This document shows positions 1 through 64,000 of a DNA stretch of 64,000 bases, piece by piece (the stretch's first letter is position 1; each line of letters starts with the position of its first letter). A program made the position numbers and the translations under genes. This DNA is from Octopus vulgaris (Eukaryota). The notes under the pieces are model-generated. The model was not told the DNA's origin and searched no databases. It saw nothing but the letters and a program-made list of their open reading frames with translations. The stretch spans positions 22,072,001 through 22,136,000 of the forward strand of contig OX597830.1 in assembly GCA_951406725.2 (NCBI GenBank), given 5' to 3'.

Positions 1-377
1 ACACAGGTGCCAGATGAGGCTGGCGAACGGCCACGATCGGATGGTGTTTGTTACGTGCCCACAGCACGGAGGCCAGTCGATGCGGTACTGGCTACGGCCA
101 CGTTCGGATGGTTTTCTTGTGTGTCACCGGCACTGGTACCACAAAGATACAAATTCCATCGATGTTCATCTATTTTGATTTGATTTGATTTGATATATAT
201 ATACATACACACACGACAGGCTTCTTCCAGCTTCCATCTACCATATCCACTCACAAGGTTTTGGGCAGCCTGAGGGTATAGTAGAATACACTTGCTCAAG
301 GTGCGACACTGGGACTGAACTCGGAACCACATGGTTCCGTGTTGGGAAGCAAGTTTCTTACCACACACCCTGCGCAT

Positions 378-408
<31 letters not shown>

Positions 409-619
409 TCTTTTATTTGCTTCAGTCATTTGACTGCGGCCATACTGGAGCACTGCCTAGTATTTACCTTATCGGTCATTATGCCAAACAGCTAATTTAC
501 GGGGACATAAACACCAATTGTCAACACAGATACAAAGACACACACACATATATATATATATGTACATACACGACAGGCTTCTTTCAGTTTATGTCTACGA
601 AATCCACTTACAAGGCTTT

Positions 620-1323
620 GGAGTCAATATAAAGATCTTCACCCGTCATAACTTTCGGTAAAATGAATATATATTGATTTTTTTTTTCTTTTTTGGATCT
701 TTACCCTTTGAACAGCAGATCGAGAAATTAATTTTTTGTAACTAAGCACTTTCAAACTTCGGACACTGGTATATAAAACATATTTTACTCTTAGTGTTGT
801 TGAGAGAAGTTTGTATTTTCAAAGTTATTTCGTGTTAAAGTTGTCGTATTTCGGTAATTTCAACCAATCAATGACGTGTATTCAGCTTAATAAAATTACT
901 GCTGTTGTTTGTCAACAACTTCTGGCGGTGTATATTTCGTTTTATCACTGTTATTTATGACATATTTCATCTCAGTTATGTTTGTATGAATAAACGAGTG
1001 TATCTGAAGCATGTTTACTTCATGGCACCACCACAATCATTCGTGCATTTCTACCGCTTTTAGTTTGTCTTCTTTTTTTTCCTGTTTTTCAGCTACTATT
1101 TTCGGAAAGACTTTTTCCCCCTACCCACCTCAAATTTCTTCGATTTTCACTTTTTTCTGTAATCCTAACCCTAAAACCAGTACAAACGCACGATTTTTCG
1201 TTTGTCACTGTTATTTATAACAGTGACAAACGAATAATACACCGCCGATAGTTGTTGTTGACAAACAACGCCAGTAAGTTTATATATATATATATATTCT
1301 TTCTTGAAAAAAATTGAAATTTT

Positions 1324-1354
<31 letters not shown>

Positions 1355-1783
1355 CCCCAGACCTTCAAGCAGGCTAGCCACATGCTAGAAACAACAGTCA
1401 AATCTCACAAAACCGTGATAACATAATGTAATCAATCTACTCATATCTTTCTGCAAAGATTTCTTTCAGAATAATTTCCCGCAGTAATTGAAATTTTTAA
1501 AATGCGATTTTTGAAAAAAATTTTTTTTTCAGAATCGGATCCTCCATAACCAAAAACGTGGGATTCCGTAAAAAAAAAAATATCTCTCTCTCTCTATATA
1601 TATATATGTATACATATACATATATCCATTTTACCGGAAGTTATGACAGAAAGTGCCCTCCCCATCCACCCTCCACTGTCGTCAGCGCGGCATTTTTTCA
1701 TATTCGTTTTCTACATACTTGTTAACACCCACCAGGCTGTTTTTTTTTTAATTCCTGGGTGAAGATCTTTTTATTGAACGGCC
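620..1783. mobile_element. Nested non-autonomous DNA elements splitting a SINE
   Basis: Degenerate TIRs aaagatcttcaccc (631) / gggtgaagatcttt...gaacggcc (1757-1783); inner element starts ggatctttaccc at 695; the SINE resumes at about 1784. Confidence 0.5.
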
Positions 1784-3144
1784 TTAGCTTTTAGAAGACA
1801 CTTTCCCAAGGTGCCATGCAGTGGGACTGAACCTTGAACCATATGGTTAGGACGCAAGCTTGTTACCACAGCCACACACTCAAACAAAAGATATTTAAAA
1901 AATGTCATGTATTCTAATAAATTCATAAATATTAGAGTTTAACTTTTTTTTTAATGGGAAAATTTCTCCCCTCGTTTTTAAGTGCGTAGTGTCCACAAAA
2001 ATCGACCAAATTTTTTTTTTGCTCCATTATTTCCAATTGTAACCGTTAAAAAAAAATCTGAAAACTCCCAGTCAAAACACAAACTGTAACTTATGTAAAC
2101 GACCTTTATTTTTTTTTCCAGAAAATATTAACGAATTTCATTTTTTTTATTCTACACGTGGTAATTCATACGACCATGAAAAATGCATTTTTAAAAAAAT
2201 TTTTCAAATTAAAAAAAATTAGGGGTAATTTTTCAAATTTATTTAAAAAATCGGAGACCGAATTTATTGATTAAATCCAAGCACAACAGACTATATTAAA
2301 TGTGTTTGTTAAGAAGAAAGATACTTAAAAAACAACATTCATCAGAGTGACAAAGAAAGGTGGGCGATCTTCCGGGGAGAAGGGTAATCAAGTGGTCGTG
2401 AGATAGGCTAAAAATAACAGCTAAATAGACCTTAAAACACACACCAAAAAATCTTTTTTTTTTTATTCTTGGTTTTGCATCCCGTGTGTAAAACACAAAT
2501 TCGCAAAAATCTTCTGAAAATTCCTGAAAATACTAAAAAAGTTATGCTGCGAGTAAATGGCGTTAAGTGAAACAGAATTCTACCTTCCAACACCCGTGCG
2601 TTCGTACGAACATGTATGTGTCGCACAGGCGCATGTCGGATTCGTTTATTCCCTAGGTGGATATTTAACAGGAAATAATATTGCTTACCTATCTTTTCTG
2701 GACGTTCAATCCCAATAATCTTGTCAAGATGCAATCTTCCAGCTTCCTAAAGCCATCTACGATATGAAGTTGAAGGTTAGTTTCAAGTAGTAGTTAACTC
2801 CCCTTTTAAGCTGTTCTTTTGAGCACTAGATGGCAGGACCTGTATTTTGGGAGGCGGGGATTCTTGACTCTTGAAATAGAGTAAAGTTCCTCGCCAGCTC
2901 AAAAGCCGCATTCCAAAGTACAAATAGCAGTGTTAAACTGAGCGACGTATTACCTCTTAGACCATTGGGGTAGGATTTTAACTCAGAATGCAAGGCGCAA
3001 GAATAAATAGCGCAAAGCATCTGATCCAACGTCCTTACAGTTTCAGCAACCCGACAATTTTGACGATTACTTTTTCGTCGATGCAGAAAGGGTTAAAGCG
3101 AAGTTGGTCTCAGCGGGATTTGAACTCAGATTGCAAAAGGTCGA

Positions 3145-3684
3145 GGATCTTTTCGGTTTGAACGGCAGTTTTAAAAAATAATTTCCACGTAACTAAACAC
3201 TTTTAAATTTCGTATACTGGTAGAATGTGTTTATAAAACATCTTTTTCTCTTGGCTTTATTGAGAAAATTCTATAGTTTGTAAGATATTGTTTTTTTCTT
3301 CTTCAATTTCTGCAATTTCAACCAATCAATGACGTCTATTGACCCTAGTATCGATCTATTGCATTTCAATCTGTTTTAGGGTTAGGGGTGGGGGGAAGGG
3401 TATCTTTTTTTCTTCAGAAATGTAAATAAACCCAATCTGTTTCTTAAACGAGGGACATATTCATACGGCACAGAATGTTTTATTTTTACCTCAATAGACG
3501 TCATTGTTTGGTTGAAATTGAAGAAAAAAACAACAACAAATATCTTACAAACCATAGAATTTTCTCAATAAAGCCAAGAGAAAAAGATGTTTTATAAACA
3601 CATTCTACCAGTATACGAAGTTTAAAAGTGTTTAGTTATGTGGAAATTATTTTTAAAAAACTGCCGGTCAAACCGAAAAGATCC
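3145..3684. mobile_element. Foldback MITE, GGATCTTTTCGGTTTGAAC terminal family (Merlin-like)
   Basis: TIRs ggatcttttcggtttgaacggcag / ctgccggtcaaaccgaaaagatcc plus about 200-bp inverted arms; same family at 40508 and 42715. Confidence 0.8.
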
Positions 3685-4356
3685 CATTGGTGCCAGGAAA
3701 CTGTCCATGAACCTAATAATGTAGCTATTTAATCTTTGCTGTTCAAGATCAGTTGTTTTAAGAACACCAGATTTAGTAAAAGTGTTATTAATGTGACATA
3801 AGTTGGCAGTGGGAATGGTGATAAATCCATCAACTGTTGATGAGTTGACAGATTCAACATTTGAATTGTAATTTTTCAATTTATGAACAATATCCTCAAT
3901 TGTGAGGGACGACAAGCGAATAACACCAGATGAATTTTTAGTTAGCATAGCATTAATACCTACTGCAATCTTAATGAATAATTGTTCATGGACAGGCAAA
4001 GAAGTGAGAATATAACATGCTTTTTGAGTTAATGAGCCAATTGTGGCGCCCTGCCTGATGACATAAAATATATCAATATCTGGTTGCTTGTAGTTGATAA
4101 AATCATTCATTGCACCTCCAGTCCCCCATAAAAACACAGGTTCTGCATCTGGAATTCTGTGAAGATTCTTCTGCTATTTTTAGAGAGTTAGGTGAAAAAG
4201 GCAGAAACTACAGGAACAATAGTTAATAAGTGCTAGGTACCCAATATCTTGTCAGGACAATATCAGGAGTGTATGTGCGTTTCCAAGGGTACAAAAAGTG
4301 TAAAATATAAACAAAGGCATATCTACAAATGTGCACCCCCACCAGTAAAAAAATGG

Positions 4357-4505
4357 GGCGTAACTTCGGTATAAGTACCGGATACATTTCAAGAAAGTGT
4401 TTTTTTATATATATATATGGAGGGATAGGGGTGGGAGAAAAGGGTTTCTGTTATCTTCAGAAATGTAAACAAAGCCACCTCCGGTACTTATACCGAAGGA
4501 TCGCC
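4357..4505. mobile_element. 149-bp MITE, GG...CC termini, 8-bp TSD (Merlin-like)
   Basis: TSD aaaaatgg on both sides; TIR ggcgtaacttcggtataagtaccgga / tccggtacttataccgaaggatcgcc. Confidence 0.8.
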
Positions 4506-4559
4506 AAAAATGGATACTTTCTAACAAAATTCTCATCGAATACTTAGATGCTGTATATT

Positions 4560-5540
4560 CAGAGTATATAGAGATTTGTTGGAAAGAATTTTTCGAGAAG
4601 TTGGTGAGAGGAGTTTCGGAAAATTCACACGACCCGAATTTATTCCCTCATAACTTTCAGGAAAATGAGTATCTTTTAATGAAAGTTTATACAAATACCT
4701 TCCAAACAGCATAGATTACGATTATGAAGAAATTTGCAGGAATTTTTTTCTGGGTCGGGAGAGGAGTTTCGGATTAGGAAAGTTGGAATTTCTCCATTTT
4801 GACGGGGATTTTTCCAAATTTTTTTTTCTTTTTTTTGTCATTTTGGTGACCGGGCACTAAACTAGATCCTGAAAGTTATGAGAGGGGAAAACTGATCATG
4901 TGAACTTTCCGACAGTTCTCTCCCCACCCCTTTGGAAAACATTTTCCCCACAAATTTCTTTTTAACCGTAATCTATGCTGTTTGAAAGGTATTTCTGTAA
5001 AATTTCATCAAAAGATATCCATTTTCCTGATAGTTGTGAGGAGGAAAAAACGGATCGTGTGAATTTTCCGACAGTTCTCTCCCCATCCCTTCGGAAAATA
5101 TTTTCCCCACAAACTTTTATAATCGTAATTTGTGCCATTTGAACGGTGTTTCTAAAATTTTAATAATATATATCCATTTTCCTGTAAGTTATGAGGGAAA
5201 AATCGGATCTTGTAAATTTTCCAAAGGTCCTCTCCCCACCCATCCACCCCTGTTCGTTTGTGCAAAAATATTTTTTTCGTATTCGTTTTCTACACATTTT
5301 CTTTTTACAGCTAATAAGTGTTTGTCCCCCACCATCGCTTGACAACTGGTGTTTCTAAAATTTTAATAATATATACCCATTTTCCTGTAAGTTATGAGGG
5401 AAAAATTGGATCTTGTGAATTTTCCAAAGGTCCTCTCCCCACCCATTCGTTTGTGCAAAAATATTTTTTTCGTATTCGTTTTCTACACATTTTTTTTTAC
5501 AGCTATGTGTTTGTCCCCACCATCGCTTGACAACTGATGC
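4560..5540. repeat. Decayed foldback element with internal tandem sub-repeats
   Basis: 4590-4800 is inverted relative to 4870-5160; about 200-bp tandem duplication 5146-5347 / 5348-5535. Confidence 0.55.
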
Positions 5541-5599
5541 TGATGTGTTTACGTCCCTGTATTTATTTATTCCTGCGCTTTGCATTCTGAGTTAAAATC

Positions 5600-5870
5600 C
5601 TATTTTCTTCACAAATGTAAATAAACCCAATCTGTTTCTTAAACGAGGGACATATTCATACAACACAGAATGCTTTTTAACTCAAAAGACGTCACTGATT
5701 GGTTGAAATTGCAGAAAAAAACAACAAATATCTTGCAAGCTATAGAATTTTCTCAATAAAGCCAAGAGAAAAAGATGTTTTATAAGCACATTCTACCAGT
5801 ATACAAAGTTTGAAATTTTTTAGCTTCTTAGAAATTATGTTAAAAACAGCCATTCAAACCGAAAAGATCC
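5600..5870. mobile_element. Partial copy of the GGATCTTTTCGG MITE
   Basis: Ends cagccattcaaaccgaaaagatcc; body matches 3410-3684. Confidence 0.7.
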
Positions 5871-6560
5871 TGGGAAAGATATAATAAAGAGTTTATTGGA
5901 GAAAGTAGTTGGTTTTGAAACACACTTTTTAATAGAAATAAAAGAGGTACGACTGTGATGATGGCTAGGAATTTTATCACCAGTTCTCAACCCTATCGAA
6001 AATCTTTCTAGTGATGGTGCCCAGAAAAATGCATTCAGTACATGCCATAACAAAAGTGGTTGGCATTAGGAAGGACATGCAGTCATAGAAACCATACCAA
6101 CATGGAGAGAGTCTGGCAAAGGAGAATGATATTAAATTCAAAAAGGTTTTCAGTTTTCCCTTTTATCTAAAATTTTTTTCAGATTTATGTTATGTACAAT
6201 TTTAAAGAATCATAATTACATATGGTGACTGACTAGGGAGTCAAAAGCACCGAAAGTTTAAGAAATAGATTAGTCTCAACAAATTGAGAAACATTGCTAA
6301 GATATAAACCGGCATCTCACTACAGTAGGCTGTTTTGATGACATAACCAGGGAAGTTAGTATACCCCAACAAATCTGAAAGCTATATGCCAACAGACCAT
6401 TTGTCCCTGATATGTACAATCCAACCGAACAGTTTTTTAAGGAAGGAGAGAAGATACGAAGGAGGAGCAGGCCCATCAACTCTACATGCTCCAAATACAA
6501 ACATCAATAGGGTCTTCTTACCGGTGAAGACACTAACATAACAGCAGTAACAGGGATTCA

Positions 6561-6790
6561 AAGGTAAGCTGGCAGAACCGTTAGCATGCCGGGCGAAATG
6601 CATAGCCGTATTTCGTCTGCCGTTACGTTCTGAGTTCGAATTCCGCCGAGGTCGACTTTGCCTTTCATCCTTTCGGGGTCGATAAATTATGTACCAGTTA
6701 TGCACTGGGGTCGATGTAATCGATTTAATCCATTTGTCTGTTCTTGTTCGTCCCCTCTGTGTTTAGCCCCTTGTGGGTAGTAAAGAAACA
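6561..6790 (+). mobile_element. SINE family B
   Basis: gctggcagaaccgttagc..gagttcgaattcc head; imperfect TSD aacagg(g)attca. Confidence 0.8.
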
Positions 6791-6901
6791 GGATTCAGAG
6801 AGAGTAAAGGAAACAACAGAGGTATAAAGCAAGGTAAGAAGAGTACATGAAGCAGTGAGAAATGACAATCAAAATCCTTTGTGTTTTTGTAGTGAATAAA
6901 A

Positions 6902-6907
6902 TTTATT
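6902..6907 (-). terminator. Putative polyadenylation signal AATAAA of SAFB-A
   Basis: Lies at the end of the 3' UTR homology shared with copy B (46395-46400); similarity ends about 25-30 nt downstream. Confidence 0.5.
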
Positions 6908-7152
6908 TTTCCATATATTACATTCTATGTGGTCTCTTTTTACTTCTTTATTACATTCTTTGGTTGCTCTTTTCCCCCCTCTCCCACCACCTAGTAAATA
7001 CAATGTCTGGGTTCTTCCCCCATCTCCTCTTTCATTGTTAATATATTCAAATAAGTGAAGTAGGAGAAATAATAGAAAGATAAGAACAGAATGCAGGAAA
7101 TAAATAAAGACAGTAAAAGAGGAGTGGTATGGAGATAGGAAGAAGGGTCTGA

Positions 7153-7205
<53 letters not shown>

Positions 7206-7217
7206 CATACATACACA

Positions 7218-8849
7218 CACCCAGAAACACAATAATAGCTTAGGAGTGAAATTAGGATTTCTTGGTTTTCTGTGAATTGATTTTGATAAACTTTTCCCAG
7301 CTTTCATTAACCTGTGTTAATGTTTTTTTTTTGTTTTTATTTCAGATTCTTCAGTTTTTGGGTGAACCACGCTAACAGCTTTTGAATGAAGACAGCCCAT
7401 CTAGACATTTTTTTCCCCAAAAATGAAGGATAATGATACATATTAAGTATGCATTGTGTATATATTTAACAGAAAACCATAATAATAATATAATATTTAT
7501 TGACATAATGAATTATTTAGCCACATGAGAGTCAAAGAAGAAATGATCCAATTGTGGGACCACCAAGACTATGACAGTTAGGGATTTAAGGAATATTAGC
7601 TGCAACTTATGTGGGAAACCTGCACAAACAAGCAAAGCCATTTTCACTGCCTCCAGACTTCCTCATGTACCAAAACCCACCAGAAATCACATCCTTAGGA
7701 CCATGGCTTCAATGCGACAACACCTGAAACTGCCTCGTCACAGGAGTTTGAGGCTTCAATGGGCCCAATGGTATGACATTAAACTCAGTTGTGTTCTATT
7801 CACTGATGAAACCAAGGCGACCCTTGACGAACCTGATGGTTGGGCAAAAAGGTTCGGTCTATTTTGGAGATGAGCGTCACCAACGTTTACGACATCAACA
7901 ACAGGGTGAGGGAGTCATGTTGTAGGCTGGTATCATTGGGGACAGACTTGTTAGCCCAGTCAGGGTGCCTGAAGAGGTTAAAGTGACTGTAGCAGCCTAC
8001 TGCAATCTCCTGAAGGAGGTCTTGGATCCCTGGTTAGATGACATACTGCTGTCACTTCTAAAGAATCTCGTATTCATGCATGACAATGCTCCCTCCCACT
8101 CTGCTAGGACCACCCAAACATTCCTAGGGCCTTACAACATACAAGGTGAGAGGTTGATGGTGTGACCATGAGCATCACCAGTTCTCAACCCTATTGAAAA
8201 TCTTTGATCCATCATTAAACAAGATGTTTATGCCAATCTACGTCAAAAGATGTTTTATGGGCGACCATCAAAGCTGCTGAAGAGACAGTCCAACCTGCTG
8301 CTATTAAGAAATTCCTTTCTATTATAATAAGCACAAGGCCTGAAATTTCAGAGTATGGGGTCAGTCGATCGGATTGACCCCAGTACACAACTGGAACTTA
8401 ATTTATGGACTCCGAAAGGACGAAAGGAAAGTTGACCTTGGTGGTGGAATTTGAACTCAGAACACAGATGAAATACCACGAAGCATTTTGCCTGGCATGC
8501 TAACAATTCTGCCAGCTCGCTGCCTTCTATGACTAGTATGGTTTTTGAAGTTATCCGTCAGAATGGTGCTCATGTGGCTAAATAATTCATTATGTCAATG
8601 TTATAATATTATGATGGTTTTCTTTTAAATATATACTCAGTGTATGCTTAATATGTATCATTATTATTCATTTTCTGAAAACAAATGTCTAGATGGGCTA
8701 TTTTCATTCAAAAGCTGTTAGCGTGGTTCACCCAAAAACTGAAGAATCTGAAATAAAAATAGAAATTACGGTACACAGAATAATAAAAACATAACGGAAA
8801 ACTGAGAAATCCTAAATTCACTCCTAAGCTATTAGTGTGATTCTGGGTG
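7218..8849 (+). mobile_element. Decayed Tc1-family DNA transposon with DD37E spacing (TRT-like) and long TIRs, inserted in the SAFB-A 3' UTR
   Basis: TIRs of about 280-310 bp (7218-7528 / 8568-8849) ending cacccagaa..ttctgggtg|TA; transposase relics VLFTDETKATLDEPDGW, FMHDNAPSH, SPVLNPIENL; 37 codons between D and E; stops and frameshifts. Confidence 0.85.
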
Positions 8850-9081
8850 TATGTGTACACACACACATTTGTGTGTGTGCACATGTGTCAGTTAAAAAAA
8901 TATGGAAGGACAGAAATATGATTGGATGCTCAGGAACCAAACACTAAGTGACAATTGGAATGAAGGTTGGGGGTGATATATGGCTGTAGGGCAGGGTTTT
9001 ATTATCTGTCTCAGGTTCCATCTGCCCCTCCGAGTCAAACACCCTGCCAAGACTCCCACCCCTTGGTCCTCAGTTTGGGTT

Positions 9082-9425
9082 TCACATGGATCCCATAATG
9101 TTGTAAACATTAAAGCGAGGCTGTTGCACACGTCCACCCATGTTGTTGCTACCACCATGTGTATTCATCATCATCATCCCACCTTGTGGTTGAGAGCTGC
9201 CAAACATGTTACCAGGTCTCTGTTTCTGCCCCATCCCACCACTGCTACTACTGGCAACAAATGCTCCAGTAGCATCTCGCCCTGTTGTGTTCATGGGGTT
9301 ACCAAGGCACCGGTCATTGGGTCGGATCATATCACTGTTCATGTTTCCATGCATGTGGGACCAGTTTTCCGCTTTCCTATCTACACTGCCAGACCCCCAA
9401 GAAGGTCTCTGCTCAGGCCCACCAC
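9082..9425 (-). CDS. SAFB: SAFB-A last coding exon, G/M-rich tail ending PRFNVYNIMGSM*
   Basis: tttag acceptor, phase 1; paralogous to 46873-47222. Confidence 0.88.
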
Positions 9426-12400
9426 CTAAAAGGAAGAAGACAAGAATTAAAAAAAAAAGAAAACATATTCTTTATTAAAACACAAATATGATAAAAGTTT
9501 TCAATAAATTCATTTTTTTCTAACAGAACAAGAGATACCTACAGAGAAGTGGGCTGATGAATGTAGAGACAGAGATATAGGGAAGAATAGGGTTCTGAGG
9601 ATGTAGTGAGTGATATATATATATATACAGATGAGAGCTGGAGAAATGAATAGGGAAGGAGACAACTAGAGAAAGGAAGACAGCTTCAGATAATATAGAC
9701 ATATAAGTGCAGGCGTGATTGTGTGGTAAGAAGCCTGCTTCCTAACCACATGGTTCTGAGTTCACTTCCACTGCATGGCACCTCGAGCAAGTGTCTTCTA
9801 CTATAGCCTCAGGCCAGCCAAAGCTTTGTCAGTGGATTTGGTAGACAGAAACTGAAAGAAGCCCATTGTATGTATATAAGTATATATGTCAGTGGATTTG
9901 GTAGACAGAAACTGAAAGAAGCCTGTTGTATGTATATAAGTATATATGTGTGTCTGTGTGTGTTTGTCATTGTGTCTGTTTGTCCCCCCCACTGCCACTT
10001 GACAACTGGTGTTGGTGTGTGTCTCCATAATTTAGCAGTTCAGCAAAAGAGACTGACAGAATAAGTACCAGGCTTAAAAAATAAGTATTGGGTTTGATTC
10101 ATTCGAAAAAGGTTAAGGCAGTGCCCCAGCATGGCCACAGTCTAGTGATCGAAACAAGTAAAAGATGAAAAAGATATCGTGAGAAAACAATGAAAATTTA
10201 CCAGAAGTTCTCATTCGACCCGATCTATTATGAGCTGGAATAATTTGTCTGTCGATATCTCTTCCTCGGTCAGGACCATTAAATCTTCTATCGAGTTCTC
10301 CACTTGGTCCCATATCTCTTCTGAACTCGTTGGGCATCCTGGAAATAAAGGTAAATCAGACACAACATGTTGAACAAGAGGCGCTTTGTTATTACGTATG
10401 CAACATGGTGTGTAAATCAACACCAACCTGCATTTGTAGTTAAAAGCAGCAGTAAAAAAATTTCGGGTTTCAATAAAGAGCAAAATTACCGATTGAGATG
10501 ATCATCTGTTAGAAACTGGTCATCAGGTCGTCTTTCACCACTACCTCGAAAATCTCGGAAAAGATCCATCTCCCTTCTCATCATTTCTCTTTCTTTATAT
10601 TCATTGAAACGGCCTCCAGTTTCTCTGCCCTCCCTTCTTTCAAAACGGTCCATTTGTCTTCCATAATCTGGTTCCTCAAGTTGTTCAAAGCTGAGAGAGA
10701 GAGAGAGAGATAAAAAAAATGGATGAAATAATATATAGCCTAAGGCAGTGCTCCAGCATGGTCATAGTCAAATGACTGAAAGAAGTAAATGAACACACAC
10801 ACACAATCATCATCATCATCATTATTACTCTTATTACTGTTATTTAACATCTATTTTCCATGTTTGTATGGGATACATGGTTTGACAAGATCTAGCGAGC
10901 TGCAAGGCTATGTCAAGCTACTATACCAGAATTGGCATGGTTTCCATAGCTGGATGCCCTTCCTAATGTCAACCACTCTGCAGAGTGTACTGGGTGCACT
11001 TTTCATGCCACTGGCACTAGTGAGGAAAGCTATGTAAACTTGAAGGACTGAAAAAAAAAGAAAGAGACAGCTCCCACTACTAAGAAGGAAGTGTTTGAAA
11101 GGGGAAGCAGAGTTGGGTAGCTTCATGCCAAGTGTTGAAAGGCTAAAGTATGACAGAGGACCAAGTACAGGCATCTTGCTATAAAAGGAGGTAAAATGAA
11201 GGTAATGATTTGGGCTAGGGCAAGGTACAAGAGGGTGAGCACAAGTGAGGATATGGACAGTGGGTCATAGGGGAGGAGGTGCGATTGGATACTTTCATAA
11301 GGGTGTGGGGAAAACAAAAGATAATTAAAGACAAAGATGAAGGTGAATATAGTAAGTAATGAACAAGGACAGAGGTGTGTTTGAAGACGAATACCAGTAT
11401 GAAGAGGGGCAAGATAAGAGATATGAGAGTGGCTCAAGAAGGGTATAAGACCAAAAAGTAGTGGGGTGATGTACAAGGTCTGAGGGTAGCAGAGTGGAAG
11501 AGGTTTAAAAATGGAGTATAGCAGCAGGAGAGAGCAGTAGTTGAAGGTATCGCATGGACGCGACTGGTGGAAATAATGTGGGCAGCGATTATGATGAGGA
11601 ATCGAAGTGGTTCAGGACGGGGGGGGGGGGTATAGAGAGGTGAACAGTTGTCAGTGAATAGAAGTGCCAATTCTGCTCTCAGATGATTATAGCAGCTTAG
11701 TAGAACCAAAGGTGAAGGAGTGATAGGTGTTAGGGGATGAGAATCAGGGGGATTCTTAAATTCTTGACATGTCATATAGAGAGGAGGTAAGGGCAGAGCC
11801 CTGTATAAACAAGTCATTTTAGGATACTATTTTTTTGCTGTAATGGATAGGTCTTCTAGAGCACAGTGAGACACCAATCATCTCATTTCTCTGTCATCTC
11901 CCCCTCAAGGCTCAGCATCTTGAGATCAAACTTCATTACTTCTTCCTTGGTCTTCCTGGGACTCACTCTTCCACAAGTTCCAGCACACTGACATTGCACA
12001 TCCAGAGCATACTAACCACATTCTTCGGATGTCCTCTGCATTCAAGGCCCATATCTCACTGACATGTGGCTTTGCTGTATGTACACAAGCATCATACAAT
12101 TTGCTTTTCACTTGGTGAGAGTGAACTTTTGTTGCCAACAAAGGTAATAGCTTTCATTCTAAACTTTTCTCTGTCTGTTCTTATTGTAGCCACTACTCTT
12201 TCAGAACATCCTCCTCCATTGCAAATTACATCACCTTGGTAACTGTTGTAACATAATTTGTTACATACAATAAATAAGATAACCAAACAACAGCAACAAC
12301 AATGTAATGAACTAACAAATCTCTTTACGAACCAATAATCAATATTCCTTATGAACTAATCAACTGACGCCACCCAACTTCACTCGACTCCAAACTCTGA

Positions 12401-15400
12401 ACATCTGATGAACTCACTCGGATTGTTACTATTTATATTTTACTCGGACCAGTCTATCTCTTGCAAGATGTCATAACTCTCAAAACAACAGCTCCCCTTT
12501 TGAGATTTCAACTAGTGAGAAAGTGGAATTAAAAATGTTTTTCCTTCCAGCACCTCTCTATCTTTTTTTTTTTTTTTAGCTGTTCTGCCTTAATTGTTGC
12601 CCGACTTTTAAGGTAGTATTGTTTGTTGCACATAGCACTTTTTCTTTACGTCTATACTAAACACTCGTTAGCACTCTTGTTTTTTTTTTTTATTTTTGAA
12701 AATTTAATATCTTTTTCATTTAGGTATTATTGCCAGATATTCAGCTTGTTTTTGCTTGCTAATTTTCACAATAACAACCTCATTTTTGTTTGTCCGCCCA
12801 TGATTTGCAATCTTGCTTAAAACTCTCCTTGTACCTTCTGTAGAACAATGCAAAAATTTATATCTTCCTCTGGGTTATAACTGAATTCATTAATCAAGTT
12901 TGAAACATCGTCTAGCGAAAATGAACTTACCTCATTTTGGGACTTTTTTTTAACATAGTTCCAATAATTGTTGTTGTAATAGTTGCTTCTGCAACTGTTG
13001 TTGCTGCTCTTCTACTTGCTTTTGCAACTGTACTATGGAAGCTAATAGGACTTCTATTATTTAACTAGTTGTATCACGAACAAATTGCTAAATAACCTTG
13101 TTGCCAGATGTCATAATGCAATTTGTTATGTACAATAAATAAGACAACCACACAACAGTAACAACAATGTAACAAACTAATAATCGATATTCCTTGTGAA
13201 CTAACCAACCGACTTCACTCGGACCAGTCTATCTCTTGCAAGTGACGTAATTCTCATCACAACAGTATCAGACCCTAGGAAGTCCCCAGAGCATTTAAGA
13301 GGATCAATTTGCTATTCATCCTTGATCTTTATGGCACATGAGCATCTTCCACATACAAACACTACTGTTGCTGTTAATCTTCCGATGATCCCACTGCACT
13401 TCATGGGTTTCCACAGTTAGTAAAGGGTACATTATAAGGATTTCCTGCCTACACCCTTCCTACATATTAAAGCAGGGCCATTTACATGATGTAAGTAGTT
13501 CTTGCTTACTCGAACCTTGGTCTTGCTAAGTTAACTTTAAGGCCCTTCAATTTCAGGTTTTGCTTCCATGCCTGGAATTTCTTTTCTAATTCTGTTGCAG
13601 ATTCTGTAGTGAGAGGGAAATCCTCAGCATATACTTGTTCACAGCGGTATCCGGTCTTGAATTTTTCTGTTATGGCCTGGAGAGCAGTGATGATTAGGAG
13701 GGAACTGAGCCCTGGTGAATGCCTACCTGTATGATAAACTGACCACTGTACTCACAACTAATTCTCACCTTACTGACAGCATCCCTGTAAATAGTTTTTA
13801 CTGGTTTCAAAAGCCATTCATCTACCTATAGCTTCCTCGGAGACTCCCATATCACAGACAGAGGGACTCTGTCAAAGGCTTTCTTTCTCCATGTCAACAA
13901 ATGCCAAGTACACCAGTTTACTCTTCGCTAAATACTTCTTGTACAGTTGTCTGAGAAGATAGCATCAGTAGTACTTCTCCCTAACACAAACCTAAACTGT
14001 ATTTCATCTAACCTGTTTCTAATTAATTGGGCTATAACACACTCTTTCTCTCTATATATCTCTCTGACTTTCATTACCTGGTTCAGCAATTTGACACCTC
14101 TGTAATTACTTCTCTCTAAGGCATCTCCTTAATATTTGTAGCAGCTAACTATAACGCTGCTACACTAGCCATTGGTGATGACAACTTCCTGAATAGCTTG
14201 ATTAATTATACAGGTGACTAGACCATAACCTACTCCAACAGATATTTTAAGCATCTCAGTGGTAATTCCCGATGGACTAAGGCTTTGCCCATCTCCACAT
14301 CCTTTATTGTTTTATCTATCATACTGCTGTCAACTTGGATAGCTGCTCCCTCAGTTGGGTTCAAACTGGGAAGACTCCCTTTCTCACATTTAATAGCCTT
14401 TCCTAGTAACACTTCCAAACCTCTTTCCTTACAAAGTCACTAAGTGCAAGCATACCATTTACCCATCTATACCCATTTATCACCCACAGCATCTCAGTTC
14501 TCTTTGATATCTTGTCCAGCAATTTGGAACACCTATCATTTCTGATCCTCATGTGAGACATTAGCAAATCTTTCTTTCTACTTCTGCTCTTGCTAGATAG
14601 ACCTGTCACCTACCTTCCCTGTCAGTCACCTCCATTTCCACTACTTTTAAATCTGTCTTTTCTCTTTTATGATCCTGTCTACTTCACTAATCCACCATCA
14701 TGTCACCCTTGGTCTGACAAGCTTTGTTCCAGTCACATATCACGTGTTGCCCTCATTAAATTATATACATAATAGAATTAGGTAATAATGACATTGTCTC
14801 CATCACCCATAACTTACCGAGATTCATTCTGGAATGGAGGTTCAAATCTAGGAAGGTTCCTGGAATTCATCATCCTGCGTCTTTTGGGTTCATCCCAGAG
14901 CTCTCCCTTACGTGGGTTCTTTCGATCTGGTGGTCTCTGCACAGAATGCGTCATTTCTTCCAGCCTATTTTAAACAACAAACAACACTACTGGGTCATTG
15001 TCTTGCTTCCTTCATTATGAGATCAAAAGATCAACATTACAATATCTTTTCGTACATTTGTTATTTCATACGTATGAATCTCATTTGAGGTTACTTTCCA
15101 CAATTAGGAAAAGGTCCTACATCCTAATCACCAATGCCACAAACAAAACAAACAAGAAATTATACAAACGGAAATCAAAAAACATTATCAGATTAAGTAA
15201 GTGATATCAAAGATTATCAGAAAAAAATAAAACAGACATTAAGTTGATATAGTAAGAGTAATATATCACAAACTGTCTCTTACCGCAACATTTCAGCACA
15301 GCGCATCTCTACACTACGTCTTTCCATTTTGAGAATTTCTTTTTCCATTCTGTATTTTAGTAGTTTTTCTTTCTCCAGCTTCATTTTCTCCAGCCTGAGA

Positions 15401-18400
15401 AGTATGAAAGAATATAAAGATATCAAGAATTTAAACAAAGAACAAAACAAAAATGAAAGTTTACACACACCAATCTGTAGCTACTCCGACATGCATTACT
15501 CAACAGAATATCCAAGAGACTGCTAGAAATCTTAAATCATAGAACATCTTCATTCAAAAATCTTAAAGAATATATGTATTAGATAAGATGGTTCTATAGA
15601 TAGCCATAAAAACAGGATGGTCACAGTTGGAATACTTTTGATCATGATAACTAAAAAACATAGAGAACAGTTCACCACAATAATAATCAAGGAGCTGTAT
15701 GTCTGACAAATATTTTGTTTAATTTCTGCTGCTAAGCTGAATTCTCCTTTAGGTTTCAAAAGAACAGTGAGGAAAGCTACTCCAAATATACAATATTCTC
15801 TTCATCTCTATACAGAATCAAAAGTTTTCAATGGTCTGCAACAAACTCATTGGATTAATGGATCTCATGAGTAAATATGTCACTCAATACATCTTACATA
15901 TTCTGATCATTTTCTTCTCCTTGAATATCTTCCTTCTTTCAACATACACTTAAAATGACACATCCCCTGCTCTTGTGATGAATTTCCTAATTCCCCATAA
16001 GCCACAGTTTCTATCTAAAAGATCTTTGAAATATCTTTAGAGTTGCACCAGAAGAGAAGAGTAGTATTTAAAGTGCTTTCTCAGTGTGTCCAAGACTATT
16101 AGAAGGAGGGAAGAACTTATTTTTAGATCAGAGACCCATCATGAAAGTGAAAGAGTGTGTACTCTGTTAAAAGCCTCCAAGAACCAGATGTGGAGTTAAA
16201 CCAGGTGACGGAAGTATTCTGTCACAAAAACTGGAGTAGTCCCTCAGACAAGGTTTAATGTTTCTATCTAAGAAATTTCACTGACAAAGCATTGGTCAAC
16301 CTGAGCTTATGATACAAGACACTTGCCTGATGTGCTGCACAGTGACAGTGAACCTGAAATCATGTCGTTGTTAAATAAATTTAACCATACAATGATGGAA
16401 TCCAACATTAAGCAATTATGATTTCAGTGGAATTTCAACGAACCTTAACTGCTCCCGCATAATGTCCAATCTTATGGCCTCCTCTTGCTGTTGTTTTTCC
16501 ACATCCTTCTGAAGCTTTAAAGCTAATCCAAGATTTTGTGACCGACGTTTCTCCTGTGCTTTCGGGCCCTTTTTTCTCCAGCGTGCAGTCTTCTGTCGTT
16601 TCTCCTGAAGTTTGTTGGAAATTTTCATTTTCTTTTGAAAAAAATGGAAAATGAAATGAGAATAACTTTCAAGTACCAAAAATAAAACATAATGTACAAA
16701 AGAAAATATAAAACAACTGATCCTACAGGACAATATCTTACAAAGGCATGAAATATGTTAAGTCTAGAATCAAACATCACAATGAATCAGACATCCCAGA
16801 TTCATCATCGAGCGGTTGGCATTAGGAAGGGCATCCAGCTGTAGAAACTGCCAGATCAGATTGGAGCCTGGTGCAGCCATCTGGCTCGCCAGTCCTCAGT
16901 CAAATCATCCATGGAAAGCAGACGTTAAACAATGATGATGAGATTAATATAGCATAATATTGCTTTCAAATTTTGGCACTAGGCTAGCTATTTCATGGAA
17001 GGGGCTAAGTCAATTAAATCAACCCCAGTGCTCAACTTTTACTTATCAACCCTGAGAGGAAGAATAGTAAAGTTGACCCCAGCAGCAATTGAACCCAGTA
17101 TTTTGCCTGGGGTGCTAACAATTCTGCCAGCTCATTACCCTAGATTGATTAATATAACAATATTAACATAACACTATAAAACATCCCATAGATTATAGCT
17201 ATTCAGTATAATACTGAATACCACTCCATAATATCATAATATCTCTTGATAAAGAACAAAAGAATTTTTCCTTAGGGCTGTCAGTCATTCTTTTGTCTTA
17301 ATTCATTTTCCATACTAGAATAAGACTTGCGTTCTCCTCCTCCTGTTAATCATTCAAGACGTAGAAGCAAAACAGACAAAGCATGGAAAGTTGACTTATT
17401 TGTAGTGTTTCAGGTGAAAGATCAGAAGCTCCTTCATACATGCACATCAACATCAGCACTATTTTCTGGCTGGAACCATTTCAACTTTTGCACACATGCA
17501 CAGCAGAACCAGAAGGAAGTCAAGAAAGATAATAATTTTAAGTAATATGGCAAATATACTTCACGATGTGTTGCAGCTACTGTTTATAACTAGCTCTCAG
17601 ATTTATTATTGCTTGTTTACACTTTTTCGATATCGGTGTCTTTACGTCACTGGAAAAAGGATATATATTTGCAAAGGGAACCAAAATTTTCATCGACAAC
17701 TGTGATTGTCACACGCTGCTGACGGGTCAACACCCAGAAACAAGTCCGTGTGTATCATAGGTTGAAGACGGGAAGGATGGCTTCCCTTTGCAAATACTGA
17801 TAGGGCACTGAAAGTGTGCCTATAGCCAGCTGGAGGAGGTGTCCTCCTGGAGCAACAAGCTACAGTAGCATCCACCCTTAGGGGTTAGCCATATTTGAAT
17901 GGCAAATATACTTCATAATACTAAGATAAATATTCATAAACACACATTTTTTAATGTGCCATCACATAACATCCTCTATGAGCAGTTTACCATCAGGCAA
18001 CAACTTACTGTACCTCTGTCAACTCATGTCCAAAGGTCTTTCCAATACCACCAGGTTCAAACTTACATCAAGCAATTATAATTCCACAGCAATCATACAT
18101 AATAAACTATTCTCCTTAATGGTAAACTCAACCTATATTCATAATGAATAGGAATAGCTAACAGAATAATCAACTAGAAAGTACCGGAAACTAATGAGAT
18201 TCAATATTTTCAAAAGAAGAATAGTGTGATTTTTCTGACTTTTAAACTCCACCTTTGAGAGTGCTTATTTACAATCTTTACTTTTACACTACATTCCAAT
18301 CAGTTTGAGCTTTGACTATCCTAAAAAAAAAAAAATATTCTTGAATGTACATATCTACCTACATCCACTTCTTTAAATAGCTAGCCACATATATATCTCA

Positions 18401-21400
18401 ATCTCCTGCAACAAGTGACAATGCAAAAACACACACACACACACACTTTAATAGCCAACCATCTATATAACTACAGTTACTTAACACAACTTCACTCAAA
18501 AGTTGATGTACATCTATGTCAAGAAGTGACCTTTCTGCATCCCAATAGTAACACTTCCATATTCTGTCTCTCATATCCACACACATACACACACAACCTT
18601 CTCTCTGTCCCTACACCACCTGTTCCTATTTCCCAATGGAAATATGTTTTACTTCTTTCACTTTTGTCCCTACAACTTGAACTCACACTCCCCACAATTG
18701 AATCTATTAAGAGGAGAAAAGGAACAAACAAAGCTGATCACATATTCTTAATTCAATGGCTGACCATTTGGTTTATAAACAAAACAATGAATTCAGGATG
18801 TCTCACCCTTTCAACTGTTAATTTCATACCATTCACATGAGATTTATTCAACCACATTATACATTGCAAAGCTTCGGCCTCAGTAGACATAGTAACAAAA
18901 GCATGACATCGAGTACCAGATTTCCGTGATCGTGTAATCATTTGGCAATCCGCCACCTAAGAGAGAATAAAGAGTCAAAATTTTATGCATGAAAAATTCA
19001 GTATGTACTCAGCTTCATAGTCAACACCAACAGTATCATCCCCAATAGTAGTCCATCGGTCTCAAGAGGCCGTGGATCTGTGCCCAAAGAAATCATGTCA
19101 GCTGCTGATGGTTGTGCAGCGTCTGTTGTGGCTGTACAGACCCACACAGGAGTGGTAGTCATGCATGCTGAGACTACATCTGAAGGCGCTCTCTGCTGGT
19201 GTTGCTGATTTTTCATCCCCTCTCTTCATTCCCTTTTGCAACCTCCTCCTATCTCAGGACGTCCAGATCAAGCAACTTCATATCTCTCTTACAGACGTCT
19301 TTGAAATGAAGATGAGGTCCTCCTCATACTATTGTGCTGGTAACCAATTTCCCGTACAGGTCTTTTGGGATCCTTTCGTCTGGCATGTGATGAACATGAC
19401 CGAACCAGCTCAAACGACACTGCTGGAGCAAGAGGTGTATGCTGGGTATCTTGGCTCGGTTGAAGACTTCGGCGTTGGTGATGTGGTCAGTCCACTTGAT
19501 GTCCAAGATGCCTCTTTAATTGCGAAGGTGAAAGACGATGAGACGCCGCTCCTGTCTAGGGTAGAAGCTCCACGTCTCACTGCCATAAAGTAGCATACTT
19601 TATAGATAACAATTTGGGTGTTTGCAGCCAGATTTTTGTTTTCCAAGACTCTCTTTCTGAGCCTGGCAAATGTGGAAGATGCTTGTCCAATTTACCTGTT
19701 GATCTCAGGGTCCAGGGAGAGGTCATCAGCAATGGTAGAGCTGAGATAGGTAAATTGATGGACTACCTCGAGCTTGTAGTTGTTGATGATGATGGTGGGA
19801 GCATGCTTGACCTATTACTTGGGTCTTCTTCAGACTGACAGTCAGGCTCAATTTATGACAGGCCTTCGAGAGTTTATCCATGAGGTGTTGTGTTTGCTCT
19901 TCAGAGAGTGCTGCTGCATCGTAAGCAAACAGCATACCCTAGCGCACCCTGGATTTTGCTTTCAGCCTCAACAGACTGCCACTTGACCTGGGATGGAGGT
20001 AAACACCAGCAATTGATGTCCCAAATTCATGTTTCAGCATGACTACAAAGAAAATGTCAAATATTGTGGGGGACCAAATGACCCTCACCTTTCATTCTTT
20101 CTTTTTCTCTCTGTCTCTATTTTTTTTTTCATAGGTGCCAGATGTCAGGCCTTTGGCAACTAAACCGACAACACCATAGAGCTTGTTCTGGGAGGGTGTT
20201 TTTTCTTGCTATTTGGTCACCCTGCGGGAATAAATACAAGACCTGTCAAAAGGCAAATGGACTCTCAAGAGCCAATGGCCATCCAAATAAGCAATTATCT
20301 TTACAAGTTATACTGCTTATTAAGCCCTTATCTGCTTAAGACAGCAGCAATAAATAATGACTCCACTGCCTTGCAGCAATACCAACTTAAAGGAAAGGCT
20401 CCAGGAGTAAACCCTGAGGATAAACCAGGTGCCAGAGTCCCTAAGGCAGCTCGATGTTGTAGATAACCTTGTTCTGGCAACTCCTGCAACCGCACTGGTG
20501 CTAAGCCGTATTGGCCCCTGCCCTTCCCTTGGATAACACTGGTGGTGGTGGAGAGAGGAGACATGTCGCCAATCTCCCACGAAAAACTGCCCATCTAACC
20601 ATGGCAGCAAAACACAGAATTTGAACTCAGAACATAAAGACAATGGAATACCAAGTATTTTGCCCAGCATGCTAACATTTCTGCCAGCACGCCTCCTTCC
20701 CCAATAACAATATATCAATTCTAAATTGTCATAAGAATGATGCTGTAGATTTTAAGTAAAACTCACTTCAGGAAGCAGGAGAAGGAAATAGCCGAGATTA
20801 CCATATTTGATGGCATAAAAGACACATGGACATATTGGATGTGCCTCAATTTCAGCAGTAATACCCACAAGAGAAAGTTTTTAGTGCATTGAAGTAATAC
20901 AAGCCCAATATTGCATACAGGACTAAGGGTGACTATTTGAAATATTTCTCTAAAATGCATTTTATATACCATCAAATGCAGTAATTTTTGTTCTAGTGAT
21001 TTGAACCCAAGGAAAGGGCGGTATCTATGGTGTTAAGAGGCTCCGAGACAGCTGCAATAAAAGAATTGCAGGAAGCCAACATTCTGAGGAAAAAGGGACT
21101 GAGAATAGAGATTAGTGTGGAGTATGGGGTTAGGTTTAGAAACAAGCGAGTAAGGGCTGTTCAATTGGAAGTGACACAACACAAGCTAGCACCAAAGAAC
21201 AAGTTTTGCTCAAGTAACTAACTGTTGCAAAAGCAAAGAGAGAAGCCAACATATCTTTCGATTAGAGGTTGGAGAGTACTGGCAAGAAAATCAGATGATT
21301 TTGGGGGAGGAGTTAGAGTATATTCTGTCTCTACAGTGGAAATCCAGTCTTTGTGATTACAGGCGTTGCTATGTTGAATTTATGCGTTCACTGAGGCTAA

Positions 21401-23886
21401 GCTTTTGTAGAGACTTTGAAGGTTCAGCTGTGTGCTATTTATGTCTCGGAGACTGATGATGATGATTGTTGGCGGAGGAGTCAAGGTTGGCATAATCCTG
21501 TTGAAAAATGTTTTCAAGGACTAGGATCAAGTTAGTATAGATTTTGTACAATCTTAAGGACTATTCTTGGGGGCAAACAGTGAGATAGGATTCAATAGTA
21601 CCTACTCCTGCACAAGCTTTGTTGAAGATGATGGAAAGTAAATGACTGATGTTTAAAAAGACAAAACTAAACCTTTGGTACACCAATGTTGACAGAATGT
21701 GTGTCTAAGAAAGCTCTATGTGCAGGCTGAGTGATTTGACAGGAAATTTTCAATTAATAAACTTATGGATGGTTAGATTTGCTGAGAGACTTACAAGCCA
21801 GGCACAGTTGAAGGCATGACTGATGTCAAAGAACAACACTGTTGTTTGCACCAAAGGTTTTTGTTAAAAGTAAAACCCCACTGGTAAGAGACAAATGAAT
21901 AGGTCTGCAGCGAATACGTCTATTCAAAAGCCTTACTGGTAGTCATTAAGGAGGGAGAGACATTTAAACGGCTGGAACAGATGGTTGTTAGGACTTTCTT
22001 TATCACATTTGAAATGTTGGAAGTGAGTATAGTTCGACAATTGTTGGTGTTTGTAGCACAATTCCAAAGACTGCAATATATCATGGTGTACTTGCAACAG
22101 AGCAAACCCCATAGAAAGCATCAACGATTTTTAGGAGTGTACACATTTGATGAACCTACTGAATGAAAAAAAGAGAAAAACGCCTGACGACCCTACATGA
22201 TTACTCATTATCTGCAGGATGACAAGACACACATTAGACTGGTGTTGATATTTTGAATACTCACAAGGCTTTGATTGGCCCAGGACACTCACTCATGGTG
22301 CTATGCAGTGACAAAATTTGAAGAGATAAATTGAACGAAGCCTCTGTCTATGTGTGTGTGTGTCTGTCAGTCTCTCTCTCTGTCTGTCTTGATGTCGCAT
22401 GATTGTTGTAAATGAATGCAAAAACATGTCTGGCCATCAGGGAAATATTGCCTTGCTTGGTAACAAGTAAGGGCTGATGACAGGAAAAGCATCTGACTAG
22501 AAAATCTTCAGTAGACTCTGCCCAACCCATAAAAGCATGGAAAAGTGGATATCAAAACAATTGTGAAGACCATGACAATCATTATTAATAAATAACAATT
22601 ATTGAAGGATGAAAACAGATTTCATTCAACATACCTTGCCATATTTGCTAAAAATTGCGGTTAGGAATTTATCAGAGACATTTGCAGGAAAACCACTGAC
22701 CCACAAATTCCGATTGGCTTGGTTGTTGCCTATTAATATAAGAATGTATCAATAAATACAAAAAGATGATGAGGAAATGCAACCCAGTAAGGTCAGAATT
22801 TCAAATAATTCAAAGAAAAGCAACAAGCTTAGAAAGTAAGCAAAGAGAATGTGAGAAAACATGCAAAAGAAAAAAGAAATTACCTTTTTTGGCAGCTTTG
22901 GGCTTAGAAACCAAAGAACTGTAACAATAAAATAATTATTTAGAAATAGCATCATCATCATCAATGGAGAATTTTAAAGGACTTTAATGGATTATAATTT
23001 CAACATTGATGCAAGTGAAAACTGGCAAACCTACACCATACAACTTTACATTAATGTGCTTGATCTAAATAAATACACTGTATATCTGTGTGAGTGCATG
23101 TGTATATATATATATATACATATCAGGGACATACTGCCTGGGTGCGTGTGAAGGTGCGTGGCTCAGTGGTTAGAGCGTCAAACTTATAATCATGAGGTTG
23201 TGAGCTCGAATCCCGGACCGGGCTGCGTGTTGTGTTCTTGAGCAAGACACTTTATTTCACGTTGCTCCAGTTCTCTCAGTTGTAGAAATGAGTTGCGACG
23301 TCACAGGTGCCAAGCTGTATCGGCCCTTGCTTTTCCCTTGGATAACACTGGTGACGTGGAGAGGGGAGGCCGGTATGCATGGGCGACTGCTGGTCTTCCA
23401 TAAAACAACCTTGCCCAGACTTGTGACTAGGAAGGTAACTTTCTAGGGGCAAGCCCATGGTCAGTGTCTGACCGAAGGGGGTCACACATCACACACTGCC
23501 TGGGTAGGCAAGGTAGGCAGTACCTACCCTAAATAAAATAGATCGATAGTAATATTTTCCTTTACGGCAAAATATGCACCTAATTCAATAAAATTATGAA
23601 GGTTACTCTGATTACTATGCATAAAATACAAAATATTTTATTTTTTTGTAGATTAGGTAGGCATAATTTGTCCCTGCCTTTCAATCTCAGTATTAAAGCT
23701 ACGCATAGAACTGCTGTAGTACACATGCTGCGTACATTCCTACAACGTTTTCTTTACGTGCTATAAAAGAGTAAGTAAATCTGTCTACAACTCAATCGCA
23801 TGCCTATGTTTCACATTATTTTTTTATGTGTTTAAATACATAAAGGCACCAACCGCCTACCCTGAATAATTACTGATGGCACATGC

Positions 23887-23932
<46 letters not shown>

Positions 23933-26900
23933 TACTTACACACAAAAACCTATCTGCATTTACATATCTATTAGTTAAAAGACAGCATCTAAGTACATTA
24001 GAATGATGTTGCCGTCTTCCTAGTTAGCAAAGCATACTGAATGCTCCACAACATAAGTTTCTTACCAATATTATCAAATTAATATTGCATGTAGTGGAAA
24101 TATGATGATGAAAGAAGCTTACCTGTTGTAAAGATGTGTTTATGTAGAAGTGATTTATTATCACCTTTCAGGAATAAATGAATACAAAAGACACTAATTT
24201 CAAATGAAGATATTGGTTAAGACAATAAATGGATTACCTAAACTAGCTAACTGTCACTGCACATCAGCAATGTATGACTAACACTTATGACGAAAGATGT
24301 ACAGAAATACAGGAACTATAGTCTTCATGAAGCTAAAAAGAGGTCAGCAAGAAATGTGGAATTCCCTAAATGGTAACTGCTAATTTAGCAGGAACATGGC
24401 TGGAATACGAACACAATTAACTTAGTCTTCTGGTTTTCCAAACATCTTCCAATTTGTATCTTGTCAGAAAAATTATTAATTATCTAATATCCACTGAGTC
24501 ATGTCTATATTCTTGGGGACTCAGGATCCCCACCTCCTCTGCTTCAGGTGTTTGTTGTCATCTTCATCCAAACAGACATTTTTGTTTCTTGACATTGGTT
24601 AATCTGTTCTTGTAGTTAATCTGTCACTAATTCGGTAATCACATCTAACATTGAGCATGCGTAATAACACAGCCAAGCCCCAAACAATTTGCTGGCCTCT
24701 TTTTATTTCATGAACTATAGTTTATAATAACCAAGTAAAATATGATGAATATTTACTAATATAAGTAGTGCAACATTAACTACCAACTATTCATATTGGG
24801 ATCACCACATGCCCCCACCCAAAACACTACATTAATCTGTTAAGAGACTATAGCAAATAAACATGGAGGAAACATAGGCTTTAACGAGAAACTAACGGAA
24901 AGATATTGTGACATGTTTAGGTCAGTTATGGCCCAGGCTATGTTGTACTTACTTGTACCACCACAGTACAATCATTATAGTATATTTTTATGCTTTCTGA
25001 AGACTAGAGAGATGTCTACCATATTGTTAGTAGTCTGGAATTCAACCCAACACTCAAACCAGATATATGCACACCCTCACACATTCTGTTTTAAAATAAC
25101 TCACGATTAGCCACAAGAGGATGTTTGAAGACAGGTTAGCTTAAGGTTCAAGAAAATCTGTCCCCTTTGGCAGTTGTAGACCTCACTTTCAACAAAGGTA
25201 TCAACATCTGTTACCGAGAAGTAAGATCATTTAACTAATGACATCTTTGAATCAAAGCAGTGGGAAAGATGACATGAAAACCAACCTCTTCGACTTTACA
25301 TCTTTATCATCTTTCTTTTCATCAGCCTTCTTCTCAGTTTGCCCTCCTTCTGGTTTACCTTTAGCCCTTTCTTCAACTTTGCTTCCATCTGTTTTCTTCA
25401 CTTCAGTTTTGCCACTCACTTTGTCCATTGATGCATTGTCCGTTTTATTATTTGTCTTTGATGCCACAATATCAGCATCTAAATCATTCTGTGTATCATC
25501 AACATGCAGAATCAACGATTCATTTTCTTCACTCTTTCGAGCGATGGATGTGTCCATGTTGATTGTGTCTTCTAATGTTAATGGAGCTATGCAAGGAACA
25601 CTGGTAGGTGTTGGAGGTAAACTGTCTGAGAAAGATGCAATGACCACTTCATCTTTAAGTTCATTAGAATTTAGTGGCAGAGTGGCAATTCTCATACGGG
25701 CTGATGAAGACTTTTCGCTATTTTCTTCTTTTATATTATTCTCTGTTGATGAAGACGACTGTTCTGGCGGTGCTACAGAAAGTTAATTTAGAATGAAATA
25801 GTTGACAGGAAATGAACATTTGTTAAATTTCACTCCACAACAGACTGTGCTGTGTTGAGAGTTTAAATAGAAAATATAGAAAGAAATAAAGAAAACATTA
25901 CTAATAAAAGCTTTTAGTCTAGTAATCCTACAGGATCAACAGACTATAAGCTCTAAAGCTGAAATATGGATAATAATTATATTTCACATAGAAACTTTTG
26001 TGTCAAATTTTCACTCCATATGTCTTCAGTGGTATTGCTCTCAATACACATACAAAAGTTATTTGGACAGATCAAAATATACCACTTGTACAATGGCAAG
26101 CTATTTGATCAGAGACATAATAAAATAACTGTGCTAAGGTTTGAAACTCATCACCAAGTCATCAGTTGTTCAGAAACCTAACTTCTCAGTCAAACTTCCT
26201 GTAAATTATATTACATTATTTTCCACTGAACCAGAAGGAACAGAGTATTCTGTAGCATTAAATGGATGAGAGTTGAATGAGCCCCTGAACAAGATGTCAG
26301 TCAGTTGCCAGCCAGATCTGTAGATGTTGAGCTTTTCTCTACATCTAGAAGAACTGAGGCCCATGAAAGTGTCCTGCTCAAATATAATGAAATACTTGAA
26401 GGACAAGCTGGTCTTCTAATGAATTCTCACTGAAGCTATTTTGCATCTCGAATGCAAACACACAAACACACACATAATTGAGTGGCACATCTAATCAGTC
26501 GCAAGCGTATGAACCACGTCTCTATATAATATTTTGATGCACCGATTTCTACTGAACTTTCTCTTTCACAGTTGCACACTTTGTTACAAGGCACAGATGG
26601 AGTTGTTCTCCAGTGAAGTGCTGTTACAAGACACAACTAAGACCTAGCCTCATGCACAATACCTTAGGAGAACAGTATAATTGCTGACAAATTCACAGTC
26701 ACTGACTCCCAAGTTGTGCTACATATAAGGATCAAAGTAGTGGTTAACAGAGAGCAATGAATCAAGATTTCTTCCCTTTATTTCCAGTTTTCAACGTCCT
26801 TTGACTAAACTGGAACAATTTTTTTTAAAACAAACATACATAAATGTACAAAAGATATGTTTAAACTTTGTAAGGTGCACCAGGTATTTGTGAACACAAC

Positions 26901-29900
26901 TTAAGCAAGCCACAAATAGAAGATAACCTAAAGTAAAGTATGAGGCATAGGCCAATTTTTCATGTTTTCTTTTCATTTCTCTTTCAAACCTAACGACAGC
27001 ATCGACATGGCAGATTCCAATCTGACACAGGGAATGAAAAGACATGCCATTCTGGTGGCTCTAGCTGCCAACCACAGTGATTCAAAGATTGCCAGCTTCT
27101 TGAATGTGGCCAAATCACTCACATTCAAGACCAGAAAAGAGCTAGAAGCTACTATCTGGGATGCGTCTTCTGTGGCGTAGAGAAATAAGCATTCTCAATG
27201 GTCTCACATCGTCAGGACAGCCAATTTCATCGAACTAGTCCAAGATATCGTCAATGACAACCACGGTATGTCAATGAGGTTCATCGCCAAGCAGCTCAAT
27301 GTGAGTCCTGTCTCTTGTGTAGTCCAACATGATGAGGAAAGGGCAAGTCGTGTGGCAAGACCCAGGAGAACCATGTTATCCAGTCAAAGTTCTCGCTGAA
27401 CAAACTCAAGCACCCCAAGAAATTTGCTGTGTTCTGCGTCGTCTCCAGTGAAATAAACTTTGACCAGGAGCAGAAGGTCAACAGAAGGAATAACAAGTAC
27501 CCATGTGCAGCCTCTACAGACAAATCCTTGGTGATGCACACCAAGTTCCCATCATCTCTGATGGTCTTGGGGATTGTGAACAAGAGCTATGTCATTCCAC
27601 CTCGCTTCTTTTTGCAGGGACTCTCTGAGCCTATGTCACCATCTTCATCAAGCTGATGGACCCAATGGTCAAGCCTTGAATAGGGTGGGTTGGCCAAAGG
27701 AAGACCGTGCAGGTTTCTGCTACTTTCCACATGGCCTTCACAATACAGGAGTGGCTGGTTGAGAAGCTTCCCTATCATGTTGATTTCCCCCAAAATGTGA
27801 TATCCAAGCTCCATTGATATGAACCTCCTACACTGCTACTACATCTGGGATGTCATCAAGAGGGAGACCAGCCAGCAGCCCCACAACACCAAGGACTCGT
27901 TGAAGGTTGCCATCGCCGATGTGATGGGCAGCATTAATGAGAACCACCTGATTCTGGCATCCAGTCGCTTCCATGGCCGCATTGAAACCGTCACTGTAAA
28001 TGAGGGTTGTTTTATTAAATAACCTGTTTCTTTAATAAACCTAGTCGAATATACGTGCCATTTTTCTAGAAATATATTTTGTCGCTTTAATATCTTTCTT
28101 TTTCCTCATATTTTACTTTGTTCTCAATTACCTGGCGCTTACTAAACATGTATGCACACACACAGATACAAACACACACAATGCATAAAATTTCATATAT
28201 ATAAACACAATCCCTGATACAAGTCGTTACACAAGTGCATAAGTCACTGTCAGACATCTGAACAGAAACTACAGCATCTGCTGTCAAACAAGAAGCTTCC
28301 AATTATACTGGAACTGTGAATTGCAGCCCAAGCACACATTCTGGGATAGGCTACACCTTTCGTTAGTATTTGCTGAGGATCCTCTGCAGCATAAAAGACA
28401 GTCATATCAGCTGATGATGCCATCCACATGAAATGTTGCCTCATCTGACCAAAATATCTGAACAACAAAGCAGAGACCACTGCACAAGTACATCAACATT
28501 TCCTGGCAGAATTGAGCCTTAGTTACTGTGATGTAACGTAACTAACTCATACTTCTGAAATGAAAATGTCTGCATATAACCTTCGTTTATACGATATTAT
28601 TTTAAGTACATGTGATTGGTTATCATAATACAACTCAATAATTATTATACATTGTTCTTGTACAACTTATGACAAACCCTTTATATTCAAAATTATTAGC
28701 ATTGAGAAGTTTCACCATTTCTGAATTTATATAACACTAATTACATTTATTGACTATATTCAGAAATATCTATCAACTATCTATTACCTTAAAGGGCTTT
28801 TTCTTTTTTTTAATTAGAGTCAAGATTTTATAATTAGAACCAAGACTAACTTTTGCTTCTCTTAGAACTATTTTTGTAGGTCTATTGCTATGAGTCAGTG
28901 ATAAGCATTAAAAATTACTTCATACTATTTTGTAAGTCATTTTATTTTAGAGCACATAAACAGAAGACAGTTTCCCAATATGTCAAGCCCACAACCTTAT
29001 TTTGATTTTTAGTGCTAGTCATTTCACTTAGTTCAATAAAACATATACGAATGACATAATTAACATCACATCTCCTCTCCTCTCCTTTACATATCTGGGA
29101 TATTTTACTTACACTAAAAGGCAATAAGTACCAAATAGGTAATATTTCAACACTTAATGGTTCTAATTCTTTACAGCAAATGATGGTTTCCTTTCACAAA
29201 ATTGATACATTTGTAAAAAGCATTAGTTTTACAGACATCTTACATCACTTAATGTATAAATAAGTCACCTTTTACTCAAGAAAAAAAAGAAGCATATTTG
29301 AAATATAACACCTACACCCATAAAAAAAAATCTAACAATTTACCTGATATATATATATATATACAAGTAATAAGAGAGAGACCACATGTGGTCACTCTAA
29401 CGCTAGAAACAGATCCGCAAAGGGAATCCACCACTTATTACTTGTATTAATAATTTTTACTGTATCACAGTATTTTTACGCTAGGCCACTTGGTGTTTTA
29501 AATTGATGTTATTAGTTAATATTCAATTTTTTTCACCCTTATTGTGATATATATATATAAATAAGAAAATGGAGGAACAAATTCATTTCGATCATCAACT
29601 TACAATTATTATTTTGCATATTGATGTATATTCTTTTGTTCGATTATCATGTTCCCATTTGTATAATTAATAAATAATGTGAAATTGTAATATCCATAAG
29701 TTGATGATCGAGATGAATTTGTTCCTCCATTTTATTATTTGTATTATGAACTTACGATAAAATATTTTTTACCTTCACCCATCCAATACAAGAAATGAAT
29801 TAATTGCATTGCAATTATAAGCGTTTATGTATTTAGTATTTGGGTACTTTACCAGCAGTATATTGGATAACTGATACCCCATAGTGGGTTACTTTCATAA

Positions 29901-32900
29901 CCCCTATCTTACTTTGTACTATATATATATATATATATATATAAAATAATAAAGTATATACTCAAATTCTATACATCTACAGCTATTTTAAAACTAAATA
30001 TTAACCTAAGTAAAAGTTTGTATGTGATACTACATCATATAGCATAAACAAAGAAAATGTAGCTATTCCTTTACCTAAAGCTATACATACACTCACATTA
30101 AATATATTGAAGCACAAGAGCCAGAATCTTTATGGCAACTCTGCTACTGCATTGCAAATATGCAATACAAATTATAGTCATTTCAAGTTTTGCAATAATA
30201 AAGGAATACCAAAGCCCTCTTACATAGTATATAACTTGAATAGTGGCTCCTAAAATTAATAATTTGTGGCTCCAGAAACACAAAATGGACCAGAGACTCT
30301 TCAAAGTCAGCTACTAGCTCAGCAAAGTATAATTCTCTCTTCAATCTAAACTGTACAAACCAATTGCCAACGCCAAAGACAATGGTAGAGAGAAAGTAAA
30401 CATTCTTCAAATAACACCTCATACCAGATTAGTAGTTGACTGCCATATACGGAACCAATATAATTCATTCTAAACCAAAACTTCATATAAAGTATACTTA
30501 ATACAAACCTTTATGAGCAACACGGAAACGATAGTTTGTGTCAATATTGTAGATTTGTGTTTTGTTATTTTCATTGAGACAATGAAACAACTGATATAGG
30601 GTCAATCTAAGTATACAATAAACCGACTAGTTTAGGAAATTTAAAGAAAGTGAATTACATACCTGTGGTATTCTTTAATGGATCATCAGATTGTCCCTTG
30701 AAAGTGAAGAAAGAAAATAACTGACATGACTAATAGCAACAAATGAAGGAAAATATATACAGTATTAGTACATTTTTCATCTTTACTTTCATTAGTATTA
30801 TGTCAAATTGGTTATCTTTATATGTAATATAATTGTGTATATGTGAATCAAGATATTTTGTCTTCAAATGTTTTTATGTTTCAAGAATTGTAAGTAGAAT
30901 TTATAATTGGTTAACTGTGATATATATAGGAAACTGCTGAATAGCAAGTAAAATAATTTTCATATTAATTAAATCATAACATATCTAACACTAATTACCA
31001 ATTATGAAATGAAAGTAATAACTTGCACTAAAACAAGTAGTGCAATATAGTTAGTAGAACAATGTAAAAGGTGTAGTAAATTTTAATTACCTGCAAAACA
31101 GTTCCAGTGTCTTTGTTTGTATCTGAGGAAGAGATAGGTAGTTCCTCTTTAAACTGGTCTTTATCAAAGGTGTTATCTGCCAACATATCTGATGGTTTGG
31201 TATCACTTGAAAGCAGTTGATCTTCAGAAAGGTCTTCCACAGAAGTTTTGTCAGAGAGCAAAGAGTAACCATTTGAATTGGTAGTGTTTAACAACACATC
31301 TGTTAATGCCACATTAGCCGTCTCTGATTCTTTCTGAAAATTAAAACAAAACAAGTTTCTGTTAACCATCAACATTAAATCATCCTATATTTATCCTTTG
31401 CTCACTGTAATATCCATTAGTACCTTATTCTTATTGAATGCTTAACTTATTACTGTATTCCATTTTTACTATAATGATTTTTATAGTATTATTATAGAAT
31501 AATAGTACTTTCTGTGCTACAGGTAAAGCTCTTTTCAGTTATGAAACTCAATTGTTATTAATGACCAGAGTACGTCTGTGTACTTCACTGGTCTTTTTCA
31601 TGGATAGCATTATGAAACTGACATTGAAATTCTAACACTAAAGTAAACTAAGTGAACACATCACAGTAAAGTATGGTCACCAGGTGAGATCCAGTGTTTC
31701 TGAATCCTAGCAGTTTTTGCAACTTTGCAGGTTAAGCACTAAAAAGGGTTCAGTTCAAGATTATTTCCTAATATGTGCAATGATTCTGTCTTTGCTGAAT
31801 GAGTAAAGATTATCATGTACCCAGTGGAGAATGCTTCCCACTGTTTTATTCATGGAAACAATGGAGGCTTGATAGGAGCTGTTTAGGTAATGTGTGGTTG
31901 ATATCAAAGTAGAGAAGATAAATTAAATGGCATTATAAGCATAGGAATTGGGTGTTGTTAGGTGACAAGTAGATCATTTTATAAAACTGAGAGGTGGACT
32001 TGGTAGACAGAAAATTAAAGAAGCCCATTGAGTATGTGTATATTTGTGTACATATATATGGGTGTATACCACAATCTGTCAGGAACCTCCTGACTCAAAG
32101 GACAAGTGATGGACTGATCCCAAAATTGAGATTAGAATTGCTCCAGCCAAACGCAACAACATTATTTTTGTCAAGTTTCTCAAGAGTGAAGGACCACTGC
32201 TAATTGGCATACACTAGCAAGGCTGGTAAGTCAGACAGTTGCAATTCCTATTTACATTATAAATCTGTTATCTAGCTGATCCACACTTCTCCACTCATAC
32301 ACAATCTTTTTAAGCCTTGCAGTGTCACACTGTTGGACCTGCTTTATTAGCTCTCTTCATCTCATCACATTCTTCTTGTCTCACTAGAGTGTCAATCTAC
32401 TAGCAATTCTTTCATCTTATTACAATACATGTCTTCAGTCCATAAAGACCTATCTGGTTTCATCACTGCTCTCAAACAATAAACCAGAAGAATAATAAAT
32501 ATGTTTTCAAACACTTTCCCCAGCACCACCAATGTGTATCATGTAAGTTACTCTTCATTTGGAGCACCAAAAATGTACATTGACAAATAGTCCACGTATT
32601 GTAGCTGGCGTTCTCATGTGTTGTAGTTTATCATAGCTGATTTGTAAACATGTGCCACACCCCACTCCTGGGGGGGGGGGGTAGAATTTTATTGAAATCC
32701 AATTTGCCTATAATTCAGTAATGTATGCACACATAATTGTAAACAATTATCCCAGACTACTATACGAATCATAAAGTTGGAAACTAATGTGCTACCAACA
32801 ATAACATGACCACAGTGTCCAAGAAACAATAAATTTCTATACTAAGACAGGGAAAATGAATGAGTATTTTAATTGCAAATAATTAGCCATGGGCTCCTTC

Positions 32901-35900
32901 TCAAAACACAAAGTGGCAAACACCACCAAAAAAAAAATAGTATACTAAACAATGACAAATGGAAAATATGTAGAAGAAAGAAATTATCTACAAAAATATG
33001 ACAGAATTTACCAACCTCATCCATGTTGTCTGTAGTATGCTCATTTTCTAGAAATAAAAATAATTTAACATCAATTTAGTAATTTCAATATTATATATCA
33101 TTCAGTAACACACACACACAAAGCTTATATTACACACACCTGAACAGAGACACAAAAACAGTTATACACAGCTGTACATGGCATAACATTGAGTTAATCA
33201 CACATTACATAATACTGTTACATCTAACCAGTTTAAAATTCGGTTTCAAACACCTGAATATGAGAACATTGTATTACATATTAACTAGTTAAAAAAGCAT
33301 GAAACAAAGTTGCTGTTTTATATCCAATTATCACATTAACAATGGCAGAAAGGGTTTTAATGTACTTCTTGCCCATAAGGTATATTACTGTCAAATGGGA
33401 ATGGAACTTGTTAGCTCAGTAGACAGAGACAACACAGTTTGCTAAGAACAACACATCTAATATATTTACAGTCTAAAATAAAATTATCATGACTTATACA
33501 TCTCCCGTAGAGGCATATGGCCTAGTGGTTAGAGCAGCGGACTCACAGACAAGGGATTGCAGGTTCGAATCTCAGACTTGGCGATGTGTATGTTTATGAG
33601 TGAAACACCTAAGCTCCACGTGGCTCCGGCAGAAGGTAATGGCAAACTTCTGCTGACTCTTTCACCACAACTTTCTTTCACTCATTCCTCCTGCATCTTG
33701 CAGCTCACCTGCGACAGACCGGTGTCCCGTCCAGGTGTGCAACCTATACGTCAAGGAAACCGGCCCTTATGAGCCAGGCATGGTTCAAGAAGGAGCAAAC
33801 AACAATACATCTCACAGTGTTATCACCAATGTTCTTGCAAGAATCATCATCATTTAACATCCATCTTTGATGCTGGCATAGGTTGAATAGTTTGACAGGA
33901 TCCAACAGAGCCAGAGAATTGTGTCAAGCTCCTATGTTAGCTCTGGCATGGTTTGGATGCCCTTCCAAATGTCAACCACTGTACTCATTGTTCTAGGTGC
34001 TTTTTTCATAACACCAACACTAGGGATGTCACCAAGTAACTTGCAAGAGAAAGGAAAAGAACCTAGCATTGAATGGGATTGTAATAGATTTGGAAGTTAT
34101 GCCAGGTGTTGAGAGGAATGATAATGAGACAGGTACAGGTGTTTTATAAAGAAAATACATGGCTACCCCACATTATGTAAGGGTGGATAGGAGTAAGTGG
34201 AAAGACAGTGACAAAGTGTCAGAGAATACTCTCAAGATAAAACAAGGTGAGTATAGGGGAGAATATGGACAGCAGGTCAGGACATGTGGGTGGGTATGTT
34301 AATCACAGTGAGAAATGAGTGATAGCATATGGTTAGAGATGGGGGGCAGGTGGATGTAGTGAAGGAACAATGCTGGAGGTGTGGTTGATGGTCAATATGT
34401 GTATCAGAAGAAAAGGAATAGCTCAAGAAGGAAGAGGTGACAAGTGGCAGTGCAAGAAGGGTAGAATGCATAGTATAATAAACCTGTAGGCAGATAAAAA
34501 AATAGGAAGATTATGAAAGGCAGACATGGGAGAGAAAGAGATGTTCAATGACAGAGATTAATGTCAGAAGTACTAGGGATGGCTATAGAGAATAGGAGAC
34601 AAAGGTATGGGGAGGCCATCAACAGCAGACACAAGATGTTATGAGAATGAGAGCAGATACAATGTGTTAAAGACAAGTTACGGCAGTCTTAAGATGTAGC
34701 TCAGAGAAAGTGAAGGAAAGCAATAAGTAGAGGCACAGATACAGGTGATTGGTCAACAATAAATTTTGAAACACAGATGACACATCATCATCATCATCGT
34801 TTAGCGTCCGCTTTCCATGCTGGCATGGGTTGGACAGTGCAACTGGGGTCTGGGAAGCCAGAAGGCTGTACCAGGCCCAGTCTGATCTGGCAATGTTTCT
34901 ACGGCTGGATGCCCTTCCTAACGCCAACCACTCCATGAGTGTAGTGGGTGCTTTTTACGTGCCCCTGGCACAGGTGCCAGACGAGGCTGGCAAACAGCCA
35001 CGGTCGGATGGTGCTTTTTACATGCCACCGGCACGGAGGCCGGGCGAGGCTGGCAACGGCCATGATCGGATGGTGCTTTTTATCAATATATATATTTCTT
35101 TACCACCCACAAGGGCCAAACAAGGACAGACAAATGGATTAAGTCGATTACATCAACTCCAGTGCGTTACTGGTACTTAATTTATCGACCCCGAAAGGAT
35201 AAAAGGCAAAGTCGACCTCGGCGGAATTTGAACTCAGAACGTAACGGCAGACGAAATACGGCTACGCATTTTGCCCGGCATGCTAACGTTTCTGCCAGCT
35301 CGCCGCCAATATATCAATATATATGCACACATCCTTAACATACATATAAACACATATACAAAATCTATATCTGTATCATTAACTATATAATTCTGATACT
35401 TACTAATATCTTCAGTAGATTGATTTTCTTCCAGACATTTCTCTTCAGAGTGAGTCTAGAATTGTCAAAATATCAAGTTAAGGCTGTTAAAAAGTCTCGC
35501 GAAAGTGACACATTTTATACAATTTGTTATATGTAATTAGAATGAGATGTACATGTGAGAGTAAGTTGAAGAAGCAAGAAAATGAAAGTATTGAGAAAAA
35601 TGCTGACAGAAAACGTGCAGCAGTGGCTGTGTGGTAAGTAGCTTGTTTACCAACCACATGGTTCCGGGTTCAGTCCCACTGCGTGGCACCTTGGGTAAGT
35701 GTCTTCTACTATAGCCTCGGGCCGACCAAAGCCTTGTGAGTGGATTTGGTAGACGGAAACTGAAAGAAGCCTGTCGTATATATGTATATATATATGTGTG
35801 TGTGTGTGTGTCTGTGTTTGTCCCCCTAGCATTGCTTGACATTGCTGGTGTGTTTATGTCCCCGTTACTTAGCGGTTCGGCAAAAGAGACCGATAAAATA

Positions 35901-36518
35901 AGTACTGGGCTTACAAAAGAATAAGTCCTGGGGTCGATTTGCTCGATTAAAGGCGGTGCTCCAGCATGGCCGCAGTCAAATGACTGAAACAAGTAAAAGA
36001 GTAAAGAGTAAGAGTAATCCTATTCAAAACTGTATTAACACAATTGTCTTATATCTTTTACTGGCTGCAGTCATTCAATTGGTACAAATTCTCTCAGTAT
36101 TTTGACCAAGCTGCAAACAAACCAACACTGGCTAATTAAGTGGTGTGGATTTGGAATGGAGCAAAATTCTTCTGTGGAATTTTATGTAATTTAGCAAAAT
36201 TCTTGAGCAAGATTAAGTTGAGATAATCACAAGAAAAGAGAAAATATTAGAATTTAAAAAAAATAATAACTCACGTCAATTTTTACCAAGGCAGCTACAT
36301 CTGAAAAACAATAAGAACATTTAATTAAGTGGAATAAAAATGAACATCAAATTAGATTTCTAATTATGAATCAACCTATACATAATAGAATCATGTCATT
36401 TCCTTCAATAATTAAAGCTTAAGCAAATCCAGTGCTAGCATGCATGCATGGAGAGATGGATAAACAAACAGACAGGTGGGTAGGTAGATGGGTGAGTGAA
36501 TGGCTGGATGGATTGAGC

Positions 36519-36559
<41 letters not shown>

Positions 36560-36812
36560 ATACAATATGTTACATTACTCGGTAGTCAAGATAAAACTCT
36601 GAGTTTCAGATGCCGAAGTGGAAATCCACAACACCATCTCTTCGGTTATAGCCAGATAACCGAAGAGATGGTGTTGTGGATTTCCACTTCGGCATCTGAA
36701 ACTCAGAGTTTTATCTTGACTACCGAGTAATGTAACATATTGTATAGATAAATTTCCTCTATTTACATAATATTGAGGTCTCTTTCTTTCTTTTGTTATC
36801 TTACCGTTTTAT

Positions 36813-36858
<46 letters not shown>

Positions 36859-37046
36859 TCTACTCTTTTACTTGTTTTTCAGTCATTTGACTGTGGCCAT
36901 GATGGAGCACTGCCTTTAGTTGAGCAAATCGACCCCGGGACTTATTCTATCGGTCTCTTTTGCCGAACTGCTAAGTGACAGGGACGCAAACACACCAGCA
37001 TCAGTTGTCAAGCAATGCTAGGGGGACAAACACAGACACACAAACA

Positions 37047-37085
<39 letters not shown>

Positions 37086-40000
37086 GACAGGCTTCTTTCA
37101 GTTTCCGTCTACCAAATCCACTCACAAGGCATTGGTCGGCCCGGGGCTATAGCAGAAGACACTTGCCCAAGATGTCATGCAGTGGGACTGAACCCGGAAC
37201 CATGTGGTTGGTTAGCAAGCAACTTACCACACAGCCACTCCTGTGCCTGATATATATATATACACACACACATACACACACCTTTTACATGTGTCATTCA
37301 CTGGACTGAGTCTATGTTTAGGCACTACCATGAAAGATTTAGTTGAACAAATCTATCTCAGTGGTTATTTTTCAAAGTCTGGGACTTATTCAATTGGTGT
37401 CTTTTGCCCAAACCATTAAATTTCAGAGAAGCAAAGGAACCAGCACTGATTGTCAGGTGGTAACAGGGAACACGCACACACACATATATATATAAGCGCG
37501 GGCATGGCTGTGTGGTTAGGAAGCTTGATTCCCAGCCTCATGGTTTCGGGTTCAGTCCCACTGCGTGGCACCTTGGGCAAGTGTCTTCTGCTATAGCCCT
37601 GGGCCGACCGAAGCTTTGTGATTGAATTTGGTAGGCGGAAGTTACTGCCGCATGTATATGTATGTGTAGGTGCTTGTGCCTCTCCGAGAGAGAGGGATAT
37701 ATATATACATACATATATACACATAAATATGATGGACTTCCACACAGTTTCTGTCGACCAAACTCATTGGACAGTCTGGGGTTCTAGTAGAGGATGCTTG
37801 CCAAAGGTGAATCTGAAACCACATGGCTGCAAAGCAAGCTTCCTTGTCACACAACCATGCCTGCACGCAGACATACACACACACACAAGTACTGATATAA
37901 AACCAAAAGAAACAAAACACCCTTGACTAAAATAAATGAGCTATAACTGCACCTGGTTTCTCTTCACTTTCTTCAGTATTTTTACGACTTTCTTCTTCTT
38001 CACATTTCAGAGCCTGTGGACAAGAGATAACAAAAGCACTGATGAGATCCTTGAATCTTCATTAGCACAACATCTATAACAATTGTTGGTACAGAAACCA
38101 TTAGATATTTGAAGTAACACAGACATGCTATCAATCTATTACCACCTGGTGGTTTGCAATGCTGGCACAAATTGTATTTGTTTGCTATATAACAAACCAA
38201 CCATCTCAGTTTTATTAAACAGGAATTATAGCAATAAGTGTGAGATAGATTCTCTCTCATAGGACTAGTTTCAAGAATGGGAGCCATTTTCTTCCAATCC
38301 TAGTTCTACCTTTTACTTTAACCATATTTCTGTCAAAAGACCCTAACCCTTTCATTACCGTATTCATTTTGAGATCCTGTGTTTCTTTCAATTAATTTTA
38401 TATATAAGAAAGAATTTAATAAAATAACTTATCATTAAGCTAGTGTTAGGAACATAAATTGGTGACTAAGGTTTGTGTGGTCAATGATTAGAGAAAACTT
38501 GTACAGGTTCACGTCTTGAGGACCTGGTGGATTATTATCCACCATGTGAAAAACTTTCAACAGAAGTTCAAACCTTCATCTGGTCATCAGCAAGTTGAAC
38601 CAGGGTGTGGCTTGTAATGCCAAACGAGACCAATAGGATTTGATGGTTGGTTTTCTCAGTAACTTCATGTTGAGAATTGTAGCAATGAATGCCTTCATCT
38701 CTGCGCCTGACGCTGAGGTTCATTTCTTGACAATTGGTGTGGGTTTCAGTCTGATTTGGGCCAGAAACTTGTCCCAGTCACGAAAACAGTAAGAAATGGG
38801 AGCGCTTTTGGAATGCTTTTTAGTCTAGTGTACTCAAGAAACTGGTCGGAATCATCATGATTTGGTTCAGTATCATAGATCCTGAACTACAGCATGGGTG
38901 CAAAATAAGTCTCCATTTCACCCTCCACAGATCCTTCACTATTTTCAACTAGGCTTTCTTCAAAATCACTATTTGTCTCGTAACTTTCGTGAGAATTGCT
39001 CATCTTCGTCAATACTGCACGACAGGAAATACATCAACTGAAAGATGATCTCTGATTGGTCATTACACTTCAAAACTGAGCATTCACAACGTTTGTTTCA
39101 TCGAGATCAGCCTCAAAAATCCTTTCACCTTGTATCACTTGGACAGATCAAGCGGCCCAGGTATCCCAAGAGGGTAAGTTGTGCATTTGTTACCCAAGCC
39201 TGAGCTCTGTTCCTGGTAATAAAAAATAGTTCCCTATATATCATTCTTTGCCACAAACCGTATAATTTGGTCTAAAAACTGATTAAAGTTTATTAGGGCC
39301 ACGAGGATTTAAATAAACATTTACAAAAACATAAAGCTTTTAAATTACAACAACGAAGCTTGGAAACTACAACAGTATCAATAAAATATGATCGAAAATA
39401 GTCTTCTTTTAATCACTCTCATCTTATATCAGAATGTTCTTTTCAGTAAATTCATCAGAAATTTTAAACTCATTTCTATTAACAGGGAGTTTGACGTAAA
39501 ATAATACTAAAATATCTACAAAAATAAACGCATATCATTTTAAACACGGGAATAATTGATTAATATCAGTGAGTTCAAAAATTTCCCATTTAGTAATTGA
39601 ATTTGCCACCTATTTTTCATTGGAGATAAAACGGCAAGACTTCCTTTAGGCAACTTCCGTCAACATTCTTTATTAAATTAATTTACACATTTTGTGACCT
39701 AGAAACTAAGTTGCCTCGTAAGTTCACAAGTGCACACCTAAGTAAAGAAATGCAATTTTTTTTCATAACGCTAGAATTATATTTACAGGCGTAGGAGTGG
39801 CTGCGTGGTAAGTTGCTTGCTTACCAACCACATGGTTCCGGGTTCAGTCCCACTGCGTGGCATCTTGGACAAGTGACTTCTACTATAGCCTCGGACCGAC
39901 CAAAGCCTTGTGAGCGGATTTGGTAGACGGAAACTGAAAGAAGCCCGTCGTATATATGTGTGTTTGTCCTCCCAACATCGCTTGACAACCGATGCTGGTG

Positions 40001-42026
40001 TGTCTAGGATCAACATTAGGCTTTTTATATAAGTTAAGCTGGCTGAGTCATTAACACATCGGACAAAATACATAGGAGCATTTTTGAGTTCAAATGCCAC
40101 GGATAAAATAAAATATCTGTCATGTACTGAGATCAAAGTAATAGACTACACAACAAACCTCAGGCCTTGTGTATATAGTAGAAACGATTATTATAAGTAG
40201 GAATTTTGCTTTCGTAAATAAAAAGAGGAAAGAAACAATTTTCAGATATTCGAGTGCTAAGTCGAAACAAGTGTTTATATATAAGTATACAAATGTCATT
40301 AAGGAGACGAAACGACAAATTTCATGTTTAAAACTGATTATAGTATTGTTTACTTCTTGCTTTAATTGGTATGTTGCATAGAAAGAAGTTTTTACTGTAT
40401 GCCCAAAATATCAAAAACAAAATAAGATAAACTAAAAATTATTTTAATCGAAAAAAGTACGTTGGTGGTAGGGAATAATTGCCACTTTTGTTTGGTTTTA
40501 AATTGTGGGATCTTTTCGGTTTGAACGGCAGTTTTTTCTAGCGATGTCATATGAAATTGTCACCCATAATTATGACCCTAGTATCGATCTATTGCATTTC
40601 AATCTGTTTTAGGGTTAGGAGTGGAGGGAAGGGTATCTTTTTTTCTTCACAAATGTAAATAAACCCAATCTGTTTCTTAAACGAGGGACATATTCATACG
40701 GCACAGAATGTTTTTTCACCTCAATAGACGTCATTGATTGGTTGAAATTGAAGAAAAAAATCAACAAATATCTTACAAACTATAGAATTTTCTTAAAAAA
40801 GCCAAGAGAAAAAGATGGGCGATCTTTCGTCTCTAGTAGACCTTTCCGTCGATTTCCGTGTCTCCCACACCCCATCAAACACACACACACACATGTACAT
40901 CAATGCTTCCCATGCACGGTAACTTCAAAAGAACTTCCCTCGTCATACAATCGCTTTTTCTTAGTCTCTTTCCGCAAGCCCATATGTAAAAAAAAAATTT
41001 TTTTTTACAGAAATCGACGGAAAGGTCTACTAGAGACGAAAGATTGCCAAAAGATGTTTTATAAACACATTCTACCAGTATACGAAGTTTAAAAGTGTTT
41101 AGTAACGTGGAAATTATTTTAAAAAACTGCCGTTCAAACAGAAAAGATCCAAGTTGTGAATTACAAATGTTATAGAATGTGGAATATAATAGAATAAATA
41201 AAACTAACGAAACTACATAGATGTATTTAGTTTTTTTAACCTTCAAAAAATTAAATTGCATGTTTCAGAAATGTCCAATATAATATGAGGGGGAAAAACC
41301 TTTTGTTTTTTTTATCTATCCATGGTTGTGAAAACACGTGGGGCAAGTTTAAAAAATTATAGATATTTGATTTTCTTTTTATATAACGCTTTCCCCTCCA
41401 TCATTTTGAAATGCGTGGTGCAACAAAAAAAATCCGTAAATCCTGACCAAAACATAGAAAATCAAACTCATGTGGGTTGAGCAGGTTTCGAAACTCCGCC
41501 ATTACGCATCAGTCTTCCACCGTACGTTTACAACCAAGTCACTGATGCTATATTCTATCAGATTTCCGTAAACAGTGGAATAATATTGGTGACCAGGGGG
41601 TGGATATATAACGAAGGATTACTCAGTAACAAATAATTAATCATGCTTTTATAAAATATAAACAAAAGTCATTATAATACGGGGCCATAATATGTTGTGT
41701 TTAAAATGGCTACGATGACTTTCCTTCAATGAAAAACCATCATTTTTTATGTTTATTTTGGTCTGTTAGACATTTTTGCACGAGTTTTGAAAATTCAAGA
41801 AACCCCCCTGCCAACATTGTTATAATTATAATACAATGTTTTTATATATATTATACATAAACACCGTCGTTGATTATAAGATCGCTCCTACCTTTTCCAG
41901 ACGTTGCAAGAGCACGGCCTTTACTCCAGTCTTGTCCAGACCTCGTTTCTCCAGTTCATTGCGAAGGTCCACAACCCTGAGATCCGTTAATTTGTCACTG
42001 GAGATCTCACCACTTACACTGGCCAT
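9082..42026 (-). CDS. SAFB: SAFB/SLTM-family RNA/DNA-binding protein, paralog A (divergent copy); 17 coding exons, 816 aa
   Basis: Hand-spliced exons 41892-42026, 37953-38013, 36275-36300, 35404-35455, 33016-33047, 31091-31333, 30663-30696, 25286-25772, 22884-22918, 22635-22729, 18807-18956, 16444-16604, 15284-15394, 14818-14964, 10490-10690, 10202-10338, 9082-9425. All are GT-AG with matching phases and no internal stop (2451 nt). SAP + RRM (NLWVSG...FVTMS) + E/R/K coiled coil + G-rich tail is the SAFB architecture. Confidence 0.88.
9708..10170 (+). mobile_element. SINE family A with an internal 60-bp tandem duplication
   Basis: Consensus match; tgtcagtggatttggtagacagaaactgaaagaagcc occurs twice, 60 bp apart. 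Confidence 0.8.
10202..10338 (-). CDS. SAFB: SAFB-A exon ([14 protein letters not shown]...RMRTS)
   Basis: ttccag acceptor, G|gtaaat donor; paralogous to 47682-47821. Confidence 0.85.
10490..10690 (-). CDS. SAFB: SAFB-A R/D/E-rich exon
   Basis: (ct)n-cag acceptor, CG|gtaatt donor; paralogous to 48187-48372. Confidence 0.85.
11880..14760 (-). mobile_element. Decayed RTE-type LINE (reverse transcriptase relic)
   Basis: Relics LYLAFVDMEK.AFDRVP (about 13870-13915), QVYAED (about 13625), KLYDACVHTA (about 12090); many stops. Confidence 0.7.
12244..13264 (-). mobile_element. Internally deleted (TRIM-sized) LTR retroelement, Copia-like
   Basis: Direct TG..CA repeats 12244-12490 and 13099-13264; 5-bp TSD gtaac / gtatc; PPT aagggggagc next to the 3' LTR; aggttat PBS-like start. 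Confidence 0.7.
14818..14964 (-). CDS. SAFB: SAFB-A exon ([28 protein letters not shown]...FQNESR)
   Basis: Phase 2 to 2; RP..D...W.E.KR resembles the SAFB post-coiled-coil motif; paralogous to 49480-49623. Confidence 0.85.
15284..15394 (-). CDS. SAFB: SAFB-A coiled-coil exon ([19 protein letters not shown]...AEMLR)
   Basis: ctcag acceptor, CG|gtaaga donor, phase 2 to 2. Confidence 0.88.
16444..16604 (-). CDS. SAFB: SAFB-A coiled-coil exon (EKRQKTARW...EEAIRLDIMREQLR)
   Basis: 161 nt, same length and phase as copy B 55405-55565. Confidence 0.82.
18807..18956 (-). CDS. SAFB: SAFB-A RRM exon b (VADCQMITRSRKSGTRCHAFVTMSTEAEALQCIMWLNKSHVNGMKLTVER)
   Basis: RNP1-like RCHAFVTM; 150 nt, same boundaries as copy B 59683-59832. 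Confidence 0.92.
19005..20070 (-). mobile_element. RTE-type LINE 3' fragment
   Basis: MLFAYDAA (LFADDA), RLSWFGHVHHMPDERIPKDLYGKL motifs. Confidence 0.75.
20760..22170 (-). mobile_element. Decayed CR1/L2-like LINE
   Basis: VLFFDISHAFNCAW RT relic near 21810-21845; shares caatattgcatacaggact with 46028. Confidence 0.55.
22635..22729 (-). CDS. SAFB: SAFB-A RRM exon a ([27 protein letters not shown])
   Basis: RNP2 LWVSG; same 95-nt length and splice sites as copy B 62612-62706. Confidence 0.92.
22884..22918 (-). CDS. SAFB: SAFB-A exon 9 (SLVSKPKAAKK)
   Basis: ttacag acceptor, AAG|gtaatt donor; homologous to copy B exon 62848-62888. Confidence 0.8.
23124..23889. mobile_element. hAT-like MITE (CAGG...CCTG) in a TA microsatellite, with a SINE inserted
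   Basis: Termini cagggacatac / catgcctg; subterminal ggtaggc / gcctaccc repeats. Confidence 0.5.
23144..23494 (+). mobile_element. tRNA-derived SINE with TSD
   Basis: A box tggctcagtgg, B box gctcgaatccc; TSD actgcctgggt; partial reverse copy at about 20490-20600. Confidence 0.8.
24123..24350 (-). promoter_or_regulatory. Candidate conserved poison (stop-containing) cassette exon in SAFB-A, with branch point and acceptor
   Basis: gCTGACctctttttAG acceptor (exon starts 24332); donors after 24238 (AG|gtaatc) and 24123 (CAG|gtaagc); in-frame TAG; near-identical in copy B. Confidence 0.6.
25286..25772 (-). CDS. SAFB: SAFB-A exon 8, acidic/lysine-rich linker (APPEQSS...SLILHVDDTQNDLD...KDVKSK)
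   Basis: Includes ORF 25252-25695; ttctgtag acceptor, AG|gttggt donor, phase 1 to 2. Confidence 0.85.
26870..28143 (+). mobile_element. Decayed Tc1/mariner transposon (maT/DD37D-like)
   Basis: Degenerate TIRs caggtatttgtgaaca / tgttctcaattacctg; relics SEINFDQEQKVNRRN, TKFPSSLMVLGIV, DMNLL.YYIW, RFHGRIETV..NEGCFIK. Confidence 0.75.
28250..28500 (-). mobile_element. Tc1/mariner transposase fragment
   Basis: Frameshifted IFWSDEATFHVDG....CAWAAIHSSSIIGSFLF. Confidence 0.6.
30663..30696 (-). CDS. SAFB: SAFB-A exon 7, 34-nt microexon (GQSDDPLKNTT)
   Basis: Pyrimidine tract + caag acceptor, CAG|gtatgt donor; phase 0 to 1 is what joins exon 6 to exon 8. Confidence 0.65.
31091..31333 (-). CDS. SAFB: SAFB-A exon 6, acidic S/T-rich linker (KESETANV...GTVLQ)
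   Basis: Lies in ORF 31028-31375; ttttcag acceptor, CAG|gtaatt donor, phase 0 to 0. Confidence 0.8.
33016..33047 (-). CDS. SAFB: SAFB-A exon 5, 32-nt microexon (KNEHTTDNMDE)
   Basis: tttttatttctag acceptor, GAG|gttggt donor, phase 1 to 0. Confidence 0.62.
33506..33805 (+). mobile_element. tRNA-derived SINE (another family) with TSD atacatctc
   Basis: A box tggcctagtgg, B box ggttcgaatct; (aac)n tail. Confidence 0.75.
35404..35455 (-). CDS. SAFB: SAFB-A exon 4 (THSEEKCLEENQSTEDI)
   Basis: ttctag acceptor, gtaagt donor, phase 0 to 1. Confidence 0.65.
35615..36015 (+). mobile_element. tRNA-derived SINE family A, full length
   Basis: gtggctgtgtggtaag..ggttccgggttcagtccc head, (aagagt)n tail; over 10 copies in the window. 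Confidence 0.85.
36275..36300 (-). CDS. SAFB: SAFB-A exon 3, 26-nt microexon (DVAALVKID)
   Basis: tgtttttcag acceptor, gtgagt donor, phase 1 to 0 fits both neighbours. Confidence 0.65.
36555..36815. mobile_element. Perfect 95-bp inverted repeat plus tail in (TA)n; Penelope-like inverted pLTR fragment with a hammerhead-like motif
   Basis: Arms 36555-36649 / 36656-36750 are exact reverse complements; unpaired 65-nt extension; (TA)n on both sides. Confidence 0.6.
36858..37248 (-). mobile_element. SINE family A, full length, inverted
   Basis: Reverse complement of 35615-36015. Confidence 0.85.
37953..38013 (-). CDS. SAFB: SAFB-A exon 2 (ALKCEEEESRKNTEESEEKP)
   Basis: ccacag acceptor, G|gtgcag donor, phase 0 to 1; continues the SAP helix. 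Confidence 0.75.
38347..39174 (-). mobile_element. Decayed piggyBac (PGBD4-like) element
   Basis: Ends taa|ccct / aggg|taa; relic EMKAFIATILNMKLLRKPTIKSYWS...TPWFNLLMTR.RFELLLKVFHMVDN at about 38535-38700. Confidence 0.7.
39787..40003 (+). mobile_element. SINE family A, 3'-truncated
   Basis: Consensus match. Confidence 0.8.
40508..41150. mobile_element. Merlin-like MITE (host) with 8-bp TSD
   Basis: TIRs ggatcttttcggtttgaacggcag / ctgccgttcaaacagaaaagatcc; TSD aaattgtg / aagttgtg. Confidence 0.85.
40818..41048. mobile_element. 231-bp Merlin-like MITE nested in the host MITE
   Basis: Perfect TSD aaaagatg; about 39-bp TIR ggcgatctttcgtctctagtagacctttccgtcgatttc. Confidence 0.88.
41892..42026 (-). 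CDS. SAFB: SAFB-A exon 1, SAP domain (MASVSGEISSDKLTDLRVVDLRNELEKRGLDKTGVKAVLLQRLEK)
   Basis: Classic SAP motif LRVVDLR.EL..RGL...G.K..L..RL; ATG in ACCATGG context; donor AAG|GTAGGA, phase 0. Confidence 0.93.
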
Positions 42027-42714
42027 GGTGTGATGAATTATATGTGTGAGTAAATACCGAGTGTCGTTGTCCACTGATTTCACGTTGAAGCAAAAACTTA
42101 AGGACGCAATTAAAGTTTTATTTATCTACACAACAGTTATCTCCCTTTTTTTGCGTGGTGACGTTGAAGCTGCTTCGTTTGTCGTTGCCACCAGATGGCA
42201 CAAGTGTCAAGCTGTAAAGCATTGCTATGACAATGACCCTCAAATTCCTAACAGTCTTCTCTTCATTCTATCCTGCTTGTACTTGCAGGCAACACCTACC
42301 TTACGGAACACCGCGTTCCTGAAAATCTTGTCGTAAGGTGGGGTTCCGTAACAGGAAACTGGTTTCTATGCTTATAACTAAGACGCATTCCGATAGAATT
42401 TTTTTTTTATTCAGAGAGAAATAAGTTCGCGCGCAAACACACAAAACGGAATGCAACCCACGTTGTTTCGGGTTAAGTCACTCTGCGCGCCACTTTGAGC
42501 AAGTGTCTTCTCTAGTCACAGGCCGACTAATACCTCGGGAATTTAGCAGACGGAAACTGAGGAAGCCCTTCATTTACGAAGGGCTTGCAGCAATCAATGT
42601 TTTTGTCTCACTCTACCACCGTTTGACAACCGGTGTTGATTTGTTTACGTTCCCTGTAACTTATTGGTTCAGCAAAACAGCCGCGATAGTAGAAGTGCCA
42701 GACTTAAAAATATG

Positions 42715-43902
42715 GGATCTTTTCGGTTTGAACAGCAGTTTTTAAAAATAATTTCCACGTAACTAAACACTTTTAAACTTCGTATACTGATAGAATGTGT
42801 TTATAAAACATCTTGGTTAATATCTAGATCCGCACCCGGTGGGAAAAATGGAAACGAAAATGTGTAACAGTTGTAAGGCATCGTATATTGACGGAATAAG
42901 ACGGGAAAAAAGCGCGCTGACAAACGGGGGTGGGGGGGCTCGGGAAATTCCCAGGATCAACCGTAGAGGATCCACGCCCAGGTGGCAAAAATGGAAAAAA
43001 ATATGTGTAACAGGTGTAAGGCATCGTATATTGAAGGAATATGACGAAAAAATAGCGCGCTGACAAACGGGGTGGGGGGGGGGCTCGGAAAATTGCCTAC
43101 GATTTAAAGAAAAATTTACCATCAATTTTCACCATTGTGTTTCTGATTCGCGACCCCATGTCGAATTTATCGATTTTTTTCAGAACTGGGGGAACTTTTC
43201 AAAATTTTCGCTGCGATAGTTTTGAATTATGACATTGGGCTATGTGTGTGAAATGCGTTTAAAATGGTGAAAATTGATGGTAAATTTTTCTTTAAATCGT
43301 AGGCAATTTTCCGAGCCCCCCCCGTTTGTCAGCGCGCTTTTTTTCGTCATATTCCTTCAATATACGATGCCTAACACCTGTTACACATGTTTTTTTCCAT
43401 TTTTGCCACCTGGGCGTGGATCCTTTACGGTTGATCCTGGGAATTTCCCGAGCCCCCCCCCCACCCCCCGTTTGTCAGCGCGCTTTTTTCCCGTCTTATT
43501 CCGTCAATATACGATGCCTTACAACTGTTACACATTTTCGTTTCCATTTTTCCCACCGGGTGCGGATCTAGATATTAACCAACATCTTTTTCTTTTGGCT
43601 TTCTTGAGAAAATTCTATAGTTTGTAAGATATTTGTTGTTTTTTCTTTTTTCAATTTCTGCAATTTCAACCAATCAATGACGTCTATTGAGGTGAAAACA
43701 ATCTGTGCCGTATGAATATGTTCCTCGTTTAAGAAACAGATTGGGTTTATTTACATTTGTGAAGAAATAAAAGATACCCTTCCCCCCACCCCTAACCCTA
43801 AAACAGATTGAAATGCAATAGATCGATACTAGGGTCATAATTATGGGTGACAATTTCATATGACACCGCTAGAAAAAACTGCCGTTCAAACCGAAAAGAT
43901 CC
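42715..43902. mobile_element. Merlin-like MITE (host), opposite orientation to the 40508 copy
   Basis: Same TIRs and body as 40508-41150, reverse-complemented. Confidence 0.85.
42815..43580. mobile_element. 766-bp foldback element with arms of about 325 bp, nested in the host MITE
   Basis: Perfect TSD aacatctt; termini ggttaatatctagatccgcacccgg / ccgggtgcggatctagatattaacc. Confidence 0.9.
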
Positions 43903-44266
43903 GTATTTTCTTGAAAATAATTATTTTTAAACACTTATAGTTTAGTATGCTTACATGAAGCATTTAAAGAGAAATGCATATGGGAATAAATAAGAATTCT
44001 GTACAGTACATACTCATCACAAAAGCTATCTGCTGTTATGTGGTGGGAAGTGGGGATTCATCTCTCTCCCACCCATAGATCGTCGGCAGCATCTGCTTCA
44101 GGGGTGAAGAAATGATCCAAACTTGTTTGCAGTCACAGCACTCCATTTTCTTGTATAATTTACATCTATAATGGACTCCTCATATTTTTGCAATCGACTA
44201 ATAAAAACTGAACGGAATCTTCTTGCCATGTGGCTTGTTTTTCTTCTAACGGCACCAGCTCCTCGT

Positions 44267-44628
44267 TACTCTCTTTTACTTGTTTCAGTCATTTGACTGT
44301 GGCCATGCTGGAGCACCGCCTTTAGTCGAGCAAATCAACCCCAGGACTTATTCTTTGGAAGCCTAGTACTTATTCTATCGGTCATTTTTGCCGAACCGCT
44401 AAGTTACGGGGACGTAAACACACCTGCATCAGTTGTCAAGCGATGTTGAGGGGACAAACACAGACACACAAATGTATACACACTCACACACATATATATA
44501 TATGTGCTTCTTTCAGTTTCCATCTACCAAATCCACTCACAAGGCTATAGTAGAAGACACTTGCCCAAGGTGCCACGCAGTGGGACTGAACCCGGAACCA
44601 CGTGGTTCGTAAGCAAGCTACTTACCAC
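44267..44628 (-). mobile_element. SINE family A
   Basis: Consensus match; a + strand partial copy follows at 44686-44878. Confidence 0.8.
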
Positions 44629-44877
44629 TAGATACAGTTGTTCATATACTTGAGGCACTCCCCATTTTTATCAAGAACTTCGAAGTTTGTCCCCACCAAC
44701 ATCGCTTGACAACCAATGCTGGTGTGTTTATGTCCCCCGTAACTTAGCGGTTTGGCAAAAAAGAGATTGATAGAATAAGTACTAGGCTTACAAAGAATAA
44801 GTCCTGGTGTCGATCTGCTTGACTAAAGGTGGTGCTCCAGCATGGCTGCAGTCAAATGACTGAAACAAGTAAAAGAG

Positions 44878-45487
44878 TCATCTTGATTGTTTTCCTGAAA
44901 ATCTCGGAGATGTTAGCAATGAACAAGGTGAACAATTCCATGAGGACATCAAGGAGTTGGAAACTCAGTACCAAAGACGTTGGGACACTGTGCTGATGGC
45001 AGACTATTACCGGTGTTTAAGACGAGATACTCCTGTGGCTCAATATTCAGTGCACAAAGAAGCACAAATTTATTCTTTGGATTTTCTACCAAAAATCTTT
45101 GCCAACGTGCATTTTCAATTTTAGATTTTTGTTTGTAGTGTTTTGTTTTGTTACGCTCTCTTTACTGATTCATATTTTAGGAAGGGCATCCAGCTGTAGA
45201 AACATTGCCAGATAAGACCGGAGCCTGGTGCAGCCTTCTGGCTTCCCAGATCCCCGGTCAAACCGTCCAACCCATGCTAGCATGGAGAACGGACGTTAAA
45301 CGATGATGATGATGATGATGATGATGCCTTTTGTATGAATAAAATACTTATTCTATCAGGTCAAGTCAGAAATAAAACCTTATAGAGAAGAACTCAAGTT
45401 ATTTTTGAATTTAGCAGGCAAATTCACTTAGGAATTTGTTGAAATATTCCAGGTTCAGGACAGTTTTTTTATTCTTGTTGCCCAGTG
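44878..45487 (+). mobile_element. Chapaev3-type (CMC) transposon 3' relic
   Basis: SHLDCFPENLGDVSNEQGEQFHEDIKELETQYQRRWDTVLMADYY; right end ttgttgcccagtg (CACTG terminus). Confidence 0.7.
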
Positions 45488-45814
45488 TAATGTGAGATGG
45501 CCATTTATCTCCTCTACAGCAAGACGTCTGTCCCTCTATCATATTTTAGCCTTCAACATCCGGCATAAAGCCACCTCCCCTTCTCTCAAACACACTCCTA
45601 CTCAGTTGAGGGGGATTTTTCTTTTATTTATTTCGTTTTGCAAGTTGGTGACGTCTCTAGTGCCAGTGTCACAAGAAAAGCACCCAGGGCATTCTGATCC
45701 TTTCAAACCATCCAACCCATGCCAGCACTGAAAACAGACATTGAATGATAATAACAATGACAGTGTGAACTGACTTGTATCCTCTGGACTGGGCTGTATC
45801 TGTTGAATGATGGT

Positions 45815-46250
45815 AGCATTAATATCCTGCATGTAAGGAAAAGCCACTGCAGGTGTTCTATTTGAGATGATTGTCAGAGTTTGTTTGAACTGACTAGAGA
45901 ACAACTTTACCCATGATGTGAATGTTACCTCAGGAAGCCTCCAAGGTATTATTGAAAGCCTCAAACGCAAGACTGAGACATTATGCATTCATACTTCCAG
46001 CTAGGCCTGCTTGTCCAAACCCTCTGCCAATATTGCATACAGGACTGTCAGTGTGTGCAGGGTTGAGTGGCAGCTCATAGCTGAAAAAGACAGGTCTTGC
46101 AACCTGTGAACAAAGATGTGGCAATTCTGGATGAGGCCACCACAGGAGGAATCTGTTTGAGTAGGTGAATAAACTTATTGTGAAAATTAAGTTGATAACA
46201 AAAACGAACATTTTGACTTCCACTAGAAGCTTCAAGGAAAACAAACAGTG
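45815..46250 (-). mobile_element. Fragment of the same CR1/L2-like LINE
   Basis: Sequence shared with 20760-22170 and 61300-61960. Confidence 0.45.
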
Positions 46251-46394
46251 ACATGTTGAAACAGAGAAAGAGGAAAGATGAAAAAATGATAGAGCAAAGG
46301 CATAGGAGGTAAAGAAAAAATATAGAAAGAAATAAAGACATGAATATATACAGAATAAATAAAATACTTTGCAATTGTTTTATAGTGAATAAAA

Positions 46395-46400
46395 TTTATT
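46395..46400 (-). terminator. Putative polyadenylation signal AATAAA of SAFB-B
   Basis: Conserved with 6902-6907 at the end of the paralogous 3' UTR. Confidence 0.5.
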
Positions 46401-46872
46401 TCTCCATATATTACATTCTATGTAGTCTCTTTTCACTTCTTTATTACATTCTGTGGTTGCTCTTCTTCCTCTCTCCCCCACTTTAGTAAATACAATGTAT
46501 CTGGGCTCCTTTCCCTCCTCTTTCATTAATATATAACAACTGTGGAAATGTGTGTGTGTGTCAGGAATAACAGTATAAAATATAGCAACAAATTTGAAGG
46601 AAATAAATATATTAAGACAGTAATGTAAGAGGGAGTAGAGTGGAGATAGGGAGAAGACAATGTGTGTGTGTGTGTGTGCATGCATTAAAATATGGAAGGA
46701 CAGAAATATGATTGGATGTCCAACAACCAAGCACTACGTGACAAATGGAATGCAGGATGTGGATGATATATTGGCTGGAGGGCAAGGTTTTATTATCTGT
46801 CTCAGAGACCTTCTGCACCTCTAAAATCAAACACCTCACCATGACTTCACACTTTAGTCCTCAGTTTGGATT

Positions 46873-47222
46873 TCACATAGATCCCATAATACTGTAAGCA
46901 TCAAAACGAGGTTCTTGCATACGTCCACTCGTATTACTACCACTACCACCTCCACCACCACGTGTAACCATCATGATCCCACTATGTGACTGAGAGTTGC
47001 CAAATGTGTTACCAGATCCCAAGTTCTGCCCCATCCCACCACTATTACCGGGTCTGCTATTGTCTACAAATGCCCCACTGGCATCACGCCCCGTTTTCTC
47101 CATGGGGTCACCAAGCCATGGTTCACTGGGTTGGTCCATGTCTCCATGCATGTGGGACCAGTTGTCCACTTTCCTATCTACACTGCCAGAACCCCAAGAA
47201 GATCTCTGGTCTGGTCCACCAC
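46873..47222 (-). CDS. SAFB: SAFB-B last coding exon, G-rich tail ending [12 protein letters not shown]
   Basis: ctttcag acceptor; ORF 46873-47169. Confidence 0.9.
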
Positions 47223-50200
47223 CTGAAAGGAAGAAGGCAGAAAATGCACTAATGAATACACGAATATGAAAAATAAAGACTGAAAGGAATTAATGTCAAA
47301 ATAAAATGAAGAGAATATTGATGAAAAGAAAAGACAAGAGATATGGAGAAGACTAGGGCTTAACTCTTTAGCATTCAGATTACTCTGTTGAAAGTAATGC
47401 TTTTTCATTCACATTGTTTTGAATTAGTCATGCATTATCTTGTAGCTTCAAGATTTTGATGAAGTGATTGTTTATTTTGAGAATAACAGGGGAAGTGTGG
47501 GAGGCCAGATCTAGTTGAACATAAGACAAGTAAAATATCTGGGCCCAATATCAGTGGTTTAAGTGCTACAGAGTTAAAAGAAAGAAATAGAGAAGGACAG
47601 CTACAGAATGCTTTAAGAAGTGGGTGAAATTTTACTTGAGAGAGAGAGAGAGATGATCAAAAGAAGTGAGTGGAAGCTTACCAAAAGAATTTCTCACCCT
47701 GCCCAATCTATTGTGAGCTGATATACTTCGTCGGTCATTATCACGTCCTCGATCGGAACCAACATATCTTTTATCAGGCTCTCCACTTGGTCCCATATCT
47801 CTTCTTAATTCAAAGGGCATCCTGGATGTGGAGGTAAACCAGATACAAAATTAACAAATTACTTTATGAGTGTTTAGCAACATACTGTACAAGGGACAAT
47901 GTACACAACCTGAGCAATTGATCAACTTTCACCTATACAGAACCTTGTTCACATCAACACTGACCCATGTGGAGACTGGCATACACACCAACATTAACCT
48001 CTAACAGAGATTGGTGTATACACCAAAACTAACCAGCATGGAGGCTAATGTGTGCATAAACTTTGACTGATATGAAGGATAAGGTTTGTAACAATAGCCA
48101 GACACCAGCTAGCGTGTAGAACAATAGTGATCAGTAGAAAGATACAAAATCAAAACAAAAAAGTCAGGTTTAAAAATACAAATTACCGGTTGAGCTTTTC
48201 ATCTGTTCGAGAACGGTCTTCAGTTCGTCTTTCATCTCTGACTCGAATATCTCGGAAAGGACCCATTTCCCTTCGCATCATTTCTCTTTCTTTACGTTCA
48301 TCATAGCGACTTCCACCTTCCAAAGATCTACTGTCTCTTCTACCATAATCAGTGTTCTCATATTCATTATAGCTGAAAGAGAAAAAGAAAGATGAAATTA
48401 AATAAGTATCCAATATACAACAAGATATGACAACTATTATGTTGATGCTTACTGAGTCAGAAACAAATGTCTAGAGCTGTCCTCTTGCTTGCAGAGAAAG
48501 CAGACTGCCTTTTCCTTAATGGTATAACAATTTCAGAGAAAGGCAGTGAGCTGGCAGAATCATTAGCACGACGGGCGAAATGCTTAGTGGTATTTCGTCT
48601 GCCACTACGTTCAAATTCTGCCAAGGTCGACTTTGCCTTTCATCCTTTTGGGGTCGATTAAATAAGTACCAGTTACGCACTGGGGTCGATATAATAGACT
48701 TAATCCGTTTGTCTGTCCTTGTTTGTCCTCTCTGTGTTTAGCCCCTTGTGGGTAGTAAAGAAATAGGTATAACAATTTCAGAGAACTCTTGGTTCTTGAG
48801 ATTGTATCTCTTCATTCAGAATCAGTAGCAATTACCAGCAGGTCTTGGTTTACCTTCTCCCAAAGCAACAACAGAATTGATTTTGTATAGTATTTAGAAT
48901 ACCTTTGTTCACTTTGTTGTCAAAATAGAAGCTACTGACCGAGTTAAGACACACACCTTACATTTACAAACAGGATTATATACCTTAAATATAATTTAAC
49001 CTCTCGTCACTTCGCATACAGTTGCCTCCTTCTTTACTGTGGTCCCGCTCAGTTGAATGAAAAAAAGCACTTAGTTCAAAGAAACCATGCTAAAACAGAT
49101 ACTGGAGCATGATGCAGTCCTCCATTCCATCAGGTCCTGTCAAATCATCCATGTCAGTGAGGAATACCAGAGCCACTTTCAGAGCTGTCCTGAGGCTGTG
49201 GTGGAGGATGAGAGAAGCCACTCTAGCTGAAGAATTATCTTGCAGATATAATCTAGTTGGTATTTTTTGATTTTTTAAAAATACTTTTATTTTTCAATGG
49301 GACAGTGTTTTCTTTCCTTTTACTGTTAAACTGTTAAATTTAGCCTCAATAATCTCTAAGCATACACATATAAAACAGGCCAAAGATATTGTGAAATGCA
49401 AATGAAACTTTAATTTAAAACACTAGCCAGGTAATAAGGAATCAATGACAACATATCAACTTCACCACTCACAACTTACCGTGACTCATTCTGGAATGGA
49501 AGTTCAAATCTAGAGTGGTTGCCAGAACCGATCATCCTGGATCGTTTAGGTTCGTCCCAGAGTTCATCACGAAGACGGTTTCGATCATGAGGTCTTTTTG
49601 CAGGATGTCTCATTTCATTTAACCTGATATTAAACAAAAAAAAACAGCAAAATCAAGTAAAGAACAGCTGTATTGAATGACAAGCAGCTAAAGGATAAGA
49701 TAAAGATAGTAAACAACCTTAACTTTCAACAATCAACCACCAGGACACCAGTTTCAATAACAAGGTTGCCTTTATGCAGTCCTCAAACACCAGAACCAGC
49801 ATGCAAAATGTCCTCAAATTATCCCCAACTGTCTTGAGAGAAAAACAAAATGTTGGATGCACTGGCTAATGTAGTCCAACTTTATGTCTGAGAGAAGAAA
49901 AACAAAGCTCGAACACCTGAGCTGACTTAGGGCTAAACAAACCCACCACCAATGAGCTGATATCTACATAACAAAAATAAGGCAATAAACAGCCCCAAAA
50001 TCAAGATTATGCGATGACATACCAAAACAGATAATGGACTTAATTTATTGCTACTAAGTAGCTAAAGACCATCACAGTAAATAATTTCATGTCAATATAT
50101 AAAATTGCTTTGTAGACCTGCTGTTGTCATTCATTGTGTCAATACTGATCTACAACGTAAAGTACTCATTTCAGTCATGAGCAGTGGAATATGGCGATTT

Positions 50201-53000
50201 GGCTGTTATTGCTAGCAGATCAAGCTGCTACAACACATACATGCTTCCACAAAGTGGTTTTGTTGCTGTTTTTTTTTTATTAATGTGACTGCCACCTAAA
50301 AAGCACCTGTGCTAGAGCCACATGTGAAGCATCCATGTTGTTGCTCCGTAAAAAGCACCCGGTACATTCTGTAAAGTGGTTGCATTAGGAAAGGCATCCA
50401 GTCATAGATACTATGCCAAAACAGACAAATGGACACTAGTGCAGCTCTCTGACTGGCCAGTTCCTGTGAAACCGTCCAACCCATGCCAGCAGGGAAACGG
50501 ACATTATGTGATGATGATGATGAATGGTTGTGTTTAGGCCAATGGATAAGTTAAGTCAGATGTGATGTGAACACCACTGGTTCATTGTCTTGTTTCCTCT
50601 ATCATGAGATCAACAGATCAGCATTACAACATCTTTACATACACAAGAATCCCATTTGAGATTACTTTCCACAATTAGGAAAAGTCCTACATCCTAATCC
50701 CCAATCCAACAAACAAAACAAACATGAAATTATCCAAGGGTAAATAAAATATAATTCAATCAAATAGGTTGTATCAAAGACACCAAGAAAAAAAAAGCAA
50801 TAAGTTTATCATAAGTATTTAGAAACTTTGAGAGGATGTGAAATAATTCATTCTTATCTGTAGAGCTCGAAGAAGATGAAGCTACAAAATAATGACATGT
50901 AAATATTGGGTTCAAAACGTTTTGGGATAGAAAAAGTCAAAGGCTGCCTGTCGGACAATGGTAGAATATCTGTCAAATTTACAGATGTAGGTTCATGCTC
51001 AAGAGCAGCCTTTTGGCGTTTCCTGTCCAAAAGGGTTCTTAACCCAATATTTACATTATGTTATTTATGGTTTCGTCTACTTTAAGTTCTACCGATAAAA
51101 AATAATCATTAAGTTCACAGCATAAGAGTAACAACATAACTTATCTCACTTACCGCATCTCTACATCACGCCTTTCCATTTCAAGAAGTTCTTTTTCCAT
51201 TCTGTATCTTAATAGCTTCTCTTTCTCCAGCTTCATTTTCTCCAGTTTCATTCTCTCTAACCTGAAAAATGTGAAAGAACATAAAGATAACATTAAGAAT
51301 TTAAACAGAAAATAAAAATGAAAATGACAATCCTTGTATGTACCCTGACATGTTACTCTGCCAGAATATCCAAGAAACGTTCTTTTGAAACTAGAGGAAA
51401 TTAAGTATTTGTCACCTTTAAAAACACATTTCGCCCCTAGGAAAAGGGAAGTGAGTCAAGTAGATAAAATAATAGATAGAGCATCAGTCTGCTAAACAAC
51501 AAACTATCATCACTGTGAGATGGACAAAGAGACTTCAGCCTTAAATAAAGATTCACCCAACACTTAATAAGTACCATGTGGAGCTATCATTTTCAAACAC
51601 AAAATACATAAATAATATAGTACTACAGATAACCTCTCCACAAAAAAGGGGGAACGGTTAAACTTATAAGGTCTTTGATCATAGGCCTGAATGATAACAA
51701 TACAAAGAAAAGTTCACTACAAGAACAGAGAAACTGTCTAATAATCATCTCTTGAAAGGGTATCGAGAAAAACTGCTCCAAATATGTCAGCTTCTCTTTA
51801 TCTCGAAACATAGGCTAAAATTTACAATGGTATCCCACCCAACCCAGTGGATTATTAAATCTTAAGAAAAAATTATCAAGAGATAATACAATTTAAACAT
51901 CATCATCATCATTTAGCGTCCGCTTTCCATGCTAGCATGGGTTGGACAGTTCAACTAGGGGTCTGGGAGGCCAGAAGGCTGCACCAGGCCCAGTTTGATC
52001 TGGCAATGTTTCTATGGCTGGATGCCCTTCCTAACGCCAACCACTCCGTGAGTGTAGTGGGTGCTTTTTATGTGCCAGACGGGGCTGGTAAACGGCCATA
52101 GTCGGATGGTGCTTTTTACGTGCCTCCGACATGGGGGCCAGGCGAGGCTGGCAACGGCCACGTTCGGATGGTTTGCTTACGTGCCACCAGCACTGGTATC
52201 ACAGCTACAATTTCCATTGATGTTGATCGATTTTGATTTTGATTCTGATTCTCACTTGCCTCAACAGAGAATATAAAATTTTGAACCCAATATTTACACG
52301 TTACTTATATTATAAATAGTTAAAAAGAGAAACCACTTAATATATCTTACATGCTCTAATCTTTACTTTTTTTCTTTCTTTTACCATTCATTTAAAATGT
52401 CTTAGCCCTGCTTTTGTGAAAATTTCCAAATTCTTCATAAATCACAATTACTATCTAAAAGATCTTTAAAATGGTTTTGTGGCTTATAAAAGGAAGAGCA
52501 GTACCCAAGGTATATTTTTTCAGCGTCCCCAAGACTGATTAGAAGAAGGGAAGAAGCTATCCTTAGATTAGAGACCTGGACTGAAAGCTTGAAAAAGTGT
52601 GTACTCTGCAAAGGGCATCCAAGGATCAGATGTGCTCTTAAAGAGAACAACACAATAATAGTACCAGCAAAAACAGGGATGGTCCCACCTCAGACAGCTT
52701 TAAACATAGTTTCTGGCTAAATTACGTTATGAGTACTATAGTTGTCAAAAACAATGCACATGTATTTGTTTATGTTTCTGAAGAAGATTGTCGCTTTCCG
52801 TAAAAATTAAAAATTTTTTTTCATATATGTGGGGTGGGGAGAAGAGGATCATTTGAAGTTGGCATAAAAGCAAAAGAGACAGAGAGAGCAAGATTGGATC
52901 GGGGAAGTTCTTTTGAAGTTGGCATGCCGTGTGTTTGTGTGTGTGTGTATGTGAGAGAGAGAGAGAGAGGTTCTCTATGTATGTATGAATGGCTTCAGTG

Positions 53001-53031
<31 letters not shown>

Positions 53032-53075
53032 GATATATATGTATCTATATATATATATGCATAAATGGATGTATC

Positions 53076-53125
<50 letters not shown>

Positions 53126-56100
53126 TAAATGTGCCATGATAGATCACTAGCCACTACACATTCTTTATTTTCTTTTCTCTCCTTGTTCCTTTCTGTGGAA
53201 GAGCGTAGTCACTGAAGCCATTCATACATACATACATAACCTCTCTCACATACACACACACCTGCAACATTACTCTGTGTCTCTTCACACACACTAACAA
53301 AAGAACTTCACATACAAACCACACTTTCTGTCTCACACACCCCATCAAACACACACACACATACAGCATGCCAACTTGAAAAGAACTTCCCTGATCCAAT
53401 TGCGCTCTCTCAGTCCCTTGCTTTCATGCCGACATCAAAAGATCCCCTTTCCCCTCACCCCACATATGTAAAAAAATAAAAAGTGACAATCTTCTTCAGA
53501 AACAAGCAAATACACGTGCTTTAAAAAGTCACAAACACAGTTCTCATATCAAAAGATCGCCTAGTTTCCACTTATGAAAGCATTGGTCAACCCAAGACTA
53601 TGTCAGAAAACACCCATCCAAAATGATTCACAATGACACTGAATTTGATATTATGGAGGTGTGAAGGAAACTTCTTACCCACACAATCATGCAGTTCTGT
53701 CTTAAGCAGTTTCAATGTGAATGCACTTTTAACAAACCTTATCTTCTCTCTAACACTGTCCAATCTTATGGCCTCCTTCTTCAGTTTCTGTAACAGTAAC
53801 AACATAATCTGTCTCACTTACCGTAACATCTCAGCTGAATGCATCTCTACATCACGCCTTTTTATTTCAAGAAGTTCTTTTTCCATTTTGTATCTTAACA
53901 GTTTCTCTTTTTCCAGTTTCATTTTTTCCAATTTCATTTTCTCTAATCTGAAAAGTGCGAAAGAATATAAAGACAACAGAGAATTTCAACAGAAAATAAA
54001 AAAGAAATATCCCTGCCTACACACACCAACTTGACACCTGTTACTCTGCAAGAATACCCAAGAGACATTCTTCTGAATGTAGGGGAAATTACGTATTTAT
54101 CCAAATGTCACTTCATGGACCTTAAATATTAGGAAGGGCAGATGTAGTTGAGTAATCTATACAGAAACCACAAAGGTAAGCAGAAGAAAGCAAAGTCAGG
54201 TGGACAAAATAATAAAAGCATCAGGCTGCTAAACAATAGGCTAACATCACTGTAAGCTGGACAAAGACATTTTAGTCGTAAACATTTATGAATCACTTAA
54301 TAAGTACCATGTGCAGCTATCATATAACATCCTCTCATTTTAAAACACAAAATACATAGATAATATAGTCCTATAGATAACAAAGAAATTGGAGGGGGGA
54401 GTTACAGTTGTAAGGCCTTTGATCACAGGCCTGCAAGATAGCTAAACAACAACTCAAAAGTAAGGTTACTAAGGGGGAACTGTTTGTCTGACAATCATTT
54501 CTTTAACTTTCACTGCTATGTTCAATTCTTCCTTTGGTTTTGAAAGGGTATTGAGGAAAGCTACTCCAAATATTTCAGCCTCTCTTTATCCCAAAATTAC
54601 AATGGTGTCCAACTAATCCATTGGGTTATCAGATCTTAAAACTAAAGATATCAAGCAATTTGAACAAAGAGTATAAATATATCACTGAATTCATCTTATT
54701 TATTGTGATCTTTAATTTCCTTCTCATATATTCATTAACATTTTTACCATTCATTTCTGTCCACTTTGCCGGGTGGTTAGTGTTAGGAAGGGCATCCAGC
54801 TGTAAAATATGTGCCAAAACAGACACAAACATCTGGTGCAGGCTCCTACCTGGCCATCCAATCTATGCTAGTGTGAAAGGCAGATGTTAAGTAATGATGA
54901 TGATGATAATGATAATTTAATGACTTTGCTCTCTTTTTGCTAAAATTTCCAAATTCCTCCTAATCCACAATTACTATGTAAAAAACTATTCAAAACATAA
55001 AAATACTTAAGTTTTTAAAATATAGCAATATTTAAAGAGTTTTCTCAGTGTTGCCAAGACCAATTTGAAGAAAGGAAGAAGTTATCCTCAGATTAGAGAC
55101 CAGGCCTGAATGTTTGATAAAGCGTGTACTCTGTTAAAGGCACCTAAGGATCAGATGTAGTCTTAAACAAGACAACAAAATAATTCTACCACCAAAAATA
55201 GGATTGAGCCTTCAGACAGCTTTTAACATAGTTTCCATCTATGAAAGCATTGGCTAACCTAAGACTATGGAAGGAAATACCTGTCCAATATGATGCAGAA
55301 TGACCCTGAATTTGGTATCATGGAGGTGTGAAGTAAACTTCTTTCTCACAAAATCATGCTGTTCTGCCTTAAACAGTTTAAATGTGAATGCACTTTTAAC
55401 AAACCTTATGTTCTCTCTAACTTTTCCCAATCTTTTCGCCTCCTCCTTCTGTTTCCATACCACATCCTGCTGACGCATACGAGCCAGGCCAAGATTTTTC
55501 AACCGACGCTTATCCTGTACCCTACGATTTTTTTGTCTCTGACGTGAACGCTGTCTTTCTCTTTCCTTTGTCAAGAAATTTGGTTGGGATTTTTTTTTTT
55601 CATGAATGGAATGTGAAAAGAGAATAATTATTAGCAAAGAATAAAACAAACATAAAATCAACAAAGAAAACATCTTAAAAGTAAATGACCATACAAAATA
55701 AGACTTGATATGATACAAAGAGTCAGTGACATATAATATGGCAAATAGAAAAACCACAATAATTTAATACAAACATCTCAGATTTTAGCAGTTCTGAATA
55801 GCACTAAAAGCTGCTACACTGACATCATAATACCCTTATATCCTGATATAAAAAGGAAAATCTCTCATTTTACATAATTTTTCCCCACAAGATTAGGAGC
55901 TACATTTCCCTCCTCTTGCTAAGCATTCAACCATGAAGTAAATTCGAATAAATTTTATCAGTTGAGCAAACTTGAGTAAGTACAATTATATAATTTATTA
56001 CACCAAATAGGACACAATATTACAGATGTAGAAAGATTTGAACTTCTACTCTTGTTGCCAGTAGTCCAGTGTCTTACACCCACAGTCACAGTGCCTCTAT

Positions 56101-59100
56101 TCTAATGAAATAATTGACCTTCTTCCACCTAATCTGATTTGAAATTTCTTTACATATTCTATACTGCAACAGCCACCACAATTACTATCACAACTATTGT
56201 GACTATTGCAGAGTCACATCTGAATCAATCAGCATAATTTAAACAAATTCTTTAGGTTACATCTCAGGCGTGCTACACACTAAGACCTTCACTGGAAGAC
56301 AATGCATTTCAAAGCTAACACACCAGTTATGACCAGTTTTAAGGCAGGGGAGCTCTATCTCAAGATTTCAAGATGATATCAGGGATAATACACTCTAAAT
56401 TTAGGATCAAGTAAGGGTATTAGCCACTCTAGTTTCAAGGTGAAATTATTTATCTTATTCTATTTCAACTACATACTTTAGCCACATTAAAAACACATAC
56501 ATAAAATCGTACTTACTTTTATTTCATCAAATGATAAAATCTCTTTCTTGACAGAAGGGTCACCAGGCCCTCGTGGTTTAGGCTTTGTTGTACTGGGAGC
56601 TTTCTCTTTGGAGCCTGCTGCTGCTGCAGGCTCTGCACTTTTCTCAGAGCCTTCTTTTGTAGCTGGTTCAGCTGTACTCTTATTTGGTGTAGTTGCATGA
56701 GATTTATCTGAAACAGTGAATCAGTTATCACCATCATTTAATGTCCATATTCTTCCTGTAGCCAATTCTCACCCATTTTCAAGCAAGGTGATATTTCCCA
56801 TGACCACACAAATTTTTCAGAGATAACTTAAAACCAACAAATTAATCTGTCTGATGGCAATGCTTCTTTACAACCATCCTGTGACATCAAGACAATGGTA
56901 TAACATACACATGTAAATACATACACTTCTTTCAGTTTCCATCTACCAAATCCACTCACAAGGCTTAGGGCATCTCAGGGCTAAAGTAGAAGACACTAGC
57001 CCAAGGTACCATGCATAATTACAAAGCCACACTGGCAACGAAAATCCACCAATAACTGTATTTCTATAAATCTTGCCATTCTAAACCAGCACAAATCTGG
57101 AATTAATTCCAGTACCATATTCTCTTCAGAACAAGGTACTCTTGTACAAAGACAAAACACACACACACACGCGACTTTTAGTAAAATTGACCTGAGCTTT
57201 TGTATAACAACAAAACACACACAAACACATGCGACCTTTAGTAAGACTGACCTGAGCTTTTGTGACGACTTCTGCTGCTCCTGCTCGTATGTCTTTTGTC
57301 ATCTCTTCTGCTGGACGTTCTCCTGCTTTTATCATCTTTCTTTGATTCTCTCTTCTCAACTTTCTTATCACCATCTTTTTTTTCTGCAAACAGCACAAAC
57401 ACACATAGAAACACTACCACAATCTGGAGACTTCAAGGCAATATAGAGTTGCCTATAAGTGTCAACTAATCATCATCACAGTTTTTAATGTCCACTTTTT
57501 CCATGATTGCATGGAGAACAGGAAATTAGTTGAGGCAGATTTTGCTATGGACAGATGCACTTCCTATCATGAACCCTCATCTGGTTCCAAGTACAATAAT
57601 ATACTCTAATGACCAGGCATGTTTTCATGGAAGATTGGAAACACAGCAAACTGTTTACATCATAGCAACAATTCTTTACAGCTATCACAAAAAGTCAAGG
57701 CAAGGAGACAGCAACATACACACAGGCACACCCAAACACACGGATATGTCTATATGTGTACAACAGACTTCTTTCAGTTTTTGCCTACCAAATCCAATTA
57801 TGGGGCTAAGGTCAGCCTGGAACTATAGTAGGAAACACTCGCCTAAGGTACCACACAGTGGGACTGAAGCTAAAGCCGTGTGGTTAGGAAGCAAACTTCT
57901 TACCACACAGTCACACCTGATATTTATGATTCTTTGAATACTATTACTACTGTTAAGTAATTGTGAAATGCCAATGGTTTTATTAAACTAATTACTTTGT
58001 TAGTAACATGAAACACTAAGTTCAGCTAACTTCAATGCAAATGACCCGTAGAGTCTCTGCATTGGAATTCTAGAGCCAAATTCTGTTTAGGGTACAAATA
58101 TGAAACACTGGAAGAAGTCATACCATCTTTCTTCACTTCAGGCTTTTCTACTTTTTTTTCTCCTGATTTTGTTACTGGTGCTTTAGTGTTAGGTTCTCTT
58201 CTAGCCTAAAAAAAACAGGAAATATTACTTATGACACCTTTATTAACGATGTATTTGTACTACCTTCAAACACGTACATACATTCAACAGTTTATCATCA
58301 TACATCTCTCTACCAATAGATTATTACTGATATCATTGCACGTTATACATTCACACACACATCATAACCATGACCATCATCAGTCTAGCAGTTAAGATAT
58401 TCAGGTTGGAGAAGAAAGCAGTGAAACTTCTTTACATCATACATAGCAGGGATAATACAATCCATAAGCTTAAATGGGAGTTCAAGGGCTTGAGATAGCT
58501 CAAAAAGGCAAGAGGGGAGGAAACGAGACCTCTCAGTAAAAGTTCATGGCCCTTAGAGCTGAATAGCAAAGGAGACAATGGACAAGGAAGCAAGCTACTT
58601 TTCAAGCAAACACATGTGGGTTTACAAAATAGTTGCTGGGGCAAGGGTCAAATCACTTGCTCCAGAAGCACGATCGAGTCATATGAGAGTTACTTTAAGA
58701 AGTAAGTTCAGGGACCATGACATAAGCCACTTAAAGCCCTTGAGCAATCCATCTTCACCAGCTCTGGAATTTGACAACAAAGGACCAAGTTAGAAAGAGG
58801 TCTAGGAAATGGTTAAGAAGGTAAAGGGCAGGTTAAGCCCCAGAAGATGATCAATACCTTCCAAAGAATTCAGTAAAGCCCTGAAGGTAATATGGAAGAA
58901 GATTGGGGTAGCTCATCAGTGGTAGTGTGAAGAAGGGGTGTTGAAAGGACGTTATTCTTCTGCACTGTTGCTAGTCACCTGTCAAATTACTTCCACTGGA
59001 ACTTCTATGCGGATACTTCAGTTCTTAAAAGACATCAGTGTGTCTGGAGCATTCCAGTATGGTTAATTAGTTGATCAGAGAAACCTTCAACAACAAGAGA

Positions 59101-62100
59101 CCTGGTAGTATTGTGGCTGGACCTTACAAATGTCTATGGGTTTTTACTCTATAAGATGATTGAAGAGGCTTTATACAGGCACCATGTTCTACACAAATTA
59201 AAAGACATCATTCTGAATTACTGCCACAACAGCTTTAGTCTCTGTCAGCTTTACAATATCAGAGTGGCACAAACACAACAAGTGTACTGTAACTAAAAAT
59301 ACCATTTCAGTGATCCTTAACACACATGCTATGAAAATACTAAGCTGGTTGATGTATAGTGTACAGGACTGCTCACCAACACTGGTGTCTAATAGGTTCC
59401 CATTAAGGACATACTGACTATGAAACAAAATTTGTCATGAAATACCAGGAGGATCCTGAAGGGCTTTGATGAACTGATGGCCTGGGTTTGCGAGTTGAAC
59501 AACAGATATTTTTCTCAATAACTGACCATAATTGATGATCTCACCCTTACTCTAAAGATGACCGATATCTATTTCAAATGCTGAGCATGTTTCTAACAGC
59601 TGACAATGAAATGCTGATAACATTTAATTCAGTAGCTGATAATTGGGATTGTAAGCAAAATAATGAACTTTGGATAACTCACCCTTTCAACTGATATCAT
59701 ACGGCCATGCAGTTCAGTCTGATTCAAATGTTGAATACATTTAGAAGCTTCATGTGAAGAAGACATAGTTACAAAACCATAACATCGAGCACCAGGGCTT
59801 CGTGCATTTGTCACTACTTTGGCACCAACAACCTGATGTAGACAAAAACAAAAACTAAATTAAATTTTAAACACAAAAATTTACATGGGTAATTATTCAG
59901 CCCAATACTCATCAATATTACCAATACTAATAAATTATTTCTGAAAATAGGTGCAGGAGTGGCTGTGTGGTAAGTAGCTTGCTTACCAACCACATGGTTC
60001 AGGGTTCAGTCCCACTGCATGGCACCTTGGGCAAGTGTCTTCTACTACAGCCTCGGGCCGACCAAAGCCTTGTGAGTGGATCTGGTAGACGGAAACTGAA
60101 AGAAGCCCGTCGTATATATGTATGTGTATGTATATGTTTGTGTGTCCGTCCCCCACCAATATCGCTTGACAACTGATGCTGGTGTGTTTACATCCCTGTA
60201 AGTTAGCGGTTCAGCAAAAGAGACCGATAGAATAAGTACTAGGCTTACAAAGAATAAGTCCTGGGGCCAATTTGACCGACTGAAGGCAGTGCTCCAGCAT
60301 GGCCACAGTCAAAATGACTGAAACACGTAAAAGAGTAAAAGAGAATGATATTGCAGATTAAAAGTAGTAAATGTTTTATATAGAGTTTAAGTAAAACTCT
60401 TTACATAAAGGATTTTTAAAAATTAGTTTGGTCAGTGTGCATGGTCCCTTCCAAATTCTCTAAGACCATGAAAATCTATCAGTGATATTCTGCTTGAATA
60501 GTTGCAAATGTCATCTGCCAGAAAAGGATTCTAGAAAGCTAACATTCTGGGAAAAAGAACTAAGAACAGGGGGTTATTATAGGCTTTAAAGTAGAGTGTA
60601 CACACAATGTCACTAACAAAATAAAAGAGAATCAAGCATCACAAAGTGGGGGTGGCACAGGACAAGCCAGTTCCAAGGAACAGACTCCAATGCAGAAGGC
60701 ATAGATAAGGGAAGAGAGAAAAGACAGCAGGTCCGTCAACTGGAAGCCTGAGTATGTTGACAAAAGTCTTTATACCATTCAGTTGAGTGCCATTTCACTT
60801 GGATGTGGTTTATGAATAGCAACAGCACTGACACAGATGTGAGAGGAGTACACTAAAGAATGTTTCACCTGAGCTATGTAGAAGGCTAACAGCTGAAGTA
60901 TTTCCTGGTCCTAAAGAAGACAGAATTTGTGATTAAGTCCTTGCTCTTTTGAGGATATGGATTTACCAAGAGAGATCCTTAGCCAGAGCAAGGCCTAATA
61001 TTTGGAAGGAACACTCTACAGTCCAGTTGCTGCATGTGCTTCATATTCAGAAACCAGAGTGGAAGTGGAGAGTGTCTGTTGAACGTGTCAAAACTGACAC
61101 ACCTTTGTTGAAGAATGTTTCCAAGAAGTCAGGGCAGGTTTGGCATATGGTGAATGTGGATGACATTTGGAGTAAATGATCAGGGATGATTGAAAAGTAT
61201 CATCTACGTAAGGGTGGTGGGTATTGTTGGAGGTGACTGAAAAAAGGTCATTGATGTATAGACAGAGGGCAAAACTGAACCATGAAGCAAACCAGAAGTT
61301 AATGGAATGTAAGTCTGAGAGAGCTATAGACATGTACATACTGAAGCTCTAGTCACCTTGACAGGAAGCCTCCAATCCAAGAACCCACAGGCAGTTAGAT
61401 TTACTCAGAGATTTAGGGCACATAAATCACAGTTAAATGCTTTGCAACATTGTTTTCTTCAAGTATTTTTCCAAGAATAAAAGCTTACCAACCTACTGAT
61501 GAGTGAAGAAGAACATGTCTCCAGTAGATTGGCTTTATATAAGCAGTAGTGGAGGTCATCAAGGGGAGAGATGGATTCTGAGTGTTAGAGAAGGTTATTT
61601 ATGACTATCATCTCTGACAAATTGAAAGTGAGTGCAATAAGATGATAGTTGGAGTAATTTCCGGCAACTGGGACATATTGTAACAAGAATCCAAAGATAG
61701 GGATATGTGGAGTCAAATTGAAGAGTTTGGTGAGGATAGGGTTAGCTACAGATTCATGGCTAAAGGCATTATTGTTTTGAGGTGATTGGGAGAGATTTTG
61801 CATTTAGCATGTATGTGGTGGAGGAGGGAAAAACACAAGTTTTGAGAGATTTACTTAGGGTATGCAATGCAGAGATGGATACAAAGTAAACAATCCCTGT
61901 AGAGGCTTCCTGCTCAAGTGTATTGGTTGCGGAACCAGAGAAGTGGAAGGGAGAAGGATTTTGCAAAGATGACTCAAATCAGTTTTGAAAACAAACAAGA
62001 TCAGAAGTTGCTTTTGGAAATGAGAAAGCTTACCAGTTGTACCATACATGGCAGAATCCTTTGCATTTCAGATAGTTTTGCAGATTTTATGTTACATGAA

Positions 62101-62888
62101 AGCTGCCTTGTTTGTAAGAGTGCTTTTTCTCTAAGTATTTCAGGCTGTATGCTTTGCATGAAATGCTGCAACACAGCTAAGACTGAACCACTTAGAGAAC
62201 CTGAGACAATACTTTTGGTTTTGCATGGGATATAAAGGGACATGCCAAAGAGTATGTTTTCTGTCACCTGCCTAGCTGTCTCTGATGGGTCCAGATTCAA
62301 GCATGTATGTCAAAGAAAATAGTGTAGAACTGGTGGAGTTCTAACCAATCTGCTATAAACTAAAGTGCCAAAGAGTTCAAGTGAGCAGGGAAGGTATGTC
62401 AAGCAGTACATGGATATGTTGTGGACAACCACACACAAAGCAGAGAGTGGTGGTGGTTTGACAGTGGCTACATTTGGAGAAGAGAAAGTTGTTTAGAGTG
62501 TAAACACACACTAGACTAGTATAAATAGTGTGAATATAAGTACTAATTAGTAATAAATATGATTAGTAAAAAATTACATGAAATAGAAGAAACAAATTTT
62601 ATTCAACATACCTTGCCATATTTGGTAAAAAGCACTTTAAGGTCTGTAGCACGGGTACTTGTGGCAAGACCACTGACCCACAGATTTCGATTACTTTGGT
62701 CATTGCCTATTAAGTACAGAAATAAACTAATATGAAAAGATTACCAGGAAACCAGACCCTGTAAGATTAAAATTTCAAATACCTCACATTTAAAACAAAA
62801 GCTTAGTGAATAAGATTCAGAACATGTAGAATAATAAAAAAACTTACTTCTCATATTCTTGATAACTTTGGGTTTAGAAGCTGAAGAA
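46873..62888 (-). CDS. SAFB: SAFB/SLTM-family protein, paralog B (canonical RRM); 5'-partial, upstream exons lie outside the window
   Basis: Exons 62848-62888, 62612-62706, 59683-59832, 58124-58205, 57252-57383, 56517-56707, 55405-55565, 53822-53947, 51154-51261, 49480-49623, 48187-48372, 47682-47821, 46873-47222, all phase-compatible [53 protein letters not shown] closely matches the vertebrate SAFB RRM as I recall it. Confidence 0.92.
47682..47821 (-). CDS. SAFB: SAFB-B exon ([14 protein letters not shown]...VRNSF)
   Basis: tccag / G|gtaagc. Confidence 0.87.
48187..48372 (-). CDS. SAFB: SAFB-B R/D/E-rich exon
   Basis: Within ORF 48183-48413; tttcag / CG|gtaatt. Confidence 0.87.
48541..48765 (+). 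mobile_element. SINE family B with 20-bp TSD
   Basis: TSD ggtataacaatttcagagaa at 48521-48540 and 48766-48785; other copies at 6561-6790(+), 8335-8525(-), 16965-17135(-), 35095-35306(-). Confidence 0.85.
49480..49623 (-). CDS. SAFB: SAFB-B exon ([27 protein letters not shown]...FQNESR)
   Basis: atcag / CG|gtaagt; phase 2 to 2. Confidence 0.87.
50850..51101. mobile_element. Old degenerate hairpin MITE
   Basis: Imperfect inverted arms of about 95 bp (tgtaaatattgggtt / aacccaatatttaca; aaaggctgc / gcagccttt). Confidence 0.55.
51154..51261 (-). CDS. SAFB: SAFB-B coiled-coil exon, duplicate 2 ([15 protein letters not shown]...DVEMR)
   Basis: tttttcag / CG|gtaagt, symmetric phase 2 to 2. Confidence 0.78.
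51900..52265 (-). mobile_element. SINE family C with (gat)n tail
   Basis: catcatcat..gcgtccgctttccatgctagcatgggttggac; copies at 1-190, 16810-16940, 34783-35082, 45176-45326, 50300-50522. Confidence 0.75.
52715..53561. mobile_element. Decayed Merlin-like foldback MITE
   Basis: TSD tagtttct / tagtttcc; right end aaagatcgcc matches the 40818 family TIR; empty site at about 55229 in the duplicated unit. Confidence 0.75.
53738..53787 (-). CDS. SAFB: SAFB-B candidate alternative mini-exon made by duplication ([17 protein letters not shown])
   Basis: Copy of the 3' third of exon 55405-55565, with a junction-created ttacag acceptor and a retained AG|gtttgt donor; use unproven. Confidence 0.35.
53822..53947 (-). 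CDS. SAFB: SAFB-B coiled-coil exon, duplicate 1 ([15 protein letters not shown]...SAEMLR)
   Basis: ttttcag / CG|gtaagt, symmetric phase 2 to 2. Confidence 0.78.
55405..55565 (-). CDS. SAFB: SAFB-B coiled-coil exon ([10 protein letters not shown]...KVRENIR)
   Basis: 161 nt, phase 0 to 2. Confidence 0.85.
56517..56707 (-). CDS. SAFB: SAFB-B exon (DKSHATT...[11 protein letters not shown])
   Basis: tttcag acceptor, AAA|gtaagt donor; ILSFDEIK resembles the SAFB-family SFDKVK motif. Confidence 0.85.
57252..57383 (-). CDS. SAFB: SAFB-B K/R/S-rich exon (EKKDGDKK...SRSRHKSS)
   Basis: tttgcag acceptor, CAG|gtcagt donor, phase 1 to 1. Confidence 0.82.
58124..58205 (-). CDS. SAFB: SAFB-B exon ([27 protein letters not shown])
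   Basis: tttttag acceptor, G|gtatga donor, phase 0 to 1. Confidence 0.82.
58380..59480 (+). mobile_element. Decayed non-LTR retrotransposon of the RLE (Hero/NeSL/R2-like) group
   Basis: [25 protein letters not shown] matches the WLDLANAYGSVPH RT motif. Confidence 0.55.
59683..59832 (-). CDS. SAFB: SAFB-B RRM exon b ([50 protein letters not shown])
   Basis: Canonical SAFB RNP1 RCYGFVTM; catcag / AGG|gtgagt splice sites. Confidence 0.95.
59949..60343 (+). mobile_element. SINE family A, full length
   Basis: Consensus match. Confidence 0.85.
60660..62480 (-). mobile_element. Decayed CR1/L2-like LINE
   Basis: RT core relic ...LCLYINDLF...HPYVDDTF in ORF 61088-61339. Confidence 0.65.
62612..62706 (-). 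CDS. SAFB: SAFB-B RRM exon a ([27 protein letters not shown])
   Basis: Canonical SAFB RNP2 and helix 1; aatag / AAG|gtatgt splice sites. Confidence 0.95.
62848..62888 (-). CDS. SAFB: SAFB-B exon ([13 protein letters not shown])
   Basis: ttgcag acceptor, gtaagt donor, phase 2 to 1. Confidence 0.8.
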
Positions 62889-63283
62889 CTGCAACAATAA
62901 AACAATCATTGAGAAATATCAGAATGATGATTATCACTAATGAATGTCATAGAAGTGTATTGGAACAATTTTTCATCATTCATATGAATTAAATATAATT
63001 AGCAAAGTCAAACAATATCACTCCATTCTAGGACCCTAACTCTAAATAGATTTGTAGAGATACATATTTAAGAAAACAAATAAGGGCTATGTATGTATGT
63101 ATATAGACATATACATATGCACTTCTTAAAGAAATTTTTATTATGTAAGGGAGAAAGAATGATGCAATAGAATAACTAATATTTAGCAAAGCATAGACAT
63201 TCCACACACTATGTAGTAATGTAAATATTTATATTAACATCATATTGCATATAGGGGAAAGCATAATGATAGAAGAAGCTTAC

Positions 63284-63514
63284 CTGCTGCAAAGATGTGT
63301 TTTTGTAATAGTCATTTATTATCCCCTTTCAGGAATAAATGAATACAAAAGACACTAATTTCAAATGAAGATATTGGTGAAGACAATAAATGGATTACCT
63401 AAACTAGCTAACAACTGACACCACACATCAGCAACATGTGACCAACACTTATGAAGAAAAATGTACAAAAATACAAGAACTATAGTCTTCATGAAGCTAA
63501 AAAGAGGTCAGCAA
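63284..63514 (-). promoter_or_regulatory. Candidate conserved poison cassette exon in SAFB-B
   Basis: Same acceptor (exon starts 63496) and donors (after 63399 and 63284); in-frame TGA in the long form, frameshift in the short form. Confidence 0.6.
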
Positions 63515-64000
63515 GCAATGTGGAATTCCCTAAAGATTAACTGCTAATTTAGCAGGAACATGGCTGGAATACAGGAATCTTAAACTCAGACTTTTTGCTT
63601 TCCAAACATCTTCCAATTTGTATCTTGTCAAAAACATTTATTATCTAACATCGACTAAGTCCTGTCATTTTATTCTTGGGAACTTCAGGATCCCTCCTAT
63701 TCCTCCTCTGCTTCAATTGTAGTTGCCATCTTCGTCAAAACAGATAATTTGGCTTCTTGATATTGGTTAATCTGTTCCTGTGGAGAATGCGTCAGTAATT
63801 TGGTAATCACTTAACATCTGACTCTGAGAATGTGCAATTATATTTCAACTGAGACTCCTGACCCCAGCCAACCCCCGAACACTTTGCTGGCCCTTTTTAG
63901 TTCATGAACTATAGTTTACGATAACCATCTAAAATATGATGAATACTAGCGCAACATTAACTAGCAAACATCCTCATTGGTATCATCCATCACATGTACA

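Follow-up and report, generated by a model that had tools for sequence, protein, structure and literature searches.

Two genes of the SAFB family lie head-to-tail on the minus strand of the window, by which we mean the whole 64-kb stretch of Octopus vulgaris DNA that was analysed. A sequence-only reading of this DNA had proposed this arrangement, and the gene models bear it out, matching the O. vulgaris records CAI9735049.1 (copy A) and CAI9735051.1 (copy B). Copy A (9082..42026) has a complete coding sequence of 825 aa, modelled with its splice joints in 17 exons: 42026-41892 (encoding the SAP domain), 38013-37953, 36300-36275, 35455-35404, 33047-33012 (or 33016), 31329 (or 31333)-31091, 30696-30663, 25772-25286, 22918-22884, 22729-22635, 18956-18807, 16631-16444, 15394-15284, 14964-14818, 10690-10490, 10338-10202 and 9425-9082. 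Each modelled junction is GT-AG, there is no internal stop and, with the RNA-supported acceptor at 16631, the product is one residue off CAI9735049.1. Copy B (46873..62888) is cut by the window edge, its 5' part lying past 64000, so that the SAP domain and 393 aa fall outside. The 3' 634 aa are encoded in the window by 13 exons (62888-62848, 62706-62612, 59832-59683, 58205-58124, 57383-57252, 56707-56517, 55565-55405, 53947-53822, 51261-51154, 49623-49480, 48372-48187, 47821-47682 and 47222-46873); they contain no stop and match residues 394-1027 of CAI9735051.1 at 100% identity. Both reading frames are thus intact, as had been claimed. The AATAAA signals of B (46445 and 46400) and the ATG of A (42026) are about 4.4 kb apart, close to the 4 kb of mostly transposable-element sequence described earlier: at least 54% of the repeat-rich spacer (42027..46340), counting within-window repeats, matches repeats elsewhere in the window, as against 37% for the window as a whole. 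Queries with copies C, F and G (see below) and with Argonauta 389 found no further SAFB pieces in the window.

The kinship of the two genes extends to their architecture. All nine of A exons 9-17 match a homologue in B with equal phase, and the aligned columns of introns and UTRs agree at 72-86%, which upholds the alignability that had been noted. The matching of exon phases holds for these nine exons and not for the exon sets, which are unequal: the B exons starting at 58205, 57383 and 56707 (405 nt) have no recognisable homologue in A, and the coil exon of B is doubled. In A, an intron (16632..18806, minus strand) occupies the place of these three linker exons, of which blastn and tblastx found no remnant, and the RRM exon joins the coil exon directly. 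The corresponding joint, 16631/18807, occurs in 3/3 RNA-like runs and not in the DNA-sized run X20, and it brings the coil anchor to 47 residues from the RRM, compared with 163-266 in canonical copies. The doubling in B results from an internal segmental duplication (51123..55455, minus strand) carrying the coil exon twice (53947-53822 and 51261-51154); the intron is likewise doubled, and the exon before it recurs in part (~53790-53735). The duplicated introns are 77% identical over 1174 aligned columns, and the doubled coil exon is also found in O. bimaculoides (XP_014784460.2).

Copy A is transcribed and spliced, so that the silence of this copy, which the sequence-only reading had named as its first refuting result, was not observed. 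Over exons 9-17, the part covered by the splicing evidence, seven of the eight junctions are among the joints listed in 3/3 RNA-like runs, and the eighth fits the contig coordinates. The spliced contigs come from three studies; the RNA nature of the runs was judged from the joints and not from run labels, and X20 has no joints. A pseudogene is ruled out by the intact frame, the splicing and the constraint described below, and a retrocopy by the introns of A and the lack of joints in X20.

Several non-coding elements accompany the coding sequences. A conserved block in A intron 8/9 (24068..24804, minus strand) is 86% identical to B over 723 columns. It contains a possible stop-containing exon, with a CAG/GTAAGC donor after 24123 and an in-frame stop with all 6 candidate acceptors; the same block in B (63231..63985, minus strand) reaches the window edge and has a donor after 63284 and an in-frame stop with all 7 candidate acceptors. 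This makes a candidate poison exon, with conservation, donor site and stops seen in both genes. Rfam gave no match anywhere in the window, these blocks included. The 3' UTR of A is split by a broken DNA transposon (7213..8854), whose inverted arms (7213-7529 and 8569-8854) are identical at 253/317 positions and could form a duplex of -339 kcal/mol, as against -72 for 30 shuffles. A weak match to Mos1 (22 aa, E=0.039), in a frame broken by stops, suggests that it is probably a Tc1/mariner element; Pfam gave no transposase match. In or beside the right arm, read differences reveal an A>G cluster on the strand of A (8567..8833, minus strand): sites 8567, 8813, 8825, 8830 and 8832 are changed in 3/3 RNA-like runs and not in X20, three of the five lie in UAG and four of the five are predicted to be paired, which likely reflects A-to-I editing. 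Beyond the transposon, the distal 3' UTR of A (6871..7170, minus strand; AATAAA at 6952 and 6907) is homologous to the 3' UTR of B.

Both proteins have the layout of the SAFB family (human SAFB1, SAFB2 and SLTM, Drosophila Saf-B), namely an N-terminal SAP domain, a central RRM, a long predicted helix and a low-complexity tail. The SAP domain (PF02037, cut-off 23.9) scores 38.2 bits in A and 38.9 bits in B, the latter on the full-length record since this domain lies outside the window. The RRM of B is canonical, 62/76 residues being identical to catshark SAFB1. That of A, encoded by two exons (18807..22729, minus strand), is remodelled: it is identical to abalone SAFB at 35/76 positions, and 22/45 family-invariant residues are altered. 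It still passes the RRM_1 profile (PF00076; 37.3 bits, cut-off 20.7), is predicted to fold as beta-alpha-beta-beta-alpha-beta (block pLDDT 78-95), carries the motifs LWVSGF (RNP2) and RCHAFVTM (RNP1), and retains W378, R416 and F420. No solved SAFB RRM structure was present among the PDB sequence matches. The RNP motifs form the RNA-binding site of human SAFB2, according to passages of PMC9958909. Because its base-stacking RNP residues are kept, A presumably still binds RNA, and because half of the surrounding invariant positions are changed, it may bind other sequences or bind with another affinity; a spliced copy with a rebuilt RNA-binding domain likely has different RNA targets. Structure prediction also gives A a helix over residues 457-556, so that the predicted layout runs from the SAP domain through a long disordered stretch to an intact RRM, followed after about 6 residues by a helix of 100 residues. 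In both A and B, an EK/M-rich coil stands in place of the ER-rich repeat of the family: the 60-aa coil core holds 2 ER/RE dipeptides in A and 1 in B, compared with 9-15 in copy C, Argonauta 388, cuttlefish 081 and three other molluscs. Since the homologous region is present yet recoded, A and B were filed as SAFB variants.

A and B do not form a simple pair with one ancestral member, as had been supposed. Further SAFB copies share one sequence in three Octopus species, six distinguishable copies in O. sinensis and seven in O. bimaculoides, and consecutive accessions (CAI9735048-56, XP_036366408-428) occur among the records. The copies beyond A and B were deduced from protein records with one common sequence length per species, and on this basis A and B are likely neighbours in a cluster that comprises six or seven copies, which we designate A to G. 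O. vulgaris records for F and G were not retrieved. E and F are merged as isoforms of one locus in the O. sinensis annotation, and D and E in that of O. vulgaris; some of these sequences may thus represent alternative 3' modules or products of read-through. Argonauta has three SAFB models and the cuttlefish two or more. SAFB duplicates were also seen in one planthopper and one snail record.

In trees of the RRM and of the post-RRM region, A and B nest among cephalopod SAFBs, as expected from SAFB descent. The cephalopod RRMs form a clade of their own (support 96/90), which rules out a duplication shared with vertebrates and makes that of octopus independent of SAFB1/SAFB2; the proposal that it is not bilaterian-wide thus survives the gene tree. 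In the post-RRM tree, C groups with Argonauta 388/392 (99/97) and A, B, D, E and F with Argonauta 389 (96/99), which places A and B in a derived clade that does not include the Argonauta-like C. A single clade of all Octopus copies is rejected (p-AU 0.010), as is one of all Argonauta copies (p-AU 0.021). The trees accordingly date the first duplication before the Argonauta–Octopus split, and the view that all Octopus duplications are younger is excluded; the duplication in cuttlefish seems to be a separate event. Argonauta 389 sits on a long branch, and the grouping of its RRM with A/F has support of just 55/68, the alternative not being rejected (p-AU 0.32). The RRM tree omits 9 rows (near-duplicates and three arthropods), and the post-RRM tree, with one coil-exon copy per gene, omits G, Bulinus, a short O. 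bimaculoides A piece and two near-duplicates; the AU-test sets omit 7 more near-duplicates or fragments. B can be ruled out as the ancestral copy: its RRM is canonical, but its ER coil is recoded and its coil exon doubled, and it is C that resembles Argonauta.

With some reserve, we favour the view that A and B are members of a six- to seven-copy array in which A has acquired shifted RNA targets and B has kept ancestral recognition. Unequal crossing-over would likely have created the array and gene conversion remodelled it, the outcome being canonical-RRM copies alongside specificity-shifted ones: C would be ancestral, B, D and E would combine a canonical RRM with a recoded coil, A and F would be shifted in specificity, and G, which has lost the RNP aromatics, is probably dead for RNA binding. 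B itself is a mosaic (MaxChi 63, 0/100 permutations; polarised Fisher p=0.0005): it shares more sites with A in exons 2-7 (36 vs 8), and more with C from exon 8 up to and including the RRM (72 vs 8). Uneven rates may mimic part of this mosaic. The A-B synonymous distance is 0.50 in the RRM and 0.71 behind it; not being higher in the RRM, it argues against an older lineage as the source of the RRM block of B, and it does not indicate the direction of conversion.

The RRMs of B, C, D and E are near-identical (72/76 between B and C), and the 3' block of exon 8 is 97-100% identical among them. This could mean that B, D and E simply add canonical-RRM SAFB in a genome whose long introns are laden with transposable elements, with A and F acting as weak RNA binders that modulate or compete through SAP and coil. 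The SAP domain is indeed conserved in A and, as described in parts of bioRxiv 10.1101/858647, the coil and RE region of human SAFB2 do not need the RRM to function in microRNA cluster assistance. We consider this improbable: A keeps W378, R416, F420 and a confidently predicted RRM fold, which fits continued selection for RNA binding, and B, D and E have lost the ER repeat (1-2 ER/RE dipeptides per 60 aa, against 9 in C), so that they do not amount to mere additional doses of C.

The claim of one conserved and one fast-evolving copy holds for the RRM (62/76 for B, 35/76 for A, as above), but not for the C-termini, which are 91% (A) and 92% (B) identical to their O. bimaculoides counterparts. 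Pairwise dN/dS between A and B is 0.86 (0.52-1.54) in the RRM and 0.35 (0.24-0.46) behind it, and 39/41 informative RRM sites changed on the side of A. By arithmetic, these values suggest an A-branch RRM dN/dS of ~1.6 (~1.0-2.9), an interval that touches 1, so that relaxed constraint accounts for the burst equally well. At least 8 coding differences are listed for A in run X18, and of the 8 listed, 7 are synonymous and 1 is a replacement (binomial p=0.00016 against an assumed replacement share of 78%). A thus looks to have been fast in the past, mainly in its RRM, and to be constrained now. Could the copies merely be born and die neutrally at a duplication-prone, repeat-rich locus, drifting without distinct function? 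The dense local repeats, the exon gains and losses, the transposon in the UTR of A, the RRM dN/dS near 1 and the state of G are compatible with this, yet we regard it as very improbable, given a frame intact over 17 exons despite an A-B synonymous distance of 0.5-0.7, the low post-RRM dN/dS, the excess of synonymous differences and the persistence of counterparts of A-F in O. bimaculoides.

The concentration of change in the RRM also recalls a host-transposon arms race, in which A and F would be pattern receptors tracking octopod transposons that escape the canonical SAFB motif. Parts of PMC10901741 describe SAFB as a somatic suppressor of transposon RNA, known in human, mouse and fly to bind purine-rich RNA and to curb transposon exonisation and retrotransposition, and portions of PMC13282606 give O. 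vulgaris 66% repeats and 1298 recently active families. F-type RRMs differ from one another (63/76 identical, P0124 vs P0125) while that of E agrees at 76/76 positions in O. vulgaris and O. bimaculoides, and cuttlefish and argonaut have separate duplications. However, no signal of an ongoing race was found: the RRM of A is near stasis, O. vulgaris and O. sinensis sharing 75/76 residues (an interval of only ~2.5 My), the listed differences are mostly synonymous, and coleoid genomes commonly contain tandem arrays, according to passages of PMC9068888. An arms race therefore seems unlikely to us. Under the specificity-shift reading that we prefer, A would likely regulate RNA processing in the nucleus, acting on a shifted set of RNA targets, its RRM having changed in a burst and then been fixed by selection, and B would likely retain ancestral RNA recognition.

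Adjacent SAFB paralogues are known from mammals, but SAFB1 and SAFB2 are head-to-head, while A and B are head-to-tail and belong to a separate cephalopod clade. Within the family, A stands out by its divergent RRM and the lack of a linker before the coil, and octopus by its probable six or seven copies, compared with the single invertebrate orthologue stated in a section of PMC10901741. Coleoid tandem arrays include protocadherin and C2H2 ZNF genes, and the reflectin and tyrosinase clusters of the argonaut show possible conversion (portions of PMC9068888, PMC9795677 and PMC9635652). The proposed octopus SAFB array would likewise be a tandem expansion restricted to one lineage, on a single chromosome and with traces of conversion; it differs in being small, in concerning a normally single-copy nuclear RNA-processing factor and in its domain-specific remodelling. 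That A and B are SAFB genes was already annotated, and tandem arrays are common in octopus. Our literature search found no paper on the octopus SAFB array, and the passages searched on coleoid arrays do not mention it. A bolder proposal, to which we give little credence, is that coleoids turned SAFB, a defence against transposon RNA that has been described as pattern-guided and non-adaptive, into a diversified receptor repertoire through repeated and in part independent expansions in octopus, argonaut and cuttlefish, the new-RRM copies (A, F and Argonauta 389) reading lineage-specific transposon RNAs and conversion holding the others on the ancestral motif. With repeats making up two-thirds of its genome, octopus appears to carry six or seven SAFB copies, among them an expressed one whose RRM is rebuilt. 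C, B, A and G form a natural series for mapping the RRM and coil residues that set SAFB specificity, and the array offers a direct test of whether RNA-level surveillance of transposable elements diversifies with transposon load.

Self-comparison of the window gives collinear matches between 6871-24804 and 46361-63985, and strand reading with exon models places there two SAFB genes, head-to-tail on the minus strand, as the sequence-only reading had it. Copy A extends from 42026 to 9082 (minus strand) in 17 exons with no internal stop, and the 3' part of copy B from 62888 to 46873 (minus strand) in 13 exons, whose 634 codons include no stop; the 5' part of B falls outside the window. Both frames are intact, as claimed. 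The B translation equals Octopus vulgaris CAI9735051.1 at every residue from 394 to 1027. With the acceptor at 16631 used for exon 12, A differs from CAI9735049.1 by one residue, which reflects a splice-site choice at exons 5/6. The alignable introns and UTRs (72-86% identity) and the short, repeat-rich gap (about 4.4 kb, at least 54% repeat) were likewise confirmed. Matching exon phases hold for A exons 9-17, all nine of which have a same-phase B homologue, but the exon sets are unequal: A is without three linker exons (405 nt) between the RRM and the coil, and in B a duplication takes in the coil exon and the intron beside it (77% over 1174 columns). Just upstream of the A start, the spacer carries at 42827-43568 a near-palindrome of ~130-bp inverted copies, flanked by a repeat found again at 3145-3692, 5597-5870 and 40508-41158. 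Translations of A introns, read by eye, contain broken ORF pieces resembling reverse-transcriptase or transposase remnants (13500-14420, 19160-19940 and 26940-28000).

In the intron ahead of exon 9, one block (24068-24804 in A, 63231-63985 in B) is 86% identical between the copies, more than other introns (p=1e-9). It ends at a common strong donor, CAG|GTAAGC, and has an in-frame stop for every candidate acceptor; it may be an autoregulatory poison exon or a converted tract.

The last exon and proximal UTR of A are present in 20 of the 24 runs listed, none of the runs being labelled RNA. Splicing was checked by placing contigs of four runs on 7540-23880, which covers A only. Contigs of the RNA-like runs X2, X1 and X18, from three studies, join at modelled A exon ends with GT-AG borders, at seven junctions among the joints listed, and connect the RRM exon straight to the coil exon. 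For an eighth junction, absent among the joints listed, the contig coordinates fit, with 262 letters remaining as expected. The DNA-sized run X20 (3828 million letters, ~76% read) gave none of A's joints. Because the joints occur in X2, X1 and X18 and none in X20, we consider the splicing of A and its linker-exon loss to be real; A is not the untranscribed copy that had been set beforehand as refuting the duplication reading.

The 3' UTR of A is interrupted at 7213-8854 by a broken, Tc1/mariner-like DNA transposon that has inverted arms; the UTR halves on either side both match the single B UTR. A long duplex is predicted for the arms. In the RNA-like runs, contigs reach parts of the element at depths similar to those over A exons, and none bridges it. 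Five differences that read T>C, or A>G on the strand of A, cluster in the inverted arms. All are seen in 3/3 RNA-like runs and are absent in X20; three have a UAG context and four lie at bases predicted to pair. T>C accounts for 28 of 77 places in the RNA-like runs versus 16 of 87 in X20 (p=0.013, for sites that are not independent). The A>G cluster looks like candidate A-to-I (ADAR) editing; the available text of PMC9068888 describes such editing as common at squid 3' UTR repeats. The conflict with transposons raised by the sequence-only reading, an arms race, would fit the role of SAFB in human, mouse and fly (PMC10901741) and the repeat load of O. vulgaris (PMC13282606), as the accessible parts of these papers present them; for A and B themselves a transposon link would be an extrapolation from these, and we hold this explanation to be unlikely.

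The genes do not form the simple pair first proposed. Further copies were sought with two RRM exons and copy C as queries, plus cluster look-ups, records being matched by common sequence length per species; the letters A-G were coined in this analysis. In O. sinensis, six 3' halves can be told apart, on one sequence by common sequence length: A (XP_029646790), B (XP_036366416-22), C (XP_029646860), D (XP_036366415), E (XP_036366411) and F (XP_036366413). O. bimaculoides is represented by models or fragments of A-F, together with G (XP_014784467), which is much more diverged. In O. vulgaris, A, B, C, D and E occur among the records CAI9735048-56 other than CAI9735050. Argonauta hians has GAB1609388, 389 and 392, and Sepia pharaonis has CAE1316075/76, plus CAE1316081 on a sequence of equal length. 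Argonauta 388 and 392, 97% identical, may have arisen by recent duplication or be haplotypes, and CAE1316081.1 has two tandem RRM units, the first more diverged, from an internal duplication or two merged genes. Consecutive accessions suggest the tandem order past A-B; gene numbers are estimates, since annotations merge some copies as isoforms. That the array serves dosage plus decoy is a rather doubtful alternative. Copy G has lost the RNP aromatics and has a model without SAP, internal repeats and a 10-residue repeat in its tail. In CAI9735052.1 of O. vulgaris, copy C is fused to a gag-like ORF with DUF7041, which in O. sinensis stands as a gene of its own (320 aa); the fusion is either a genuine chimeric transcript or an artefact of annotation. 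Lycorma delicatula has two SAFB-like loci on one sequence and Bulinus truncatus two SAFB models on different sequences, which indicates that invertebrate SAFB duplication is not confined to cephalopods.

In a tree of RRMs, the cephalopod sequences group in a single clade, separate from vertebrates (96/90), which bears out the claimed independence of the duplication. In the post-RRM tree, the octopods are a clade (99/99) of two branches: one unites C with Argonauta 388/392 (99/97), the other A, B, D, E and F with Argonauta 389 (96/99). Constraining the Octopus copies together (p-AU 0.010) or the Argonauta copies together (p-AU 0.021) was rejected, so that, with this split, the first duplication is older than the Argonauta-Octopus split. 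The cuttlefish duplication looks independent, since its copies fall outside the octopod clade. Six derived RRM residues of A, and its recoded coil, recur in Argonauta 389; placement of the 389 RRM is weak (55/68; alternative p-AU 0.32), and the RRM likeness may be convergent. Between A and B, the synonymous distance reaches 0.50 for the RRM and 0.71 for the region after it; most introns lie at ~0.3. By our own arithmetic on a published scale (JC 0.2 for 56 My per lineage; accessible text of PMC13282606), A and B split roughly 45-100 My ago, before the O. bimaculoides split, put at 34 My (10.1101/2023.05.16.540928) or 13.3-33.5 My (PMC13282606) in the portions available.

B is a mosaic: exons 2-7 (36 vs 8 sites) and the coil exon (13 vs 4) resemble A, whereas exon 8 and what follows, up to and including the RRM, are C-like (72 vs 8; MaxChi 63, 0/100 permutations; cuttlefish-polarised p=0.0005). 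At the exon 8 end lies a disordered block in which B, C and E share 97-100% identity, against 50-77% to Argonauta; in part of exon 8, A keeps a cuttlefish-like state and B and C have a derived state in common. Gene conversion is the likely cause of the mosaic and may have run in either direction, because the A-B DNA distance is no larger in the exon 8-RRM region. At the N-terminus, 9 of 12 positions differing between O. sinensis A and O. vulgaris A match O. sinensis F, possibly through A-F conversion or O. vulgaris-specific change.

The contrast between a conserved and a fast copy stands for the RRM, where B is identical to catshark and abalone at 62-63/76 positions and A to abalone at 35/76; it fails elsewhere, the ER repeat being lost in both and the C-termini matching their O. 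bimaculoides counterparts at 91% (A) and 92% (B). Taken over the entire post-RRM tree, the A branch nevertheless remains the longer one (0.45 vs ~0.17). Thirteen canonical RRMs agree at 45 positions, of which A changes 22. With RNP positions as in the general RRM consensus, A keeps RNP2 W378 and RNP1 R416 and F420 and changes Y418H and G419A. AlphaFold2 predicts for A a normal RRM, matching solved RRMs, with a helix (457-556) almost directly behind it; most of the protein is of low confidence (mean pLDDT 52.7). A-B dN/dS is 0.86 (0.52-1.54) in the RRM vs 0.35 (0.24-0.46) behind it. As 39 of 41 informative RRM changes lie on A's side, a value near 1.6 on the A branch is possible, with an interval that reaches 1. 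The A RRM is identical at 75/76 positions between O. vulgaris and O. sinensis, and seven of the eight coding differences listed for A in X18 are synonymous; from these comparisons, A looks to be under constraint today. Neutral turnover of the array is improbable.

We found no description of octopus or cephalopod SAFB, or of a mollusc SAFB expansion, in the literature, though preprint supplements and subscription journals may list one. Term searches for SAFB or scaffold attachment gave no mention in the main texts, as accessible, of the O. vulgaris genome preprint, PMC9635652, PMC12682272, PMC13282606, PMC9068888 and PMC9795677, nor in the supplement files searched of PMC9068888, PMC13218726 and PMC9795677. 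The diversified octopod SAFB array, with an expressed, RRM-remodelled member A, is real, larger than first noted and apparently undescribed. We lean towards a history in which unequal crossing-over in a repeat-rich region would have produced the array and conversion would have kept part of it uniform, while one lineage (A and F) would have had its RRM surface rebuilt, lost the linker and then become fixed in the role of an RNA-processing regulator that acts on other targets.

Follow-up and report, generated by a model that had tools for sequence, protein, structure and literature searches.

SAFB Gene Cluster and Its Block-Bearing Intron

The window, i.e., the whole stretch of 64,000 nt of Octopus vulgaris DNA that was analysed (G000:C17:22072001-22136000; positions below are counted from its first base), carries part of a cluster of genes encoding scaffold attachment factor B (SAFB). 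The exon of paralog A that precedes the element considered here encodes part of protein P0001, named scaffold attachment factor B1 (SAFB1) in this species, which contains a SAP domain and an RRM. A preliminary description had placed a conserved intronic block of about 300 nt in two paralogs, A (24113-24410) and B; this number has to be replaced, since a genome search with the block as query returns six matches, all inside 210 kb, and mapping of the window and the adjacent 200 kb resolves six tandem SAFB paralogs, with A, B, and C on the minus strand and D, E, and F on the plus strand. The cluster spans G000:C17:22.08-22.31 Mb, occupies 9000-42100 and 46800-64000 of the window, and comprises the SAFB locus ids L007-L026 and, for copy E, L002. 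In a quick protein tree, each of the six copies has a best-matching protein in O. sinensis and copies C, D, and F have one in O. bimaculoides; therefore, the cluster is not an assembly artefact. The coding exons needed to follow the intron are listed below.

25286..25772, minus strand: large coding exon of paralog A upstream of the intron (100% match to P0001; spliced to 22918 in contigs)
22884..22918, minus strand: 35-nt coding exon of paralog A downstream of the intron (contig splicing and alignment)
22635..22729, minus strand: RRM exon 1 of paralog A, 95 nt (contig splicing and alignment)
18807..18956, minus strand: RRM exon 2 of paralog A, 150 nt, strongly diverged (alignment)
62848..62888, minus strand: 41-nt coding exon of paralog B downstream of the intron (contigs and alignment)
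62612..62706, minus strand: RRM exon 1 of paralog B (alignment)

The O. vulgaris model of copy C (P0045, P0046) is fused to an unrelated N-terminus of 320 aa, which is a separate gene in the O. sinensis annotation and which looks retroelement-derived. Other cephalopod SAFB proteins include the more distant P0011, with two RRMs in tandem, and two near-identical copies in Argonauta (P0013, P0051), these being independent duplications within cephalopods.

The RRMs of the six copies do not evolve alike. Those of A and E differ from those of B, C, D, and F with dN of about 0.43 and dN/dS of 0.8-1.25, and differ from each other at 14/95 and 20/150 positions of the two RRM exons (dN 0.14), a pattern that suggests remodelling of both under relaxed or positive selection. 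It had been claimed that the block is more conserved than the RRM exons, which is true for pairs that include A or E (between A and B, 27/95 differences in RRM exon 1 and 55/150 in RRM exon 2 versus 25/298 in the block), but not among B, C, D, and F, in which RRM exon 2 differs at 0-3/150 positions and exon 1 at 3-13/95 versus 15-30 of about 290 in the block. Thus, the contrast arises because the RRMs of A and E evolve fast.

Candidate Cryptic Exon within the Block

The introns that hold the block measure 1608-2497 nt across the six copies. The block contains an acceptor and two donors, all at the sites first proposed, and the alignment also bears out the proposed exon lengths of 95 or 210 nt in A and 98 or 213 nt in B.

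24238..24332, minus strand: candidate cryptic exon of A, short form, 95 nt, ending at donor 1, TAG/GTAATC (sequence model)
24123..24332, minus strand: candidate cryptic exon of A, long form, 210 nt, ending at donor 2, CAG/GTAAGC (sequence model)
63284..63496, minus strand: candidate cryptic exon of B, 213 nt (sequence model)
Ending at 63399, minus strand: candidate cryptic exon of B, short form, 98 nt (sequence model)
24366..24367, minus strand: possible alternative acceptor, a second AG 33 nt before the main one and present in 6/6 copies (alignment)
24154..24159, minus strand: hexamer AATAAA, in D replaced by ATTAAA, found in each of the six copies 29-37 nt ahead of donor 2 (alignment)

The acceptor AG is present in 5/6 copies and reads AA in copy E; donor 1 keeps its GT in 6/6 copies and is altered in C and F, while donor 2 is kept in 6/6. 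At the motif level, the two donors and the second conserved AG, 33 nt upstream, make up a set of competing splice sites within the intron. The substitution from AG to AA in copy E (L002) falls inside the predicted helix described below as helix 1, and A-to-I editing might restore the AG there, in the manner of ADAR2.

Inclusion of the candidate exon in the mRNA was expected to cause a premature stop or a frameshift upstream of the RRM, and all 12 of the 12 modelled combinations of copy and donor do stop before the RRM. The short form of A has an in-frame stop at 24280-24278, and that of B (98 nt) shifts the frame and leads to a stop in the next exon. Among the 48 cluster members listed, there is no annotated truncated isoform of fitting length and name, and none of the proteins examined (two sets of 13, as listed) has the cassette peptide at its C-terminal end.

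Contigs of RNA-Like Runs across the Intron

Of the 24 runs listed, none of which is recorded as RNA, 20 contain all or some of the stretch; seven were examined, as contigs only, five of them guessed to be RNA (X1, X5, X6, X9, and X12) and two of undefined kind (X18 and X20). Assembled contigs drop rare forms, and their depth cannot rank the parts of a gene. The skipped form, with 25286 joined to 22918, appears in 3/4 RNA-like runs on A, the next junction, across the intron after the 22918 exon, is joined in 4/4, and the skipped form of the B type occurs in one (X5) of the two RNA-like runs on B. No junction into the acceptor or out of either donor is present in the five RNA-like runs, whose contigs drop rare forms. 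The upstream intron is covered by contigs of 575-734 nt in 4/4 runs on A, contigs pass unspliced over donor 2 in 4/4 runs on A and, for B, in X5, and a single X12 contig does so over both the acceptor and donor 1. This pattern fits a partly retained intron, and pre-mRNA or DNA could give the same. The bins 22751-22867 and 22985-23101 have no cover in 4/4 runs on A, and the next-intron bin of B, which X18 and X20 do cover, has none in 2/2 RNA-like runs, although missing cover proves nothing in either case. Elsewhere in the intron of A, an interspersed repeat with a SINE-like look is inserted at 23180-23480 and shows very high contig depth in the RNA-like runs.

The hexamer before donor 2 raises the question of polyadenylation. 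The block might be a composite last exon, where cleavage would follow AATAAA unless U1 binds donor 2, so that a truncated, RRM-less message would result. The position of the hexamer 29-37 nt before donor 2 in 6/6 copies, its replacement in D by ATTAAA, another common hexamer, and the 2-4 TGTA motifs per copy speak for such an exon, as does the activation of intronic poly(A) sites upon loss of SAFB in human cells, reported in the passages of PMC10901741. Nevertheless, such hexamers are common in AT-rich sequence and six invariant bases are not unexpected at a background of 79%, the contigs cross donor 2 in all four runs on A and in X5 on B, and the helix over the acceptor would be left unexplained; a role as a composite last exon therefore seems quite improbable.

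Constraint and Gene Conversion

The segments 24164-24251 of A and 63325-63412 of B differ at 1 of 88 nt, precisely as originally reported, but this is the best piece of one pair, since A and C differ at 12/88 positions and B and C at 13/88. The whole intron is alignable among the copies, and the block is slowed rather than ultraconserved: between A and B, 25/298 positions differ in the block versus 165/758 in the upstream intron (Fisher p = 1e-7), i.e., an approximately 2.5-fold slower rate. Among the six paralogs, 223/277 columns of the block are invariant versus 489/735 in the flank (p = 6e-6), figures to be read with the block having been picked for being conserved and with copies that are not independent, because they go back to one origin and the block of A is 99% identical to that of E. 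Divergence of the block is down about two-fold in all deep paralog pairs, and 38 of its 54 variable sites carry a change confined to one lineage (C, A/E, F, or D). Counted per 30 columns, invariance peaks at 26-30 in 24404-24315, dips to background in 24314-24249, stays at 23-26 onward to donor 2, and falls to 4-11 within 70 nt beyond it.

It had been proposed to distinguish selection from gene conversion by where the identity ends. Conservation ends just past donor 2, and there is no significant run of agreement inside the block in any pair; a conversion run between A and B within the block is not significant (p = 0.08). Gene conversion is, to judge from sequence patterns, active in the SAFB cluster, with significant runs of agreement upstream of the block in B-C, B-D, B-F, and D-F (p 0.0002-0.0014) and A-B intronic windows of 94-98% identity at 31400-31900 and 33800-34300. 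At these two positions, intronic tracts of A are 92-99% identical to B or D, and they are probably conversion tracts or unannotated exons.

The upstream runs, the A-B windows, and the 99% identity of A and E over a block whose adjoining RRM exons differ at 14/95 and 20/150 positions would all be expected if the block had no function and young duplicates were homogenised by gene conversion, an old inverted duplication giving rise to the complementarity described below. However, all deep pairs are reduced about two-fold, no block run is significant, and most changes are lineage-private. Moreover, two base-for-base matching peaks around a diverged loop are unlike a conversion tract, neither the 441-nt element nor a 20-mer taken from its arm was found outside the six genes at the sensitivity of the search, and, among non-exon windows, the acceptor window comes 1st of 23 in the comparison with C, shares 1st place of 59 in that with F, and is 9th of 65 in that with B. 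A functionless block thus appears very improbable, and constraint seems the better reading, with substitutions reduced on all lineages; in this respect, the proposal of a cryptic stop-bearing exon held under constraint in a SAFB intron is supported.

Other origins were also considered. An intronic ncRNA of a known Rfam family was rejected, as there are 0 matches at the gathering score in the window, and the best match in 23950-25500 (E = 1.5) lies outside the block and at chance level. A repeat or MITE origin was likewise rejected, as the 441-nt element and the 20-mer occur only in the six SAFB genes; the search for dispersed DNA copies skips very common words, and the negative holds at that sensitivity. 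In a comparison across species with runs X18 and X20, which are close and whose contigs are not surely assignable to paralogs, the block is contained and is not visibly better kept than its flank (for X20, the stretch 1522-1757 shows 12 differing letters with 17 gaps, and 1790-2226 shows 21 with 22).

Predicted Long-Range Helix over the Acceptor

Folding of the whole upstream intron of each copy predicts a helix (helix 1) of 31-35 bp in 6/6 copies (43 with an extension in D), with a mean pair probability of 0.82-0.96, in which a 5' arm located 340-390 nt upstream pairs, across a loop of the same length, with a 3' arm that spans the pyrimidine tract and the AG together with the preceding CUGAC motif and the first 18-19 exon bases. 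The elements concerned are the following.

24689..24722, minus strand: 5' arm of helix 1 in A (inverted repeat I3; mean pair probability 0.92; 31/33 ungapped columns invariant)
24314..24350, minus strand: 3' arm of helix 1 in A (folding; 36/37 columns invariant)
63884..63916, minus strand: 5' arm of helix 1 in B (folding)
63478..63514, minus strand: 3' arm of helix 1 in B, over the acceptor (folding)
63853..63869, minus strand: 5' arm of helix 2 in B (pairs with 63579-63562; 17 bp; pair probability 1.00)
24398..24408, minus strand: 3' arm of helix 2 in A (alignment and folding; pairs in B, C, D, and F)
24377..24391, minus strand: 6-bp local hairpin, same pairs in 6/6 copies (folding)

An inverted-repeat scan matches the acceptor region to 24705-24689 at 16/17 positions, and this segment falls in a second conservation peak at 24786-24668. 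The arm columns are invariant at 31/33 and 36/37 positions versus 141/228 in the loop (p = 8e-5 and 2e-6). The duplex energy of helix 1 is -37.9 to -40.6 kcal/mol, with z of -4.9 to -6.9 across the copies and 0/200 dinucleotide shuffles as good in each copy, whereas 12 constitutive acceptors of the same genes form much weaker duplexes (-15 to -26). Among the 79 intron windows of copy B, the arms of helix 1 take the first four places, while in copy A windows in simple and interspersed repeats score equal to or above them, and the folding energy of the region as a whole is ordinary (z -0.28). A nested helix of 17 bp, helix 2, is predicted to form in B, C, D, and F, its 5' arm being partly deleted in A and E. 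Further possible pairings of the upstream peak with the region of donor 1 (24745-24800 with 24200-24245) occur in some copies only.

The substitutions within the helices are few. Of 50 helix pairs, 42 are invariant, 6 carry one-sided changes that keep pairing (A-U/G-U), and 2 break; that 6/8 variable pairs keep pairing is a weak signal (p 0.03-0.09 under an assumed null), and covariation is not demonstrated, because 0/50 pairs change on both sides among the six paralogs. A local consensus fold of the block alone, from which the upstream arm is absent, likewise has 0/77 pairs with a two-sided change.

The pyrimidine tract and the AG are about 90% paired in the prediction, and the A of CUGAC (24344) is unpaired opposite a C, a mismatch kept in 6/6 copies. 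This adenosine lies 12 nt from the AG, which is shorter than the usual branch-point distance. The conserved core of the block would then correspond to the 3' arm of helix 1, with the acceptor masked by long-range pairing, a feature that the preliminary description overlooked. In 6/6 copies, at least 7 continuous pairs with the branch A or its neighbour paired are predicted around the candidate branch motif, which is how the passages of PMC11162794 define a concealed branch site, with helix 1 lying outside the 120-nt window of that paper.

A helix of this kind could also be real and serve as a double-stranded substrate or scaffold, for ADAR, for Microprocessor, or for a looping that speeds intron removal, with the splice motifs being incidental. 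Consistent with this, invariance in the block is highest precisely where it is paired, even over 18 exon bases that are dispensable for a poison exon, the A-C mismatch is kept in all copies, and copy E retains helix 1 without the acceptor AG. On the other hand, a mismatched A with a 5' G is a context disfavoured by ADAR, the loop of 340-390 nt is unlike that of a pri-miRNA, no change appears at 24344 among the contig rows listed, and conservation runs 200 nt past the helix to end just after the strong donor kept in 6/6 copies. Despite the link of SAFB to Microprocessor found in literature listings, we regard a substrate or scaffold role as unlikely. The pyrimidine tract and the AG could possibly be a by-product of pairing with the purine-rich arm.

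Upstream Donor and Purine-Rich Exon End

Conservation in this region is highest outside the block, in a run across the donor of the upstream exon.

25201..25352, minus strand: 152-nt run identical in six paralogs, across the weak donor GAG/GTTGGT (alignment)

Read-through of this donor reaches a stop at 25254-25252, after 11 codons. The last 215 nt of the upstream exon of A are 73% purine and contain 4 GAAGA motifs, and the cassette contains 1. Over 25201-25500, the exon end and the first 85 intron bases are almost identical in the six copies, longer identical tracts are nested around them (about 600 nt in B-C), and a donor-like G/GTAACA occurs 72 nt into the intron. Run X20 has one contig of higher depth over 25201-25500, as if the paralogs were collapsed. 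This segment may represent either a further regulatory element, acting at the weak donor, or a hotspot of conversion.

Comparison with Known Systems

Poison exons gated by RNA structure are known from human and fly genes. A literature search, with most subscription papers outside its scope, returned no structure-gated poison exon for a SAFB gene or for octopus and no description of the octopus SAFB cluster. By analogy, the octopus element may work like the concealed stem of SF3B3, the paired regions of BRD2 and BRD3, and the decoy exons of SF3B1 and OGT.

The likeness to SF3B3, in the passages of PMC11162794, lies in a conserved helix that holds the branch-site motif beside a stop-bearing cassette in a splicing-related gene; opening of that stem raises poison exon inclusion. 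However, the SF3B3 stem is local, with 14-17 bp and a loop of 5-8 nt, whereas the octopus helix is predicted to have 31-35 bp and a loop of 340-390 nt and, unlike that of SF3B3, also covers the pyrimidine tract, the AG, and 18 exon bases. BRD2 exon 3b and BRD3 exon 5b, as presented in the passages of PMC10789245, share with the octopus element a long-range duplex of comparable strength (there of -29 and -34 kcal/mol, in octopus of -36 to -38), conservation peaks that end with the complementarity, too little variation for covariation, and a setting in paralogous genes. In contrast to the octopus arm, which overlaps the acceptor, their arms lie on either side of the exon, which is thereby looped out, and the BRD paralogs gained their arms independently, whereas the octopus element was inherited by all six copies.

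The decoy exons of SF3B1 intron 4, OGT, and ARGLU1, in the passages of PMC6097662, are also conserved cryptic cassettes with competing sites in introns longer than 1 kb, and they show unspliced transcripts and junctions that are rare without an NMD block, although retention and U2AF binding were measured there, while in octopus the comparison extends to contig cover only. A masking helix is a feature of the octopus element that is absent from the decoy-exon account in those passages.

Regarding the gene family itself, human SAFB1, SAFB2, and SLTM share the SAP and RRM architecture, and the passages of PMC10901741 report that loss of one paralog raises another, give no mechanism for this compensation, and state a single SAFB for invertebrates, versus six in octopus. 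GAAGA-type motifs are bound by SAFB according to passages of PMC10901741 and PMC4689037. Among the rows listed of the PMC11162794 supplement, the SAFB and SLTM entries are local, weak stems at other acceptors, and the PMC11632617 supplement gives no cryptic exon for SAFB and, for SLTM, a single exon (1b) that is protein-coding. By eye, a pair of short motifs, of 8 and 10 bases, appears in the same order before a human SAFB acceptor in the PMC11162794 supplement and at 24350-24385. As the exon numbering would place the human site one intron upstream, their sharing is probably due to chance.

Proposed Function in SAFB Expression

Taken together, the block may be a structure-gated cryptic poison or decoy exon in six octopus SAFB genes, a reading to which we assign a probability of roughly 0.55. 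The six copies, the slowed evolution, the two complementary conserved arms, the stops, and the unspliced contigs come directly from the analysis, and the loss of the AG in E, the altered donor 1 in C and F, the short spacing of 12 nt between CUGAC and the AG, and the lack of inclusion junctions among the contigs of the five RNA-like runs are points against a gated exon. When the helix is closed, U2AF and U2 would be unable to load, the exon would be skipped, and a full-length mRNA would be made. When it is open, or is still to form while the gene is being transcribed, the weak upstream donor would face competition from the acceptor and the strong donor 2, and this competition would yield a retained intron or an included exon, each with an early stop. 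Because of that stop, nuclear detention or NMD is the proposed fate of both forms, and the switch would likely limit the amount of SAFB protein.

SAFB itself might set this switch by binding the purine-rich exon end, a tentative and somewhat doubtful suggestion put forward because of the purine-rich exon end itself, the 152-nt identity in six copies, and the literature on GAAGA binding and paralog compensation. A broader and fairly unlikely extension is that the six SAFB genes form one dosage loop, in which SAFB bound to the purine-rich exon end would decide the use of the poison exon or intron and in which A and E, with their remodelled RRMs, would stay under the control of the canonical copies. 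If true, such a loop would give the so far unexplained compensation among SAFB paralogs a concrete mechanism, and would account for the six-fold multiplication of a transposon-restricting factor without overdose. The balance among SAFB paralogs becomes testable, because the element names the exact bases to mutate. Moreover, six copies in one cluster, two of them with fast-evolving RRMs, do not fit the statement, in the passages of PMC10901741, that invertebrates have one SAFB, and this cluster may be the more surprising fact.
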